From NCBI GenBank assembly GCA_963748815.1, contig CAVVKJ010000019.1, positions 32,001 through 96,000 of the forward strand: 64,000 nucleotides of DNA, given 5' to 3'. The notes beneath the pieces are model-generated. The model saw nothing but the letters and a program-made list of their open reading frames with translations, ran no database searches and was not told where the DNA came from. Both the position numbers and the translations under genes were made by a program. This DNA is from an uncultured Gemmatimonadales bacterium (lineage in GTDB: Bacteria > Gemmatimonadota > Gemmatimonadetes > Gemmatimonadales > GWC2-71-9). The first letter of the stretch is position 1; every line of letters begins with the position of its first letter. Below are positions 1 to 64,000 of the stretch, one piece after another.

Positions 1-711
1 CACACGTTCTCGCTCAACCGGACGATGATCCTGGCATAGGGACTCTGCAAGAACGACGGTACCGAATCCACCAGCGTCGGTCCCGGAAGGAGTTGCCATT
101 CGGCGATCATGCCGGCGCTGTCGCGGAGGATGTAGCGGCTCGAGTCGAAGGTGACTCCAACCGCACGTAGACTCCACACATCGACAGGCTTGACCCCCGG
201 CATCGGGATGACACGCTGCTGCTCAAGGGCGACGAGCCCGGTCTCACCGGCGAGAGGTTGGGGGTAGACCCCGGCCACGCCGAATGGGCCACCCGTGGAC
301 CTGGAATAGTACGGGATTTCCGAACACTGCTGGACTCGTTATCCAATACTCCCGAAACCCCACAATCCCCACCGAATCGACCAGGTAGCTCGTCGCCCCG
401 TCGATCACCTCGATGGCCGCTGGTTGTGTGGAAATCGATGGGAGGGTCGCCGAGAGGGTGCTGTCGTCGACACGCGTGACGACCATTTCGATGCCGGCCG
501 CCGTCACCGGCGGCAGCGAATCGAGCTCGTCGAAGAACTGCGAGCGAATCAGGATCGCTCCACCGGCCCACTGCGCCGTCGGTGACACGCCAAAGGTGGG
601 CGGCACCGCAGTCGGCTCCGAGGAGTCGCTGCAGGCGGCCAGGAGCAGGAGAAGGAGAAGGACCAAGCGGGGTGGAGGCGCATCAACACCCCTCGAACGT
701 GGGAGACTCAA
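1..711 (-). CDS. Putative lipoprotein, partial (runs off window start; probable frameshift near 290)
   Basis: ORF 244..711 has a hydrophobic signal ending in lipobox LAAC; coding-like sequence continues in another frame toward base 1. Confidence 0.55.
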
Positions 712-845
712 GCCACGTTACGGCAGGATCTTCAGGCCGTCAATGGCGTCTCGGGCGGCCCCGCTCACCCCATGGAGTGCGGCGGTGGGCACACGGAGCG
801 GCGTGGCCGATGTGACCACCGCAACGCGAACGCCAAAACGGGGGG

Positions 846-2843
846 TTAGGTCGTGGATTCCCGGACCCGGATAGGAAGCGCCACGACCGTCTTGCCCGCC
901 CATTGCAGCCGCCGCTGGATGGCCATCGCCGTCTCGTTGTGAAGGATCCGCTGCCACCAGCGGTCCTTCTGGAAGATCATTCTCCCGGTGAAGAACGTGG
1001 TGCGAGGGAACTCTCGGGCAACCTCGAGGCACAGTCGCTCCGCCTCGGCGACGATCTCCGTCCCGATCGCCATCCTCGACGTGGCCGGCACACCCAGATG
1101 GCGGGCGAGCGCAATGTATTTGTCGAGCATCTCCTCTGTCCGCGCCCGAAGGTCGTCGACCGCGTGTTCCCCCTTGAACTCTCCCGAATCCACGACACCC
1201 ACGCTCAGGAAGACGACATTGCCAAAGTGTCCTGGAAAGGACCGGAAGACGTTCAGGACCGTGTGAATCCCCACACCGTCGTAGGACGGCACCAGGACGG
1301 CCGCCGTGGGCCGGGCGGGGTCGACCGCTGTTGGTGAGCTCGCCTCCTCCGACCGCTGCCCTGGCAGGTCGCCCAGTTCGTCGTAGAGGGCGCGCACCCC
1401 CGCCGCCGCCCGGCGATAGTGGGCCCGGATCCGGAAGCAGCATCCAATGACGAGGGCGGTGATCCCCATCGTGACCCAGCCACCTTCGGCGAACTTCTCG
1501 TAGAGGGTGACGCCGAGGATGGTGGCGCAGAGGAGGAACGCCGATGCGAAGAGCGCCAGCCGGCGCTTCCAGAAGGGCCGTACCCGTCGATGCTGTATCC
1601 AGAACCGGAGCATCGCGAACATCGAGAGCGAAAACGTCACGAACACGTTGATGCTGTACATCACCACCAGGTGCCCGACATCCCCGCCCGTGTAGACCAG
1701 GGCCGCGCAGCCCGCCCCCGCCATGAGGAGGATGCCGTTCCGTGTGGTCAGCCGCTCGGAGAGCGCCGCAAACCGGTGGGGGACCCACGAATCCACCGCC
1801 ATGTTGGCCAGGACCCGGGGGCCGTCGATGAACCCGGCCTGCGCCGCAACGACCAGGAGCGTCGCCTCCGAGAGCAGGAAGAGCACCACGAAGGTGCCGC
1901 CGAGGGGCAATCCCCCTGCGAGACGCTCGACGAGGACGGCGTTCATGGTCTTCCCCTCGACCGGCGTGAGTTGCCAGAGCAGGTAGCAGAGGAGGAGCCC
2001 GGAGGCGGTGAGGGCGAGTGAGGTGCCCATGTACACCATGGTGCGCTTCCCGGTGGCGGCCTTCGGCTCCCGCATGATGGGAAGTCCATTGGACACCGCT
2101 TCGATGCCGGTGTAGGTCCCTCCGCCCAGCGAATAGGCCCGCAGGAAGAGCACGAGGAGACCCGAGAGTCCGAGGGTGGACAATCCCTGCTGATAGCCGG
2201 TACGGAGTGCCGCCGACGTCTGTTCCAGTCGTGGCGCGGACGCCGCCAGCCCCGCCCCGATGATGAGGGCATGGGTCACCAGGAACAGGAGGAAGACCGG
2301 GAGCAGGGTCAGCACCGACTCGCGGACGCCCCGAATATTGAGCACCGTCAAGAGGAGCAGCAGCCCGAACTCGACGGGGAGTTTTGCGGCGAGCCAGGCC
2401 GAAGGCAGGAAGCTGAAGAGGGCGTCCCCCGCCGCCGCGATGGAGATCGTGATGGTCAGGACGTAGTCGACGAGGAGCGCCGAACCCGAGATCACGCCCG
2501 CCTCGGCGCCGAGCAGCTTGGTCGCCACGACGTACCCGCCGCCGCCGGTCGGGAATTCCTCGATGATCCGTCGATACGCGGCTGCGATGAGCAGTACCGT
2601 CGCCGCCATCAGGACGGCGAGCGGCAGGGCGAGGTAGGGGTGCGCACCGAGCTGCCGAAACGCCTCCTCGGGCCCATAGGCCGACGACGACAGTCCATCG
2701 GCCCCGAGCCCGACCCAGGCCAGGAACGGGACCAACGAGAGTCGGTGGAAGAGGCGGTGATCGTGGAGATCGCGCGGCTTCCCGAACACCACCTGTTTCA
2801 GCCGGCGCACGCCGAAGCGGCGCGGCTCCTGCACAGTCGACAC
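846..2843 (-). CDS. APC-superfamily permease, KimA/YdaO-like K+ transporter
   Basis: GADGLSSSAYGPEE and TGIEAVSNG motifs, many TM segments, soluble C-terminal domain; divergent from kdpDE; start chosen at GTG 2843 after AGGGG. Confidence 0.75.
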   Translation of the reverse strand: MSTVQEPRRFGVRRLKQVVFGKPRDLHDHRLFHRLSLVPFLAWVGLGADGLSSSAYGPEEAFRQLGAHPYLALPLAVLMAATVLLIAAAYRRIIEEFPTGGGGYVVATKLLGAEAGVISGSALLVDYVLTITISIAAAGDALFSFLPSAWLAAKLPVEFGLLLLLTVLNIRGVRESVLTLLPVFLLFLVTHALIIGAGLAASAPRLEQTSAALRTGYQQGLSTLGLSGLLVLFLRAYSLGGGTYTGIEAVSNGLPIMREPKAATGKRTMVYMGTSLALTASGLLLCYLLWQLTPVEGKTMNAVLVERLAGGLPLGGTFVVLFLLSEATLLVVAAQAGFIDGPRVLANMAVDSWVPHRFAALSERLTTRNGILLMAGAGCAALVYTGGDVGHLVVMYSINVFVTFSLSMFAMLRFWIQHRRVRPFWKRRLALFASAFLLCATILGVTLYEKFAEGGWVTMGITALVIGCCFRIRAHYRRAAAGVRALYDELGDLPGQRSEEASSPTAVDPARPTAAVLVPSYDGVGIHTVLNVFRSFPGHFGNVVFLSVGVVDSGEFKGEHAVDDLRARTEEMLDKYIALARHLGVPATSRMAIGTEIVAEAERLCLEVAREFPRTTFFTGRMIFQKDRWWQRILHNETAMAIQRRLQWAGKTVVALPIRVRESTT

Positions 2844-2914
2844 CAGCAGACCCCTGGAGAGTTTGGTGGCCCGAATACTGGCTCGCGGACGACCCGCCGC
2901 CAGCCCCGTCCCAA

Positions 2915-2933
2915 AATCCTGATACAATCTTGA
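2915..2933. promoter_or_regulatory. 11-bp-period direct repeat (AATCCTGA/AATCTTGA), candidate KdpE site
   Basis: Tandem half-sites at 2915-2922 and 2926-2933 between the transporter and kdpD; spacing typical of OmpR-family sites. Confidence 0.4.
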
Positions 2934-2959
2934 GGCGCCGATCACGTAGGTTTGACCCC

Positions 2960-4495
2960 ATGGCGAACACTCCACGCACCGAGTACGCGCTGGCTACCGG
3001 CATCGTCGCCCTGACGACGGCCGCGGGGTTCGTCCTTCGCGCGCAGCTCAACCCGACCGACGTCGCGATGGGGTTCCTGCTCGCGGTCGTACTGGTCGCG
3101 TCGCGGTGCGCCCGCGGACCGGCGGTGCTGGCCTCGGTGCTCAGCATCGCCATTTTCGATTTCGCGTTCGTCCCGCCCTACTACACCTTCAGCGTACACG
3201 ATACCTCCTACATCCTGACCTTCGGCGTGATGCTGGTGGTGGCGCTGGTGATGAGCGGGTTGGTGGCGCAAATTCGCGAACAGGCGGCGGAGGCCCGGGC
3301 CCGGGAGAACATGACAGCCGCCATGTACCTCCTGAGCAAAGACCTCGCAGATGCCACATCCCGAAGTGATGTAATCAACGTCACGGAGTCGCACCTCCGG
3401 CGCCTGGTGGCGGGCACCCCGATCATTGTGCTGCAACGAGAAGGCGCCGCTCCCTCCAGCGCGCTCCATCTCCCTTCCATCGAGCCGTTCGCCAGCCTGG
3501 AGGTGCGAGTGGCCGTGGAATGGGCGTTTGAACGAGGGGATTCCGCCGGACACGGGACGGCGCATTGCGCTGAGGCGGGCGCGCTGGCCGTTCCATTGCG
3601 GACAACGACCGGGACCATGGGTGTGGTGGCCGTGGTGGCGGGTGCGCACGACGAAGTCCCGACGCCGGCAGCGCGCGCCACGGTCGAGGCGCTGGCGGCC
3701 CTGGCGGCCACGGCGCTGGAGCGCACGGGGCTGGCCGAGCAGCACAAAGTCGCGCGCGCCGAGGTCGAGGCGGAACGGCTCCGCACCTCCCTGCTGAGCT
3801 CGTTGTCCCACGACCTGCGTACGCCGCTGAGCAGCATTGAGGGCGCCGCCAGCAGTCTCTTCGAGGATCGCGGCGCGTTGCCGGCCGAACTTCGGCGGGA
3901 TCTGGCGGAGTCGATCCTCGAGGAGTCGCAGCGGATGTCGCGCCTGGTGGTGAACCTCCTGGACATGATCCGGGTCGAGACGGGCGCGCTCGCGGTCAAG
4001 AAGGCGTGGCAGCCGCTCGAGGAAGTGCTGGGGGTCGTCCTCATCCGGATGGAGGATCGGCTGAAGAGCCACCCGGTCGAGGCTCGGCTCCCGGAGGACC
4101 TCCCGCTGGTCCCGGTCGATGAGCTGCTGCTGGAACAGGTCTTCGCCAACCTCCTGGAGAACGCCGCCCGGCATACACCGCCCGGGACACCGATCACGAT
4201 CCGGGCCTGGCCCGAGGCCGGTGCGGTGGTGGTGGAGGTGGCCGACCACGGCCCCGGCGTTCCGCCGGGGGAGGAGGAGAACATCTTCCAGAAGTTCTAT
4301 CGCGGCGCGTCGACGACAGCGCTGCCCGGCAGCAGCACCGGCCTCGGGCTCACGATCTGTCGGGGAATCGTCGCGGTACACGGCGGGCGCATCTGGGTCG
4401 AATCGCGGGCCGGAGGGGGGGCGGCGTTTCGCTTCACCCTCACCCTTGACGGCCCGCCGATGGAGGCGCTGCCGGTCGAGCAGGTCAGCGGCTGA
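2960..4495 (+). CDS. kdpD: KdpD-like sensor histidine kinase (DUF4118-GAF-HisKA-HATPase), lacking N-terminal KdpD/USP domains
   Basis: FDFAFVPPYYTF, ERLRTSLLSSLSHDLRTPL, NLLENA, GLGLTIC; upstream of kdpE. Confidence 0.85.
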   Translation: MANTPRTEYALATGIVALTTAAGFVLRAQLNPTDVAMGFLLAVVLVASRCARGPAVLASVLSIAIFDFAFVPPYYTFSVHDTSYILTFGVMLVVALVMSGLVAQIREQAAEARARENMTAAMYLLSKDLADATSRSDVINVTESHLRRLVAGTPIIVLQREGAAPSSALHLPSIEPFASLEVRVAVEWAFERGDSAGHGTAHCAEAGALAVPLRTTTGTMGVVAVVAGAHDEVPTPAARATVEALAALAATALERTGLAEQHKVARAEVEAERLRTSLLSSLSHDLRTPLSSIEGAASSLFEDRGALPAELRRDLAESILEESQRMSRLVVNLLDMIRVETGALAVKKAWQPLEEVLGVVLIRMEDRLKSHPVEARLPEDLPLVPVDELLLEQVFANLLENAARHTPPGTPITIRAWPEAGAVVVEVADHGPGVPPGEEENIFQKFYRGASTTALPGSSTGLGLTICRGIVAVHGGRIWVESRAGGGAAFRFTLTLDGPPMEALPVEQVSG

Positions 4496-4503
4496 GGACG
4501 ATC

Positions 4504-5211
4504 ATGGCCAACCCTGCACCGCTGGTCCTGCTCATCGAGGATGAGCCGCACATGCGGCGGTTCCTGCGCGCGGCCCTGCGAGGCCGCGGCTACCAGGTCG
4601 TCGAGGCGGCGACGGCGCGCGAGGGGCTGATGCAGGCGGCCGGCCGGAATCCCGATGTCATCCTCCTCGACCTCGGCCTTCCGGATCAGGACGGCCTGGA
4701 GGTGACTCGCACAATCCGCCTCACAGCCGCGACCCCGATCATCGTCATCTCCGCGCGGGGACTGGAGCAGGATAAGGTGGCCGCGCTCGATCTCGGCGCG
4801 GACGACTACCTCACGAAACCTTTCAGTGAGCCCGAGCTGCTTGCCCGCATTCGCGCCGCGTTGCGGCGCCTCGCGCGACCGGCCAGCGGGGCGGCCAGCG
4901 AGACGTTCGAGTCAGGAGAATTGCGGGTCGACCTGCTCCGACGGGTGGTGCACCGGGGCGGCCGAGAGGTGCACCTCACGCCCACGGAGTTTCGGCTCCT
5001 CGCCACCCTGGTCCGGAATGCCGGCCAGGTCGTCACCCACCGCCGACTGCTGCAGGAAGTTTGGGGCGCCAACTACCAGGAGCACACACACTATCTCCGA
5101 GTCTACATGGCGCAGCTCCGCCACAAACTGGAGCGGGATCCGAATCGGCCACGGTTGCTTGCCACGGAACCGGGGGTGGGATATCGACTGCGTGAGGCGA
5201 CGGGGGACTAG
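4504..5211 (+). CDS. kdpE: KdpE response regulator (OmpR family)
   Basis: LLDLGLPD, GADDYLTKPF, HYLRVYMAQLRHKLE, TEPGVGYR. Confidence 0.9.
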   Translation: MANPAPLVLLIEDEPHMRRFLRAALRGRGYQVVEAATAREGLMQAAGRNPDVILLDLGLPDQDGLEVTRTIRLTAATPIIVISARGLEQDKVAALDLGADDYLTKPFSEPELLARIRAALRRLARPASGAASETFESGELRVDLLRRVVHRGGREVHLTPTEFRLLATLVRNAGQVVTHRRLLQEVWGANYQEHTHYLRVYMAQLRHKLERDPNRPRLLATEPGVGYRLREATGD

Positions 5212-5244
5212 CAACGGGGCAACGGGGCCGACGGTAGCGGGCGT

Positions 5245-5287
5245 CCCCCCTCTCCATATCATGGACCCCGGCTTTCGCCGGGGTGAC
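5245..5287. repeat. Chimeric REP-like palindrome (family B half joined to family A)
   Basis: CCCCCCTCTCCATATCA-TGGA-CCCCGGCTTTCGCCGGGGTGAC. Confidence 0.7.
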
Positions 5288-5315
5288 GGCCTCGTCCGCC
5301 CGCGCATGGAGACGC

Positions 5316-5344
5316 AAAAAGGGGTGGGCGTGAGCCCACCCCTT
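5316..5344 (-). terminator. Rho-independent terminator of tRNA-Phe
   Basis: Minus strand GGGGTGGGC-TCAC-GCCCACCCC followed by TTTTT. Confidence 0.85.
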
Positions 5345-5346
5345 CA

Positions 5347-5419
<73 letters not shown>

Positions 5420-5431
5420 TCAAGCGGCGGG

Positions 5432-5460
5432 AATATAAGGACTTGGGGTACCAATGCCAA
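5432..5460 (-). promoter_or_regulatory. Sigma70-type promoter of tRNA-Phe
   Basis: TTGGCA-17 bp-TATATT followed by GC-rich discriminator CCCGCCGC. Confidence 0.7.
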
Positions 5461-5506
5461 GCTGACCACCCCTCCCTGCCCGCCCCTTCCCTACCTATAA
5501 TCCCGA

Positions 5507-6899
5507 ATGCCCCTCTGGACCGATATCGCAGCCGAAATCGCCGACTTCCGCCGCCGGATCCGGGATCTCCCCGTCATCCCCGACGCGACCCCCGCGACGC
5601 TCCGCGCCGAGCTCGAGCCGCGGTACAGGTTCGACCGGCCGATCGACCTGGAGACCCTGACCGCCGACGTGATGCGACTCCTCCGGACCCAGCAGGTCCA
5701 CGTCACCCACCCGCGGTACTTCGGCCTCTTCAACCCGCAGGTGCGCGAGGCCGGCATCGTGGCCGACACCCTCGCCGCGCTCTACAACGCCCAGCTCGCC
5801 GTCTGGAGCCACAGCCCCGCCGCCAATGAGATGGAACGGCTGGCGCTCCGCGCCCTGGCCACCCGGATCGGCTACGATCCGAACGGCATGCTGGCCCAGT
5901 TCACCTCCGGCGGCGCCGAGGCCAACCTCTGCTCCGCGCTCTGCGCCCTGGCCTCCCGGTTCCCGACCTGGGCCGAGTCGGGCGTCGCCGCCCTCGGCAC
6001 CCGGCCCGGCCATCTACGTCTCGGGAGAGAGCCACCACTCCTTCGTCAAGATCGCCAAGATGACCGGACTCGGCACCGCGAGTGTGCGCGAGGCACCGGT
6101 GCGCGCCGACCTGAAGCTCGACGCCGTGGCCCTCGAGCGGTTGATCGAAGCCGACCGGGTGGCCGGGTGGAGCCCCCTCCTTATCGTGGGGACGGCCGGC
6201 ACCACCGCCGCCGGCATCGTTGATCCGTTGCCGGAACTTGCGGAGGTGGCCAGACGCACCGGTGCCTGGTTCCACGCCGATGCCGCCTGGGGCGGCGGGG
6301 CGCTGATGTCCGACAATCTGCGGCCGCATCTCGACGGCATCGCGCTGGCCGACTCCGTCACCTGGGACGCACACAAATGGCTGAGCGTGCCGATGGGCGG
6401 CGGCATGTTCTTCTGCCGCCACCCGGAAGCGGTGAAACAGGCCTTTGCCGCCGTCCACACCTACATGCCCGTCCCGACCGGCGACACGGTGGACAACTTC
6501 CAGACCACCCCGCAATGGAGCCGCCGCGCCACCGGCCTCAAGGTGTTCATGTCGCTGGCAGAACTGGGCATCGAGGGCTACGGCAAGCTGGTGGACCACC
6601 AGGCGGCAATGGGGAGGCTCCTCCGCGAGAAGCTCACCGCGGCAGGCTGGCTGCTCGTCACCGACTCCCCGCTCCCGACCGTCTGCTTCAGCCACCCCGA
6701 CATCGAGTCGGGCCGGATATCGATCGACGAGGTCATCGGTCGAGTGTATGCCAACCGGCAGACCTGGATCAGCCCGGTCATACTCGGCGGGGAGCGCCGG
6801 CGGGCGCTCAGGGCGTGCATTACCAGCTATGAGACGGACGAACGGGATCTTGACGCGTTAGTGAACGAATTGATTCGCGCCCTTCGCGCCTTCGCGTGA
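5507..6899 (+). CDS. Group II PLP-dependent decarboxylase (frameshift near 6005)
   Basis: HPRYFGLF, TSGGAEAN, GTAGTT, HADAAWGG, DAHKW motifs split across ORFs 5507..6223 and 5826..6899. Confidence 0.85.
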
Positions 6900-6907
6900 A
6901 CCAACTC

Positions 6908-6933
6908 TGGACCCCGGCTTTCGCCGGGGTGAC
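6908..6933. repeat. REP-like palindrome family A (TGGACCCCGGC-TTTC-GCCGGGGTGAC)
   Basis: Copies also at 5262, 7766, 7805, 7921 and 61197. Confidence 0.8.
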
Positions 6934-6958
6934 GATCGGTGTCAGGATGTAGCTTCGG

Positions 6959-6994
6959 CCCTCAGCCCTCAGTCCCCAGCCCCCAGTCCTCAGT
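6959..6994. repeat. Heptamer tandem repeat (CTCAGYC-like), family E
   Basis: Reverse-oriented related tract at 18531-18563. Confidence 0.55.
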
Positions 6995-7031
6995 CCTTCT
7001 CTCCTCCGCTTTCTGACCCTACATTCCACTG

Positions 7032-7667
7032 ATGGGCTCCCCCTCCCTGACCGTCGCTTCCCACCCGCTGATCCAGCACAAGATGGCGCTGCTCCGCGGC
7101 GTCGAGACGCCCACCAGGGAGTTCCGCCAGCTGGTCGGGGAGATCGCCACCCTCCTGGCCTACGAGGCGACCCGGACCCTCGAGACCGAGCCGATCGCCG
7201 TGCGCACGCCGCTCGAGATGATGGAGGGCCACCGCCTCCCCGGCGACCGGATCGTGCTCGTCCCGATCCTCCGTGCCGGCCTCGGCATGGTGGATGCCGT
7301 CGCCGCCCTCTTCCCCAACGCCGGCGTCGGCCACATCGGTCTCTACCGCAACGAAGAGACGCTCGAGCCGGTCAGCTACTACTTCAAGATCCCGCCCCTC
7401 GGCGCGGACAAGGTCTACCTCGTGCTCGATCCGATGCTCGCGACCGGCGGCAGCGCCTCCGCGGCGATCGCCAAGCTGAAGGAATCGGGCGCGCGGCACC
7501 TCCGGCTCATTTCCCTGGTGGCCGCACCCGCAGGAGTTGACCGGATGAAGAAGGACCACCCCGACGTTCCGGTCTTCGTCGCCGCGCTCGACCGCGAACT
7601 CAACGACCACGGATACATCCTGCCCGGCCTCGGCGATGCTGGAGACAGGCTCTTCGGAACGACCTGA
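7032..7667 (+). CDS. upp: Uracil phosphoribosyltransferase
   Basis: HPLIQHK, PILRAGLGM, DPMLATGGS, YILPGLGDAGDRLFGT. Confidence 0.97.
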   Translation: MGSPSLTVASHPLIQHKMALLRGVETPTREFRQLVGEIATLLAYEATRTLETEPIAVRTPLEMMEGHRLPGDRIVLVPILRAGLGMVDAVAALFPNAGVGHIGLYRNEETLEPVSYYFKIPPLGADKVYLVLDPMLATGGSASAAIAKLKESGARHLRLISLVAAPAGVDRMKKDHPDVPVFVAALDRELNDHGYILPGLGDAGDRLFGTT

Positions 7668-7674
7668 CCGGGCG

Positions 7675-8002
7675 TTCCCCCTCTCCATATCATGGAGAGG
7701 GGGACAGGGGGTGAGGTGGAGAGCTGGCGGGGCAGGTGGGCCGGGAGGCCGGACCTGAAGTCTGTGTCATTCCCGCGCAAGCGGGAATCCAGTTGCATCT
7801 TCACTGGACCCCGGCGACCCTGCCCCGGCGAAAGCCGGGGGCCGGGGTGACGGCGCGCGCGTCGCTTTAGCGACATCAGCCGAGCCGCGGCTTCCGCCGC
7901 GAGTTCGCGCGGGAACAACCTGGACCCCCGCTTTCGCGGGGGTGACGACCTTCCATTGGAGTTCATGGTGCCTTTCACTTCCCCGCTTCCCCGCTTCCCC
8001 GC
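7675..8002. repeat. Mosaic repeat cluster (family B hairpin, three family A palindromes including a nested one, CTTCCCCG tandem)
   Basis: 7675-7716 CCCCTCTCC..GGAGAGGGG..GGGGTGAGG; 7766-7791; 7805-7851; 7921-7946; 7978-8002. Confidence 0.8.
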
Positions 8003-8011
8003 CTCGCACTC

Positions 8012-9397
8012 GTGCGAATAACCTTCCACGGCGCCGCCGGCGGCCAGGTCACCGGCTCGATGCACCTCCTCGAGGCGGCGGGCGCGCGTGTGCTCCTCGA
8101 TGCGGGCCTCTTCCAGGGGCGCCGGTCCGAGACGCGCGAGCTGAACGCCAAGCTCCCCTTCGATGCGCGCCTCATCGATGCGGTGGTGGTGAGCCACGCG
8201 CACATCGACCACACCGGCCGCCTCCCCCTGCTGGTCAAGGAGGGGTACCACAACCCGATCATCGCCACGCCGGCCACCCGCGACCTCTCCGCCGTCATGC
8301 TCCCCGACTCGGCGCACATCCAGGAAAGCGATTTCGACTTCCTCAAGCGGCACGACCGCGTCGGCCCCGAGGCGGAGCCGCTCTATAACATGGCCGACGC
8401 CGTCGCCGTGCAGGATCTCATCGAGGCCGTCCCCTACAATCGGCCGCACCACATCCGCAAGCATCTTGTGACCACCTTCATGGACGCCGGCCACATCCTC
8501 GGCTCGGCGTCGGTGGACATCCGGATTACCGAGGGGACGGGCCACCGGCTCGTTTTCTCGGGCGACATCGGCCGGAACGACCTCCCCATCATCCGTGATC
8601 CGGTGCCGCCCTCGGGCGCGATCGACACGCTGATCATCGAGAGCACCTACGGCAACCGCGACCACGAGTCGGTGGCCGGGGCGGAGGAACGCCTCGGCGA
8701 GATCGTGCGGCGGGTCGCCGGCCGCGGGGGCAAGGTCCTGATTCCTTCCTTCGCGGTGGGTCGCACGCAGGAACTGGTCTATGCCCTCCACGCGCTCTGG
8801 CTGACCGGCAAGATCCCCGGGATTCCCATCTACATCGACAGCCCGCTGGCGGTGAACGCCACCGAGGTGTTCCGACTGCACCCGGAAATCTTCGATCAGC
8901 GCGAGCAACTCATCGAGCGCGCCAAGGCCCTCTTCGATTTCCAGCTCGTCACGTATGTCCGCGACGTCGGGGAGTCGAAGGCGCTCAACACCCTGAACGG
9001 CCCCGCCGTCATCATCGCCGCCAGCGGCATGGCCGAGGCCGGCCGGATCCTCCACCACCTGAAGAACGGGATCGGCAGCCACAAGAATGTCGTCCTTTTT
9101 GTTGGCTTCCAGGGGGAGCACACCCTCGGCCGCCGAATCCAGGAGGGCGCACGCGAGGTGAGGATCTTCGGTGACATGTATCCGGTGGCCGCCGAGGTCG
9201 AGACCATCGGCGGCTACTCGGCCCACGCCGACCGGGGTGAACTCCGCCAGTGGGTGCGGAAGATCGGCGGCCCCGTCAAGCGGGCCTTCGTGGTCCACGG
9301 CGAGACGCCCGCGCGCGAGGCGATGGGGAAGATTCTCAAGGAGGAAGGGGTCCAGGAGGTCGTGCTGCCGGCGCTCGGAGAGGGGTTCGACCTCTAG
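8012..9397 (+). CDS. MBL-fold metallo-hydrolase, beta-CASP RNA-processing family
   Basis: SHAHIDHTG, AGHILGS, FSGDIG, ESTYG, YSAHAD, VHGE. Confidence 0.92.
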   Translation: MRITFHGAAGGQVTGSMHLLEAAGARVLLDAGLFQGRRSETRELNAKLPFDARLIDAVVVSHAHIDHTGRLPLLVKEGYHNPIIATPATRDLSAVMLPDSAHIQESDFDFLKRHDRVGPEAEPLYNMADAVAVQDLIEAVPYNRPHHIRKHLVTTFMDAGHILGSASVDIRITEGTGHRLVFSGDIGRNDLPIIRDPVPPSGAIDTLIIESTYGNRDHESVAGAEERLGEIVRRVAGRGGKVLIPSFAVGRTQELVYALHALWLTGKIPGIPIYIDSPLAVNATEVFRLHPEIFDQREQLIERAKALFDFQLVTYVRDVGESKALNTLNGPAVIIAASGMAEAGRILHHLKNGIGSHKNVVLFVGFQGEHTLGRRIQEGAREVRIFGDMYPVAAEVETIGGYSAHADRGELRQWVRKIGGPVKRAFVVHGETPAREAMGKILKEEGVQEVVLPALGEGFDL

Positions 9398-9982
9398 GTG
9401 AAATGGCTCAAGACGGTCCTCGGGTTCGGCCTCCTCTTCGTCGTCGTGGGCTACCTGGTGGCGTTCTTCTCCGTCCTGGCGGTGAGCCGGCAGGACCAGG
9501 CGCGCCCCGTTCCCGCCATCGTCGTGCTCGGCGCCGCCCAGTACAACGGCAAACCGAGCCCGGTCCTCAAGGCTCGGCTCGACCACGCGGCCCAACTCTA
9601 CGCCGACAGCATCGCCCCCATCATCGTGCTGACCGGCGGGGTGGCCACCGGCGACAAGATCAGCGAAGCCGAGGCCGCGGCGGTCTACCTGGCCGGCTCG
9701 GTGCCACCCCCCGTCCTGGTCGTGCTCCCCACCGGGCGCACCACCGACGCGTCGATCGTGGCCGCCGCCGAGTGGTGCCGGGGCTATGGCATTACGGAGG
9801 TCGTGGTGGTGAGCGATCCCTTCCACATGCTGCGCGTTCGGCTCGAAGCGCGGCGGCAGGGGCTCACCGCCTGGACCAGCCCCACGCGCACCAGTCCCAT
9901 CTCCGCCCGGGTGGGGCGCGAGTTCCCCTACCTGGTGGCCGAAGCGGCCAAGGTGCTCGTCGCCGGGAGTCGCGGCTGGTAG
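9398..9982 (+). CDS. YdcF/DUF218 family protein
   Basis: IVVLGAAQY..PSPVLKARLD, TGG, SEA, VSDPFHMLR. Confidence 0.85.
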   Translation: MKWLKTVLGFGLLFVVVGYLVAFFSVLAVSRQDQARPVPAIVVLGAAQYNGKPSPVLKARLDHAAQLYADSIAPIIVLTGGVATGDKISEAEAAAVYLAGSVPPPVLVVLPTGRTTDASIVAAAEWCRGYGITEVVVVSDPFHMLRVRLEARRQGLTAWTSPTRTSPISARVGREFPYLVAEAAKVLVAGSRGW

Positions 9983-9997
9983 CGGTGCCGGGGCGGC

Positions 9998-11329
9998 CTA
10001 TCGGAGGTACCTCAACCACAAGTAGACATGCGCAATTCCCACGCTCAGGAGCATGAGCGGCAGGGCGCGCAGCGTGAACTTGCCGAACCGGAACGGTACG
10101 CCGGCCCGCTCGGCGAGGCCGGCCACGGTCAGGTTGGCGCTCGCCCCGATGAGCGTCCCGTTGCCGCCGAGGCAGGCGCCCAGCGCCAGCGCCCACCAGA
10201 CCGGGTGCAACCCGGCCGCCCCGCCAAACGCCGATTCGAGCCCCTTCACCAGCGGAATCATCGTGGCCACGAAGGGGATGTTGTCGAGCACCGCGGAGAG
10301 CAGCGCCGACATCCAGAGCACCGCGAGGACCGTCACCGTCGGGTCGCCCCCGGTGGCGGCGAGCAGTTTGTGGCCCAGAAGCTCGAGCAGCCCCGTTTTC
10401 GCCACCCCCTCGACCATCACGAACAGGCCGATGAAGAAGAAGAGCGTGATCCACTCCACCTCGCCGAAGCTGGTGTGCACGTGGTGGGTCTGCTCCTCGG
10501 CGGTGCGGTCGTGGACGTCGAGCAGCAGCAGCACCGCCGCGCCGAACATCGCGATGGTGCCGACCTCCAGGTGCGTATACCGGGCGGTCACGAACGCGGC
10601 GACGACCCCGGTCAGGACCAGGAGGACATGCCGGAGGAGCCGCGGGTTGGTGATCGATTCCCGTTCGTCCATGGCCAACACCCGGGCCCGGGCCTCGTCC
10701 GAGGCGCGCAGGCGGCGTCCCCATACCAGGTGGCCGATCGCGCCGTGCACCAGGACGATGATCACGACCACCGGGCCGAGGTTGAAGAGGAAGTCGTTGA
10801 AGGTGAAGCCGACGGCGGACCCGATCATGATGTTCGGCGGGTCGCCCACGAGGGTGGCGGTGCCGCCTACGTTGGAGGCCATGATCTCCGCGAAGAGGTA
10901 GGGCCAGGGGTCCACTTCCAGCTGCCGGGTGATGGCCAGTGTCACCGGGGCGACGAGCAGGACGGTCGTCACGTTGTCGAGCAGCGAAGAGAAGATGGCG
11001 GTGATGACCGCCAGGAGCGCCAGGATGGCGGCGGGCCGGGCACGGGCCAGCTTGACCGCGTGGATGGCCACGTACTCGAAGAGACCGGTGCGGCCGGCGA
11101 TGCCCACGATCAGCATCATGCCGGCGAGCAACATGATGGTGTTCCAGTCCACGCCGCGGATCGCCTCGTCCTGGCTGAGCACGCCGGTCACGATCACCAG
11201 GCAGGCGCCGATGCCCACCACGACGGCGCGATTCACCCGGTCGGCGATGATGGCGACGTAGGCAATGACGAGAAGGGCGGTGGCGACCCAGATGGGATTG
11301 AGGCCGAAGAGGAGGTGCGGAGACTCCAT
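9998..11329 (-). CDS. ArsB/NhaD (CitMHS/SLC13-like) transporter
   Basis: LDNVTTV, SNVGGTATLVGDPPNIMI, DNIPFVATM, GGNGTLIGASAN. Confidence 0.9.
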   Translation of the reverse strand: MESPHLLFGLNPIWVATALLVIAYVAIIADRVNRAVVVGIGACLVIVTGVLSQDEAIRGVDWNTIMLLAGMMLIVGIAGRTGLFEYVAIHAVKLARARPAAILALLAVITAIFSSLLDNVTTVLLVAPVTLAITRQLEVDPWPYLFAEIMASNVGGTATLVGDPPNIMIGSAVGFTFNDFLFNLGPVVVIIVLVHGAIGHLVWGRRLRASDEARARVLAMDERESITNPRLLRHVLLVLTGVVAAFVTARYTHLEVGTIAMFGAAVLLLLDVHDRTAEEQTHHVHTSFGEVEWITLFFFIGLFVMVEGVAKTGLLELLGHKLLAATGGDPTVTVLAVLWMSALLSAVLDNIPFVATMIPLVKGLESAFGGAAGLHPVWWALALGACLGGNGTLIGASANLTVAGLAERAGVPFRFGKFTLRALPLMLLSVGIAHVYLWLRYLR

Positions 11330-11439
11330 GGAGCTCGCCGGGAGGAGGAGGAGGGAAGATTACGGCAGGCTGAACGGTATGGCCAGCCGTGGCGAGAATC
11401 CCTATCTTGACCAAGTTGCTCCCCTAACCCCGAGCTCCT

Positions 11440-12315
11440 ATGCGCCGAGTCCTCCGGTGGCTCCGGTACACCGTCGCCATGCTGGTCGTCTTGCTGCTGC
11501 TCGCGGCGGCGACGCTGTACACCCTCTCCGAACGCATCCTGCGTCGCACCTACGACGAACCGCTGGTGGCCATCCCGATCCCCGCGGACTCGGGCTCCAT
11601 TGCCGAAGGGGGCCGTCTGGCGCTGATTCACGGCTGCCGCGGCTGCCACACTCCAGACCTCTCCGGCCAGTGGTTCGAGGACGATTTCCTGATCGCCCGG
11701 TTTGCCGCGCCGAGCCTCACCCTGGCGGCCCAGAAATACTCCGACGAGGAACTGGTCCGGATCATCCGGCGCGGCGTGCGCCCCGACGGTCGAAGCGTCT
11801 GGGCCATGTCGTCGGAGATGTTCGCTCCCCTCACGGACGCCGATCTCGGGAAGATCATCGCCTATGTGCGCAGCGTCTCACCGCCGGGTGGGCTGCCGCA
11901 GATGCTCAAGCCGGGCCCCCTGGGTCGCCTCGGGATCACCACCGGCGAGTTCATGCCCGCAGCCAGCCTGGTTCGCGTCACCGACTCGATCACCGCCTCG
12001 GGCTATTTCCCCAGCGGGGACGCGCCGAACGCCTTCGGCGCCTACCTGGCGAGGACCTCCTGTCCCGAATGCCATAACCTCGCGCTCCAGGGATATCCGG
12101 GTGACACCCCCGATCTCAGCATCGTGGCGGGCTACACGCCGGAACAGTTCGCCCACTTCTTCGCGACCGGCGAGGCGCTGGGCGGTCGGGAGCTCAAACT
12201 CATGAGCGAGATGGCCCGGAACCGCTTCAGCAACTTCACCGACGAGGAAGAGGCCGCGCTCTACTCCTACCTGGTGGCCCGGGCGGCCGCCATCCAGGGC
12301 GCTCCCGTTCCATGA
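11440..12315 (+). CDS. Membrane-anchored diheme c-type cytochrome
   Basis: N-terminal TM helix; CRGCH and CPECH heme-binding motifs. Confidence 0.85.
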   Translation: MRRVLRWLRYTVAMLVVLLLLAAATLYTLSERILRRTYDEPLVAIPIPADSGSIAEGGRLALIHGCRGCHTPDLSGQWFEDDFLIARFAAPSLTLAAQKYSDEELVRIIRRGVRPDGRSVWAMSSEMFAPLTDADLGKIIAYVRSVSPPGGLPQMLKPGPLGRLGITTGEFMPAASLVRVTDSITASGYFPSGDAPNAFGAYLARTSCPECHNLALQGYPGDTPDLSIVAGYTPEQFAHFFATGEALGGRELKLMSEMARNRFSNFTDEEEAALYSYLVARAAAIQGAPVP

Positions 12316-12737
12316 GGCTCGGTGCCGCCGCCTTCCTGGCCGGTGCCCTCTGGGGGCTGCTCGCCTGGGGACTCGGTGCCCGGGCGTACGGCCCGGGACT
12401 CTGGGGCGGTGTCGTGGCGGCCCCCTTCATCGGCGTCGCCGTTGCCGCCGGACTGCAGGCGCGCTTCGAGTACGCCTCCGGATGGCAGCGCTGGCTCACC
12501 GCCCTCGGCAGCCTCTACCTCGGGGCGACCCTCTTTGCCCTCGCGGTGGGAATCACCGGCGCCCTGACCGGCAGCCCGACCCGCAACCCGCTCGAAGTCG
12601 TCTGGGAAGCCGTGCTCGGCACCTGGTGGGGAGTCACGCTGACCGGATTCCTGATTGCCCTCTGGCCCCTGGCCTACCTGACCCATATCGTGTTGGGGTA
12701 CGCAGACGGCATCTCTCCCGACCGGAGGTCTTCGTGA
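12312..12737 (+). CDS. Hypothetical membrane protein
   Basis: About four hydrophobic segments; ATGA overlap with upstream gene. Confidence 0.6.
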   Translation: MRLGAAAFLAGALWGLLAWGLGARAYGPGLWGGVVAAPFIGVAVAAGLQARFEYASGWQRWLTALGSLYLGATLFALAVGITGALTGSPTRNPLEVVWEAVLGTWWGVTLTGFLIALWPLAYLTHIVLGYADGISPDRRSS

Positions 12738-12889
12738 GTCATTCCAACACCGCCGCCAAGGCCGGCATCGGGTTCGGCAGCGCGCTGGCCATCACCATCT
12801 CCTGGAGCGCCAACCACTCCATCCTCTGGGCCATCCTGCACGGACTCTTCAGCTGGTTCTACGTCGTCTACTACGCGATCCGCTACTGA
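12734..12889 (+). CDS. Small (51 aa) membrane protein
   Basis: GGAGG RBS, GTG start overlapping upstream stop; GIGFGSALAITISWSANHSILWAILHGLFSWFYVVYY. Confidence 0.7.
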   Translation: MSHSNTAAKAGIGFGSALAITISWSANHSILWAILHGLFSWFYVVYYAIRY

Positions 12890-12904
12890 CCATCGGAGGG
12901 GCGC

Positions 12905-13465
12905 ATGGCGAGGATGAAGACCTATCGGCTGGACCGGGTGTTCGTCGAGCGGGGCGAGGCGCATCCCGCGCAGTGGACCTTTGCCGGCACGTCGGTGAGC
13001 GGTACCGAGCAGTGGTACGGCGTCACCGACGGCAACTTCCCGGCGCGGAACAGCTGGGAGTTCGTGCTCCGGATTCCCAAGGCGGCGGGTGAGCGCATCG
13101 AGGTTCGGCCGAGAAGCACACCGAAGCTGAAGGTCTGGGAGGAGCTGACCGACCGGTCGCTCACCTTCATGCGGGCGACGATGCCCGCCGCGCGGGGCAA
13201 GCGGTACTGCCAGGTGGCGCTGGCCGACACCAAGGGCCAGAAGACCAAGGACGTGGTCCGCACCGACGAGCGGCACCTCCTGCCGAAGTGGTTCGACCTC
13301 ATCGGGCACCGGCTCCGCGCCAAGGAGAGTGTCCGGCGCACGCGAGGCACCGACGGGAAGGCGCTGGTGGCGCTGGTGCAGGATACCGACCACGAAATGA
13401 TGATCCGGTTATTCTTCGCGATGAAGGTGTGGGTGCTGAAGGAGAAATTCTCCCTCCCGGAGTGA
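12905..13465 (+). CDS. Hypothetical protein
   Basis: GGAGGGG RBS, GC3-biased codons, operon context. Confidence 0.65.
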   Translation: MARMKTYRLDRVFVERGEAHPAQWTFAGTSVSGTEQWYGVTDGNFPARNSWEFVLRIPKAAGERIEVRPRSTPKLKVWEELTDRSLTFMRATMPAARGKRYCQVALADTKGQKTKDVVRTDERHLLPKWFDLIGHRLRAKESVRRTRGTDGKALVALVQDTDHEMMIRLFFAMKVWVLKEKFSLPE

Positions 13466-13469
13466 CACC

Positions 13470-13985
13470 ATGGATCCGCTCTTCCTGCTGATGCGCCTGC
13501 TGCACGTGGTCCTGGGTGTCTTCTGGGTCGGCACGATCGTCTTCGCCGCGACCCTCATGCTGCCGAGCATCCGCGACGCCGGCCCCGACGGGGGCAAGGT
13601 CATGTTCGCCCTGCTGCGGCGGGGATATCTGACGATTCTCCCCATCGTGGCGTTGATAACCATTGTGTCCGGTCTCTGGCTGTACATGGCACTGATGAAG
13701 AATGCCGGGCCCGCCTGGGCCGGCTCGATGGCGGCGCGGGTCTACGGCGTAGGCGCGGTGGCCGCGCTGGTGGCCTTCGGGCTCGGTATCTTCATCATGC
13801 GCCCCAATGGGCTGAAAGTGCGCGCCATCATGGAGGCGCTGCCCACCACGCCCGAGGGACCTGCCCGAGCCGCGCTCATGGACAAGCTGGTCCTGCCGCG
13901 GCAAAAGACAGCCGCAATCGCGCCCTGGATCGCCGGGCTGCTCACGATCGCCGCGATCACGATGGCGGTCGCGCGCTACCTGTAA
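13470..13985 (+). CDS. Integral membrane protein (RLLHV..G.FW.G family)
   Basis: Four TM helices, conserved His in first helix. Confidence 0.7.
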   Translation: MDPLFLLMRLLHVVLGVFWVGTIVFAATLMLPSIRDAGPDGGKVMFALLRRGYLTILPIVALITIVSGLWLYMALMKNAGPAWAGSMAARVYGVGAVAALVAFGLGIFIMRPNGLKVRAIMEALPTTPEGPARAALMDKLVLPRQKTAAIAPWIAGLLTIAAITMAVARYL

Positions 13986-13990
13986 GGGCG

Positions 13991-14061
13991 TCCCCCCTCT
14001 CCACATGGTGGAGAGGGGGACAGGGGGTGAGGGACTCACGCGAAGTCGCGAAGCCGCGAAG
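13991..14061. repeat. Family B hairpin followed by CGCGAAGN octamer repeat (family C)
   Basis: CCCCCCTCTCC-ACATGGT-GGAGAGGGGG..GGGGTGAGG, then TCACGCGAAGTCGCGAAGCCGCGAAG. Confidence 0.75.
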
Positions 14062-14077
14062 TCATGGGAGGGAAAGT

Positions 14078-14506
14078 TTGACGAAGCGACTTCTGGGGAC
14101 GGTGCTCGGCCTGTTCATCCTCGCCACCGCCGGGTGCTCCAAGAGCACGCCCGAGGGGACCAGCCCGATGCTGTCTCCCGTGGGGACGGAATGGCGCTTG
14201 GTCGCCGTGGTGGGCGTGCCTGCCGGGACCGGCGCCAACGGCAAGCCCGCCACCCTCCTTCTTGAGGAGTTGAGTGGCCGCGCCAGCGGGTTTGCCGGCT
14301 GCAACACCTTTTCCGGCAGCTACACCCTGTCCGGATCCTCGATCGCCTTCGGACCGCTCGCCATGACCCGGATGGCCTGCGCGACGGGTGGCGAGCTCGA
14401 GTCCCGCTACGCCGGGGCGCTCGAGCAGGCCACCGAATGGAAGATGACGTCCCAGGGGTTGGAGCTGCGCAAGGGTTCCACCCTGCTGGCACGGTTCACG
14501 AAGTAA
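14078..14506 (+). CDS. META-domain (HslJ-like) lipoprotein
   Basis: Lipobox [25 protein letters not shown] start after GGAGGG. Confidence 0.85.
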
Positions 14507-14538
14507 CTCACCGCACCGATCACGGTCTGGAGGTTGTT

Positions 14539-14994
14539 GTGGCCAAGTTCACCGTCAACGGCAAGGCGATCGATTCCGCTGCCGCACCCGACACCCCCCT
14601 GCTCTGGGTTCTCCGCGAGGACCTCGCACTCACCGGCACCAAGTTCGGCTGCGGCATCGGCCAGTGCGGCGCCTGCACCGTGCACGTGGACGGCGAGGCG
14701 GCCAGGTCGTGCCAGCTCCCCGTCTCCGCGGTGGAGGGGAAGTCCATCATGACCATCGAGGGCCTCTCCGACGACGGGACGCATCCGCTGCAGGTCGCGT
14801 GGATCGAGGAGCAGGTGCCGCAGTGCGGGTACTGCCAGTCGGGACAGATCATGGCAGCCGCCGCGCTCCTGGCCGACACGCCGAAACCCACCGACGCCGA
14901 CATCGACGCCGCCATGTCCGGCAACATCTGCCGCTGCGGCACCTACCAGCGCATCCGGAAAGCCGTCCACCGGGCGGCGGGAGGTGCCTCATGA
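14539..14994 (+). CDS. iorA: 2Fe-2S subunit, isoquinoline 1-oxidoreductase alpha-like
   Basis: [35 protein letters not shown]. Confidence 0.9.
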
Positions 14995-17123
14995 GCGCCA
15001 ACGACGTCTCACGCCGCGATTTCATGCGTGCCGGCATCGCGGCCGGCGCCGGCCTGACCCTGGCCATCTACCTCCCCGGCTGCTCGCCGCGTGCGCCGGT
15101 TGTCACCGGCCCGCCGTTCGTGCCCAACGCCTGGCTCAAGATCGGCACCGACGGCGTCGTCACGGTCGTGGTGGACAAGTCTGAAATGGGCCAGGGGGTG
15201 CTGACCTCCCTTCCGCAGATGATCATGGAGGAGCTCGACGGCGACTGGACCACCGTGAAAGTCGAGGAGGCGCCCGTCGGTCCGCAGTACGTCAACGCGG
15301 CCTTTGGAATGCAGGGCACCGGCGGCAGCACCAGCGTGCGGATCTCGATGCAGCCGCTCCGCGAGGCGGGCGCCAGGGCGCGCGCCATGCTCGTCGCCGC
15401 GGCGGCACAGCAGTGGGGCATTGACCCCTCCGCCTGCTCCACCGAGAACGGGTATGTGAAGGAGACGGGCAAGCGCCGGAAGCTGAGCTACGGCGAGCTC
15501 ACCGTGGCCGCCGCCGCCATGCCGGTGCCCGAGACCGTCACCCTCAAGGACCCGAAGGATTTCACGCTGATCGGGAAGTCGATCAGGCGGCTCGACCTGC
15601 AGAGCAAGGTGACCGGCACCGCCGGCTTCGGGATCGACGCCCACACGCCGGGGATGTTCGTGGCGGTGGTGGCCCGGACGCCGGTCCTCGGCGCCACAGC
15701 GACGGGGTTCAGCGCCGAGGCGGCGCTCGCCGTGCCGGGCGTCAAGCAGGTGGTACAGATCGCCTCCGGCGTGGCGGTCGTTGCCACCGGATACTGGGCC
15801 GCGATCAAGGGGCGCGAGGCGCTCCAGGTGACATGGAGCAAGAGCCCGATGGCGGGCGTCAGCAGCGCCACCCTCGCGGCGAAGTACAAGGCGCTCGCCT
15901 CCAAGCCCGGCGTCACCGCTCGGCACGACGGCGACCCCGCCGGCGCGCTCCGGCGCGCTGCAAAGGTGGTCGAGGCCACGTACACGGCACCGTACCTGGC
16001 CCATGCCTGCATGGAACCGATGAACTGCGCCGCTTCGGTGGAGGCCGACAAGGTCACCGTCTGGGCGCCGACCCAGTTCCAGTCGGGCGTCGAGATGATC
16101 GCCACCCAGTTCACCGGACTCCCGGCGAGCGCCGTCACGGTCCACACCACCTACCTCGGCGGTGGCTTCGGGCGGCGGTTCGAGCTCGACTTCGTGATCG
16201 ACGCGGTGCAGACCTCCCAGGCCGTCGGCGCGCCGGTCAAGGTCATCTGGCCGCGTGAGGACGACATCCGCCACGACTACTTCCGGCCCGCCACCTACAG
16301 CACGCTCACCGCGGGACTCGACGCGGGCAACCAGATGACCGCCTGGTCGCAGACGGTGGTCACCCCCTCGATCATGACCCGCTTCACGGCCGCCTTCGGC
16401 CCGCTCCCCAACGGGGTGGACGGGACGTCGGTGGAGGGCACGGCGGACGTCGCCTACGGCATCCCGAACTTCCACTGTGGTTGGGTGGACGCCGAGGTCG
16501 GCGTGCCGATCGGGTTCTGGCGCTCGGTCGGCCACTCACAGAACGGCTTCATCGCCGAGTGCTTCATGGATGAGGTAGCCCAGGCCGCGGGCGCGGATCC
16601 CTACGAGTTCCGCCGGAAGCACCTCGCCAACTCGCCCCGTAACCTTGGCGTGCTGGAACTGGCCGCCACCAAGGCGGGCTGGGGCACGCCGCTCCCGGCG
16701 GGCCGCGCGCGCGGCATCGCCATGGTCCACTCCTTCGGCAGTCACGCCGCCCAGGTGGCCGAGGTCTCGATCGAGGACGGCAAGGTGCGGGTGCACCGCG
16801 TCGTCTGCGCCATCGACTGCGGCGTGGTAGTCAATCCTGACATCATCGCGGCCCAGATGGAAAGCTCGGTCGTGTACGGGCTCACCGCCGCCCTCTACGG
16901 CAACATCACCCTCGAGAACGGCGCGGTGGTGCAGGGAAATTTCGACACCTATCCGGTGCTCCGCATCGACGAGATGCCGGTGGTCGAGGTGCATATCGTG
17001 CCGAGCACGGAGGCGCCGGGCGGCGTCGGGGAGCCGGGCACGCCGCCGATCGCGCCGGCGGTGGCCAACGCGCTCTTCGCGCTGACCGGGAAGCGGATCC
17101 GAACGCTGCCCATCGAGGTCTGA
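14991..17123 (+). CDS. iorB: Molybdopterin-binding oxidoreductase, IorB-like, Tat-exported
   Basis: SRRDFM Tat motif, [25 protein letters not shown]. Confidence 0.88.
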
Positions 17124-17220
17124 CACGCAGCCCTTCGCCGAGGACGACTCACGCAACCAGCCGGCCCGGTCCTTCCTGGACCGGCTGGTCCGCCGGTACG
17201 CACGGCCTGCGTACATCGTC

Positions 17221-17941
17221 GTGGTCCTCGGCGTCTACGCGATCGTGGCGAGTGCACTCGGGCTGGCGCTGACGCCGGCGGTGCTGGTGTGGCAGGGGGT
17301 GGCGGAATGGAGCGCCAGGCTGTCCATGATGGGGCAGGCGTTCGCCGTCGCCCTTGGGACGGCGGTGGCGTTCTTCGTCTTCGGCTTCGCCCTCCTCATC
17401 GTCATCCCCGTGTACAACCTGGTGCTCCCCACCCGGGTCCGGCCGTTCAAGGGCGGGCTACTACACCCTACAGGCGGCGCCCTGGCTGCTGCACAACGCG
17501 CTCTTCTACCTGGTGCGGTACACCTTCCTGCCGTTCGTCACCCTCACACCCTTCGGCATCTGGTTTCTCAAGGCCATGGGGATGAAGATCGGGCGACACG
17601 CCTTCATCAACACCGAGTACATTTCCGATCCACGCCTGCTCGAGATTGGAGAGGACGCCGCCCTGGGCGGCAGCGTGCGGATCTGCGCCCATTTCGGTGG
17701 TGGCGGGCACCTGACGGTGGCTCCGGTCATCATCGGCGCGCGCGCCACGCTGGGGCTCGCGGTGACCGTCATGGGCGACGTACAGGTGGGTGACGGCGCC
17801 ACGGTGCTGCCAAACTCTGTGCTCCTCCCCGGCTCGCGCGTCGGCGCGGGGGAAACGTGGGGTGGCGTACCGGCGCGCCGCATTACGCGCGAGGAGATGG
17901 AAGCCTTCAAGGAAGGAATTCACGGAGTGCAACACCGGTGA
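17221..17941 (+). CDS. Membrane-anchored hexapeptide-repeat acyltransferase-like protein (frameshift near 17455)
   Basis: TM N-terminus, then [33 protein letters not shown]. Confidence 0.7.
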
Positions 17942-18534
17942 CGACCATCGCACTCGCGCCTGAACTCGAAGTCCGCCTCGCCGCGCTCCGCGAGGCGGGC
18001 TGGGCGCTCTTCGACCAGTTCGACCACGACGTGCGCGATCACCGGTGGCATCCCTTCGTGGCCGCCAATTACGAATCGGTGCTCGAGGCGCTCATCGCGC
18101 AGCGAGCGCCGGGGCTGAAATTCCTGGAATGGGGGTCGGCTACCGGCGTCATCACCATCATGGCCGACCTGCTCGGGTACGAGGCGTACGGCATCGAACT
18201 CGACGGATCACTGGTGGACACGGCGCGCGCGCTCGCCGCGCGATTCGAATCGAAGGCAACGTTTGTCGCCGGCAGCTTCCTCCCCGAGGGATACGCCTGG
18301 AAACCGAAGGACGGCGACGGCCGGCTCGGCACTATCGGTCAGGGACGTTCCGGGTACCTGGAGCTGGGCAAGCCGCTGGACGAGTTCGACCTCGTCTTCG
18401 GATACCCCTGGGCCGGGGAGGAGGCGATGATGCACGACCTCATGCGGTGCTACGGCGGTCGCGACGCGCGGCTGATGATCCACGGAACCGACCGCGGCGT
18501 GGAGATCTATCGGGACGGCAAGAAACAGGGCTGA
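17938..18534 (+). CDS. Class I SAM-dependent methyltransferase
   Basis: FLEWGSATG, AYGIELD, FGYPW. Confidence 0.8.
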   Translation: MTTIALAPELEVRLAALREAGWALFDQFDHDVRDHRWHPFVAANYESVLEALIAQRAPGLKFLEWGSATGVITIMADLLGYEAYGIELDGSLVDTARALAARFESKATFVAGSFLPEGYAWKPKDGDGRLGTIGQGRSGYLELGKPLDEFDLVFGYPWAGEEAMMHDLMRCYGGRDARLMIHGTDRGVEIYRDGKKQG

Positions 18535-18617
18535 GAGGTGAGGACTGAGGACTGAGGGCTGAGATCACGATCGCGATCCAGCCTGGACTTCGCACCCCTG
18601 GACAGGAGGAGGCCGAA

Positions 18618-19106
18618 ATGTCGCGTCGCTCCGTCCCTCGATTCGCGGTGGTGGGGCTGTTTGCCGTGTTCGTTGCTGCCAGACAGTCTGCTGCGCAGGA
18701 AGGAGCGAGGTCCGCCCAGGCGGATTCGACCCATCGCGCCGCCGTGCTCGAGATGCTCCAGGTCATGAAAATTGGGGACGGGATCATGGAGATGATCGAG
18801 CTGTCCATGGCGGATACAACGGCCGGCGGGGGCATGGTCGAACCCCTTCGTTCGGCGTTTCTTGCGAAAGCCAGAGCGCGTCTGCCTGAACTGTTGCAAT
18901 CCCTCGTGCCGGGATTCGCCTCCAGGTTGACGCCGGACGACGTGCGGGAGATCACCGCGTTCTTCCGGTCGCCGAGTGGGGAACACTTGACCGCTGCTCG
19001 ATCGACGGCCGACCCCCAGATGGAGCAGGCGGTGGAACGCTGGGCGCTGAAGGTGGTCGGTGAGGTGATGATGGAGATGGGTGACGCACCCATCCCGGAG
19101 AAGTAA
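18618..19106 (+). CDS. Exported protein, DUF2059-like
   Basis: AGGAGG RBS, signal peptide, LTPDDVREITAFFRSPSG. Confidence 0.65.
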   Translation: MSRRSVPRFAVVGLFAVFVAARQSAAQEGARSAQADSTHRAAVLEMLQVMKIGDGIMEMIELSMADTTAGGGMVEPLRSAFLAKARARLPELLQSLVPGFASRLTPDDVREITAFFRSPSGEHLTAARSTADPQMEQAVERWALKVVGEVMMEMGDAPIPEK

Positions 19107-19172
19107 CGTCGCCGCACGAGGGTCCCACCGAAGTGGCCCGGAGTTGCTCCGGGCCGCTCACGGCGGGCGCCG

Positions 19173-20272
19173 CTACTGCCGGACCGCCTTCCCCCGCACA
19201 TCCCGCCGGTGCCGACGTTCGGTCCCTCCTGGAAGACGTAGTTCGACACCTGGGAAATCAGGTTCCCGTTGGCCGAGAGCTCCCAGGTGAAGTCTTCGCG
19301 GTAGGTGCTGCCCGGGGGGCCGGCAATGAAGTAGCCGCGCGCCTTGTGGGGGCTCCCCGCGATCACCGTCGCCGTGTAGTTGGCGATGTCGCCGGATCCC
19401 GGCGGATCCTCGTCTGCGATCGAGATGGTGCTGCCGCTCACTGTCAGCGTGTGCTTCGCCTGGCCGTACTCCACCGGGAGGCAGGCCCAGTTCTGCACGA
19501 AGACGCCGACCCAGTCGCCCGCCTTGCCGGTCCCTGCGCAGGGAAAGGTGATCTCGCTGTTCGGCAGGTCGGTCGCGGTCCCGCCGTTGTCGGTATAGGT
19601 GGCGCCGGTGACGGTGACCGTCGCGCTGTTGGACCGGAATTGCCAGACGGATTCGAGCGTGCCCTGGGTGCCCTGGATCTCGAAGAGCGCGTCGCCGTGG
19701 AGGCTGTACCCGCAGATGTTGGCCACGGCGTTCGCCGTGCCGTCGGCGGGCTTGAGGAGCAGCGGGCTCCCGAGCGGGACGGTCAGCGTCGTCATGTTGC
19801 CCGTCACCCCTTCGACGAAGGTGCCGGACCCGGTGGCCTCCCGTCCCACCGCGGTTCGGACAAAGTCCATTTCTCCCGCGAAGTTGCCGAGCCCGCCGGC
19901 GGTGGTGAGCGTCATGTCGACGTGCCCCGCAAAGCCGGGCGCCGCATCGGCGGGGTCACCATTGAAGGCGGCGGTGCCCGCCACGGTGGTTTCGGTGGAG
20001 CCGTTGCCGTCGCCGTCGAGCGGGGCCGAGAAGGTGTAGGTGTTCGGCGCCCCGGTGGGGGTAAACACGAAGCCACCGGACCCGGCTGATCCGGGATTGA
20101 GCATGAAGGGGATCACGGCCTCGAAATTCGCCATCCGGGTGACGAGCAGCGTCGCCCCGGTCTTCGCGTACGCGGCCAGTGCCGCGGACGGCGTGGTGAC
20201 CGGGTTCGGTTCGGAGTCGGAGCTGCACGACACGAAGGACAGGACCAGCAGGCTGGCGAGCAGACGGCGCAC
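19173..20272 (-). CDS. Putative lipoprotein (beta-rich); real stop probably at 19173 after a frameshift
   Basis: Signal with FVSC lipobox; Gly/Thr-rich; ORF read-through beyond ~19190 would overlap the 18618 gene. Confidence 0.6.
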
Positions 20273-20323
20273 GAGGCCTCCTCAGGGGGGGACACCGGCA
20301 GACGGCGGGCGACGAAGGGCGAT

Positions 20324-20352
20324 ACCTTACAGGCCGGGACAGGGGGAGTCAA
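20324..20352 (-). promoter_or_regulatory. Sigma70-type promoter
   Basis: TTGACT-17 bp-TAAGGT upstream of the lipoprotein gene. Confidence 0.55.
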
Positions 20353-20501
20353 TAGGAGATCCCGGACCCGAGCGCCTGTACCCACGACCGGATGTGCGGG
20401 CGGCTCGATGCCTATCCAATCCTGCGCCATGGTGCAGATTACGGGAACGTAGAATGAGGGAGTCACCCTGATTCAGCTCTAACCAACCCGAGGTCGTCGC
20501 C

Positions 20502-21607
20502 ATGGGTCCGCTGCTGAAGGAAATCCGCCACAACAAGCTGCTCTGGCTGCTGGTGTTCGTGCCGGTGCTGTTCGGCGCCACGCGAGTGCAGGCCCGAGGC
20601 GCACACCATGTTGTTCGTGCTCTCGGTGCTGGCCATCGTGCCGCTGGCGGCGCTCCTGAGCCACGCCACCGAGTCGGTCGCCGCCAAGACCGGCGACGCA
20701 GTCGGCGGCTTGCTGAATGCCACGCTCGGCAACCTCACCGAACTGGTCATCGCGCTGGCCGCGCTCCGCGCCGGCCAGTACGCCCTCGTCAAGGCGTCGA
20801 TCGCCGGGGCCATCGTCACCAACACCCTCTTCATGCTGGGCGGCTCGTTCCTGCTCGGCGGGCTCAAGCACCACGTGCAGGAGTACAACCGCGCCGGCGC
20901 GCGCCTGCAGGCCGGCCTCCTCTTCCTGGCCACGGTCGCGCTGTTCGTCCCCTCGGCGGTCGCCGATGTCGACTCCCCGGCGGGGCGGCCTTCAGCCGGC
21001 AACTCAGCCTCGGGCTGGCGGTGCTGCTCATCGTGACCTACGGCCTCGGGCTGGTCTTCTCGCTCAAGACCCACCGCAAGTTCTTCGGCGAGCGCAAAGA
21101 AGGAGGGGGAGGAGGAGGCGCACGAGGAGACGCTGGCCGATCGGGGTGGCGCTGGCCACGCTGGCCGGCGTCACGGTGCTGGTGGCGCTGGTGAGCGAGG
21201 TCTTCGTCGAGTCGGTCCAGGAGGCGGCGGTGACGTTCGGCATGACCCCGGCCTTCGTCGGGTTCATCATCGTGGCGCTGGTCGGCGGCGCCGCGGAGAT
21301 GGCGTCGGCCTTTTCCGCGGCGCGCAAGGACCGCCTGGACCTGAGCGTCGGCATTGCGATGGGGAGCGCGGCGCAGATCGCGCTGTTCGTGGCCCCGGTG
21401 CTCGTCCTGCTCAGCTACGTGATCGGCCCGACGCCGATGGACCTGCAGTTCTGGCCGGGAGCGGTGGTGATGGTCTTCTTCGCCATGCTGGCCACGACGC
21501 TGGTGACGAACAGCGGCCGGTCGGCGTGGTTCGTCGGCGCCCTGCTGCTGATGGTGTACGCCATCCTGGGGATGACCCTCTACCTCCTGCCACCCCAAGT
21601 GATGTGA
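20502..21607 (+). CDS. Ca2+/H+ antiporter (CAX/ChaA family), several frameshifts
   Basis: GGLLNATLGNLTEL, ASIAGAIVTN, VGGAAE, GSAAQIALFVAP spread over three frames. Confidence 0.85.
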
Positions 21608-21625
21608 TCGATGAGACTCCCGCCA

Positions 21626-22309
21626 TGACCGACGACACCGCCGCGGCCGCGCCGCGGCGGGCTCAGCGGTCCCGACGTGTCCTCGAACCGATCGAGCGGC
21701 TCTCCGAAATCCTCTTCGGACTCATCATGGTGCTCACCTTCACCGGCGCGCTCAGTGTGGCGGAGGCGGGGCGCGCGGATGTGCGCGAGATGCTCATCGG
21801 GGCGCTGGGGTGCAACCTGGCCTGGGGCATCATCGACGGGGTGTTCTACCTGATGGGAGCCATGGCCGAGCGGGGCCGCAACCTGCGTGCCCTGCGAGGC
21901 GGTGCGAGCGACCGAAGACCCGGAGGAGGCCGAGCGCCTCATCGTGGACGCGCTGCCGCCGACCATCGCGGCGGTGCTGGAGCCTTCCGAGTTCGTCGAC
22001 CTGCATCAGCGGCTCGGCGAACTCCCCGAGCCGCCCACCGCCCGCGTCTGGGCGGGACGACTGGCGTCGGCGCGCTCGGCGTCTGCCTTCTCGTCTTCGT
22101 CTCGACGCTGCCGGTGGTCCTCCCGTTCACTCTTCATGCACGACATCGCGCCGGCCATGCGCGTCTCCGACGGGATCGCGATCATCTTGCTCGCGCTCAC
22201 CGGGGCCGCGTTCTCCCGGATGACCGGCCGGAATCCCTGGTTCGACGGCGTCATCGCGGTGCTGCTCGGCTCGGCGCTGGTGGCGCTCACCATGGCGCTC
22301 GGCGGATGA
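21626..22309 (+). CDS. VIT1/CCC1-like membrane protein (frameshifted)
   Basis: LEPIERLSEILFGLIMVLTFT, GCNLAWGIIDG; multiple TMs. Confidence 0.6.
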
Positions 22310-22963
22310 CGGGCCTGAGGAGTCTCGCCCTGATCGGGCTCATCTCTTGTCCTGGTGACAAGGGTCGCCAGGGCGCAGTCGCCTGACACCGCCACCGCCT
22401 CGGCGTCGGACGCCGACGAGCGCACCTGGGCATTCGGCGCGGCGGCATACACCTACTTTCTCCAGGATGACGCCGACTACGTCCAACTGGCCGCGACCGC
22501 GGACCGCGCGGCGCTGCACCTCGAGGCGCGCTACAACTACGAGGAGATCGACGCCGCCTCGATGTGGGTCGGCTACAACCTGAGCGCGGAAGGGACGCTG
22601 ACGCTGGAGTTCACGCCGATTCTCGGCGGTGTCTTTGGCAGCATGACCGGGGTCGGACTCGGATACGAAGGGTCGCTGAGCTGGAAGAGCCTGGAGCTGT
22701 ACAGCGAAGGGGAGTGGATCTTCGATACCGAGGACTCTTCGAACAATTTCTTCTACAACTGGTCGCAGCTGATCTATTCGCCGGCCGACTGGGTCAACTT
22801 CGGGCTGGTCACCCAGCGGACCAGGCTGGTGGACACCGACCGCGAGATCAACCGCGGTCCCTTCCTGGGTTTCAGCTACCGGTCCCTCAGCCTGACTGCC
22901 TTCGCGGTCAACGTGGGGGCAGACGACGCGTACCTCATTCTCGGGCTGGAGGTTGGGTTCTAG
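22306..22963 (+). CDS. Exported beta-barrel-like hypothetical protein
   Basis: Alternating aromatic beta pattern, C-terminal Phe (GLEVGF); frameshift in signal region. Confidence 0.55.
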
Positions 22964-22974
22964 GCCGGAAGAGA

Positions 22975-23300
22975 GGACGAGGGAAGCGCGGAAGGGTGTC
23001 GGAAGCTCGGAAACAACGAAAAATGCTCAAAAGCGTCAATTTCTTGAAGGATATTCTGTGTTTTCTTCGATCTTCAATCAAATATCTGGGTTTTGCCGCA
23101 TTTTCTGCGGCTTTCCGGGCTATCGGCGTGAAGGGATCACCGCCTTGGACCGGGGACGCGGGAGGCGCGGAAGGCTGTCGGAAGCTCGGAAAGGTGGAAT
23201 ATAGACGAATTATCGCAATATTGGGTCAATAATCGATTGAAACAGGTCCATTTGTACCATTCTACTGTTGTTTTCGCGCCTTCGCGTCTTCGCGTGAGCC
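22975..23300. repeat. AT-rich intergenic block with 39-bp direct repeat and terminal family C repeat
   Basis: 22975-23013 vs 23154-23192 (36/39 identical); TTCGCGCCTTCGCGTCTTCGCGTGAGCC at 23273-23300. Confidence 0.7.
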
Positions 23301-23327
23301 CCGTCCGAACCCCGCCCGGGAGGCCCC

Positions 23328-23680
23328 ATGTGGCTGATCACCACCACCGGTTTCTACAGCGTCGTCCAGAAACCGTGGGATCAGGCCGCCGACACCCTCA
23401 CGGTTCGCGCCCGCGCCAAGGCTGACCTCGACGCACTCCGCGAGGCCGGGCTCCCGGAGCTGGGGGAGATCATGGAGGATCCCGGGCGCCGACTACCGGT
23501 TCCGGGCCCAGGCGCCGAGGGCGGCAGTGACCCGTGCGGTGCGAGGCGCAGGTCGAGGCGATCGACTACGACAACTTCAAGTCGGCGGTGGCCAGGCGGC
23601 AGGGATCGGCGCGCGCCCACCTGTATCATGGCGTGTGGGATGCGCTGTATCGGATTCAGTCCGGGACTGAAGGGGCCTAG
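23328..23680 (+). CDS. Conserved hypothetical protein (MW..T..GFYSVV..L.VRAR..D..IDY.NFK type), frameshifted
   Basis: GGAGG RBS; C-terminal IDYDNFKSAV..LYHGVW in another frame ending TAG 23680. Confidence 0.6.
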
Positions 23681-23883
23681 GCTTCCCGCGCCCATTGGGC
23701 TCCTCGCCAGACAAAAACACTCAAGAACGAGCAGTTTTTCTCCAGAACTCCTCAGTTTCTTCCTGTTTTCTGCGAATTCCAGCACAATACGGTGTCTTTT
23801 CGCGCCTTCGCGCCTTCGCGTGAGCCCTTGGGGAGTATCGAAGTGGCTTGCGCCGTTGCTGGTATTATCAGATATTATTCCGT

Positions 23884-24288
23884 ATGCCAAAGCGACCTCC
23901 CATTGCCCGGATCTCCATCACCATCCCCGCTGACACCCTGCGGCTGGCGGATGAGCTTGCCGCTCGGCTCGATCGGCCGCGCAGCTGGGTGATGGGGGAG
24001 GCGGTGCGGCGGTGGGACACGAGTTCCCCCGCGACCGGTGCCACAAGCACCGTGCGCGAGGCCGCGGCCCTTCACTACACTGCGCATCGGCCCGGGCTGG
24101 GGGAGAGTCGTCTGGCTCAACTCCAATCCGACATGGAGTTGAGCGTGGATGAGCGGGTCCTGGCGGCAGAGGAAGGCGCAAAGCTCGATCGCGTGATCCA
24201 TCCGTCGAGTCCCGGCTCACAACTCAGATTCTTCGATCGATACGAGGACTATCTCGCGTGGAAGAAGTATCAAGGGATCGCCCGATGA
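23884..24288 (+). CDS. Ribbon-helix-helix (CopG-like) protein, putative antitoxin
   Basis: RISITIPADTLRLADELAARLDRPRSWVMGEAV. Confidence 0.7.
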   Translation: MPKRPPIARISITIPADTLRLADELAARLDRPRSWVMGEAVRRWDTSSPATGATSTVREAAALHYTAHRPGLGESRLAQLQSDMELSVDERVLAAEEGAKLDRVIHPSSPGSQLRFFDRYEDYLAWKKYQGIAR

Positions 24289-24752
24289 CCACGTACCAGA
24301 CCCAGCTCGCGCAGGTCTGCGCGCTCCTGAATGAGTCCGGAGCGCAGTATGTCCTGGTAGGCGCCCGCGCCCTTCAGCTCTATGGCAGCAGCCGCGCCAC
24401 GCGTGATATCGACATCCTCATTGAGCCCACCATCGACAACGCCAGACGGGTGCTCTCGGCGCTCTCACAGATCGGATTCGGCGTGGCCAGCGATTGGCTT
24501 GCAGAGGAGGTCGTCGCCAAGCAGGTCACCATCATTGGTGACACGCCAAGGGTGGATATCCTGACGGTGGCGTGGAGCGTTCGCTATCGCGATGCCCGAC
24601 CCGCGGCGACGATCTTCACCCTGGAATCGGTGGAGATCCCGACGATCTCGATCGAGCACCTCATTGCCTCCAAACGCACCGGCCGCCTGCAGGACGCGGC
24701 CGACATCGAAGTCCTCGAGGAGATTCAGCGACTTCGCGGCGAGGGCATATGA
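24285..24752 (+). CDS. Nucleotidyltransferase (pol-beta superfamily, DUF6036-like)
   Basis: YVLVGA.A..YG..RATRDIDI, LIASKRTGRLQD..D. Confidence 0.8.
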   Translation: MTTYQTQLAQVCALLNESGAQYVLVGARALQLYGSSRATRDIDILIEPTIDNARRVLSALSQIGFGVASDWLAEEVVAKQVTIIGDTPRVDILTVAWSVRYRDARPAATIFTLESVEIPTISIEHLIASKRTGRLQDAADIEVLEEIQRLRGEGI

Positions 24753-25255
24753 CCGTCATCATCCGCGCCCTCCTCGCCGACATCACTACCCTCGACGTGG
24801 ACGCCATCGTCAACGCCGCCAACGACCAGTTGGCCCCCGGCGGCGGCGTCTGCGGTGCGATCCATCGCGCCGCCGGCCCCGAGCTCGCCGAGGCATGCGC
24901 CCCTCTCCGCCCCTGCCCTGCCGGCGAAGCGCGCGTCACCCCCGGCTTCAACCTCCCCGCCCGTCTCGTGATCCACGCCGTCGGTCCCCGCTGGCTCGGC
25001 GGCGACCAGGGAGAGCCGGAGCAGCTGGCCGGCGCCTATCGCTCGGCGTTCCGCCTGGCGCAGGAGAGCATGGTCAAGACCCTCGCGTTCCCCGCCATCA
25101 GCACCGGCATCTTCGGGTATCCGCTGCACCCGGCCACGGCCATTGCCGTGCGGGTGACGCGGGAGGTGGCGCCGGCGTCGGGGGTGGAGGAAGTCATCTT
25201 CGTCTGCTTCAGCGAGGAAGTGCTGGGGGCGTATCGGAAGGAAGGAGTGGAATGA
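24749..25255 (+). CDS. Macro-domain protein (O-acetyl-ADP-ribose deacetylase, YmdB-like)
   Basis: DIT..DAIVNAAN..GGGVCGAIHRAAG, IHAVGP, AFPAISTGIFGYP. Confidence 0.92.
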   Translation: MTVIIRALLADITTLDVDAIVNAANDQLAPGGGVCGAIHRAAGPELAEACAPLRPCPAGEARVTPGFNLPARLVIHAVGPRWLGGDQGEPEQLAGAYRSAFRLAQESMVKTLAFPAISTGIFGYPLHPATAIAVRVTREVAPASGVEEVIFVCFSEEVLGAYRKEGVE

Positions 25256-25314
25256 TCCCTCGCGCGTGATTCCGGTTGTGACCTTTCGCTGATGGGTACC
25301 AAGACTATAGGGGC

Positions 25315-25757
25315 TCACGCGAAGGCGCGAAGACGCGAAGGAGACAGCGGTATGAACGCAGAGGAGGTCTCCTCGGCTATTGTGGATACTGCATTTCACC
25401 TGCACAGAGGGATAGGACCGGGGCTCCTGGAGTCGGTCTACGAATCACTCCTGTCGAGTCTGCTGGAACGTCGGGACCTGAAGGTAGAACGACAAGTACT
25501 CGTCGAGTTCGATTTCGACGGGGTTCACTTCTCGGAGGGATTACGGCTGGACTTGTTGGTGGAAGGCTTGGTGGTGGTTGAACTCAAGTCGGTGGAGCGA
25601 TTGGCGCCGGTCCACCCGAAACAACTTCTGACATACCTCCGACTATTGCATCTCCCGCTCGGCCTCCTCATCAACTTCGGCGCACCCACCTTCAAGGAAG
25701 GCGTCAAGCGAGTCGTCAACCATCACACCAACTTCGCGTCTTCGCGCCTTCGCGTGA
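25315..25757 (+). mobile_element. GxxExxY gene cassette bounded by perfect 26-bp inverted repeats
   Basis: TCACGCGAAGGCGCGAAGACGCGAAG at 25315-25340; exact reverse complement at 25732-25757. Confidence 0.6.
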
Positions 25758-25774
25758 ACCAACGGTCCGACTAA
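25352..25774 (+). CDS. GxxExxY family protein (PD-(D/E)XK nuclease-like)
   Basis: GPGLLESVY, RLDLLV..VVELK, QLLTYL..GLLINF. Confidence 0.93.
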   Translation: MNAEEVSSAIVDTAFHLHRGIGPGLLESVYESLLSSLLERRDLKVERQVLVEFDFDGVHFSEGLRLDLLVEGLVVVELKSVERLAPVHPKQLLTYLRLLHLPLGLLINFGAPTFKEGVKRVVNHHTNFASSRLRVNQRSD

Positions 25775-26364
25775 AGAACCCCGGCAATCGCGTAGGCGAT
25801 CTTCTCCGCCCCCTGCGAGGACGGTTCGATCTCCAGCACGAAGTCCTCCTCCTCCGTGCACACTCGCCGCAATTCCAGCACCTCCAGCCCCAATTCCTCG
25901 CCGACCCACCGGATCCGATCGTTGATCAGCCCGAGGGGGACGCGGGCAAGCCGGCCCGCCATCGGCGGCTGCAGCGGCACCTCGTAGATGGTGCAGAGCA
26001 CCGTCCTTTCCGTGCGCTCCATGACCGACCGCGCCGCCACCTCGTACTGCAGGTGGAACCCGTCGGCGATGGCCAGCAGTTCCGCCAGGACCTCGGCCGC
26101 CGAGGTGGCGGGCCGCTCGATGATCTCGATGTAGGGCACCAGGTCGTTCCCGCCGATGCTCAGCACCGCGACATCCGGCCGATAGTCCAGCGCCTCGAGC
26201 TGACGCGGCAGGCCGCGCATGGTGGCGCCGTCCTGCGCCAGCCGCTTCACCGACCAGGTCGGGGCCAGCAGCGGCTCCAGGTGCGCGGTCGTGTCCGGCT
26301 CCGGGTGGGTGTAAGGGGCGTTGTCGAGGATCGAATCGCCGAGGAGGAGGAGGGTCTGGGTCAT
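25771..26364 (-). CDS. SGNH/GDSL hydrolase
   Basis: LLGDSILDN, LSIGGND, IEPS..G. Confidence 0.8.
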   Translation of the reverse strand: MTQTLLLLGDSILDNAPYTHPEPDTTAHLEPLLAPTWSVKRLAQDGATMRGLPRQLEALDYRPDVAVLSIGGNDLVPYIEIIERPATSAAEVLAELLAIADGFHLQYEVAARSVMERTERTVLCTIYEVPLQPPMAGRLARVPLGLINDRIRWVGEELGLEVLELRRVCTEEEDFVLEIEPSSQGAEKIAYAIAGVL

Positions 26365-26417
26365 TGATATCTCACGCGAAGACGCGAAGGCGCGAAGGCG
26401 CGAAGCTGGGTCGGACA

Positions 26418-26443
26418 AGTATGTCACACCCCTCTGACATCTT
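26418..26443. promoter_or_regulatory. Overlapping divergent PafBC-type promoters
   Basis: + TGTCAC-N10-CATCTT (26422-26443); - TGTCAG-N10-CATACT (26439-26418). Confidence 0.6.
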
Positions 26444-26499
26444 GGCCTTTCACGTTAGTTGGTCTGACCGGAGCATTGACCAGGAGGAGAGGGAACCCG

Positions 26500-26865
26500 A
26501 TGCCTGACTGGAAACCGAGCCCGATTGCCGGGAAGTTCTACACCGTAGAGGACCTCATGAACCTGCCGCCGGCAGGATGCGTCAATCCCGCGAAGTCCCG
26601 GGAGGTGAGCCGGAACCTGCCGGTGCGGTTCTGGATGGAGACGGCCGAGCTGGTGGCCATTCTCGAGGCCAACATCGAGCTGATCAGGCTCAACCAGGAG
26701 CGGGCCAGCGCAGATGACGCCCGCCAGGCCGAGGTGCTGATTGCGCAGCGACGGCTCTGGGTCCGCCACCTGCTGGAGGCAGACGAGGAAGAGACCTTCA
26801 TCGGCATCTTTCCCGCGTCGTTCGCCGGCGACGAATACGATCAGGAGGAGGCCATCACCGGCTAG
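26500..26865 (+). CDS. Hypothetical protein, paralog of the ~33030-33293 ORF
   Basis: AGGAGG RBS; shares G.F.TVE.LMNLP, NIE, NQ and DARQ motifs with the paralog. Confidence 0.7.
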   Translation: MPDWKPSPIAGKFYTVEDLMNLPPAGCVNPAKSREVSRNLPVRFWMETAELVAILEANIELIRLNQERASADDARQAEVLIAQRRLWVRHLLEADEEETFIGIFPASFAGDEYDQEEAITG

Positions 26866-26870
26866 TTCCT

Positions 26871-26968
26871 CTTCGCGACTTCGCGTGAGCCGAATCAGTT
26901 CACACGAAGTCGCGATCTTTCACCTCACCCCCTGTCCCCCTCTCCATGATATGGAGAGGGGGAACGCC
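26871..26968. repeat. Family C right end plus reverse family B hairpin
   Basis: CTTCGCGACTTCGCGTGAGCC; CCTCACCCCCTGTCCCCCTCTCCATGATATGGAGAGGGGG. Confidence 0.75.
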
Positions 26969-26976
26969 GAGCGAAG

Positions 26977-28233
26977 CTACGGCATCCGCATCTTCCTGCC
27001 GAGGAGGTCTTTCGCTTCCCGGATGTTGTAGGACTCGAAACGCTCGCGCTTGAGCGAGTACTGGTCGAACCGCTCCCGGTGCCTGTGGGCCAGCTGTTCC
27101 AACTCGCGCACCAGGCGCCGCATTTCGGGGTCATGTCCGGCGTACTCCTTGATCCGACGGGCGGTGGCCAGCAGTACGCTGCGCGCCTTCTCCAGTTCGC
27201 CGATCCGGTTCAGCTCGGCCGCTTCCTCGCGGGCCTGGGCGGCGTAGCGCTGGGCCACGGCGAGGTCCACCGACTGGTCGCGCACCTGGGCGTCGTTGGC
27301 GGGGTGGTCGGCGTACTCCCACTCGATCCGCTCGGGGCGGACCTGCAGTACACCGTCACGATCGGCCAGGGAGACACTGATACCGGAGCTGGCGCCCATG
27401 GCACCGCGGGGGAACGTCACGCGGAGTACCGCGTCCACCTGCTGGCGGCTGACGAGGTCGTCGAGCGCGACTTCCACGGTGCGGCCGTTTCGGGTGACGC
27501 GGCGACCGTCGAGCGAGTGAATGATCAGGCCGGGGTCGGCTTCGACGACGACGCTGGCGTCCCGTGACACGACCTCGAGCGCCTCGCCCAGTTCGCTCAT
27601 CAGGAAATCGGCAATCTGTTCCGGACGCTCGAGGTAGTAGAAGTTCCCGCCGCCGGCCCGGGCCATGCCCTCCATGAGCCGCTCGTCGAAATCGCGCCCG
27701 ATGCCGAAGGTGCTGGTGGCGACGCCGCGGGCGCGGAGTTCGCCGGCATGCGTTTGGAGCGCACCCACGTCGGTGATGCCGGCGTTCGCCAGGCCGTCAC
27801 TCAGCAGCAGCGTGCGGGCGACGGTGTTCGCGCGCTCGGCGCGAGCCACCTCTTCGCAGCCCGTCAGCCAGCCGCCGGAGAGGTTGGTGGAGCTGCCGGA
27901 ATCGAGATGGTCGATTGCCGAGAGGAGGCGGCGCTTGTGGTCGTGATCGAGGAGCGCGCCGCCGGCCAGGAGCTCCACCTCGGTGTCGTAGGCCACCAGG
28001 GCCACGTGGTCGCGGGGGCCGAGAAGTTCGACCGCGCGGCGGGCAGCCAACTTCGCCAGTTCCAGCTTGTCGCCGTCCATCGAGCCCGACTTGTCGATGA
28101 CGAGTGCGACGTCGAGCGGCAAACGTTCGCGCTGACGCGGGGCCTCGGGGGCGGTGAAGCGGATGCGGACATAGCGGGTGCTGTGGACGCCGGCGCGGAC
28201 CAGCCTCCGGTCGGTATGGATGTGCAGTGTCAT
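26977..28233 (-). CDS. vWA-domain protein (YfbK/Ca-activated chloride channel-like)
   Basis: MIDAS DKSGSM, STNLSGG, LLSDGLAN; start at ATGA overlap with MerR gene. Confidence 0.88.
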   Translation of the reverse strand: MTLHIHTDRRLVRAGVHSTRYVRIRFTAPEAPRQRERLPLDVALVIDKSGSMDGDKLELAKLAARRAVELLGPRDHVALVAYDTEVELLAGGALLDHDHKRRLLSAIDHLDSGSSTNLSGGWLTGCEEVARAERANTVARTLLLSDGLANAGITDVGALQTHAGELRARGVATSTFGIGRDFDERLMEGMARAGGGNFYYLERPEQIADFLMSELGEALEVVSRDASVVVEADPGLIIHSLDGRRVTRNGRTVEVALDDLVSRQQVDAVLRVTFPRGAMGASSGISVSLADRDGVLQVRPERIEWEYADHPANDAQVRDQSVDLAVAQRYAAQAREEAAELNRIGELEKARSVLLATARRIKEYAGHDPEMRRLVRELEQLAHRHRERFDQYSLKRERFESYNIREAKDLLGRKMRMP

Positions 28234-28760
28234 AGACCCTCCCCAGTATTGATGAGCCGATCGGCGAGTTCGACCAGCCGACTCACCAACTTCGTCTCGT
28301 GGTGTGACAACGGGCTTCGAACGTGCATCTCGATGTTGGGGGTGAGGGATATCCGCTCCCAGGAGTCGCGGGAGCGTTGGGAAGGGGTGGCGACCGTCCG
28401 CTGCGGGGTCCGTTCCGCGCGGAAGAAGGGGGTTTCGCGTTCGGCGCCCATCCGGATGGAGCGGGCGTAGTCGGCGGCGGATTTGCGGCGCTGCTGAACC
28501 TCGGCGAGGGTCCTGGCCACCTCGGCGTCGTCCATCGGGGCCAGCCGGTCCTGGATCTCGGCCAAGGTCAGGCGCTCCTTTTGGAGGGCCCGGATGAGCT
28601 CGAGGCGCTGGACATCGGAGTCGCCGTAGAGGACCTTGACCCCGCGGAGGCCGGGGGAGTCCATCAGCCCTTCGTTCTGGTAAAACCTTATGGTACGGAC
28701 ACTTAGACCGGTGGCGGCGGCGAGATCCTGGATGGAGAGGTCGTCGGAGTTGAGGAGCAT
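28230..28760 (-). CDS. MerR-family HTH regulator
   Basis: LSIQDLAAATGLSVRTIRFYQNEGLM..Y...L..I..LQ. Confidence 0.85.
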   Translation of the reverse strand: MLLNSDDLSIQDLAAATGLSVRTIRFYQNEGLMDSPGLRGVKVLYGDSDVQRLELIRALQKERLTLAEIQDRLAPMDDAEVARTLAEVQQRRKSAADYARSIRMGAERETPFFRAERTPQRTVATPSQRSRDSWERISLTPNIEMHVRSPLSHHETKLVSRLVELADRLINTGEGL

Positions 28761-28767
28761 GGCAGTA

Positions 28768-28796
28768 AATGTACAGTTTGACTGTTATACTGTCAA
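28768..28796 (-). promoter_or_regulatory. Near-consensus sigma70 promoter with embedded operator, probably leaderless
   Basis: TTGACA-17 bp-TACATT, 7 nt before ATG; ACAGT-TTG-ACTGT palindrome at 28773-28785. Confidence 0.7.
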
Positions 28797-28915
28797 TACC
28801 CATGGTCCCTGGAGTTGATGTCTCCGGCCGCTCGTCCAAGCCACTTGTGTTCCGTCCTTTCCGTGACAGACTTTGAAACGCTGATCATCCCACCACCAAG
28901 AGCGAGAGGGAAGCG

Positions 28916-29511
28916 ATGGAACAGAACCCAATCCATTTCGAGCCCTGGAAGGCGAGTTGTTCAAGAGTGGCGAAGGCCAGCTCGGCTCCAAACGGCTCCT
29001 AGTCCTCGGCGAGGCGCATTACTCCGACCATCCTGAGGATGAGACCCCGGAGCTCACGTGCAACCTGCTTCAGACCATCACTGATGGGACCAGGTCGATC
29101 GCGTATTTCACAAAGCTCGAGCACCTGCTCGCCGGTTGCCAGAACGGTGACGGAAGACGCCGTGTCGGGCTTCAATGGGGTTCTACACTTTGACAGGGAC
29201 TCGTCGCGAAGGCGCGAAGACGCGAAGACGCGAAGAGGGGGCTCACACGAAGGCGCATTTGCGGTGTGCTGGCAGAATTGAAACCTCAACGAGTCCTCGT
29301 CACCGGCGTCGAACTCTGGAACGCACTGAGCCATGGACTCTTTCCGGGCTGGACGTCCAGATCAATGACGCCGGGATTCGACGGCCCGATTTACGAATGG
29401 AGTTCGGTGGACCACCAGCCACAGGTCTGCGCCACCTGGATCAGCCACCCATCCTCCGGCTCATCCGCCTACGAGAAGTGGACCGAGCGGATTGACACGC
29501 TCATGGAGTAG
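28916..29511 (+). pseudogene. Uracil-DNA-glycosylase-like protein interrupted by a family C repeat
   Basis: FEPW.., LLVLGEAHY, LKPQRVLVTG..LW, SHPS in different frames; repeat at 29204-29256. Confidence 0.55.
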
Positions 29512-29529
29512 GCAATCAGCGAACCCTGC

Positions 29530-29551
29530 TGTCACACCCCCATGCGATTGT
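29530..29551 (+). promoter_or_regulatory. PafBC-type promoter
   Basis: TGTCACACCCC-N5-GATTGT upstream of ATG 29585. Confidence 0.5.
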
Positions 29552-29584
29552 TCGGGTCAACCGTACCACCAACCCGAGCGTGCA

Positions 29585-29995
29585 ATGGACTACCCGTCGA
29601 ACCCACTAACTCTCTTTCCTCCTGCAATCCATGAGCTGCTCGACCGGCAATGCAAGTCCTGGAAGCCACACCACGCCGCACTTGTTGTTGTCTTTCGTGT
29701 ATGGCAACTCGGTGCAGCGCTTCGGTGGAACGTGGCGCCTCCTCCCTGTTCTACGGATTGGTGCGACTCGAATTGGCGTGTGAGCTCCGACCGACTTGGC
29801 TGGCTGGCCGAAGGCAGGGAGTACGTCCGTCGGAGTTCGGGCCTCACTTCATCAGCCTCGTGGCGGGGTGGAGTTGGGCCGGCCGGAACACGTTCCTCAT
29901 CGGGGGTTTCCGCCTGCCGCATCGTACACGCCTCAAGCGGCGGTACCGCGGAGTCTCCGCATGCTGAGCGGGCAATCCAGCGCCGCGCAGCGTGA
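29585..29995 (+). CDS. Hypothetical protein (possibly frameshifted)
   Basis: ATG downstream of promoter motif; no recognisable domain. Confidence 0.3.
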   Translation: MDYPSNPLTLFPPAIHELLDRQCKSWKPHHAALVVVFRVWQLGAALRWNVAPPPCSTDWCDSNWRVSSDRLGWLAEGREYVRRSSGLTSSASWRGGVGPAGTRSSSGVSACRIVHASSGGTAESPHAERAIQRRAA

Positions 29996-29999
29996 ATTT

Positions 30000-30693
30000 C
30001 CGACAGTGTTCGCGGCTTCGCGCGAAGAGGGAACGGTCACCTTCTGGAAGGCGCGCGCGGCCAAGTGCGCGTGCCCCCGGTGTCGGAGCATGAAGTCATC
30101 CTGGAACCGGGTCTCAAGAAGTCGCTGCTCGACTGGCTGGACCATTTCTGGAATCAGCAGTCAGCGGCTCGGAACTGGGCCTGACGCCGAGGGGACCCCG
30201 CTCGGCCACACCCATCATCTCCGTGTAGCCAGCCGGAATAGGTCCAGTCCCGGCCTTCCCGGACGGGATGGCCATCTGTATGTCGCCACCACCTCAGGGC
30301 GGCAAGCCGATTGCTTCAGCCGATGCTCGGCCTCTCGCGCCAGCTCGGCGAACCGCTGCACGAGGACTTGTCGGCGAGCACCCGGGCGGTGTGTGGCGCG
30401 CATCCGTCCAATGTGAAGTAATTGTTCTCGGCGTCCCCCGTTGTGTATCGGGCGGCTCGCGCCAAGGGATCGTGATCCAGTCGCACCGTTGTCGTGGAGG
30501 ATGTACAGGGCAAGCCAGCGGGTAGGACGCCGCGTCTGTTCGCCGGAAGAACAGGCCGCTCGGTGCGTTCGCGGAGACGATCCGAAGGCCGCTGGTAGCC
30601 GCGCTTGTGCAGTTCGTGCACCATCTGGAGGACGCGCACTGCCCGGCGGACAATGGGCTCAGGCGAGCGGACGCTCGGCTTGGGAGTAGCCAT
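30000..30693 (-). CDS. Hypothetical protein (VHELHKRGYQR motif), frameshifted, 3' end uncertain
   Basis: Coupled to DUF429 gene; coding-like fragments in successive frames. Confidence 0.4.
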
Positions 30694-31470
30694 CTAGAAT
30701 GCCCTTTCTGCGGCTTGGAGGCAGCAGGAGATGGAGCACGCGCATTGAATGGCCAAGGCGAGCATCCTACGCCAGGCCACCATCTCCATGCGAAGTCGGT
30801 ACTCGTCGCGAGGAGGATTCTCGGGGAAGCAGACCGCGTCGCCTCGGCGGATTCGCCTGGCAGTCCAGAGGCCAGCGAACGCATTGAGGATGTCATCCGC
30901 CTCACAGCCGAGGTCTTGGCGTGCGGTGAGGGCGGCATCGATAGCTCCCCCAAACTCCGTCCGAAGGAGTCCCGCCCGTCTTGCCTGACCTTCTGGTGAA
31001 CGCTTCTTCGCGACAATCGGCTCGCCCCCCGCCAGGTGAAAGAAGCAGAGCTCGGGATGGACTTCGCGCACATGACCCCGGAGGGAGGGGTCACCCCGCA
31101 TCAGATCGTCGACCTCACGAATCTTCGGGAGGATTGCCCAGGCCTGTTTCGACAGGGCCCGACCCTCGATGCGGCGCCCGATGGCACAGGCGTCCGAATA
31201 GGTGGATGCCGTGAGCATCGGCCGGATCGGGGCCGTGAACACTGAACGACCTCTCGGCTGTCCGAGCAGTTGGCGCGCCGCGATGTCGCACTCGCGGCTG
31301 CCAGACGACATCAGCCCTATCGGGATATCAAGCGCCAGAAGTTCCGGCGGGTTCGGTGAATCAAGAAGAGCCCGGACCGACGGCACGACCTCCCAGGAGA
31401 TTCGCCCGTCCGCACTCTCGCGGATCACGGCCCAGCCGCCCTTGCACCCGTCCGCTCCGGCAATGATCAC
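30694..31470 (-). CDS. DUF429 family predicted RNase H-fold nuclease
   Basis: IAGADGCKGGW, LDIPIGL, R.CD..AR, EVHPELCF, DDIL.A. Confidence 0.85.
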   Translation of the reverse strand: MIIAGADGCKGGWAVIRESADGRISWEVVPSVRALLDSPNPPELLALDIPIGLMSSGSRECDIAARQLLGQPRGRSVFTAPIRPMLTASTYSDACAIGRRIEGRALSKQAWAILPKIREVDDLMRGDPSLRGHVREVHPELCFFHLAGGEPIVAKKRSPEGQARRAGLLRTEFGGAIDAALTARQDLGCEADDILNAFAGLWTARRIRRGDAVCFPENPPRDEYRLRMEMVAWRRMLALAIQCACSISCCLQAAERAF

Positions 31471-31498
31471 GAGGCGGCACCACCTTCTCAACGGAGAA

Positions 31499-32660
31499 TC
31501 AGCCACGCTTCACCTGACACTTCGCCAACTCTACCAGCACCCCGTGACACCCGATCCCCACAATCTGCACACGCCAACGCTGGGCCACCGTCCGCGGGAC
31601 CCGGGCGGCGTGCGAGCCGGGGTTCCGGTCCTTCGCCAAGGCGTCGAGAATGGGGGGCAGCTGCGTCGCGTACCACCCGCCGTTCTCCAGCCGCTTCCCC
31701 AGGAATTGCGCCCGCTCACGGTCCCCGCCGATCACGCGCGCAAGCTGCCCAAGCGACAGCGAGCCGCTCCGGGCCAAGTCCTCCGTCGAGCCATCGATGT
31801 TCGCCAGCCGGATCGCCTCCGGCGCGTCTTGCAACGCACAGAGAAGGATCCGGTTCACCTGTACTTCGACGGCCTTGGCCAACGGCCCCATCGACGCCTG
31901 AAAGTCGAAGGCGTCATCCTCCCGATGATCGCGGAACACCTTCTCCCCGGTCGCGACAAACGTCCGGGCAACCGGATTCGAGGGCCTGCCACGCGGCGTC
32001 CCCGAGGAGATTCTCGCGAAGCTCCCGCTGCATCAGGCCCGTCCCCCCCGATTCCGCGTCAAATTCCGCCCAATACCGCCCCTCCGCGAGGGGCGCGTAG
32101 GCCGCCTCGTCGAAGTACCGATGGCCATCGGGCCGGATCACCACCAGCGGCAAGTCGACCATTCCTCCGTAGAGGGAAACGGGACGGTCGTGGTAGTGGA
32201 CATTCCGGAGATGACGAACCTCCTCGACGACGGAAAGGGTGTCGTCGAGCACGAGTCGTCGGATGTCACGAAGCCTGAACCAGCAGTCGCACCGGAGATC
32301 ATCCTCGCGGTAGTACACGGGCAGGTGGTCCGGATCGACGCTGGCAACGTCCTCGAAGGTGATCTCGTCCACGTCCGCCACATAGAGCGAACGGTAGTCG
32401 GTCAGGTACAGCTGCAATTCGCGGGTCTGGTCCTGGCGCAACTCCTCCGCCATCCGCTTCAGGTCGTCGCCGTGCGCCATTCCCTGCTGCCGGTTTTCGG
32501 ACCGAATCTTTCCCCACCAGACGTACACGTCGTCGTCGTCGGACTTGCGCTCTCTCCAGGCCTGGATCCGTGACAACAGGATGCCCAGGTGCGCCTCCAT
32601 CGCATTCGACGCATAGGCCGGATTCCAGACACCGAGGAGATGCTGAACGGGAGGGTTCAC
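31499..32660 (-). CDS. HP0729-like protein with C-terminal HEPN-like motif (frameshift near 31970)
   Basis: HLLGVWNPAY, WWGKIRS, LQLYLTDYRSLYV, SLYG; C-terminal KAVE.. and RNPGSH. Confidence 0.6.
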
Positions 32661-32938
32661 GGGGCCGCCGTTGGGGTGGGTGGGAGGTGCCGGGCTCAAG
32701 ATGTGGGTACCTCCGGGAGGGCACAACCGGCCGTGGGCTCAGCCGGGGGGAAGCACAAGATGAATGCGAGAGAATTGCCGGTATTCCTCAACATTGCACG
32801 AATAGTTGGCAAAAACGCCAAAAAGCAGCGGTTTCCACGGCTTTTTGCTCATTTCTTGCTCGACATTCCCACAATTGCCTACTGCCGGGACGCACCGGCT
32901 CGCACCCAGACACACCCGGACGAGAGTACTGACGCCCC

Positions 32939-32972
32939 TGTCACGCCCCCACCCTACCTTGGGACTCTGACA
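32939..32972. promoter_or_regulatory. Overlapping divergent PafBC-type promoters
   Basis: + TGTCAC-N10-TACCTT (32939-32960); - TGTCAG-N10-TAGGGT (32972-32951). Confidence 0.65.
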
Positions 32973-33029
32973 ATTGTACCTCAAGCAGGATAGCTCCGGG
33001 GAACCTCAACGCCACAGCACCCCCGCCGT

Positions 33030-33293
33030 GAGCAGATCATCGGCAGGTTCCACACGGTCGAGGAGCTGATGAATCTCCCCCAGGCCGCCCCGGTCAAGCT
33101 CTCGATGGGCAGGGAGGAATTGTTCGAACTGCAGGCCATGAACATCGAGATCCACCAGGCCAACCAGATGGAGTGTGCTCCGGAGGATGCCCGTCAGAAC
33201 GCGATCCTCACGGAGCGGCGGCAGCTGGGGATCGACTGGCTGAGCCAGCGGGTGGAGGATAGCTTGAGGAGAAGTCGGCGCAGGCGACCCTGA
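33030..33293 (+). CDS. Hypothetical protein, paralog of 26500..26865 (start uncertain)
   Basis: IIGRFHTVEELMNLP..NIEIHQANQ..DARQ; homology extends upstream of ATG 33069. Confidence 0.6.
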   Translation, partial: EQIIGRFHTVEELMNLPQAAPVKLSMGREELFELQAMNIEIHQANQMECAPEDARQNAILTERRQLGIDWLSQRVEDSLRRSRRRRP

Positions 33294-33310
33294 TGCATTT
33301 CCGGAGCCCC

Positions 33311-33367
33311 ATGGAACAGCCACAACTCGCCTGGATTGCCAACTTCATCTGGGGCATCGCGGACGAT
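33311..33367 (+). pseudogene. N-terminal remnant of type I R-M HsdM
   Basis: GGAG RBS then MEQPQLAWIANFIWGIADD, after which similarity stops. Confidence 0.55.
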
Positions 33368-33405
33368 AGTCGAGCGGTGGGGGGATTGTCGGCGGAGAGT
33401 ATCGA

Positions 33406-36400
33406 TTGAGTCACATTTCTCTCAACGCAGTCGTCAAGAGCGACCTGCAAGAGATTGTGCTGAGGATCGTTAGGCTCCGGGATGAGCCGAGTGACCTTCA
33501 GGCGCGCCTCCTCGGGCTTCGTCAGCAGTTTGAGCGGGCCATTCGACTTCTCGTTCTTGATCCAACGAGGGCATTCCCCGATCACTTCGAGCGCCTCTGC
33601 TACGTTTCGCAAAAGCACTCGCTCTCGACAGATCTCGTTACCCAGCTGCAGCGGACTCGAATCAGGCTCAACAAGATCGTCCATGAGGTTAGTGCGAATC
33701 CGAGTGAACAAGACGTTTCCGAAACCGCGGCCGTGTTGCTCGCCCTGCTCCACGTGTTCGGACTCGCCCCAACGCCAGCACGAACAGCTCCACCACCACC
33801 TCCCACCACGCAACTCGCTCCGCCGGCTCTTCCTCGCACAAGGATCCGGCCGGCCGAGGGAACTACCCCATCGCCGCCGTCGATCGGCGTCACTGGACGA
33901 GAAAGCGTCCCTGTCTCAACCACGCCTCCAACTGTTGGCGGACGGACAGCTGTCGCATTCGCGCGAGTCTTCGTCCTGGAGGTGGGTACTGCAGGCAAAG
34001 AGGGCCACAAGAGCCTCCGCTGCAGACACGAAGACTTTGACGACCTTCTCACGGTCGAGCTACACATCCCGTGGGCCGATACTGATGTGGTGTCCTTCTC
34101 AACGCTTGCGTTGCACACAGTAGAGCAGGTGTCGCCATTGCTCTGGCGCACCACCGCCGAGAGTTTCGTTGTTCTGGAACCGGACGTACTTGTGCAGGCT
34201 ACCGACATCGCGACCTGTTTCCAATCGAGCCCTCCCAGCCACCTCCTCTATGTCTCCTCGCTGCTGAACTCGGTGCAACAAACCCGCCCGATGGCACAGG
34301 GCATCGTCGCCAATACCACCTTCAACATGCTCCTTGCTGAGAACGATGGTACGCCTCCGGAGTCTCTTCTCGCTCGGGCATGTGATGCTCACGCTGAGGC
34401 ACTTGGCAGCTTACCGGGCGAGGTGGATGCCGATGTCCGACGCGCCATCCGCACGGACCACCTCGAGGCCCTGACTGAGATCGCGGCACGGCTTCGCAAG
34501 CATCACATTACGGTCGAGCCGGCTCTATTCACATCTCAGTTTGGTTTGCAGGGCCGCCCCGACGTCCTTGTTGAGCGCGATCAGTCATCCAGCTACGTGG
34601 TGGACTTGAAGACCGGGAAGCCCCCGAGAGAAGATGCGGACCCGGAATGGCCGGCGATGGAAGGCGTGAGAGGCTCCTACGCCAAGGAGGCTGCCCAGTT
34701 GGTGTGTTACGACCTTCTGCTGGCCGGTCGAGGTCCCACTGGGCCAACGCATTATCTCTTCTACTCGGCAGCTGGCGCCAAAGCCGGGGTGCGGGCTATT
34801 CACGTCACGTACGAAGCGCGGCGTGATGTCATCCGAGCACGTAATCGCATCATCGCGGCTGAGCGGACAGTGCTGCTGCCCCCATCTGCCGAGACCGCCT
34901 CGCTGACTATGGCGGGACTGCCGCCGAGACTCCCGCCCTACGCCCGGGAGTCTCTCTGTTGGCTGTGGCTCGTTACCGAGCCATCTGTAGTCCCGACGCT
35001 CCACGTACGGACACCTTTGTCGGCGACCAGGTGCGTTCGGTCATGCAGCAGACGTGGCGCGCACGACTGGGAGGGGGCACGCAGTATGAAGGATCTGGTT
35101 TTGCCTCCCTCTGGCGTGAGCGTGACCTGATCCTCAAAGCGGCAAGTTTGGGCGTGCTGGCGTTTCTTCGCTACGCAAGAATGGAAACGGTGGACAGAAG
35201 ACAGCTCTATCATTTCACGCTCGACGCATCGAAAAGCCAACCCTTTATCACTGCTGAACTTCGCAAAGACGAGCCGATCGTCCTGTACCCTCACCTGGAT
35301 CGCTACGTCGACCATTGAACGGCCCGATCATTAAGGGTCGACTGAAGCTCGTCGAGCTTGGTGCCGCCGAGCCGCGGGTTGTAGTGGAGTGTTACAGCGC
35401 CACCGCCGAGGCGCTACTTCCGCGGCACGCACATTGGGCTATTGAGCGCGACTATCTCGAGTCGAGCGGCCGCGCCGCATTTCCGGGGCTCGCCCGGCTG
35501 CTGTCCATCGATCCCAATCGGTTGTCCCTCCTTCTCGGTGACCGAGCTCCCCTAGGCCCAGCGCCGACACTCGCCTCGACAACCACCGGTGCAGGGACCA
35601 CGCTTCAACAGATCGCCGTCGCTGCCGCCGAGTCCCAAGAGTATTTCCTGAATTCAAGGCCCACCCGGAACGGGAAAGACGAGCACGTTACTCCCAGCCA
35701 TCGTCAAGCTTGTGCTTGATGAGCGACGCACACCGGTGCTACTCCTCGCCGATGAGTAATCGAGCTGTGGACGAGATGCGGGCGGCAATGAGCAGGCATC
35801 ATTTCGTGCTTGATCCTTTCCGTGAGGATCGGCTGAGCGCGCCGGAATCGCCAAGCGCACCCGGTGGGGCCAGTATTGTCTTTCGAGAACGATTGGCAAA
35901 GACCGAGGTGTACGCCATGACGGTTGCCCAGGCGCAGAAGCGCCATGCTTGGCTGGAGGCGATGGCGTTTGACACCGTAGTCGTGGACGAGGCCTCGCAG
36001 TTGCTCGACAGCCAGTTACGGGGGATCCTCAGCACCGCAACACGATTTGTGCTGATTGGCGATCAGCGACAGTTGCCACCTATCCAGCCCGCTGTGGCGG
36101 ATGCTGATGGTGAGTCCGAGGGTGGCGAGGTCAAGCCTTCGACATTTGAGCGCTTGCTGGACAAGATGCACTAGCGAGCGGGTGGGACTACGCGTATGGC
36201 ATGCTCGAAGAGCAGTGGCGCATGCACGAAGAGATCCAGGCGTTTCCAAGCGCAGCCTGCTATGGGGGGCGGCTCCGCATCGGTCAGCCAGTGAGGCAGC
36301 GTGCCAGAGAGTGGGTGCGGTTGAGGCCATGGGCAGACAGCACCCGTAGGGACCCTATTCGCCCACCGCGTGGCGTTCGTGTCGGTCCCGGATGATCATG

Positions 36401-36876
36401 CACAGGAGGTACGGTCAAACTACCGTGAAGTGGAAGTCATCGGTCGTGTAATCGACGAGCTTTGTAGTGAGCTGGGCATCACTCCTGGCTCCATGCCGCA
36501 AGCCGCTGATGCTACTCTTGGCGTAATTGCGCCATTTCGAGCCCAGGTAGCTGCCATCAGCCGTCGCCTTCATGAATGGCGGCACTGGGTGAAGGTGGAT
36601 ACCGTGGAGCGCTTTCAGGGGAGCGAACGCGATGTCATGGTGATCTCCATGACAGCTGACAATGCGCAGGAGCGGACGATGGCCCAGAGTATGTCCGCGG
36701 ACGGCCTCATTGATCGGAAGCTGAACGTCGCCATCACGCGTGCCAGAGAACATTTGATCGTCGTTGGGCACGAACCGACCATGGCAGGTGGGGCATTCAC
36801 GGCGCAGTTCTTGGAGCATGTGAGACAGTATGGGACGTTTGTGACCGCCAAGGAGCTTGGCCTCAATGGCGGATGA
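33406..36876 (+). CDS. Dna2-like PD-(D/E)XK nuclease plus SF1 helicase, multiply frameshifted
   Basis: VLEPDVLV, FGLQGRPD..VDLKTG, QGPPGTGKT (35655), VVDEASQ, LIGDQRQLPP, QWRMH, DTVERFQGSE, LNVAITRA. Confidence 0.8.
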
Positions 36877-37228
36877 TATGCTGGTGGCATTCGTGGCGGG
36901 GTTACGCCGGCAACTCCTGGATAGCCCCAAGGGCTTCAGTGATCCAGCGGACCGAGCGAGCAGGCCGCTCAAAGGTTGGTGGAGCGAATACTTCGATGAA
37001 CAGGACTCGGACGGACTGCTACTGGAATTGGCTAGCCGTGGAGAGACTTTGTCGATGGTCTTGTACCGCGTGGCAGAAGCTCACCTGCGCAACGGTCGCG
37101 TTCTGGGCACTACGGAACGGCCACTGTCGTGTGAGTACGAACAACTGGGAGTAGGCGTTGGTAGATACTGCTCGCGAGCGGTGCGGGCGTGCCTGCAGCG
37201 CGAGCTTGGAGTTGTAGAACCTCAATAG
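36866..37228 (+). CDS. Hypothetical protein
   Basis: Overlaps helicase stop; no recognisable motif. Confidence 0.4.
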   Translation: MADDMLVAFVAGLRRQLLDSPKGFSDPADRASRPLKGWWSEYFDEQDSDGLLLELASRGETLSMVLYRVAEAHLRNGRVLGTTERPLSCEYEQLGVGVGRYCSRAVRACLQRELGVVEPQ

Positions 37229-37407
37229 AGGCCGCGACCCCAGCACACAGACTCCACGACCGTACTCGAAGTGGAAGGAATTCCTAGCGGGTCACTGGTG
37301 GCCGCACCACCGGGGCGGCCCACACGCCACCTATCCGCGTCCACTGATGTCATGCCTGATGTGGGGACCTCTATGCCTAGGGGACCCACCGACCCCGGCG
37401 AGATCTC

Positions 37408-38088
37408 CTACGCCATGAACCGCTGATCACCCCGGGCCCAACCCGTATATAGCCGGGTCACGCCGAGTGTGGCCAACGGCACGACGGAGCCTGGCTCGGC
37501 ATCCGCACCGAAGAGCTTCAGGAATGCCGCAAAGTCCGAGTAACCTGCATCCTGTGTGCTGAACGAGTGAACGAGCAGAATGGCCAGGGGCGCATGGTAG
37601 CGATGAGCTGCCAACACTGCCGATGCCGCCCGGTGAAATAGCTGGTAGCGCAGGGTAGGATCCTGGTCTTCGTCCAAGCCGAGCGTGGCGCAGAGGAAGC
37701 TCCAGCGGACTTGTTTCCCGTTCGATGCGTCTTTCCGCCACTCGCCTAACGTGGGCCCAAACGTCTCAGCGACTTTCCCCTCGACCGCCATGGCAAAGGC
37801 GCCGCCCTGCGCTCGGCCCAAAACCATAACATCGGTCTGCGATGGCCGATCGCCTCCTGGGAGGGCCGTCTCATACTCCGGGACAGCGAGATATGGAGCA
37901 GGGTTCGAGAGGGCACCGTCTGGCGCGGATCCAAGGGCAGCGGAAACTTCAGGCGGTAGGCCATCCGCCGCCTCCCAGCATAGCGCCAACGCCTTCGCGG
38001 AATACCCGGTCTTCCAGTGTTTCTCGGGGTCGGCCAGGTATGGCTTCCAGTCGTCAGGTCCAACGGTGCATGCGAGGATTCTCGACAT
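37408..38088 (-). CDS. DUF6946-like putative PD-(D/E)XK nuclease
   Basis: DWKPYLADPEKHWKTGYSAKALA, SQTD, VEGKV.E.FG, RYQLFHR, LVHSF. Confidence 0.75.
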   Translation of the reverse strand: MSRILACTVGPDDWKPYLADPEKHWKTGYSAKALALCWEAADGLPPEVSAALGSAPDGALSNPAPYLAVPEYETALPGGDRPSQTDVMVLGRAQGGAFAMAVEGKVAETFGPTLGEWRKDASNGKQVRWSFLCATLGLDEDQDPTLRYQLFHRAASAVLAAHRYHAPLAILLVHSFSTQDAGYSDFAAFLKLFGADAEPGSVVPLATLGVTRLYTGWARGDQRFMA

Positions 38089-38132
38089 ATCTGCCCCTGG
38101 TGAAAGTCACATGCGACGACCCGATCGACTAC

Positions 38133-40719
38133 TTAAGGCTTGAGTTCCTGCATGAGCCCTGACTGCCAACCTTCATACCTTCCATCGCGCACCTTTCCGA
38201 AAAAGCTCGTGTAGTCTTCCGGGGACAGGAAATAGAAATGGTAGCGCCACTCTTCGTTCGTATCCTTCAGCCGTTGGTTCAGTGTCTCGAAGTGCTTCAC
38301 GCCATCTCGGAGCTTTGCCTTGTTGCGGTTGGAATCATCTCCCTCCGCCTTGATCTCGACGACAAGAATATCATGCCCACCACTGACCCTTAAGAAGAAG
38401 TCCGGATTGAAGTTCTCGTTTGAAACATGCGTCTTTGCGGCCTTGGCTGGTTTATAGGAATACGGGAATGAATAGCCACCAGTGTTAGGCATCTTTACAA
38501 AGGCATCAAACAACTTGCCGTTCTCAAACAGGAGGTCAGAGAACTTGCGCTCTGGCTCATGACTGGCGTAGTGGACGTTCCAGGGCGACTTGAACGCGCT
38601 GACGTCCACTTGATGAATCCGACCTCCGACGGCCTTCGCCTGGTCAGAGGCATCATCTCCGTATTCCGCGCACATTCTTACAAACCTCTGATACTGTTCC
38701 CAGAGATGGACTTCGTGGCCGGTGAACGGTTTGGTGTCTCCATCCACAGCGTAAAGCACACCATCTTCCTTGAGCATGCTTTCGGAGAATGACTGCCGCG
38801 CTAAGGCACTCAGGTCCACCGGGACGAGCTCCCGCCCCGTCTGGCTCATTCGTGGATGCTGCTTGCCCAATTCCCGAAACATCGGGCCGAAGCCCTGCTG
38901 AAGGCGCAGCAAGTTTTCCTTGCTTAAGAACGTTGCGTCTTGCCCCGCGGCTCTGAGCCTTGCCACAATGAACTCGTGCAGCCGCTTCTTCGGCCAGGCT
39001 GCGCCCAGCCTAGCGTCCTTTTCTCGCAGGAAGAGCCGCAACAGTCTCGCAGCATCTTCGATGCTCCAGTATATCGTCATGTTCAATCTCGACCGCCAGC
39101 CTCCCAGTCACGGAGAAGGTGGAGTACTCCGTCGTTGCGCGGTCCTGGGGCATGAATGTCACATCCGGCTCCTTCGCCCGTTCCCGCTTCGTCTCCACAG
39201 TCGTCTGCTCCGGCTCATAACGCAGATTGTGTAACGGAAAGAGATACTTGCTGCGACGTTGGTCGAAACCCCACGTAAGGGTATTCTCCACCTCGAGCAC
39301 TTCCTTGAGCAGATTCCCAACTTCCTCAGACCATGCTTCGTGGTTGTTGATGGTGACCAAGGGCTGCGCGCTCAGGCCTGGCGGCACCCGCAAACCACGT
39401 CCAAGTACCTGTGCGATCAACAATTTGGAGGAAAATGCCCGTGATTCGTGCGGCACGATTTGAAAGATATTCTTGACGTCCCAGCCTTCGGTAAGCATGG
39501 AGACTGAAACGATCCACTCCACAGGGCTTCCCGGCTCGTCGACCTGCTTGAGCATGGCCAGGTTCTCCATCCGTCGCTTTTCCGGAGAATCCTTGGCATC
39601 ACGGGGGCAATGGGCTGCCTCCACCCTCGCCTTCCCGGCACCAGACGGCACACCAGACGTCACCCATATCGCCTTGTTGGTCGCTTCCTCACGCGTGATC
39701 TTCTCCTTCTTCATGAGGAAGTCCACCAGTTCCCTCCAGACCTCCACACACCTGGCAATCTCCTGGGTGACGACAATCGACATCGGCTTCACTAGCTTGC
39801 CGTAGTCCTTTTGATTCTGCTGATGAATAGCGTATGTCTTGCGCCAATCATGATTGGTGTAGGTGTCTTCCAGTTTGTAGTTTGGCTTCTTGACGACCTT
39901 GTCGGCGATGGCCTGCTTCAAGCCATAACGAAAAACGACATCGGGGAAGTAGTCGTCGACTATATATGGTGTGCCGGAAACGTTCACGATCTGTCGGAAG
40001 CTGAACTCCTCGTGCTGCAAGAACTTCATCCATTCCTTCAAACCCTTGTCTGGCGGGCTGAACAGGTGATGCGCCTCGTCGTTCAATACCAGCGTACGCC
40101 CACCGCGCCCCCGGAGGCTATCTCGGATAGACGAGCCAGTATTCTCGTACACCGCGTGGATATTTTCCACGCAAATGTCGCCTGCATGAATGGTCTCGTT
40201 GCCGTGCTTGATGGCGGGAATGGCCACCGCGGCGCCAAGTTCTTGCATGATGCCGGAGAGCTCGCCAGTCCCTGCCAGCGAAGTGAACTTCTCCAACAGC
40301 CCCTCTTCAATGGTGAGCGACGGGCACAGGACCAAGACCCGGTCCACGAGCCCCTCGGCCAGGGCTATGGCCGCCAGAGCATACATCACAAAGCTCTTGC
40401 CAGATCCGGTTGCAAGGTCCAGCGACACCGACTTCCGGTCCCGGAGGGGCATCTTGCTGAGGTAAGCATCAATGCTCTCATGCCGTTGCTGAATCGGCTC
40501 GCGCTTGTTCCAATTCTCCCGTGCAAGCTGCTCGAGGTTCGAATACTTGTCTGAGACAAGGAATCGAAGGACCTCACGGACAGCGTCGCGCTGGAATGCA
40601 TATTGATCGGCGCAGAGCATGTTTAGGAAGGCGTCGTACTTGTGGATCACTGCCTCTGTGGAGTCGCGGCTATCGTCCACCAATAGGACCTGATCGGCAA
40701 TGCGGAATTGGAGGCTCAT
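38133..40719 (-). CDS. res: Type III restriction (Res) helicase-nuclease (frameshift near 39085)
   Basis: LATGSGKS, LNDEAHH, MLTEGWDV, QVLGRGLR; C-terminal FNPDFF..VEIK. Confidence 0.85.
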
Positions 40720-43210
40720 GTTGCCCTACGCCCCTTTCGTGCCCCCGCCTTCTTCTTCACGGTCTTTGTAGGCTTGCGACGCGGCGCGCCCTCAAAGTCC
40801 CCTCTTTCAGCAGCAGCGCCTTCTCATTTCCATACCGGTCGCAGAGAATCATCATCATCTGCTTCCCGCTGAAGTCCGCCTCCGCGACTCGCAGTTGCAG
40901 CCGCTGCGCGCCTTCCAGCCCACCAGCTGCCTTGACTATGTCCTCTCCCCACAGCACGTGGCTCAACCGAAAGACGTTTCCGTCGTAGTGGGTATCGACC
41001 ATGGCCATGGAAAATGTCTCGAAGTTGCGGAAATCCTCGGGGTCGGTCGCCAGCGTCTGGGCCCGGAATTCCGTGATCTCCAGGACAAAGTCAGCAAACA
41101 ACTCACCAGGTAGTGCTTCTTTCTTTGCCTTCCAGGCCACTTGAGGTTGCGAGATGAAGTCGAAGCCTACAGCATCGATCACCTCATTCACAGCGGCTTC
41201 ACTTGTCGGTTGCTTTAGTGCGGCTGGCATGCCCTTCTCGATCAGCCGGAGCAGTACCGAGACTGGAACCTTGAGGAAGACATACGTCGTGTCGCCCCTT
41301 GTCACCTCGTCTTCCGCAAAGTCCATCGATATCACGGGAGCAATGACATAGAATCGCTCAGCCGTCTTGCCGCGCAGGGTGCGGTGGAGGTCATCCACGT
41401 AGGCGTGGTCTAGCGTGAGCGCCGGAAAGTCCGGATAGTTCCACAGCAGCACCGAATGGGTGCCGATGTACCCATCGAGCGCCAACCCATAGCGCGTGTG
41501 GGGATGCTCCCTGACGCCAAAGAGCTTCAGCACGAATGGCCTGTAGTCCACCCACGGCAGCCCTTTGATGGTCTCCATGTCATAGACACCTGCCCGGTAG
41601 AGCGCGAACTCCTTCGCTGGCAACGGCTTGTCCTTGGCGGCCTTGTCCTTCGGCTCAATCACCGAGAGCCTGAATTCCACTCCACCAACCACGATGCGTT
41701 TGGCACCTGGCCCGTTCTCAGGTTCCGTCAACCGGTTCGAGGGGATCCGCATTTTCTCAGCTGGGCAGACCAATGACAATGACGCTCCCTGCTTCACCAA
41801 GTTGTGTGTTCCGACGAGGGTAGCCAAGTCCTTGAGCAGCTCCATCGTGACCTCGCACTCGCCTTTTCGCGCCTTGTCAGTGATGAGAAGGACGCTTGGC
41901 GCGCCTTTCAGATGGCCCGCCCAATCCTCCACTCTCTCGGGCTCGTTGCGGTCGTCCTTCCTCGATGTCCCGATGCTCGAGGTGAGTGAGAACAGGCGCT
42001 TCTGTGTGGTATAGATGGCCAACTTACCGCAATCCATGGCGATCCAGCGCCGCCCCAGCTTCTCCGCGACAGCTGGCGTGGTTCCGCTGCCGGCAAAGCA
42101 GTCGAGGACGATATCCCCTTCGTTTGATGAGGCACAGATGATGCGTTCTGCGAGCTGTTCAGGCTTCTGGGTTGGATAAGCGATGCGCTCTGCGGCTTGG
42201 CTGTTGACAGCCTTAATGTCGGTCCAGATCGACTGGATGGCAGCTCCTTTCTGCTCACTGAGGTAGGCTTTCAAGCGCGGCCACCCTCCCTTCTTTGCTG
42301 GCCAATAGATGCGCCCTTCCTTGTCAAGCCGATCCAACTCCTTATTTGCAAACTTCCAGTGATTGCCTTTCGCTCCCGGGATGAACCCACGCCAAGGGCT
42401 TCCCGATGAGCCATTTCGGAGCCCAGCCTGAGTCGCGTCAATCGTTGCGAAGCGGCGTCCGTCAGCTTCACTGTAAGTCTAGTAACGATCGATGTAGCTT
42501 GGGTCGTGGGCCAAGAACTGTTCGTTAAAGCGGAAGTTCGTGGCTTTGGAGTAGAACAGCAGAACATCGTGAATGTGATTGAATGTATGCGAGTCACTGC
42601 GGGCAGATGTCCGCTTCCAAATGATCTCGTTCTGGAAATTGTCTTCCCCGAACGTCTCGTCCAATACAGCCTTCAAGTAGTGACTCTTCTTCGTATCCAG
42701 GTGCACATAGATGCTACCGTCGTCGGCAAGCAGTTCGCGGAGCAGAATGAGACGGCGCCTGAGGAATTCGATGAACTGTGCGCCGAGGACCTTGTCCCGG
42801 TAGGCCTTCTCCTTGTCCTTCATGAAGTCCTGCCGCGTGGCAAACGGCGGGTCGATATAGATGAGCTTGATCTTGCCGCGTGTGCCGAGGCGGTTCGGCC
42901 CCTGTTGGTCGGCGAGCAGCTCCCGCAAAGCAAGGAGATTGTCCCCCCATACCAGCAGATTGCGCCAGCCGTCGCCATGCGGCCTCTCAGCACAAAAGGA
43001 CCGCTCCAACTGCCACGGCGCTGCCGGCGTCTGGGCCAGCACCTCCTCGCGGGACAGCTTCCCCTCATAGACCAGCCGGTACTCCTTGCCGATTTGAGAG
43101 GCGCGCCCGACGTCAGGAAAGAGGCGCTGTCGCCACTGTTCGGATAAGGGAGTCCCCGACTTGAGTAGGTTGTTGAGGTGCTGGCGCTCGGCGTCGTTCA
43201 AAGGCTTCAT
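40716..43210 (-). CDS. mod: Type III modification (Mod) adenine methyltransferase with long C-terminal extension (frameshifts near 42480 and 40790)
   Basis: WGDNL, LIYIDPPF, NEIIWKR, YPTQKPE, DCFAGSGTT. Confidence 0.88.
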
Positions 43211-43260
43211 GGATAGTGGGTCCAGTGGTTGTTCTAGGAGTGGGGCGACCGTGGAACCGA

Positions 43261-45066
43261 CTACAACTTTCTGAAGTACTTCTTGATGCGCGCTGCCATT
43301 AACCTCCGACGTTCGACCAGGAAGCTATCATAATCCTCGGCCAAGCCATCGAATATCCCCTCCGGAATGCAGTGCTGCTCCAGGTTCTTGCGAAGGTCTT
43401 CCCTGTCGTCTAACCCTCCCAACTTGCGCTTGCCTCCAACGCATTGCTTCTCAACAGCACGGAAGTAGTCTGATGGGGGACGCGCACCAATCGCAATGTT
43501 GATTTCACTCTGCGTCACTGCAAAGTTCGCGATTTGGTTATACTTGCCGCGCTGCAATCCCTGGGCTTTTAAGTGCTTGCGTGGAAATATATGGTGCACA
43601 TCGGAATGGTTCTCGATGAGATCCTGCACGGTGATATCACGGGACAGGAACCCCAGGTCCCCCAGTTTCACTTGCGCTGCCTGGAACACCAGGAAGAAGG
43701 GGCTCCTTGTTGAGGAGGTCTCCATCTGCTGAGGGAGGAGGACATTCCAGAAGTCATCCGTGAGCGAGGAAGTCACGGTGGTGTCAACGTGCTGCTTGAG
43801 ACCACGCTCGTCGATCTGCCGAATATCGGAGTCAAAGGCGGATTCCGGCGTCCCGCTGTAGCGGCCGGTCAGCATCGACATCACAAACCATTGTTTCACA
43901 AGGCGCTCGATCTCGGCGGACTCCACCTTGTCTGCCCGACCACGCAGATAAATGATGTACGCAAAGTTGATGGCGTTTTGGCTGCCGATGAGGTCCGGGC
44001 TCACGAAACCGGCAGATCGCAGGATCATGATGAGACGCTCAAAGTGCGTCTTGTTGATGAAATTGTGCACGCCGGTGCGCAGTTTAGTGAACGATTCCTC
44101 CGCGATGGCCTCCTCGTACTGCTTCGTTTCGAAATTGCGTCCGGAGAGCAGGGCCACGAGGTCTTGAAGCTTCCCCCGCTTGAACTCGCTCGTGAAGGCC
44201 ACCCTGAGCATGTCCGTGTATGACGGGTCGTAAATGTCGTCGTTGGTGTCCTTCAGCCACCCAATTTTGGGGAAGAACTCTGATTTGGCAAACACAGGGT
44301 CACCGTTCTTGATCTTGCTATAGAACTCGGGCGCCACTGCCAGGTGACAGAAGTAGTCAATCGCCTTGCGCAGCAGATTCCCGCCATAGGTGTCGTTGGC
44401 AGCAATTTTGGACATCGCGAAGTCGGCCTGACTCAGTTCCTTGCCGGCCGAGTTTACTCGAATGAAAATCTCTGTGACCGTTTCGATGTCGAGGTCGTCA
44501 GATAGATCGATGATGCCGACATGGTTATTGATGATCTTGCGAAGTGTCTCGAGCGTGGTGAAGACCGTGTCTTCGCTCATCCCGGGATTGTCCGCGGCAT
44601 ACGCCTTGGTGATCTGGAGAAGTTTCGCATCCGGCGCGAAGACTGCTGAGACGTCCGGAATCCAGGCCGAGTCCCGCTGAATGGCGGGATTGGACACCTC
44701 GAACAGCTCATTGCCCGGATGGAAAGCGATCCGGATCCGCGCCGTCTCGTAATCCTTGTTGACCACTTCATAACCGAGGAGTGCCGCCATCAGGGCGGTC
44801 ACCCTCTGCTGGCCATCGATGAGGATGCGCTTGCCTGCTGACGGACTCCCGTCCTTGAGACGTACGGTGGGATTACGCCATGCGATGAGATATCCTACGG
44901 GGTATCCGCGGTAGAGCGAGTCCAACAGACCCCGAACCTGAGTCGCATCCCAGACAAATGGGCGTTGAATTTCTGGGATCGCGATCTCGCCAGACTTGAC
45001 CCAAGTGAGCAGCGTGTCAATTGGGTGCGGAGTGACTGTATATCGCTGGGTTGCCATCGGTTTCAC
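43261..45066 (-). CDS. GmrSD-type DUF262 (ParB-like) protein with C-terminal HNH-like domain
   Basis: [29 protein letters not shown]. Confidence 0.88.
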
Positions 45067-45177
45067 GTCCCTTTGTCGCGGTATTCAATGAAGGATTGTG
45101 ACGCGCTGTCCTACCGTCATGTGCACATCCGCTCAGGCATGGGTGCCCGCATCAGGCGGTCGCCGCGCAAGCCAATG

Positions 45178-47169
45178 CTACTCGAACGGGTATTGCTCTG
45201 GTACGTAATCGTACCCGCTGCACTCCCACACCCACTGTCGGCATTGCCGAGTTAGGGTGAGCCTGTCAGTGGGGTCTGGAATGAAGGCAATCTCTAAGTG
45301 GCTCTGTGTCTGCCGCACCACGGCCAAATGGTACTTCGCCCCCATCTGGCGTGCGACGGCTTCCTCATTCGTCGTCAGGGTAAACGACTGGCCAACATAG
45401 TCGATGAGCTTTACCTCGATGGCCATGCTTTCCCCCTGGTCTGTCCTCCCTTCTATGTCGTAACCGATATTCTCTCTGCTCACATCCTTCACTTGCCAGC
45501 CCCGAGAAGCAAGAATGTCGAGCACTTGCTGCTCGGCGCTCCGCCATTTCTTGAGGCTCACTGGACCTGCAGTAGACCTAGTGGTTTGTTGGCCAACGGC
45601 ACCGACCTTCCTCGGCGGACCCCACTCGCCGAGCAAACGGATTGCAGATGCCTCGTTGCTCATGGCGGTGAGAAGGCGAACGACCTCTCCGCTACTGCGC
45701 ACCTTCTCCCTGACTTGGTCGACAAAGGTGGATGCGAGTGGCGTGCCGTGCCGCAGTGCAGTCTCCAAGGACTCAGGTCGAATGCCCGTCGGCCACAACT
45801 TCCAAGCACTCTTAAGATTCCCAGGCGCGATCTGTCTGGTAGATAGAAGGGTCGTCAAGTGCGCGACCACTTCCGCGGCGCCAGACTCAGAGGGAGCTAG
45901 GGTGACCAAAGCAGGTGCGATGTTCTGAAAGTTTGCCTCCCTCGCACCAAGAAACCTCAGGAAGACCCTCAATCCTTCCGTGGCTTCGAGGTTGCGCGGG
46001 ACTACTCTTAGACCCGCTTTGGTGGCCACAGCATAGAAATCGACCGCATTGAGCCAAGTCGGCCGCAAGTAGAGGTCATCCCAATGGTTTGCGGCATATC
46101 GTTGAATTGCAGAGTACAACTCCGTGCGAAAGGACCGACGCTGGAGGCCAGCCATTCGGGGGTCGGCAATCGGGACCAGAGCGGCAAGCAGGCGGATGTC
46201 GCCAGAACTGAATACGCACTCGCGAACCAGGTCCACGATGAATGCCGCTGCCACGTTGATAGCTCCGGACGTCCGATCGTCCAACACCACCCGAGTGCGC
46301 GAAGGGTCGGTGCTGATGTCACCATTCAGCTTGAAGGAAAACCCTGAAGCTTCCAACGTTGGGAGGAAGGCATGAACGACAGCCCTCCGTTCATCCAGTC
46401 GAACGATGCCCGTCGGATCGTGGACAAATCCCAAAGCAATGTCATCTCTCTCCATGATCGTCCATTGGAAAGATCCTTCCACGCTCGCCAAGCGCAGCGA
46501 TCGAACCCCAGGTGCTTGATTCTCCCGACGAATGGTGACGAGGGTGTCGATATCCCCACGCAGTTCCATCTGTCGCACGTTGCGCAGGAATAGAAGCCCA
46601 GAAGGGTCGAAGGCCGCGAATTCTGCCTCGATTCCAGTGGCGATCAACCCGGCAAATACGAAAACGGTATTGAAGCCGTCGGCATTAAGTTTGTCGATTT
46701 CCTTGCCGAAGGGTACGCGGTCTGATGGCAGAAGCGGATGGGGAATGCGAATCAGCGGAACCCGGCTCGCTTCTGGGATGTCAAGTGCGGTACGTTCTCG
46801 TGAAAACGTGGCTGCAAGCTCTCCACTCAAGACGTGCACGGTGTGAGCGAATCCTACGACTGACTTGAAGCCGATACCGCGGAATCCAATGCAAACACCT
46901 CTTTCCTTCAAAGAGGACGCGCTGCGGCACAGGCTTTGGAAGTCATTCAGAGTGAATGAGTTGCCGTCGTTTGCTACCAGCAGGAAACCATCCGTCCGTC
47001 GAACACTGAACCTTGCCGCCCCAGCATCGTCTGCATTCTGAAGGAGCTCGACAAACGAACGCGCGTCGTAGCTCTCAGCAATGTACTGCTCCAGTCCGGC
47101 AAGATCCGAAAGCAGGCCGGGAGACTGGCGGGCCTCACTCAGTAGGCTGTCCCTGACAGTTGTGAGCAT
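45178..47169 (-). CDS. Sacsin/NOV-like GHKL ATPase fused to DUF3883 nuclease
   Basis: ELLQNADDA, NDG..F, GFRGIGFKSV; C-terminal GYDI..IEVK..LTTNE. Confidence 0.85.
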   Translation of the reverse strand: MLTTVRDSLLSEARQSPGLLSDLAGLEQYIAESYDARSFVELLQNADDAGAARFSVRRTDGFLLVANDGNSFTLNDFQSLCRSASSLKERGVCIGFRGIGFKSVVGFAHTVHVLSGELAATFSRERTALDIPEASRVPLIRIPHPLLPSDRVPFGKEIDKLNADGFNTVFVFAGLIATGIEAEFAAFDPSGLLFLRNVRQMELRGDIDTLVTIRRENQAPGVRSLRLASVEGSFQWTIMERDDIALGFVHDPTGIVRLDERRAVVHAFLPTLEASGFSFKLNGDISTDPSRTRVVLDDRTSGAINVAAAFIVDLVRECVFSSGDIRLLAALVPIADPRMAGLQRRSFRTELYSAIQRYAANHWDDLYLRPTWLNAVDFYAVATKAGLRVVPRNLEATEGLRVFLRFLGAREANFQNIAPALVTLAPSESGAAEVVAHLTTLLSTRQIAPGNLKSAWKLWPTGIRPESLETALRHGTPLASTFVDQVREKVRSSGEVVRLLTAMSNEASAIRLLGEWGPPRKVGAVGQQTTRSTAGPVSLKKWRSAEQQVLDILASRGWQVKDVSRENIGYDIEGRTDQGESMAIEVKLIDYVGQSFTLTTNEEAVARQMGAKYHLAVVRQTQSHLEIAFIPDPTDRLTLTRQCRQWVWECSGYDYVPEQYPFE

Positions 47170-47174
47170 GGATG

Positions 47175-47942
47175 TCAGTTCGGTTCGGGATAGATGCGAA
47201 TGCGATGTACGGCTGAGATTTCAAGGTGGTTTATCCATATTTCGAACGTAGAGAAGAGGTTAAAACTCTCCCTATAGAACGAGTCGCTATTGATCGCCAA
47301 CACACGGCCATGCGGGCCGTAGACCACCGCCTTCAAAACAGTGTCCTGCGTAAGCGTGGCGCCGTCTCTAGAATAGATTTCGCCAAGAATTGTGAGTTGG
47401 TTTGACTCTACGGATACCCGCACCGAGAGACCCTCTAGTCGAATACCGAGTTGCTCCTCAAGTACTTCTAGTCGTTCGATATGTTCGAGCAATCGGTCTG
47501 CTAATTGGCTTTCGGATAGTGGGAGGTCCTCGACTTGCGTCATTGCAAGCTTCCAACCCTCATCGGCAGGAAGATCGGGGTCGATACAGTCGAACCGCAT
47601 TGCGATCTTCTTGCCAGAATGCGGCACGCTAGCATGGCAGTACAGCGCGTCGCCGATGCAGATCTCCTGAAGGTGGCGCCGATAGAAGACCAGCCCACAC
47701 TTCCTACTGGCATTGGGAAGGATCGTTTCCGATTCGACCAGGTAGCCCGTCAACCAAATGCTCTGAGTGAGTTGCTCGCCAGCGGCGGTGACGTACGTAG
47801 CCTTGGAAACCTCTATTCCCCTAGGCACGGAAGCGAAATTTCTAATCGCGAGGTAGAAGAGGTAGGCCTCTTCGTCGTTGTTCATCTCCGTTTCCTCAAT
47901 CGAGGAGATCTGGAATTGGAAACCGACGAGATCAGATGTCAT
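47175..47942 (-). CDS. Hypothetical protein
   Basis: Long AT-richer ORF at head of the co-oriented defence cluster. Confidence 0.6.
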   Translation of the reverse strand: MTSDLVGFQFQISSIEETEMNNDEEAYLFYLAIRNFASVPRGIEVSKATYVTAAGEQLTQSIWLTGYLVESETILPNASRKCGLVFYRRHLQEICIGDALYCHASVPHSGKKIAMRFDCIDPDLPADEGWKLAMTQVEDLPLSESQLADRLLEHIERLEVLEEQLGIRLEGLSVRVSVESNQLTILGEIYSRDGATLTQDTVLKAVVYGPHGRVLAINSDSFYRESFNLFSTFEIWINHLEISAVHRIRIYPEPN

Positions 47943-48225
47943 ACCTCACACCCTGGTGCGAGCATAGTATCGGTATCACGTACCATGAAGTTGCCTCGAC
48001 TGCCGACTAGACATCCAATGGAAGGACAAGATGTGGAGATGTTGACGTCAGGACTCACCTAACCATGAATGCGATCGGACCGACACGGTGGACCAAGGGT
48101 TTGTGCTTCAGCTTGGACCGAACTTCCAAATGTACCCACTGGATATACCCGCGATAGGGCAGTGTCCTGCCGTGGCGAGCGAGCTTTGCGGGGCCAGACT
48201 GCTCCCGCCTCGGCGCTTGGCCTGC

Positions 48226-48489
48226 CTACCTCGGCACCACCCTTCGCTCCCCGAACACCTCGGCGTCCGCACCGACGCACTTGTAGTCGAGCACCTCTGG
48301 AAGATCGCCGGCGTGCAGGTAGCTGGCGCCCCCGACCTGGCCGGTGGAGGAGTAGATCTCGAAGTTGACCTCGCCGTCGAGCACGAGATGGATCTGCGCC
48401 AGGTTGCTCTTCTCGCCACGGGCCACGTTGACCACCACCGCCTCGATCCGCTTCCCGATCAGATGCTGCCAGCCACCCTTGATGGACAT
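48226..48489 (-). CDS. Small hypothetical protein
   Basis: GGAGG RBS, GC3-biased codons, downstream of PafBC-type promoter. Confidence 0.55.
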   Translation of the reverse strand: MSIKGGWQHLIGKRIEAVVVNVARGEKSNLAQIHLVLDGEVNFEIYSSTGQVGGASYLHAGDLPEVLDYKCVGADAEVFGERRVVPR

Positions 48490-48529
48490 CCATGCCTCCA
48501 AGTCGTTTGACCTCCCTCAGGTGGCCCTG

Positions 48530-48551
48530 ACGATACGGTGGGGGTGTGACA
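48530..48551 (-). promoter_or_regulatory. PafBC-type promoter
   Basis: TGTCACACCCC-CACCG-TATCGT. Confidence 0.65.
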
Positions 48552-48559
48552 TTCCCTGA

Positions 48560-48646
48560 CGTCCCCCCTCTCCAGGAGGGAGAGGGGTTGGGGGTGAGGG
48601 GGTACCCCCCCTCTCCGCTAGCCGGAGAGGGGGCCGGGGGGTGAGG
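48560..48646. repeat. Two tandem family B hairpins downstream of pafC
   Basis: CCCCCCTCTCC..GGAGAGGGG..GGGGTGAGG twice. Confidence 0.75.
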
Positions 48647-48650
48647 ACGA

Positions 48651-49595
48651 TCATTCCAGGATCTCCTTCAGCCCCTGCGCAATCGCCTCCCGAATTTCCT
48701 TCGGCTCCACCACCTCCGCATCCGGGCCGTACTGCAGCACATGCCGGAGCGCCCAGTGCGGGTCGGCCAGCGGGTGCTCGAGCGTGACCGTCCCGTCGGC
48801 CTCCACCGGCACCCACTCCCGCTCCGCCACCCACCGCGCCACCCGCGCCGAGTACCGCACGGTGAGCGTCCCCACCCCCTCCGCCACGAACATCTTCCGC
48901 TCCCGCAGCACGGCATCCACCGAAAACTCCGCCGGCACCTCGAATTCCTCGTCGGTCACCTCCACCGCGTCCATCCGGTCCAATCGGAAGAACCGCAGCC
49001 CCGTGGCCCCGTCCGCCAGCGCCACCAGGTACCAGCTCAGCTCGGCGTACACCACCGCCAGCGGCGCCGCCACCCGCGTGGCCGCCGCGTCCGCCCCGCT
49101 CTTGTGATAGGAGAACCGCACCCGCGTCCGTTCGCGCACCGCACCACGCAGCAGCGAGAGCATCTCGAGGTCCACCGCCCCGCCCAGCGACGCCGAAAAA
49201 TCCTTCTCCTGGATGTCCTGCCCCGGCAGCTTGGCGATCACCTGCCGTAGCCGCTCCCGCGCGCCGTCGATGGCCCGCGTCTCGTCCGGCGGCCGCTCGG
49301 CGCGCAGCATCGCGAGCCCCAGCTCCAGCGCGCAGAGCTCCGGCAAGGTGAGCCGCATCGGGCGGAGGAAGTGATCGGACCGTACCGCCACCTGGTCCGT
49401 CTCCAGGAAGATCTGCACCCCCTCCACGAACCCGCCCGGATCGTCGAACCGCTCGGCGAGGGACTTGAGGTCCTGCAGGAGTGTCGGGCGGTCTACCCCC
49501 GCCTGCTCCGCCACCTCGTTGATGGGATGCGAACGGTCGTCGGCCAGCGTCGGGATCAGGTGCAGGATCCGCCGGAGCTGCAGCGCCGCGCTCAT
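48651..49595 (-). CDS. pafC: PafC-like HTH-WYL-WCX regulator
   Basis: LRRILHLIP..L.QDL, RPMRLT..E..AL..GL, WYLVA..RFFRLDRM. Confidence 0.8.
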   Translation of the reverse strand: MSAALQLRRILHLIPTLADDRSHPINEVAEQAGVDRPTLLQDLKSLAERFDDPGGFVEGVQIFLETDQVAVRSDHFLRPMRLTLPELCALELGLAMLRAERPPDETRAIDGARERLRQVIAKLPGQDIQEKDFSASLGGAVDLEMLSLLRGAVRERTRVRFSYHKSGADAAATRVAAPLAVVYAELSWYLVALADGATGLRFFRLDRMDAVEVTDEEFEVPAEFSVDAVLRERKMFVAEGVGTLTVRYSARVARWVAEREWVPVEADGTVTLEHPLADPHWALRHVLQYGPDAEVVEPKEIREAIAQGLKEILE

Positions 49596-50659
49596 CGGGC
49601 GTAGATCTCCGCCGTGGCGCCGGCCATCGCGCGGTACTCGGCAATCAATTCCTTCGGCGCCACCGGCGTCGCGTCACCCGCCAACGACAAGAGCCACCGC
49701 GCGAAAGCATCCACCCGCCGCACCTGGAACTTCCGCCGGTCGGGATGATTATTGACCGGTGCGCCGAGGCGGGCGGCGGCACGCGCCGGGCCGGAGCGGC
49801 GGTCGAACTCCACCTCCGCCGTCATCGCGTGGCCGTCGCCCAGTTCCCACGCCTGCCGGGACTGTGCGTGCTTCTTCAGCGAGAACTTCTCCGGTACGGC
49901 GTAGTCCGGCGTCCCCGGTGCCTGCCCATTTGCTGCCGCTCCCGTCATCCGGCTCAACCGGAAGTTCTTGACGATCTCTTCCTCCGGCGCGCGCGCCGCC
50001 AGGTACCAGTGCCGCCCCAGGAAGAAGAGCCCCATCGGCTCGACGGTGCGCTCCGCCTCCTCGTTGCGACCCATCGATCGATACGTGAAGGTGACGCGCT
50101 TCCGCCGCTCCAGCGCCCCGGCCAGCACGTCGAAAATCTCGTCGTGATTCTCGACCGGACCCGCCACCTGCACTTCAGGCGCGCGGGACGCATCCACCGG
50201 CAGGTCGAACGCCAGCTTGCGGCACGCCGAATCGGCCAGCGCCGCCAGCTCCGGCACGCCCAGCGCCCGCACCCGCGCCGCTGCCTCGGCCACCGCCGCG
50301 AGCTCGTCCGGCTCGAACGCCAGCCCGGCCAGCGCCTTGTAGCCGTAGCGGTCCACCCGCTTCGGCGCCGTCTTTCGTCCCTCCACCACCATCGACAGAT
50401 ACGGCAGATAGAATTCCTTCGCCGCCAGCCGGTATCCCTCGGCCTCTCCCTCGGGCGACAGCACCGTCTCGATCGGCACGCCGAAGGCGCGGAGCTCGTC
50501 CTTGTCCCGCTCGAACATCCGCCGGAGCGCCGCCTTGCTCTGCTTCCCTGGCTGATACCCCGGCACCTCCTGCGCCAGCTCGTCAAATGAGACGGCGTAC
50601 CGCCGCCTGAGGAGTGCGGCGAGCAGATCAATCCAGCGCTGGAGCTTCGGTGCAGCCAT
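49592..50659 (-). CDS. pafB: PafB-like HTH-WYL-WCX regulator
   Basis: RRMFERDKDELRAFGVPIET (PafB hallmark), WYL..NFRLSRM. Confidence 0.82.
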   Translation of the reverse strand: MAAPKLQRWIDLLAALLRRRYAVSFDELAQEVPGYQPGKQSKAALRRMFERDKDELRAFGVPIETVLSPEGEAEGYRLAAKEFYLPYLSMVVEGRKTAPKRVDRYGYKALAGLAFEPDELAAVAEAAARVRALGVPELAALADSACRKLAFDLPVDASRAPEVQVAGPVENHDEIFDVLAGALERRKRVTFTYRSMGRNEEAERTVEPMGLFFLGRHWYLAARAPEEEIVKNFRLSRMTGAAANGQAPGTPDYAVPEKFSLKKHAQSRQAWELGDGHAMTAEVEFDRRSGPARAAARLGAPVNNHPDRRKFQVRRVDAFARWLLSLAGDATPVAPKELIAEYRAMAGATAEIYAR

Positions 50660-53600
50660 CAGTCCGCCTTGTCGTTGACACCGGGACACCACCCGACCCG
50701 CTTGTACCCGCAGAACCCGCATTCCTTCGGATGGGCGGTCAGCTCCGCGCCGCCCGCGTCGATGGCGGCCAGCGCGTCCTGCACGCGGCGCCGCGCCCCG
50801 GCCCGCTCTTCATCATCGATCGGCGTGCTGACCTGCGTCTCGGCGCGCGAGTACTGGAACGCGAACCGCGCCACTGGCATTCCGCCGATCGCCTCGGCGG
50901 CGGTCACGTACACGTCCCGCTGCAGCGCGTACCGGGCCGCGTTCGCGGCCGCCGCCGCGGCGTCACCCTGCGTGGTCTTCACGTCGAGCAGCACCAGGCC
51001 ATCCGCCTCGCGGGCAGCCAAGTCGATCATCCCCTCGATCTGCCGGTCCGCTCCCACCAGGTGCACGAACGGCAACTCGTGGCGGCTGGTCGGGTTCTCG
51101 GCCACCGCCCGATATTCCGCTTGCTCGGCCACCAACCGGATCTCCTCGCGCAGCATCTCGCGCAGGTCGCGCTCCTCCGCCGAGTCGGGCGGCATCGCCG
51201 AATCATCCCACCGACCGATCGCGGCATCGAGCAGCGCGTCGGTGTCGGCCTCCTCCTGCATCTGCTCCAGCACGTCGTGCACGATCTGCCCGCGCGCGAT
51301 GGCGCCGAGGTATCCCTGTCCCGTCCGCTCGACCGGCGGCTCCTTCAGCCCCGCCACGTATCGCAGCCAGTGCCGCCGAGCGCAGCGCCCGTGACTCATC
51401 AGCGAGGTGGCCGAATGGCGCGCCGGACCCACGGCCACCGGGAGCGGGCCAACCTGCGCCGGCAACTCCGCCGGGAGCGGCTCGACCCACGGATCTGGCG
51501 CCTCGACGGACGGTACCGGGGGACGAGGTGGTGCGAGGTGCACCGTCGCCACGAACTTTCGTCCTCCCTGGCCGGCATACTCAACCTCCCCCCCGTCGAC
51601 CACCGGCACGGCGAGTCGTCCCAGCAAGGCTCTGGCTGGGGCAGCTCCACTGCTGGTCGCGCCGCAGACTCCCGCCAGGGTCGATCGCTGCTTGGCCCGC
51701 GTGGCCGCCACATACCAGAGGCGCTTGTGCTCCGCGGCCGACTCCGCATCCTGCTCCGCCTTCAGCGCCGTCCACTCGGCGGGCTGCGGGTCATCCTTGC
51801 CGGCATCGGGATCCTTGAGCGCCAGCGTATCCCGGCCGATGAGGCAGGCGTCGGCGCCCCAGCCCCCGCCGGTCACCGGTTTCCGTTCGAGGTCGCACCA
51901 GAAGACGGTGTGCCACTCGAGCCCTTTGGCGCTGTGGATCGTGGTGAGCGTCATGACATCGTCGGTCGGGCCGTACAGCCGTTCATCTCCTTCTCGATCC
52001 TCGCGATCGCGGATGTCCCTGATGATCTGCAGGAAGTCGCCCACGCTCGAACCCGACTGCTGTCGGGCGATGCGCAGGAACTTTCGCACGTTGGCGATCG
52101 CCTGATTCCCCTGCGCGCCCTGCAGCACCAGGTGGCCCAGGTAACCGCTCCGGTCGAGAAGCCCTTCGAGCAGTTCGTGGATCGGCACGCGATCCCGAAG
52201 CACCATCCGTTCCCGCAGCAGCTCGATTCCCTCGGCAAGCCGTCCGGTTTCGGCCGTGACCGCCTGCGCCAGCGCATCCCACTGCGGCGAGTCCCCCTGC
52301 CAGGCGATCTGTAGCAGCGTTTCGTCCCTGAGCCCGACGAAGGGACTCCGCAGGAATCCCAGGAGCGCCCGGTCGTCCCGCGGATCCCGGATCGTCTCCA
52401 GCGCGAGGATGAGATCCAGCACCTCGCGCCGCTGGTAGAGTCCCTCGCCCCGCAGGGTGTAGGTCGGGACACCCGCCCGTTCCAGCGCCCGCTGGTAGAT
52501 CTCCACGTCTCCCATCCCGGCAAAGAGCGCCGCCATCTCACGGTATGGGACACCCTCCGCCTTCAGCTGCACCGCACGGCGAGCCACCGCCTCCGCCTCC
52601 GCCATCCGGCGCGGTTCCGCGGTGAGCGGCTCGCCGTCGGCGTCGCCCGGCACCACCAGGATTTCCACGGCCCGGTCCGCTGGTCCCTCGGTGGTGTCCA
52701 CCGCCGTGACCGAGCGGTAGTTCACCTCGAAGTCCCGGATCGTCGTCCCGTCGATCGGCGTGTCGAGCACCGGCCCGACGGTGGCATCCACGAACCCGAG
52801 AATCGGCGCGACGCTGCGGAAGTTGTCCTCCAGCGCCACGACCGTGCCCAGCCCGCCCTCCTCGAACGCCCGCTCGACCCCACGCCAAACCGTCACGTCG
52901 GCGCCGCGGAAGCGGTAGATGCTCTGCTTCGGGTCGCCGACCAGCATCAGGCGTGTGGTATCCGCTCGACCTGACTCAGGGTCGGCCAGCAGCCAGGCGA
53001 TGTCCCGCTGCACCGGGTCCACGTCCTGGAACTCGTCCAAGATCAGTGTCCGCAACCGGCGCTGCAGCAGCCGTCGAACCGATCCGTCGTTCCGCAGCAG
53101 GTCCCGCGTCCACACGATCATCCGATCGAAATCGATCGCGCCCTCGTCTTCCAGTCGACGCTCCAGCAGCAGCCGCGCCCGCTCCGCCAGCTCGGCCACT
53201 GCCCGCTCGCCCTCTCCGAGGCGCGTCGACTGCCGAATCCTCCTCAGCCGGTCGCCATCGCCGAGGAGGCGACGCACCCACCCTTCCACCTCGTCCTGGC
53301 GGCGCTGGGCCAGCAGGGCCTCCAGCCCCGGCACCGCATCCGCATCCAGCGCCTCGATCAGTGCGTCGCGCACCGCCTCAGCGGCCCGTGACCCGCTCTC
53401 CCCCTCCTCGAGCACGTTCATTCCGGGGTTCTGACCCGACCGCAGCGCCGACTCGCGGAGGATGTCACCACAAAATCCGTGGATCGTCCCGATCCGCGAG
53501 TTGTCGACCTGGTAGGCGACGTCGCCCAGTCCCGCCTCCCGGAGTGCCGCGCGGAGCTTGCGTTTCAGGTCGGCGGCAGCGGCGTTGGTGAAGGTGATCG

Positions 53601-53784
53601 CCCCGATCTCCTGCAGGTCGATGGGCGACTCGATCCGTTCTCCCCCCACCTCCGCGCCGAGGAGGTAAAGGATGCGCGCCACGACGGTGGAGGTCTTGCC
53701 GGTGCCGGCTCCGGCCGCCACCAGCACGTGGCGGTCGACGGCGCGGATCGCCTGCCATTGCGACGGCGTGGGTTGCCGCCTCAC
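50659..53784 (-). CDS. addA: AddA/AdnB-like UvrD helicase-nuclease
   Basis: AGAGTGKT, ITFTNAAA, LDEFQD, VGDPKQSIYRFRGAD, TIHSAKGLE, YVAATRA; nuclease GMID..DVKT. Confidence 0.88.
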   Translation of the reverse strand: MRRQPTPSQWQAIRAVDRHVLVAAGAGTGKTSTVVARILYLLGAEVGGERIESPIDLQEIGAITFTNAAAADLKRKLRAALREAGLGDVAYQVDNSRIGTIHGFCGDILRESALRSGQNPGMNVLEEGESGSRAAEAVRDALIEALDADAVPGLEALLAQRRQDEVEGWVRRLLGDGDRLRRIRQSTRLGEGERAVAELAERARLLLERRLEDEGAIDFDRMIVWTRDLLRNDGSVRRLLQRRLRTLILDEFQDVDPVQRDIAWLLADPESGRADTTRLMLVGDPKQSIYRFRGADVTVWRGVERAFEEGGLGTVVALEDNFRSVAPILGFVDATVGPVLDTPIDGTTIRDFEVNYRSVTAVDTTEGPADRAVEILVVPGDADGEPLTAEPRRMAEAEAVARRAVQLKAEGVPYREMAALFAGMGDVEIYQRALERAGVPTYTLRGEGLYQRREVLDLILALETIRDPRDDRALLGFLRSPFVGLRDETLLQIAWQGDSPQWDALAQAVTAETGRLAEGIELLRERMVLRDRVPIHELLEGLLDRSGYLGHLVLQGAQGNQAIANVRKFLRIARQQSGSSVGDFLQIIRDIRDREDREGDERLYGPTDDVMTLTTIHSAKGLEWHTVFWCDLERKPVTGGGWGADACLIGRDTLALKDPDAGKDDPQPAEWTALKAEQDAESAAEHKRLWYVAATRAKQRSTLAGVCGATSSGAAPARALLGRLAVPVVDGGEVEYAGQGGRKFVATVHLAPPRPPVPSVEAPDPWVEPLPAELPAQVGPLPVAVGPARHSATSLMSHGRCARRHWLRYVAGLKEPPVERTGQGYLGAIARGQIVHDVLEQMQEEADTDALLDAAIGRWDDSAMPPDSAEERDLREMLREEIRLVAEQAEYRAVAENPTSRHELPFVHLVGADRQIEGMIDLAAREADGLVLLDVKTTQGDAAAAAANAARYALQRDVYVTAAEAIGGMPVARFAFQYSRAETQVSTPIDDEERAGARRRVQDALAAIDAGGAELTAHPKECGFCGYKRVGWCPGVNDKAD

Positions 53785-56700
53785 ACCGCCTCCCGCGGCC
53801 CGCCGGCCACTCGGCAGATGTCGCGCGCATGGCAGAACGAGGGACAGCCGCAGGAGGGCGGCGGGTTGGCGGGGAATGCGCCGCCGCGCACACTCAGGAC
53901 GTGGCGCACTACGGCGTCGAGCGCGGCGTCCATCCGGGTCGCGTCCTCACCGCCGGTGAGCAGCGTCTTCGCCTTGCGATCCACGCTGACCAGCTGGAGA
54001 CTGTGCACCGCCTCCCGCTGCTTCAGCGCGCGATACTCCACTCGCGATACCACCGTGCCCGGCCGCAGCGCCGAAAGGGCGTGGGCGTAGAGCGGCACCT
54101 GGAGCACCACCCCCTCGTCCCACGCCTTCTTCTTGCCCCCGCCCGGCGCGGCGTACTTGCTCGACTTGTAGTCCACCGCCGCGACGTAGTGGCTCGACTC
54201 GACCCGCTCGTCGATGCCGACTTCCACCCGGTCGATGGTGCCCCGGAACCGGAACCGGACGCCTCCCCGTTCGAGGACCGCGTCCGTGAAGCTCAGCTCG
54301 TGGCGCTCCACGCCGGTCCGGAGCACGAACGCGTTGTTGGTGCGATTGTTGAACAGCTTCTCGTTGTAGGCGATCTCGAACTCGAGGTAGCGCGTCAGCA
54401 TCCGCGCCATGTTGGCCCGCTTCGCGGGGGCGAGGGAGGGATGGCCGAGCCAGTCCGTCTCCCCCGAGGCGTCGAGGGCCGCGTCGAGCGCGGCGCGGAG
54501 CCGCGGGATCGCCTCCGCGTGGTCGCCCTTGAGGAGCAGGACCGGCTCGCCGCGCCGCGCAAACTCCCCGTCGAAGAACCGGGCGAGCGCGTCGTGGAGG
54601 ACGGTACCGAAGGTCCTCGGGTCCATCTCGTCTTCCGGATCCTTCCGTTCCGAAATGCCGAGCAGCCTCGACGAGAAGTACGCCCAGGGACACTTGGCGT
54701 ACGCCTCGAGCTGGGTCGGGCTCCAGAGGTACTCGTCCCCGAACTGCCGGCCCAGTCGCGCGACGAGGTCCCGATCGGTGATCTGGCCGTTCCAGGGACC
54801 GGGCAGACCCCTGGCTCGGTCCAGCTCGACGCGCGCCGCATACTCCGCCTGTCGCGCTGCGCCAGGAGTCGCGGCGATCCGCACGCCGGGCGTGAGCACG
54901 CGCGACGGCGTCAGGGTGTCCTCCGCGAGCGTCGCCACTTCGCCGAGCGCCTCGATGAACGCGCTCCGCACCACTTCCCGGCTGGCCGGATCGATGCTCG
55001 CGTACGATACCGTGAGCGACTCCTGGGCTCCCGCAACAAGGACCCGGAAGAGTTCGCGTTCGCGGCGCTCCCACTCGGCGCGGAGCTCCAGCGAAACGCC
55101 CCCTGCCACGAGCGACGCCCGCTCCGATTCGTCGAGCAGTGGAGAGCCGGGCGCGCGCACCGGGAAGCGGCCCGACTCCATCCCCACCACGAACAGGTGG
55201 CGGACATGCCGGTACATCCCGGCAAGACCCTCAACCACCGGCACGCCCCGCCGGTTCGGCGACCAGAGCGCGATCTCGTGATCCAGCAGGTCGGTGAGTT
55301 GTGCGTGGAGATCCACGGCGCCGAGCGCGGTCGGGCTGGAGCCCCACTCCTCGACCGCCGTTTGCCACTCCTCCACCAGCGTCGTCAGTCCCTTCCATCC
55401 CTGGAGGTCGAGCCGCACCACGTCGAACCGGTCGCCCGGGACGCGCTCGATGCGCGCCTTCATCTGCCACGGATCGTCGGTGAGGAACCGGTGCAGCCAG
55501 GCGAGCCACTCCCTGAGCGGCTGGCGGACGTCGAGTTCGCGGGCCTGCGCAGCGAATCGGTCGAAGGTGGCTGATTTGCCGTCGGGCGCTGCATCTCGAA
55601 TGGCCGCCGCCCACTGCTCCAGGCCGCTCACGCGGCGCGCGAACCCGATCGCGTTGATCTGCGCGGCGTCCACGTCGTTCTCGAAGTACGGCTGGTCGGC
55701 CAGCTCCGCGAGCCCGTGCCGGGACCATCCGTCGGCGGCGGCGCCGAAGAGCGCGGCCAGGGCGCGGACCACGGGGATATCGCGCAGTGCGTGCCGGCGG
55801 CGCAGGGTGGCGGGCACCCCGAACCGTTCCAGCGCGGCGGCGGCCATCTCGGTATAGGGACGGGCCTGGCGGGCCACCACCGCCATCCGGTGCAGCGGGA
55901 CCCCGTTGTCCGCCAGTTCCCGGATGCGGCGCGCCACTTCCTCCATTTCGCGCTCCACGTCCGGCGCGGCGATGACCGCGACCGTTCCGGTGCGTGCCGT
56001 CGGGGATGAACTGAATAGCCGGGTGGCGATTGCCTCCGGCTCCTCGAGGCGCTTCACGGTCGGCGCGAGATCGTCACGGAGGTCGAGGAGTTCCGACGAG
56101 TAGATGGTGATGCGATCGAGGGCGGGGTGAGCGCGAAGCGCGCGGAGGAGTGGGCGCCACCCGTTCCGGAGATCCTGCAAACCGAAGAGCCGGAGCTCAC
56201 GGCGGCCGCCGAGCTGCTCGGTCGTCCGGTCAGGATCGGCCAGAATGGCCTGGGCGCAGTCCGCCCAGCCATCGCGTCCGTCCCGGCGCCCCGCGGCATT
56301 GAGTGCCTCGAGGTACCCGGCGTAAATGGCCGCGAGCTCGGCATCGCGCACCTGCTCGAAGTCGTCCCTTCCGTCCCGCCCCGCCAGCGCATTTGCGAAG
56401 TGCGCCGGTTCGACTCCCTCACTGACCAACTCACCGATGAGCCGATCCACCGCCGAGAGGAATCGTTCGAGGTGCCTGAGCCGGCCGAGGAGGCCGGTGG
56501 CGCGCTCGCGGATCAGGCGGGCGAGAAGGGTGCGGCGGTCGAGCTCGGTCAGCGGCCGCCGATCGGTCCGGCCCAGCCACGTCGGGAGTTCCTGGAAGGT
56601 GAAGAGCGGCGGATCATACCAGCCACCCACCCCCCGTTCGAAGGCGAGGGCGTAGAGGTCATCCCGGATGCCCCCCTGCCGGAGCGCCAGGACGACCGAT

Positions 56701-56825
56701 GGTGACGGGAATGGATTCTCTGGGGTGGCACGTTGTGGGACCAGGAACTCCGCCGCCGCCTGCTCGAGCAGCAGTCGGGGATCGGTGCCGAGGATCAGGT
56801 GCAGCTCGGCCTGGGCAGTGGCCAC
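53781..56825 (-). CDS. addB: AddB-like inactive helicase plus PD-(D/E)XK nuclease
   Basis: SPTQLEAYAKCP..YF, GTIDRV..VDYK, LQ.PLY, C-terminal Cys cluster. Confidence 0.82.
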   Translation of the reverse strand: MATAQAELHLILGTDPRLLLEQAAAEFLVPQRATPENPFPSPSVVLALRQGGIRDDLYALAFERGVGGWYDPPLFTFQELPTWLGRTDRRPLTELDRRTLLARLIRERATGLLGRLRHLERFLSAVDRLIGELVSEGVEPAHFANALAGRDGRDDFEQVRDAELAAIYAGYLEALNAAGRRDGRDGWADCAQAILADPDRTTEQLGGRRELRLFGLQDLRNGWRPLLRALRAHPALDRITIYSSELLDLRDDLAPTVKRLEEPEAIATRLFSSSPTARTGTVAVIAAPDVEREMEEVARRIRELADNGVPLHRMAVVARQARPYTEMAAAALERFGVPATLRRRHALRDIPVVRALAALFGAAADGWSRHGLAELADQPYFENDVDAAQINAIGFARRVSGLEQWAAAIRDAAPDGKSATFDRFAAQARELDVRQPLREWLAWLHRFLTDDPWQMKARIERVPGDRFDVVRLDLQGWKGLTTLVEEWQTAVEEWGSSPTALGAVDLHAQLTDLLDHEIALWSPNRRGVPVVEGLAGMYRHVRHLFVVGMESGRFPVRAPGSPLLDESERASLVAGGVSLELRAEWERRERELFRVLVAGAQESLTVSYASIDPASREVVRSAFIEALGEVATLAEDTLTPSRVLTPGVRIAATPGAARQAEYAARVELDRARGLPGPWNGQITDRDLVARLGRQFGDEYLWSPTQLEAYAKCPWAYFSSRLLGISERKDPEDEMDPRTFGTVLHDALARFFDGEFARRGEPVLLLKGDHAEAIPRLRAALDAALDASGETDWLGHPSLAPAKRANMARMLTRYLEFEIAYNEKLFNNRTNNAFVLRTGVERHELSFTDAVLERGGVRFRFRGTIDRVEVGIDERVESSHYVAAVDYKSSKYAAPGGGKKKAWDEGVVLQVPLYAHALSALRPGTVVSRVEYRALKQREAVHSLQLVSVDRKAKTLLTGGEDATRMDAALDAVVRHVLSVRGGAFPANPPPSCGCPSFCHARDICRVAGGPREAV

Positions 56826-56860
56826 GCTCGGCTCCGGACGTCGAAGAGGATGGAGGGGTC

Positions 56861-56924
56861 AATCTCACCCCGGCGTGTGACAGACCTTCATGCTCCAGGG
56901 ATTGTCACACCCCCATCTCAAGGT
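56861..56924. promoter_or_regulatory. Back-to-back PafBC-type promoters (toward addB and toward the acidic ORF)
   Basis: - TGTCAC-N10-GAGATT (56882-56861); + TGTCAC-N10-CAAGGT (56903-56924). Confidence 0.65.
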
Positions 56925-57009
56925 AAGATATCGCTCTTCGCGTCTTCGCGTCTTCGCGTGAGCTGCGGGCGAGCGCACCGTATCCTGCCGCGGGAGGAGG
57001 GTGGACTCT

Positions 57010-57213
57010 ATGGACAACATCTTCGACGATCCCTACATCTACTTCATGTTCGAGGACGAGGAAGACGAGGAGAAGAAGCGTCGCCAGGACGCGTTGCAGG
57101 AGGAACGCCGGGAAGAGCGGCGGATGGAACGGGAAGCCGAGCGGGAATTTGGGGACAGCGACGAGGAGGAGGAAGACCTACTGGACGACGACCTGGATGA
57201 CGACGACGAGTAG
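57010..57213 (+). CDS. Small highly acidic protein (67 aa, about half D/E)
   Basis: GGAGGAGG RBS, GC3-biased codons. Confidence 0.7.
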   Translation: MDNIFDDPYIYFMFEDEEDEEKKRRQDALQEERREERRMEREAEREFGDSDEEEEDLLDDDLDDDDE

Positions 57214-57231
57214 GGCCTGCGGGGACGGCAC

Positions 57232-57497
57232 CTCACGCGAAGCCGCGAAGCGTTTTTTTGTCACTCTCGTCATTTTTCTAAGTTTTTGGCAATATTTTGG
57301 CATTTCTTGCCATCATTATGTCCATTTCTTGTCGTTTTCGCGTCTTCGCGCCTTCGCGAGAGCCCTCGGACCACTGCGGCAGCACCTATCAATCATTGAC
57401 GAGAATCAGGTTGTTTGTCGTATTTTTTCCGTATTTCCGGCTGTTTTCCGCTGTTTTCCATCGTTTCTGTTGAATTCCGCGCTTTCGCGTGAGCCCC
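57232..57497. repeat. Family C-bounded T-tract elements
   Basis: CTCACGCGAAGCCGCGAAG..T-tracts..TTCGCGTCTTCGCGCCTTCGCGAGAGCCC..T-tracts..TTCGCGTGAGCCC. Confidence 0.75.
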
Positions 57498-57510
57498 CAA
57501 GCCCTCACCC

Positions 57511-57894
57511 CTACGGGTTGCACGGCACCCCTTCCCCACCGGACCCGTCTTCGAACCCGCAGCCGCAGGTCACCGCCGGGTCCACTACGACGGCGGCGTA
57601 GGTGAAGGGAGCCGCCTGGACCGTACAGCTCCCCGCCGAGACCGTCGCCCCGGCGGGATCAAGCACCGTCGTGGTGACCACGGTTCCGCCGGTGAACTCG
57701 GTGGTGACCTGCTTCCAGGTGGCGGGCAGGATCGAGTAGGTGCCGATCGTCCGCGGCCCAACCTGTACCTGCACCCGCAGATCGGTCCTGGCCGTCGAGT
57801 TGAAGTAGTCGATGTGCGTCGGATCCTTGGCGCCCGTCGAGTCGGTGGCGCACCCCGCCACGAGCAGGACGAGAACCGCGAGCCTTCGGAACAT
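57511..57894 (-). CDS. Small lipoprotein
   Basis: MFRRLAVLVLLVAGC lipobox. Confidence 0.7.
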   Translation of the reverse strand: MFRRLAVLVLLVAGCATDSTGAKDPTHIDYFNSTARTDLRVQVQVGPRTIGTYSILPATWKQVTTEFTGGTVVTTTVLDPAGATVSAGSCTVQAAPFTYAAVVVDPAVTCGCGFEDGSGGEGVPCNP

Positions 57895-58016
57895 GGTGCC
57901 CCCATGTCGTAATGGTGCCAGCCGCCAACGCTGGCCGATCCATAAACCTAGGCGCCGTTCCGCCGGAACGACATCGTCCACTAGCCCTCTCCATTTCTTC
58001 GCGCCAGATTGCCGGG

Positions 58017-59372
58017 ATGCGAACACTTCTCCTCGCCGCTGCCTTGGCCCTGCCGGCCGCGGCCACCGCCCAGACGCTCTCCGTCCCCACCGAGACCTTC
58101 ACCCTCCCCAACGGGCTGACCGTCGTGGTCCACGAAGACCATGAGAACCCGCTGGTGGCCGTGAACGTCTGGTACCACGTTGGCTCCGGCCGCGAAGAAG
58201 AGGGCCGGAGCGGCTTCGCCCACCTCTTCGAGCACCTGATGTTCCAGGGATCGGCCAACGTCGCCGACGAACAGCATTTCGGCCTGGTGCAGGAGGCCGG
58301 CGGCACCCTCAACGGCTCGACCAACACCGACCGCACCAACTACTACGAGACCGTGCCGTCCAACTACCTCGCCATGGCGATGTGGCTCGAGGCCGACCGG
58401 ATGGGGTGGTTTCTCGACGGCGTCACCCAGGAAAAACTCGACAACCAGCGCGACGTGGTGAAGAACGAGCGCCGACAGAACTACGAGAACCGTCCCTACG
58501 GCATCGCCTCGATCCGGACCAACGAGCTGCTCTACCCCGACGACCATCCGTACCACCACCCCACCATCGGCTACCAAACCGACCTGACCGCGGCCACGCT
58601 CACCGACGTGAAGGCGTTCTTTCAGCGCTGGTACGGTCCCAACAACGCGACGCTCGTGGTGGCGGGCGACGTGACCGCGGCGCAGGTGCGTGAACTCGCG
58701 GAGCAGTACTATGGGCCGATTGCGCGGGGCCCGGACGTGGCCAAGCCGGCGCCGCGTCCCGCCGTGCTCACCGTCGACAAGCGGCAGACGATGGAAGACC
58801 GCGTCACGCTCGCCCGTCTGACCCTCAGCTGGCCCGGGATAGAGATGTGGAACGCCGACCAGGCCCCCCTCTCAGTGCTCGCCGGCATCCTCGGGTCCGG
58901 CAAGACCGGCCGGCTCTACGAGCGGCTGGTCTACACCGAGGAGGTGGCCCAGAGCGTTTTCGCCTTCAGCAGCTCGGCGGAGATTGCGGGCGCGTTCAAC
59001 GTCACCCTCACGGCGCGCGACGGCGCCGGGTTGACCCAGCTCGAGCGGGAAACCCTTGAGGAGATCGCCCGCATCGCCACCGACGGGCCGACCCAGGCCG
59101 AGGTGCAGCAGGCCATCACCCGTGCGGAGGCGTCGTCGGTCTTCGGGCTGGTGTCGGTGGCCGGGGTGGCCGACCGAATCAACAGCTACCAGACCTTCCG
59201 TGGACAGGCCGATCTCTTCAACGAAGATCTGGCGCGTACTCGCGCCGTGACACCCGCCGACGTTCGCCGCGTGGCGCAGACCTACCTCCACGGCAAACCC
59301 AAGGTGGCGCTCTCGGTCGTCCCCCTCGGCAAGCCCGAACTCGCCTCGCAGCCGATGGAGACCACGCCATGA
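58017..59372 (+). CDS. M16 (pitrilysin) zinc peptidase, catalytic subunit
   Basis: Signal peptide, HLFEH, NGST..DRTNY, VKNERR. Confidence 0.93.
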   Translation: MRTLLLAAALALPAAATAQTLSVPTETFTLPNGLTVVVHEDHENPLVAVNVWYHVGSGREEEGRSGFAHLFEHLMFQGSANVADEQHFGLVQEAGGTLNGSTNTDRTNYYETVPSNYLAMAMWLEADRMGWFLDGVTQEKLDNQRDVVKNERRQNYENRPYGIASIRTNELLYPDDHPYHHPTIGYQTDLTAATLTDVKAFFQRWYGPNNATLVVAGDVTAAQVRELAEQYYGPIARGPDVAKPAPRPAVLTVDKRQTMEDRVTLARLTLSWPGIEMWNADQAPLSVLAGILGSGKTGRLYERLVYTEEVAQSVFAFSSSAEIAGAFNVTLTARDGAGLTQLERETLEEIARIATDGPTQAEVQQAITRAEASSVFGLVSVAGVADRINSYQTFRGQADLFNEDLARTRAVTPADVRRVAQTYLHGKPKVALSVVPLGKPELASQPMETTP

Positions 59373-60814
59373 CCACGCGACACCTCGGTCTCCTCCTCGC
59401 CGGCGCGGCCCTGGTCGGCGCCGCCCCGTCTCTCGCGGCCCAGGACTTCGATCGCTCCAAGGTGCCCGCCGCCGGCGTCACCCCGACAGTCCCGTCGCCC
59501 GAGGTCCATCGCCGCACGCTGCCGAACGGACTGGAACTCTGGACCGTCACCCGGAACGACCTGCCCATCGTCAACGCCACCCTCGTCATCCGCGCCGGCG
59601 GGGCGGAAGACGGCGCGCTTCCCGGCCTCGCGACGGTCACCGCGGGGCTGCTCGACGAGGGCTCCACCACGCGGAACGCGATTGAGTTTGCCCGCGCCCT
59701 CGAGGGGCTGGGCATATCACTCAGCGCCGGCTCCGGCCTCGAACAGACTGCCGTTCGCCTGCAGACGCTCACCCGAACGGCCGACAGCGCCTTCGCCCTC
59801 CTCGGCGAGCTTGTCACCCGCCCCGCCTTCGCGCCCGAGGAAATCGAGCGCGACCGGCAGCTGCGGCTGAACGCCATGCGGGCGCGGCGTGACCAGCCCA
59901 CCGTCGTGGCGACGATGCTCTTCAACGCCGAGGTGTACGGCGCCGATGCCCCGTACGGTCACCCCGCCGACGGCACGCCGGCGTCGCTCGCGGCCATTTC
60001 GCAGGCCGATATTCTCGCCTTCTACCGCAAGTACTACCGCCCTGGCAACGCCGTGATGGTCGTGGTGGGTGACGTGACCCCCGACCGCGCCGCCGCGCTC
60101 GTCTCCTCGGCGCTCGGCGCGTGGCAGGGGAAGGCGGCGGTGAACGAGGCGGTGCCGGCGGCCCCCGCCCCGCGGGCCGCCACCGTCTACCTCGTGGACA
60201 AGCCGAAGGCGGCGCAGAGCGAGATCCGGATCGGCGGCGTCGGCGCATCCCGCACCAGCCCTGACTTCTACGCCCTGACCGTACTCAACACGGTGCTCGG
60301 CGGGCAGTTTAGCAGCCGGATCAACCTCAACATCCGGGAAAGCAAGGGATACACCTACGGCGCGCGGAGCAGCTTCACCTTCCTCCGCGGGCGCGGCCCC
60401 TGGCTGGCCAGCAGCGGTGTGGTGAGCGCCAAAACCGACAGCGCGCTGGTGGAGTTCATGCGGGAACTCGTGGACATCCGCGGCAGCCGGCCCGCCACCG
60501 AGGCGGAAGTCGCGTTCGCCACCGGCGCGATCGTGCGCAGCTACCCGCGGCGCCTGGAAACCAACGCCGGCACGGCGAACGAACTGTCGGAACTGGCGTA
60601 CTACCGCCTCCCGCCGTCGGAACTGGTGGGTTTTCAGACCAAGGTCGGCGCGGTTACCCCCGCCGACGTCGACCGGGTGGCGAAGCAGTACATCCAACCC
60701 GAGCACTTCCTCACTGTCGTCGTGGGTGACCTGGCCAGCATTCAGTCGAGCATCGAGGCGCTCAACCTCGGCACCGTGCACGTGGTCGATGCCGAGGGAC
60801 ACACAACCCCGTAA
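59369..60814 (+). CDS. M16 peptidase partner subunit (no HxxEH)
   Basis: LPNGL, LGGQFSSRIN.NIRE.KGYTYG. Confidence 0.9.
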   Translation: MTTRHLGLLLAGAALVGAAPSLAAQDFDRSKVPAAGVTPTVPSPEVHRRTLPNGLELWTVTRNDLPIVNATLVIRAGGAEDGALPGLATVTAGLLDEGSTTRNAIEFARALEGLGISLSAGSGLEQTAVRLQTLTRTADSAFALLGELVTRPAFAPEEIERDRQLRLNAMRARRDQPTVVATMLFNAEVYGADAPYGHPADGTPASLAAISQADILAFYRKYYRPGNAVMVVVGDVTPDRAAALVSSALGAWQGKAAVNEAVPAAPAPRAATVYLVDKPKAAQSEIRIGGVGASRTSPDFYALTVLNTVLGGQFSSRINLNIRESKGYTYGARSSFTFLRGRGPWLASSGVVSAKTDSALVEFMRELVDIRGSRPATEAEVAFATGAIVRSYPRRLETNAGTANELSELAYYRLPPSELVGFQTKVGAVTPADVDRVAKQYIQPEHFLTVVVGDLASIQSSIEALNLGTVHVVDAEGHTTP

Positions 60815-60816
60815 GT

Positions 60817-61149
60817 GCTCACGCGAAGGCGTGAATAGGGGGGCTCACGCGAAGACGCGAAGGGGGCTGTACAGTCAAAGTTTCCAATTTCTTGTAGTTT
60901 TCGGTTGCCTTCTTACAATTTTCCTCAGTTTTCCATCGTTTTCTGTGGTTTTGTCGCTGTTTTCACGCCTTCGCGGCTTCGCGTGACTCCAAAGGCCGTC
61001 ACCGTCAACCTCCACCAGGATCGACAGAAATTGAGCCATTTCTCGCAATTCTTCCGCATTTCCGGCTGTTTTCCGCTGTTTTCCCTCGTTTCTGTTGAAA
61101 TTAGCATGCCCCTTGCTCGGCTTCGCGCCTTCGCGGCTTCGCGTGAGCC
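60817..61149. repeat. Family C-bounded elements with 10-bp-phased T-tracts
   Basis: GGGCTCACGCGAAGACGCGAAG..phased TTTT..CTTCGCGGCTTCGCGTGA (twice). Confidence 0.8.
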
Positions 61150-61254
61150 GCTGACCTAGCCACCCGCCTGATCCGGCATCATCTTCAGTAACCAAGTGGA
61201 CCCCGGCCTTCGCCGGGGTGACGTGGGAAGTACCGAGTGTCCAAGGAGGCCCCC

Positions 61255-61686
61255 ATGCCCGAAGCCAAGACCAAACCCACCAAGGTCAGCGTCACCGAGT
61301 TCATCGCGTCGGTGCCCGACGAACGGCGACGCAAGGAAGCGCGGGTCCTGCTGAAGGTCTTCAAGGCCGCCACCGGCAAGCGCCCGGTGATGTGGGGGCC
61401 GTCGATCGTGGGCTACGGCAGCTATCACTACAAGTATGCGAGCGGGCACGAAGGGGACTGCTGCCTCACCGGCTTCTCGCCACGCAAGGCGGCCATCTCG
61501 ATCTACATTCTGGCGGGCTTCGCCGAGTACGGCGCGCTGCTCAAGAAGCTCGGGCCGCACAAGAAGAGTGTCGGCTGCCTCTACCTGAAACGGCTGGACG
61601 ACGTCGACCTCCAGGTGCTGGAGCGGATGATCCGGGCGTCGATCGCCGACATCAAGACGCGGGTGACGACCCTCACCTCCGCTTGA
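61255..61686 (+). CDS. DUF1801 family protein
   Basis: KTKPT..SV..FI, MWGPSIVGYG.YHY.YASG, GFSPRK, GCLYLK.L. Confidence 0.9.
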   Translation: MPEAKTKPTKVSVTEFIASVPDERRRKEARVLLKVFKAATGKRPVMWGPSIVGYGSYHYKYASGHEGDCCLTGFSPRKAAISIYILAGFAEYGALLKKLGPHKKSVGCLYLKRLDDVDLQVLERMIRASIADIKTRVTTLTSA

Positions 61687-62990
61687 CCCGCGACCCGGCC
61701 GCACCACTCGGCGACATCCTCGACCGCGCCCGCCTCCCGGCCCGCGCGGCCTTCGTCGGCATCCTGCTCCTCGCCACCCTCTCCTCCTTCGACTTCAGCC
61801 CCGACGGCGCACGAGTCGCCTGGCGGCTGGGCCGGGCGCTCAGCCCGAACGTCGGCGCGAGCGACGCCATCGACGCGCTCCGCAACCTGGCGCTCTTCGC
61901 CGGCTGGGGCGTCGTGTGGATGGCCACCGCCGCTGCGGGCCGCACCACGCGGCAACTCCTCGGAGCGCTGACGTCCGGCGCCGCCATCAGCGTCGGCGTC
62001 GAGGCCGCGCAACTCTTTTCCGCCACGAGAAACGCGAGCATCGTCGACGTCTTCACCAATACCGTCGGCACCGCCGTCGGGGCGGTCGGCTTCGTCTTCC
62101 TCGTGCGGCTCGCCGCCTCCCTCAAGGGCCGGCGTTCGTTCGTCGGGATTCCCGCCCTGGCCATCGCCGGTCCGTACGGCCTGGCCTGCTTCATCGAGGC
62201 CACCGTCCCCCTCTTCCGGCAGGACGAGGTGTTCGGCGCGTCGGGGGGGCCGTTCGGACGGATGAGCATCGCCCTCGGTTCGTTCAGCTGGCGATCGCTG
62301 CTCGACCTGCCGATCGAGGACTTCTTCCTCTTCCTTCCGGCCGGCGTCTTCGCCGTGGCGGCGCTCATCGAGGCCGACCTGGGCTACTCGTCGGCCCGCA
62401 CCCGAGTCGTGCTGTACGGCGCCGCGTTCGCGCTGCTCGCCGAGGTGCTGCACGGCCCGAACGGCCAGCCGATCGTGGCCGGGGCTGTCATCGTCCACGC
62501 CCTGGCCGTTGCCGCCGGTGCGTTCCTCGCCGCCCGATTTCTGCCGGATTTCTCGCAGGCATTGCGCGGCGCCGCTCGTCCCCGCTCCCTGCTTCGGGGA
62601 CTCGCCATCCTCATTGCCCTCTGGGCGCTCCGACCCTGGGTGCCGGAGTTCCTTCCGCTCTCCGAGCGCCTCTCCGCCGACTGGTGGGTACCGCTCGCCG
62701 CACTTGGCGGGCGGATGGATGTCTTCAGCGTGGCCGATGTCGTGGGGCCCTTCTTCCTCTATTTCCCGCTTGGCGCGCTGCTCGCCGTCTGGCCCTGGCG
62801 GCGAACCGGATGGATGGCCGACCTCTGGCCCGTGGTCTGGCTCGCCTTCGGCACCGAAGCGCTGCAGCTCGTCGTGCAGGGCCGCTTCGTCGATGTGACC
62901 GATCCGCTCATTCAGATCTCCGGCGCCGTCATCGGATGGACCATCATTCGCCGAGCCGGGTATCGTCCTTACGGAGAGAGCCACCCGTGA
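61683..62990 (+). CDS. VanZ-family multi-pass membrane protein
   Basis: NLALF..G, E..QLF..R...D...N; second VanZ-like repeat at C-terminus. Confidence 0.75.
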   Translation: MTRDPAAPLGDILDRARLPARAAFVGILLLATLSSFDFSPDGARVAWRLGRALSPNVGASDAIDALRNLALFAGWGVVWMATAAAGRTTRQLLGALTSGAAISVGVEAAQLFSATRNASIVDVFTNTVGTAVGAVGFVFLVRLAASLKGRRSFVGIPALAIAGPYGLACFIEATVPLFRQDEVFGASGGPFGRMSIALGSFSWRSLLDLPIEDFFLFLPAGVFAVAALIEADLGYSSARTRVVLYGAAFALLAEVLHGPNGQPIVAGAVIVHALAVAAGAFLAARFLPDFSQALRGAARPRSLLRGLAILIALWALRPWVPEFLPLSERLSADWWVPLAALGGRMDVFSVADVVGPFFLYFPLGALLAVWPWRRTGWMADLWPVVWLAFGTEALQLVVQGRFVDVTDPLIQISGAVIGWTIIRRAGYRPYGESHP

Positions 62991-63541
62991 CCCTCAAGCG
63001 CGCCGACGTCATTCATCAGGGCCGCATCATCCGGCTCGAGCGGCACACCGTCGAGTTTCCCGATGGCAGCGAGGGACAGCTCGACGTGGTGCGCCATCCA
63101 GGCGCCGCGGCCGTCGTCCCCTTCCTCGACGATCCGACGGCCAACGACCCCCGCATCCTCCTCATTCGGCATTTCCGCCACGCCGCGGGCGGCTGGCTCT
63201 GGGAAGTGCCCGCCGGGAAACTCGATGCCGGCGAGCAGGCGCACCCCGAGCGCTGCGCCCATCGGGAATTGCAGGAGGAGACCGGCTATTCGGCGGAGGC
63301 CGTCACCCACCTGCTCTCCATCGTGACCACGCCCGGCTTCTCCGACGAGGTGATTCACCTGTACATGGCCACCGGATTGACCAAGGGGGTCCACGCCAGG
63401 GAGGCGGACGAGTTCATGGAGCTGCACGAGCTTCCCCTGTCCAAGGTGCAGAAGATGATACAGGACAAGGAGATAACCGATGGCAAGTCGCTCGTTGCGC
63501 TGCTCTTCGTCCTCAATTTTCGGGTCGGCGCCTCGGGATAG
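62987..63541 (+). CDS. NUDIX hydrolase (ADP-ribose pyrophosphatase-like)
   Basis: VRHPGA, EVPAGKLD..E..CAHRELQEETG, TPGFSDE. Confidence 0.92.
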   Translation: MTLKRADVIHQGRIIRLERHTVEFPDGSEGQLDVVRHPGAAAVVPFLDDPTANDPRILLIRHFRHAAGGWLWEVPAGKLDAGEQAHPERCAHRELQEETGYSAEAVTHLLSIVTTPGFSDEVIHLYMATGLTKGVHAREADEFMELHELPLSKVQKMIQDKEITDGKSLVALLFVLNFRVGASG

Positions 63542-63546
63542 GTCGC

Positions 63547-63572
63547 GCTTCCCCGCTTCCCCGCTTCCCCGC
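63547..63572. repeat. CTTCCCCG tandem repeat (family D)
   Basis: Same tract at 7978-8002. Confidence 0.65.
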
Positions 63573-63586
63573 CTATCTTTCCCCGA

Positions 63587-64000
63587 ATGGGCACCCATTC
63601 GTACGGCACCTTCACCAAGGCCCTCGACGCCGGCAAGTTCGCGCCTGCGTACTACTTCCTGGGCGCCGAAAATGTGTTGAAGGACGAGGCCACCACCGCC
63701 CTCCTCGACAGGGTGCTGGACCCGGGGCTCCGCGACTTCAACCTCGACGTTCGCTCGGCGCAGCAGCTCGAACCGGAAGACGTCCTCTCGCTCTGCACCA
63801 CCCTGCCGATGATGGCCGATCGCCGGGTGGTCGTGGTGCGCGACGTCGAGGCGTGGAAGCGGAAAACCCGCGGGAAGAAGGCCGTCCTGCAGTACCTCGA
63901 GAAGCCGATTCCCGAAACGGTCCTGGTGCTGGTCCAGGGCGCCGGCGGCGAGGCCAAGGACGACAAGCCCGACACCGAGCTCGCCAAGCACAGTTACACG
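63587..64000 (+). CDS. holA: DNA polymerase III delta subunit, 5' part
   Basis: Manual translation: PAYYFLGAENVLK..RDFNL..TLPMMADRRVVVVRD. Confidence 0.85.
   Translation, partial: MGTHSYGTFTKALDAGKFAPAYYFLGAENVLKDEATTALLDRVLDPGLRDFNLDVRSAQQLEPEDVLSLCTTLPMMADRRVVVVRDVEAWKRKTRGKKAVLQYLEKPIPETVLVLVQGAGGEAKDDKPDTELAKHSYT

Follow-up and report, generated by a model that had tools for sequence, protein, structure and literature searches.

Organization of the Locus

The window (the whole 64,000-nucleotide stretch analyzed, from one contig of a Gemmatimonadales genome, here called the source genome or G000) contains a gene of the GxxExxY (PDDEXK_3) family enclosed between two 26-bp arms, which are exact reverse complements of each other, with the exact match extending in neither direction (Table 1). 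This agrees with an earlier note made from the sequence alone, which described a perfect inverted repeat bracketing the gene. The note also placed the right repeat in the coding sequence, which holds, and called it the last codons, which does not: the arm-derived peptide FASSRLRVN is followed by five further codons (QRSD and stop). As the note had observed, target-site duplications are absent; a direct repeat of at least 3 bp was seen at one out of 40 arm–gene–arm units, compared with 0.5 in shuffles. The 476-nt unit folds as a single long stem (z −4.1, DNA parameters).

Table 1. Features of the GxxExxY locus and of the related repeats in the window. G013 and G014 are the two sister genomes; C14 is another contig of the source genome.
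Feature	Position	Strand	Comment
Gene-less arm	6882..6899	-	Common to G014
Gene-less arm adjoining another repeat family	14036..14061	+	Common to G014
Second arm family (CGCGGAA/CTCGGAA), 2 copies	22975..23192	+	Same type flanks the C14 paralog
Gene-less arm	23273..23297	-	Common to G014 and G013
Gene-less arm 5' of RHH gene	23799..23823	-	Common to G014
Left arm	25315..25340	+	TCA, then three copies of CGCGAAGN; ends 11 bases 5' of the start codon
GxxExxY/PDDEXK_3 gene, 140 aa	25352..25774	+	E27, D67, E77-x-K79, Q91, Y95
Right arm	25732..25757	-	Mirrors the left arm exactly (reverse complement)
Arm-derived codons FASSRLRVN, residues 128–136	25733..25759	+	L133, hydrophobic 135, and N/H136 retained in decayed-arm relatives
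Gene-less arm, 4 units	26372..26405	+	Directly 5' of the GDSL start codon
Head-to-head pair	26871..26913		Minus arm 26871–26888, degenerate plus arm from 26900
Gene-less arm, 4 units, then degenerate arm	29205..29256	+	
Gene-less arm	56936..56961	-	
Inward-facing gene-less pair	57233..57361		AT-rich 94-bp spacer
Single degenerate unit	57484..57492	-	
Three arms, two plus and one minus	60819..60986		AT-rich 107-bp spacer
Gene-less arm	61121..61146	-	

Dispersed Arms in the Window and in the Genome

Each of the 14 other positions at which the earlier note reported the repeat has an arm within a few bases, 57484 being merely one degenerate unit, and arms at 6882, 26900, and 30008 can be added to its list. 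The genome-wide count that the note had suggested yields 33 arms at ≤2 mismatches and 36 if CACGAAG units are permitted, nearly all of them intergenic; with the looser pattern, 19 out of 36 are on the window's own contig. High-GC3 ORF cores, which make up 83% of the genome, contain three out of 36 arms, the other 33 being outside. The tandem heptamer occurs 41 times in the genome, compared with a median of 0 and a maximum of 3 for the other 127 of the 128 permuted heptamers.

Paired gene-less arms of the source genome have two geometries, head-to-head and inward-facing across AT-rich spacers of 94–217 bp. The head-to-head pair at 26871–26913, together with the arm at 26372, encloses a 121-aa ORF. 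In genome G067, comprising two long contigs with one GxxExxY gene, 27 out of 30 non-gene sites of the AAG type are ~60-bp hairpins formed by the right arm, a loop of 8–12 bases, and the left arm, and ten sites picked as pairs from genomes G062 and G209 have the same head-to-head order, which would be expected if the gene unit's two ends were joined to each other.

In the source genome, 18 out of 30 AAG arms lie within 174 kb (contig C19 and C5:1–60000) around the gene, where 1.7 are expected, and the enrichment of other repeat families in that region is little or none. Clustering near the gene as a general trait was dropped, since the second arm family has no comparable clustering (four out of 30) and none is evident in G067, G082, and G092. 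Relatives lacking the gene also carry arms near the macro-domain gene locus, as if from a lost gene.

Thirteen out of 30 arms are within 200 bp of a different repeat family. A further family, CCCCTCTCC...GGAGAGGGG, with 52 copies in all, and 99 SRM-like hairpins co-occupy the arm-bearing intergenic spaces and interchange between relatives; examples in the window are at 13986–14032, 26916–26965, and 7670–7717. At G000:C5:36823–37074, directly 5' of a gene start, an inward arm pair surrounds two palindromes, and the same arrangement is seen in G014 (L172). These palindromes, the sole ones found in the genome, we take to be parS-like.

The genome has just one other GxxExxY homolog (C14:122094, 37% identity). 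Its arms are of a different type, CGCGGAA/CTCGGAA, which is dispersed as well (27 motif matches, a few of them by chance). Thus, when the paralogs are examined for inverted repeats, as the earlier note had proposed, both of those in the genome have a dispersed arm family of their own. The repeat next to the genome's single Y1 transposase (Y1_Tnp) match is a third one, unrelated to either arm family.

The GxxExxY Protein

The encoded protein matches PF13366 (PDDEXK_3) with 121 bits (cut-off 22, E 4e-35) and TIGR04256 (GxxExxY) with 124 bits (cut-off 35, E 3e-36). All 69 aligned sequences have E27, D67, E77, K79, and Q91, and the catalytic residues are intact in 130 out of 132 single-domain matches. 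The predicted model (pLDDT 88.8, pTM 0.83) has a PD-(D/E)XK-like core, with D67, E77, and K79 on strands 58–70 and 74–79. Cas4 heads the Foldseek rows, most of the top ones being PD-(D/E)XK or restriction-like enzymes, but the matches (best E 5e-3; best structural comparison Z 8.0, rmsd 3.7, 103 aligned residues) are below significance. The E...D...ExK...QxxxY arrangement is presumably a motif like that of the Cas4/RecB family, whose members 4ic1 and 4r5q are among these rows (E 5e-3 to 3e-2, weak); however, no Fe-S cysteines are conserved in the GxxExxY alignment. The protein is likely a sequence-specific nuclease, with its own arm type as the predicted target.

The family profile matches 13,739 clusters (50% identity) at E 1e-10, and the best 150 profile matches include tandem fusions. 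Their first domain retains E27, D67, E77, K79, and Q91 in 15 out of 15 aligned sequences, whereas the D-E-x-K residues are kept in the second domain in none of the 14 fusions that have it in full, although the GxGLL-Y-E and NF motifs are retained there; a model of the two-domain fusion has pTM 0.80. One active and one dead domain would be expected of a dimer for which a single active site is sufficient, that is, one producing a nick, and so the fusion pattern suggests a nicking dimer.

Co-Variation of Arms and Proteins

From 113 relatives found in the species collection, 80 loci were retained, with hosts from many phyla; the closest relatives are labelled Gemmatimonadales. Inverted flanks (score ≥24) are present at 51 out of 80 loci, compared with seven out of 270 control window pairs, and the remaining 29 relatives have no scored inverted pair. 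In 40 units, both arms point towards the gene and keep fixed distances from it. Of the DNA flanking the loci, 75 upstream stretches of sufficient length fall into 59 unrelated groups and 73 downstream stretches into 56, and proteins with 73–79% identity come from Methanothrix (an archaeon), Acidobacteriota, and Anaerolineae (Chloroflexota).

Six arm types were mapped on a protein tree of 117 core domains, of which 89 were arm-labelled; the 28 rows without a label did not enter the count, and short-match rows were excluded, as were six loci that were duplicates or frameshifted. The mapping requires 14 changes, whereas 500 shuffles gave 42.8 on average and never fewer than 36. The repeat content of genomes, with GAG and AAG repeats counted in 50 out of 68 genomes with aligned proteins, shows a similar dependence. 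In the GAG-arm clade (12 genomes), at least five GAG repeats are found in ten genomes and at least five AAG repeats in none; in the AAG-type genomes (33), at least five AAG repeats are found in 26 and at least five GAG repeats in 11. Five of the GAG-rich AAG-type genomes were searched for a GAG-type paralog, which is clear in two, doubtful in one, and not found in two; G067 has 275 GAG-type repeats, yet its sole gene is of the AAG type. Among 17 genomes of the genus, the three carriers of the cognate gene have the highest arm counts (33, 24, and 14 vs. 0–10), and, these being close kin, this is one observation rather than three. More generally, the tree and the genome counts overstate independence, because kin share gene and repeat alike. 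Arm type tracks both the protein tree and the repeat content; a lack of such co-variation is what the earlier note had named as refuting its reading.

Six out of 40 relatives of the archaeon G062 have 20–47 AAG arms, and none of the six has a cognate-type gene; four out of five tested relatives (20–40 arms each, completeness not given) have no match to PF13366. These gene-poor archaeal repeats could have been orphaned by gene loss, could reflect incomplete assemblies, or could have another driver. At L177 (G062:C16:9960–10750), an archaeal cassette is followed by a second, arm-led, internally deleted copy, that is, a local duplicate. At other archaeal GxxExxY genes (L178–L187), CACAGAG/CACAAAG arms form a downstream hairpin and do not surround the gene.

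The Translated Right Arm

The reading frame is open through the right-arm codons in 59 out of 80 loci, with the DNA arm intact in 42 and decayed in 17. In the decayed-arm rows, which no longer have the period of the repeat, Leu133 is kept in 16 out of 17, with all six Leu codons in use, and Leu133 combined with Val, Ile, or Leu at position 135 in 15 out of 17; random placement of equal base changes gives a mean of 4.5, and 15 was reached in none of 20,000 draws. Position 136 is Asn or His in 14 out of 17 decayed rows, while most non-coding copies would give Ser. Most of the decayed cases seem to be separate, as the tree, with 17 decayed and 41 intact rows, shows 14 switches between the two states, although many of its forks are weak. 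In a looser class, the left arm is kept at six out of 18 decayed loci vs. 27 out of 32 intact ones. The locus ranking query included the tail, so that tail-bearing matches were favored in these counts. By this substitution pattern, the S-x-L-R-(V/I/L)-N peptide of the subfamily is now apparently selected as protein and outlasts the DNA repeat.

In other clades, the reading frame stops short of the arm, and therefore the read-through is likely derived (on an unrooted tree). The tail is unstructured in the AlphaFold monomer, with pLDDT 75 at residues 121–130 and 52 at residues 131–140. There is also an in-frame ATG upstream of the gene, at 25292 in the window, and at L092, L113, L121, and L123 an upstream start codon brings the left arm in frame, so that both arms may be translated.

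History of the Locus

The gene lies between macro-domain and GDSL genes in the source genome, G014 (84% identity), and G013 (frameshifted), and the source genome has one gene copy per arm type. Compared with its G014 ortholog, the nuclease gene has dN/dS 0.107 at dS 1.01, and is, by this ratio, under purifying selection. The dS values of the RHH gene (0.82) and the 121-aa ORF (0.77) are also higher than those of the macro, GDSL, VWA, and MerR genes (0.34–0.43); the higher dS among the genes neighboring the arms is possibly due, in part, to lower GC3, which is 0.70 in the nuclease gene vs. 0.84–0.92. A search of plasmid records yielded one match in 72,556, and a search of phage records none (such a search misses distant paralogs). 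Hence, the gene is single-copy, vertical in the genus, and rare on plasmids, as are RAYTs. The earlier note's description of the unit as autonomous, that is, self-copying, is not supported by these data, given a single copy per arm type, the same locus in G000, G013, and G014, and dN/dS of 0.11.

In order to compare orphan sites, 28 arm clusters on 15 stretches of G014 were matched against the source genome. Ten had no two-sided synteny, and the other 18 included two of the gene's own arms, two already counted, one false match in a gene, and one cassette of the other paralog, leaving 12. Eight of these 12 sites are common to the source genome and G014, and four are found in G014 only, some of them perhaps between paralogous neighbors. 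Fixed repeat positions across relatives, which the earlier note regarded as evidence against its reading, are thus seen for the former eight sites and not for the latter four.

Most macro-gene junctions at 15 loci of the genus run into another gene. At G013:C7 (L050), the macro gene is joined to the GDSL gene without the nuclease gene, and between them lie two further repeat families and what is left of an arm, so that no clean junction can be read there. The empty-site alleles sought at the earlier note's suggestion therefore yielded no clean empty site among the 15 loci. A search with the GDSL neighbor in 121 genomes gave four other matches. Candidate excision joints between arms in contigs of related strains (six runs), with sides of 19–32 bases, were rejected as most likely gene-less pairs elsewhere; in two of the six runs, the locus carries a diverged gene. 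Given the single-copy gene, purifying selection, the locus fixed in three sister genomes, and the shared orphan sites, the unit is not an active insertion sequence.

Comparison With Known Systems

According to the available text of PMC11893778, SsnA is a single-domain GIY-YIG nuclease, repeat-flanked, with site-specific cleavage of ssDNA. As far as that text goes, the Ssn system with its NTS/SRM repeats has in common with the GxxExxY system a small single-domain nuclease gene between genome-dispersed repeat copies, the existence of many nuclease–repeat pairs, and flanking on both sides (42% of Ssn homologs, PMC11893778, vs. 51 out of 80 GxxExxY loci). Flanking by cognate repeats and co-varying repeat variants are thus found here as well. 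However, Ssn is a GIY-YIG enzyme, whereas GxxExxY is a predicted PD-(D/E)XK enzyme; SRMs, as described there, are self-complementary hairpins, whereas the GxxExxY arms are tandem 8-mers requiring a partner arm; and cleavage has been demonstrated for Ssn, whereas the nuclease activity of GxxExxY is predicted.

In the excerpted text of the respective reports, REPINs are defined as inverted doublets (PMC3116915), RAYTs are single-copy and vertically inherited (PMC5581495), and the inverted-repeat-flanked enzymes mentioned are tyrosine transposases only (PMC3733652). On that basis, the REPIN/RAYT and TIRtron/TIRYT systems (PMC3116915, PMC5581495, PMC3733652) share with ours a single-copy vertical enzyme gene flanked by its own repeat, intergenic gene-less inverted doublets, and a separate repeat for each paralog; the doublets are seen at the 27 hairpin sites of G067 and in both geometries in the source genome. 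The HUH/Y1 transposase of REPIN/RAYT is absent between the arms, the enclosed gene belonging to PF13366; the tandem-unit arms also set the GxxExxY system apart, and their profile contains no GTAG or CGTC tag. The system appears to work like REPIN/RAYT and Ssn/SRM, and differs from both in the type of the enzyme. In addition, neither target-site duplications nor multiple near-identical copies at variable sites, as of an insertion sequence with MITEs, were found.

The protein is a plain member of the PDDEXK_3/GxxExxY family, whose function is given as "Unknown" in the available passage of PMC3424549, with multiple transfers between bacterial divisions and archaea; that passage contains no mention of flanking repeats, dispersed copies, or a read-through tail. 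We found no description of GxxExxY–repeat pairing in the literature searched, which comprised the main text of openly accessible papers. Rickettsia palindromic elements, described in the excerpted PMC3733652 as in-frame insertions, are likewise repeat DNA read as protein, but here it is the gene's own arm that is read, by C-terminal read-through, and the peptide outlasts the DNA repeat. The new elements are the translated right arm, with the peptide kept after arm decay, and the active/dead tandem fusions.

Proposed Mechanism and Alternative Explanations

The earlier note's suggestion of a REP/RAYT-like pairing, with one nuclease gene and dispersed gene-less copies, is supported by the arm dispersal, the absence of target-site duplications, and the co-variation, and we infer that the nuclease may drive the family, as the note worded it. 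The explanation we favor, and regard as reasonably probable, is that the protein binds and nicks the tandem arm flanking its own gene, and that host repair copies or moves the hairpin, leaving no target-site duplication. The arm–gene–arm unit would be the gene-bearing member of the repeat family; the GxxExxY protein, recognizing arms of its own type, would spread the gene-less hairpins or maintain them; one strand would be cut by a dimer, probably in single-stranded or cruciform DNA; and copying would proceed via a single-stranded or circular intermediate, with host repair. We know of no covalent strand-transfer chemistry in PD-(D/E)XK enzymes, so joining would need host repair. The gene would have a RAYT-like history, with one locus within the genus, long-term passage between phyla, and occasional loss leaving orphan repeats.

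The repeats could instead owe their spread to a different enzyme, or to host recombination that places them in intergenic hot spots, with the nuclease gene as a passenger retaining the arms it happened to inherit. Repeat-rich genomes lacking a detectable gene, the GAG type of G067 lacking a cognate gene, the proximity of 13 out of 30 arms to another repeat family, and the fact that arms also enclose the 121-aa ORF (26500–26862) are in line with this. We nevertheless consider it unlikely, because the distribution of the six arm types across phyla follows the protein clades, the arms of 40 units face the gene with fixed spacing, the genome's Y1 transposase has other repeats, and the 121-aa ORF, though present in G014, is found in none of 200 other genomes of the phylum. 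An active element excised and inserted whole like an insertion sequence, with the short pairs as its MITEs, would have perfect terminal inverted repeats and many unrelated neighborhoods, as observed, and the gene-less macro–GDSL junction of G013:C7 and the local partial duplicate in G062 could be read in the same way; yet there is a single copy per arm type in the source genome, no target-site duplication, one plasmid record of 72,556 and zero phage records (in a search that misses distant paralogs), and at G013:C7 an arm remnant with other repeats rather than a clean empty site. The fixed position, the locus being the same in three genomes despite dS of ~1.0 to G014, largely refutes this explanation, to which we give very little credence.

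It is also conceivable that the arms act in RNA, pairing around the ORF as an intervening sequence, with the hairpin processed by the protein or RNase III and the gene-less copies serving as mRNA stability or processing signals. The single long stem formed by the unit, the intergenic position of the copies, and the transcription of the right arm, implied by its translation, would be expected then. What makes this improbable is that the gene 3' of the nuclease is convergent, so that excision would rejoin nothing, that opposite-strand neighbors are common (19 out of 54 upstream and 17 out of 45 downstream), that copies occur in both orientations and both pair geometries, and that no Rfam match was found within 22000–30500 of the window. 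Finally, the gene–repeat pair could be kept because it benefits the host by filtering incoming ssDNA site-specifically, as shown for SsnA, with the spread of repeats as a side effect, which is compatible with the favored nick-and-repair explanation. SsnA, according to the available text of PMC11893778, cuts near its repeat and modulates transformation, and dS is higher in the genes lying among the arms (1.01, 0.82, and 0.77) than in neighboring ones (0.34–0.43), although this may stem from lower GC3; we see this as a minor possibility.

A broader generalization of nicking and host repair is tentative and somewhat doubtful: GxxExxY proteins may constitute a third repeat-partnered class beside RAYT and Ssn, made of 125-residue nicking dimers, each reading its own 8-mer arm, with transposase-free hairpin copying via a circular junction, and one branch may have made its DNA target a functional C-terminal peptide. 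A very large function-unknown family gains a named candidate substrate, as the flanks of each homolog carry the predicted target. This would account for several hitherto unassigned families of repeats, found in Gemmatimonadota, Acidobacteriota, Planctomycetota, Verrucomicrobiota, and certain archaea, and bears on the way in which REP-like repeats can spread when no transposase is involved. Site-specific nickases of very small size would make useful tools, and the tail offers a clear and countable example of repeat DNA having become protein sequence under selection.

Neighboring Genes and Related Observations

Upstream of the nuclease gene, at 23884–25255 of the window, genes of an RHH protein, a nucleotidyltransferase, and a macro-domain protein lie in a row, with a toxin–antitoxin-like pair. 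Another copy of the macro gene lies on contig C3 and is followed there by a different gene. The 121-aa ORF (26500–26862), inside an inward arm pair, has no Pfam match; a 64% identical copy is present in G014, and a search of 200 further genomes from the phylum found no other. The ORF at 23328–23680, between two direct arms, is apparently frameshifted, and a second copy starts on C3. As contigs of related strains have one base fewer at 23480 in four out of four runs and at 23543 in three, the frameshift may be an assembly error.

In G014 (L174:7928–8600, contig G014:C9), an inserted ORF, Ssn-like by eye, lies between GTCATTGCGAGG-type hairpins, and the matching site of the source genome (G000:C10:1044491–1044578) is empty, forming a possible filled/empty pair of an Ssn system.

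Follow-up and report, generated by a model that had tools for sequence, protein, structure and literature searches.

The window, a stretch of 64,000 nucleotides from the genome of an uncultured Gemmatimonadales bacterium, probably carries an accessory, self-activating PafBC regulon, in which hybrid promoters of the form TGTCA(C/G)-N10-NANNNT are activated by the PafB and PafC proteins encoded in the same genomic island. The analysis placed the host with Gemmatimonadota. Computed here were the motif and its fixed spacing, the leaderless start positions, the joint occurrence of motif and pafB, the conservation of DNA- and ssDNA-binding residues, and the position in an island. Heterodimer formation, activation and not repression, the sigma contact and the single-stranded DNA (ssDNA) trigger are carried over from mycobacterial PafBC, and the role of the regulon in a response to broken or foreign DNA is read from gene content.

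A sequence-only reading of the window had listed eight such sites, and a check of the sequence recovered all eight 22-mers with matching coordinates, strands and hexamers (Table 1). Three matches to the pattern of that reading, 28309−, 31549− and 41875+, had been left out of its list; 28309− is probably a ninth site, 31549− is weak (8.2 bits) and 41875+ stays below 12.5 bits. The two weakest of the eight, 26439− and 32972−, both overlap their divergent partners. The statement that each site points into a gene held except at 29530+, behind which ORF 29585–29995 had no homologue in a homologue search and no Pfam match; the hexamer gene caller misses low-GC genes, and its negative score was not counted against this ORF. 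The site pairs 26422+/26439− and 32939+/32972− may have descended from one pair, because 26422+ and 32939+ are followed by paralogous genes (36% over 80 aa).

Table 1. Sites, genes and the island in the window; scores are from the matrix built on relatives' loci.
Feature	Position	Strand	Remarks
Accessory island with all sites and pafBC	25252..57323	.	replaced by 1.4–1.8 kb in congeners G061, G062 and G066
GDSL/SGNH hydrolase-like gene	25771..26364	−	75 nt behind site 26439−
Site TGTCAG-N10-CATACT	26418..26439	−	14.5 bits; weak; overlaps 26422+
Site TGTCAC-N10-CATCTT	26422..26443	+	24.3 bits
121-aa protein without assigned function	26500..26865	+	small conserved family (21 matches); paralogue of 33030–33293
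VWA-domain gene	26977..28233	−	recurrent target family in relatives (8 sites)
MerR-type HTH gene	28230..28760	−	
Probable ninth site	28288..28309	−	15.1 bits; 76 nt upstream of VWA gene, within 3′ end of MerR-type gene
Site TGTCAC-N10-GATTGT	29530..29551	+	20.3 bits; orphan, no recognisable gene downstream
PUA-like-domain gene	31499..32660	−	two ORFs (31914–32660, 31499–31939); recurrent target family (5 sites)
Site TGTCAC-N10-TACCTT	32939..32960	+	21.7 bits
Site TGTCAG-N10-TAGGGT	32951..32972	−	14.1 bits; weak; about 310 nt upstream of PUA-like gene
Small ORF	33030..33293	+	paralogue of 26500–26865
PD-(D/E)XK nuclease and SF1 helicase (AAA_11/AAA_12) gene	33406..37228	+	several ORFs
Low-GC defence-like cluster	37408..47942	−	DUF6946, Res-like helicase, split N6/N4 methyltransferase, GmrSD, sacsin-like/NOV_C
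87-aa ORF	48226..48489	−	62 nt behind site 48551−; arrangement shared with congener G068 (L003)
Site TGTCAC-N10-TATCGT	48530..48551	−	26.2 bits; directly past pafC
pafC-like gene	48651..49595	−	HTH_PafC, WYL, WCX
pafB-like gene	49592..50659	−	wHTH with RMFERDK helix, WYL, WCX
addA-like helicase-nuclease (UvrD and PD-(D/E)XK)	50659..53784	−	below NCBIfam AddA cut-offs
addB-like nuclease subunit	53781..56825	−	below NCBIfam AddB cut-off
Site TGTCAC-N10-GAGATT	56861..56882	−	17.3 bits; predicted addB-addA-pafB-pafC operon promoter; kept in G068
Site TGTCAC-N10-CAAGGT	56903..56924	+	21.4 bits; divergent; kept in G068
67-aa very acidic ORF	57010..57213	+	behind site 56903+; no family

The pattern TGTCA(C/G)-N10-NANNNT matches 11 times in the 30,531 nt between 26400 and 56930, where 0.32 matches are expected, and 33 times in the 3,126,138 nt of the genome elsewhere. 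The concern that the motif might be as frequent in shuffled DNA was met by 200 approximate dinucleotide shuffles, which gave a mean of 0.99 and a maximum of 5 matches. A scoring matrix was built from relatives' loci only; these include one congener, L003, whose sites are homologous. With this matrix the eight sites score 14.1–26.2 bits, and six of the seven genome-wide matches above 17 bits fall within the 26400–56930 stretch, the seventh falling in a coding region that was named FabH-like from its translation. A matrix trained on the window gave a single strong outside match in the genome, within a coding region; this matrix was set aside for its circularity. A general scan for sigma-70 promoters and terminators was uninformative (2 promoters versus 1.3, and 8 terminators versus 7.6, in shuffles).

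In 80 relatives' loci, which were chosen by pafB, 116 intergenic matches show the 11-nt spacing, compared with 24–34 at other spacings, and the matrix finds 114 sites spread over 65 of the loci; the consensus is asymmetric, with the element extended to TGTCAcACCC. In a hold-out set, 19 of 40 Gemmatimonadota-type metagenome loci carried 26 sites between them, against one in the reversed control, and 40 other PafB loci carried none.

The proposal that the motif has PafBC-type spacing is upheld by the 22-nt geometry and the position of TGTC, both of which match the mycobacterial motif tGTCgg(N10)tA(N3)T, read by R46 and R50 (PMC8635444). When ORFs of 80 or more codons are considered, start codons lie 5, 6 and 7 nt past the hexamer at 5, 15 and 5 of the 114 sites, respectively, and any other offset from 0 to 30 occurs at 5 sites at most; 16 of the starts at 5–7 nt, in 15 loci, are those of pafB. 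These leaderless pafB starts place TGTC at −28 to −25, which is the PafBC position. With +1 inferred from the leaderless start codons, the GTC triplet falls at −27 to −25, at a fixed spacing to the TANNNT −10 box. Throughout the window's genome, TANNNT peaks 6 nt upstream of start codons (36 of 1019 regions, with 18 regions at offset 5, 10 at offset 7 and 0–12 at other offsets), and none of 63 ordinary promoters of this sort has GTC at the PafBC position. The eight sites can be regarded as promoters with high confidence.

The island, of about 32 kb, is missing from three congeners. Site 56882− precedes the addB-addA-pafB-pafC operon, which confirms that the motif stands upstream of addBA and of pafBC themselves. 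Defence-like genes had been counted in the regulon, but the restriction/GmrSD/sacsin-like cluster carries no site of its own and could be reached only by read-through from 48551−. The ESM Atlas offers weak, unnamed and mostly viral look-alikes for the 87-aa ORF, and the PUA-like gene is in one piece, of about 390 aa, in relatives.

Targets of the 114 sites in relatives include WYL genes (34 sites), addB (8) and PUA-like genes (5), as well as genes for RmuC, helicase-nucleases and DUF2779 proteins (2 each). Many targets are not DNA enzymes (VWA, 8 sites; PEGA, 3; Ig-like, RCC1 and outer-membrane genes), and 26 sites lie more than 400 nt from any called gene. Sites are also found before cas4-cas1 and Cas_GSU0053 genes and, in a one-contig relative genome, before a recC-recB-recD operon located 0.7 Mb from pafB. 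No gene recurs across the 80 loci as constantly as the WYL pair, whose own start is also the target met most often; selection of the loci by pafB inflates this constancy. Among 40 relatives, addB was found in just 4 of the 12 pafB-positive genomes, and therefore an AddAB feedback loop cannot be general.

The local WYL genes, which are the only two in the window's genome, form a true PafB/PafC pair, as had been supposed, by both sequence and key residues. Pfam assigns WYL and WCX to both proteins and HTH_PafC to the second, and the top PDB matches of the pair are PafB and PafBC; NCBIfam returned no model for either protein, ESM Atlas matches for PafB are Gemmatimonadota WYL clusters only, and public data already annotate such proteins automatically as proteasome accessory factor B. 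The order pafB, then pafC is seen in 51 of 60 loci. PafBs of the Gemmatimonadota type make up a branch of their own (100/100), distinct from the actinobacterial rows, in a tree of 62 of the 152 extracted proteins; as this tree has no outgroup, it is not read as showing a donor or a direction of transfer. PafB relatives were absent from viral contigs and were represented among plasmid records by one weak Nonomuraea match.

The window's PafB keeps all nine DNA-reading residues (K5, R8, S40, A43, R46, R50, K52, R56 and Y76), and R46, R50, K52, R56 and Y76 are found in 71, 74, 74, 71 and 74 of 75 PafB-type proteins, respectively. It is very likely that PafBC reads the sites. Among the ssDNA-binding residues listed for PafBC (PMC11804915), the window's pair keeps R181, Y196, R211 and R214 of PafB (75, 74, 70 and 75 of the 75 proteins) and R201 and R204 of PafC (58 of 58); R204 and R208 of the window's PafB are replaced by Glu and Lys. 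The thymine-pocket residue E42 of PafB is Ala in the window and Glu in 17 of 75 proteins. The wing Trp (W70, the sigma 3/beta-flap contact) is absent from all 57 PafBs examined, 28 of which have another aromatic residue; W70 may not be a defining PafB feature, because the Arthrobacter wing likewise shows no Trp in the alignment. A PafC position aligned with an Arthrobacter Asp is Gln in the window, and Gln in 28 and Glu in 10 of 58 relatives; this position may be the D62 contact to sigma domain 4.

In the proposed mechanism, PafB would read TGTC at −28 to −25 and PafC would hold sigma domain 4, substituting for a −35 contact, and ssDNA binding by the WYL domains would cause the housekeeping polymerase to fire at the adjacent TANNNT −10 box. 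AddAB/RecBCD-type enzymes would activate PafBC by chewing double-stranded ends into ssDNA fragments. Active PafBC would then raise its own operon, a positive feedback, along with nucleases, helicases, sometimes CRISPR genes and proteins of unassigned role, and core repair would be left under LexA. By analogy with the mycobacterial system, PafBC is likely to be an activator by sigma adaptation, and ssDNA is similarly likely to be its trigger; a physiological role in DNA-end or foreign-DNA handling is somewhat favoured.

The same regulator and sites might operate in another mode or with another signal: PafBC could repress, activate in an ordinary way, or sense RNA or another ligand, and the island could serve defence or envelope stress. 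We consider this unlikely. It gains some support from the missing W70, the changed E42 and probably changed D62, the unusual, short sigma factor and the targets outside DNA metabolism, and from the WYL proteins CapW and BrxR, which are island repressors (PMC12392091). However, those repressors are homodimers (PMC11804915), whereas a B plus C pair is present here, the site is asymmetric and keeps, to the exact base, the same phase relative to the −10 box as PafBC sites, and the ssDNA-binding residues are kept.

Activation of the island by its own PafBC is also consistent with the distribution of the motif. Strict sites are present in 29 of the 41 pafB-positive and 19 of the 109 pafB-negative genomes among 150, with totals of 52 and 21 sites, respectively, and 13 control matches in the 150; about 9 of the 21 sites are expected from the control rate, and 12 of the 41 pafB-positive genomes have no strict site. 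In eight genera with both pafB states, the motif is higher in the pafB-positive members of six, reversed in one and tied in one. It is quite improbable that the motif serves as the promoter of an alternative sigma factor, or as the binding site of a different regulator in the island such as the MerR-type protein, with pafBC as fellow travellers. The window's genome does have three sigma-70-type genes, and 19 of the genomes with sites have no detected pafB; yet sigma paralogues occur in all 13 genomes searched while motif and pafB are jointly absent from six of seven congeners, the WYL pair is prominent as gene and target in the pafB-selected loci, and the GTC triplet fits the conserved PafB helix. 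The best RpoD-like sigma is a 289-aa protein, and the sigma partner is judged from sequence to differ from SigA because this protein fails to reach the RpoD cut-off in each of the 13 genomes.

The wider claim of the sequence-only reading, taken as a global DNA-damage regulon, is contradicted, as the motif does not occur at recA, lexA, ssb, uvr, ruv or dnaE2, and scanning upstream of recA, ssb, uvr, ruv and dnaE2 gave no enrichment. None of 29 recA promoters carries it or exceeds 8.3 bits, the core repair genes of the window's genome reach 10.5 bits at most, and no site at the dnaE2 operon exceeds 12 bits; a LexA-type direct repeat is present instead at recA, lexA and the dnaE2 operon, and no LexA-type box was found upstream of the addB-addA-pafB-pafC operon. 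A genome-wide LexA-independent regulon as in mycobacteria, to which the distant sites in relatives, including the one before recCBD, might point, is already largely refuted by these scores and by the patchy occurrence of pafB in 41 of 150 genomes, and is very improbable. The motif is likely to mark an accessory island regulon and not a genome-wide response to damage. Scars of recombination or cassette insertion, or chance, are equally hard to credit: the sites do cluster in a variable island, with two pairs that look duplicated and one orphan, but their spacing to the −10 box is fixed, start codons lie at +1, the divergent pairs are kept while their flanks diverge in comparison with congener G068, and a Pfam search saw no integrase in the island.

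If true, the accessory PafBC regulon would extend mycobacterial sigma adaptation to a Gram-negative phylum, in the service of accessory DNA-end-processing genes and not core repair; a different primary sigma and the lack of a Trp wing contact would reveal which contacts are essential, and the mechanism would be older or more mobile than assumed. The motif flags uncharacterised genes (VWA, ARPP-1, DUF2779, PUA-like, PEGA and small proteins) as candidates for a DNA-end or foreign-DNA response. A bolder extension, held only tentatively, is a portable, phylum-crossing sigma adaptation in which PafBC would reprogram a short primary sigma that is not of the RpoD type, and a self-amplifying accessory circuit (from DNA ends through AddAB/RecBCD and ssDNA to PafBC) would capture nuclease, CRISPR and defence genes landing behind its promoter and would act beside LexA as an alarm set off by infection or by breaks.

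PafBC-like proteins outside Actinobacteria and WYL control of repair plus defence, with DdaA as precedent, are already known. A PafBC-type island regulon in Gemmatimonadota was found in no paper searched, and promoter terms gave nothing in a paper on Gemmatimonas regulation (PMC11406998). DriD of Caulobacter and SiwR of M. smegmatis are likewise ssDNA-sensing WYL activators of small regulons, but they are homodimers (PMC11804915), and the window pair matches them more weakly and only in WYL-WCX. DdaA of Moraxellaceae (PMC12392091) is a WYL activator whose motif precedes DNA-repair, CRISPR and restriction genes and which in basal lineages runs a small regulon beside LexA; unlike the present pair, it is a single protein with a site about 50 bp upstream of the start, and according to its authors PafBC-type sigma adaptation may not be used. 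The single-gene, symmetric-site pattern of DriD, DdaA, SiwR, CapW and BrxR differs from the two different genes and asymmetric consensus found here. Myxococcus xanthus MXAN_1359/MXAN_1360, compared by description only, is a non-actinobacterial pair of tandem wHTH-WYL genes that have been called PafB/PafC homologues; it is LexA-regulated, with no motif or regulon reported (PMC12288472), whereas no LexA-type box was found before the window's operon.

The closest known system is PafBC of Mycobacterium smegmatis, M. tuberculosis and Arthrobacter aurescens (RecA-NDp, −26 element; PDB 7P5X, 9FND, 6SJ9; PMC8635444, PMC11804915, PMC6789036), whose sigma adaptation is presented in PMC8635444 as a principle at work in mycobacteria and other actinobacteria. 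Shared with it are a wHTH-WYL-WCX pair in B-then-C order, the RMFERDK recognition helix, the ssDNA-binding arginines, the 22-nt bipartite TGTC-N12-TANNNT element at the same phase, and an AddAB/AdnAB-type operon among the targets, adnA being PafBC-dependent in mycobacteria (PMC8682763). Actinobacterial PafBC is conserved, does not induce itself and is encoded with pafA in the Pup-proteasome locus, whereas the present pair is patchy and island-borne in a Gram-negative phylum, and no Pup ligase was found in the window's genome (86% complete). W70 and E42 are not kept, the primary sigma is short, and recA and core repair are excluded; the operon's own promoter carries the motif, unlike mycobacterial pafBC, which is not damage-induced (PMC7617703). 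The logic of the regulon would differ from that in mycobacteria in being self-activating, accessory and separate from LexA.

The feature is real. All eight 22-mers of the form TGTCA(C/G)-N10-NANNNT listed by the sequence-only reading are present (Table), and the pattern is matched 11 times in 26400-56930 (0.32 expected), as against 33 matches across the rest of the genome (3.13 Mb); 200 approximate dinucleotide shuffles gave a mean of 0.99 and a maximum of 5. Among the matches outside the eight, 28309- is probably a further real site. Paralogous small genes (26500-26865 and 33030-33293) stand behind 26422+ and 32939+, and their unnamed protein family has 21 database matches, with a strong site ahead of each of the two genes. 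The same reading had each site pointing into a gene, which fails for 29530+, a strong site (20.3 bits): the ORF behind it returned no match in a Pfam search and no homologue in a homologue search. The congener G068 retains both the divergent site pair ahead of addB and the site that follows pafC, with flanks that have diverged.

Sites and genes discussed (window positions unless a contig of the window's genome, G000, is named; bits, score against the matrix built from relatives' pafB loci)
Feature	Position	Strand	Remark
Listed sites	26422, 29530, 32939, 56903	plus	
Listed sites	26439, 32972, 48551, 56882	minus	
Pattern match outside the eight	28309	minus	15.1 bits; 76 nt upstream of VWA gene
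Pattern match outside the eight	31549	minus	8.2 bits
Pattern match outside the eight	41875	plus	absent among matches >12.5 bits
addB-like gene	53781-56825	minus	operon addB-addA-pafB-pafC
addA-like gene	50659-53784	minus	operon addB-addA-pafB-pafC
pafB-like gene	49592-50659	minus	operon addB-addA-pafB-pafC
pafC-like gene	48651-49595	minus	operon addB-addA-pafB-pafC
Low-GC cluster	37408-47942		DUF6946, Res-like helicase, methyltransferase, GmrSD (HEC-05-like), sacsin-like/NOV_C (TmtA-like)
Best RpoD-like sigma	L194:1495-2364 (G000 C10)		
TTCG-N7-TTCG ahead of recA	G000 C14:123041		
TTCG-N7-TTCG ahead of lexA	G000 C10:85465 and 85490		
TTCG-N7-TTCG ahead of radical SAM-imuB-dnaE2	G000 C13:11830 and 11874		

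Among the nearest 80 pafB loci in named genomes, 72 belong by title to Gemmatimonadota or a subgroup, five to Actinomycetota, two to an 'uncultured bacterium' and one to Kuenenia. The contig titled Candidatus Kuenenia (L029) carries the motif and a pafB nested among Gemmatimonadaceae sequences, which points to either misbinning or transfer. Intergenic matches to TGTCN-Nn-YANNNT in the 80 loci peak at n = 11 (116 matches, with 24-34 at n = 8-10 and 12-14), and an iterated matrix trained on these relatives' loci alone found 114 sites in 65 loci, with the consensus TGTCAcACCC-N6-(T/C)ANNNT. A scan of the window's genome with this matrix gave seven matches above 17 bits, six of which are listed sites. 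Outside the training set, 80 further metagenome loci were divided by similarity of their PafB to that of the window: 19 of the 40 Gemmatimonadota-type loci contained sites, 26 in total (reversed control, 1), as against none in the remaining 40. Neighbours in 33 of these other 40 resemble those of named actinobacterial loci, one neighbour being presumably pafA. Across 150 genomes of the phylum, in which kin are not independent, a strict pattern occurs in 29 of 41 pafB-positive genomes (52 sites) as against 19 of 109 pafB-negative genomes (21 sites), and the 150 genomes together hold 13 matches to the reversed pattern. In the eight genera with both pafB states, pafB-positive members are richer in sites in six, equal in one and poorer in one. 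In pafB-negative genomes, several of the sites stand ahead of members of the same target families (VWA, PEGA, DUF2779, ARPP-1 and addB), as would fit missed or lost regulators.

Neighbouring genes of the addB-addA-pafB-pafC operon overlap by 1-4 nt, and its two WYL genes are the only ones found in the genome, which is 86% complete. Three congeners (G061, G062 and G066) align to the window until about 25250 and resume from 57324-61242, with just 1.4-1.8 kb between; therefore every site and the regulator lie within one 32-kb accessory island. This island is present with rearranged content in a fourth congener, G068, and pafB, addB and the strict motif are all missing from six of seven congeners. 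In G061, the short 'empty' site (L290, C4:371900-373900) contains a DUF2779 gene that has no motif site above 12 bits, though genes of this family are among the motif's targets elsewhere. An RHH protein and a nucleotidyltransferase, possibly a toxin-antitoxin pair, accompany a PD-(D/E)XK gene at the island's left edge (23884-25774); tRNA-Phe(GAA) (5347-5419) lies 20 kb away, not at the edge. A nuclease-helicase (33406-37228), a PUA-like gene (31499-32660) and a methyltransferase (40757-43210) are each split into several ORFs, by either decay or assembly indels, and pafB and addB of G068 have frame breaks as well. Short intergenic repeats near 26375-26405, 26870-26970, 29205-29240, 48560-48650, 56935-56960 and 57235-57360 consist of CTTCGCG runs and CCCTCTCC/GGAGAGGG hairpins with many copies in congeners, and are REP-like elements. 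Defence-like genes had also been assigned to the regulon, but the low-GC (55-58%), restriction-like cluster contains no site.

The genes behind the 114 sites are WYL genes (34), addB (8), VWA (8), PUA-like (5), PEGA (3), ARPP-1 (3), RmuC (2), RNase-H-fold helicase-nuclease (2) and DUF2779 (2), among others; at 26 sites, no gene was called within 400 nt. Proteins other than DNA enzymes are numerous among the targets, and only four of 12 pafB-positive relatives yielded an addB. In a one-contig genome, where pafB is 0.7 Mb away, a distant site lies 82 nt upstream of a recC-recB-recD operon; others precede cas4-cas1, Cas_GSU0053, TY-Chap3, AAA ATPases and Ig-like proteins.

The core damage response is outside the regulon of the motif. 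The proposed DNA-damage regulon was not borne out ahead of recA, ssb, uvr or ruv: scores reach at most 8.3 bits at 29 recA promoters (30 loci, one of which could not be located) and at most 10.5 bits at recA, lexA, uvrA/B/C, ruvA/B/C, ssb, radA, recN, recR, recJ, mfd and mutS of the window's genome, genes located through short motifs. The regulon does not belong to the global response of actinobacteria. All 29 recA promoters (among loci L084-L113) carry a TTCG-N7-TTCG direct repeat, which stands twice each before lexA and the radical-SAM-imuB-dnaE2 operon and probably represents the LexA box of the phylum; the island has none scoring above 12 bits.

The 3′ half of the motif is very probably a -10 box. 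Of the 114 sites, 5, 15 and 5 have the start codon of an ORF of at least 80 codons 5, 6 and 7 nt behind the hexamer, respectively (other offsets to 30, at most 5), and 16 of these close starts belong to pafB genes with a conserved N-terminus. Leaderless genes appear common in the window's genome, in which TANNNT is most frequent at 6 nt upstream of start codons (36 of 1019 regions); its ordinary TANNNT-start promoters have a weak TTG near -35 and no GTC at -27 (0 of 63). With +1 inferred from the leaderless start codons, TGTC occupies -28 to -25, as does the PafBC element in tGTCgg(N10)tA(N3)T (PMC8635444).

In the PDB, the pafB-like product best matches M. smegmatis PafB and Arthrobacter PafBC, and the pafC-like product best matches PafBC. 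Nine residues reported to contact DNA in PafB (K5, R8, S40, A43, R46, R50, K52, R56 and Y76; PMC8635444) are all present in the window's PafB, and R46, R50 and K52 occur in 71, 74 and 74 of 75 PafB-type proteins, a few of them actinobacterial. The ssDNA residues (PafB R181, Y196, R211 and R214; PafC R201 and R204; PMC11804915) are also conserved. PafB E42 and, probably, PafC D62 are not conserved, and the PafB wing Trp is absent (0 of 57 proteins). In an unrooted 62-row tree, Gemmatimonadota PafBs form a single branch (100/100) with two deep sub-branches, separate from the actinobacterial rows. The best RpoD-like sigma factor, of 289 aa, falls short of the RpoD cut-off in each of the 13 genomes that were searched, which have 2-4 RpoD-like paralogues each; it is reminiscent of the primary sigma factor of Bacteroidota. 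On these sequence features, the proteins and promoters are of PafBC type.

By analogy with mycobacteria, PafB would most likely bind the -28 element and PafC would bridge to sigma domain 4, with ssDNA inside the WYL tunnel turning the pair on. Because the operon of the pair itself carries the promoter, we infer that the circuit would be self-amplifying and, in cases where its members include AddAB or RecBCD, fed by DNA ends. Literature searches, at the level of titles and abstract openings, returned nothing on PafBC promoters in Gemmatimonadota. PafBC-like proteins have been noted by domain content in Bacteroidetes, Firmicutes and some Proteobacteria, and a Myxococcus PafB/PafC-like pair is named, not studied, in PMC12288472. 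DdaA is a WYL protein that activates both repair and defence genes and, according to PMC12392091, may not use sigma adaptation.
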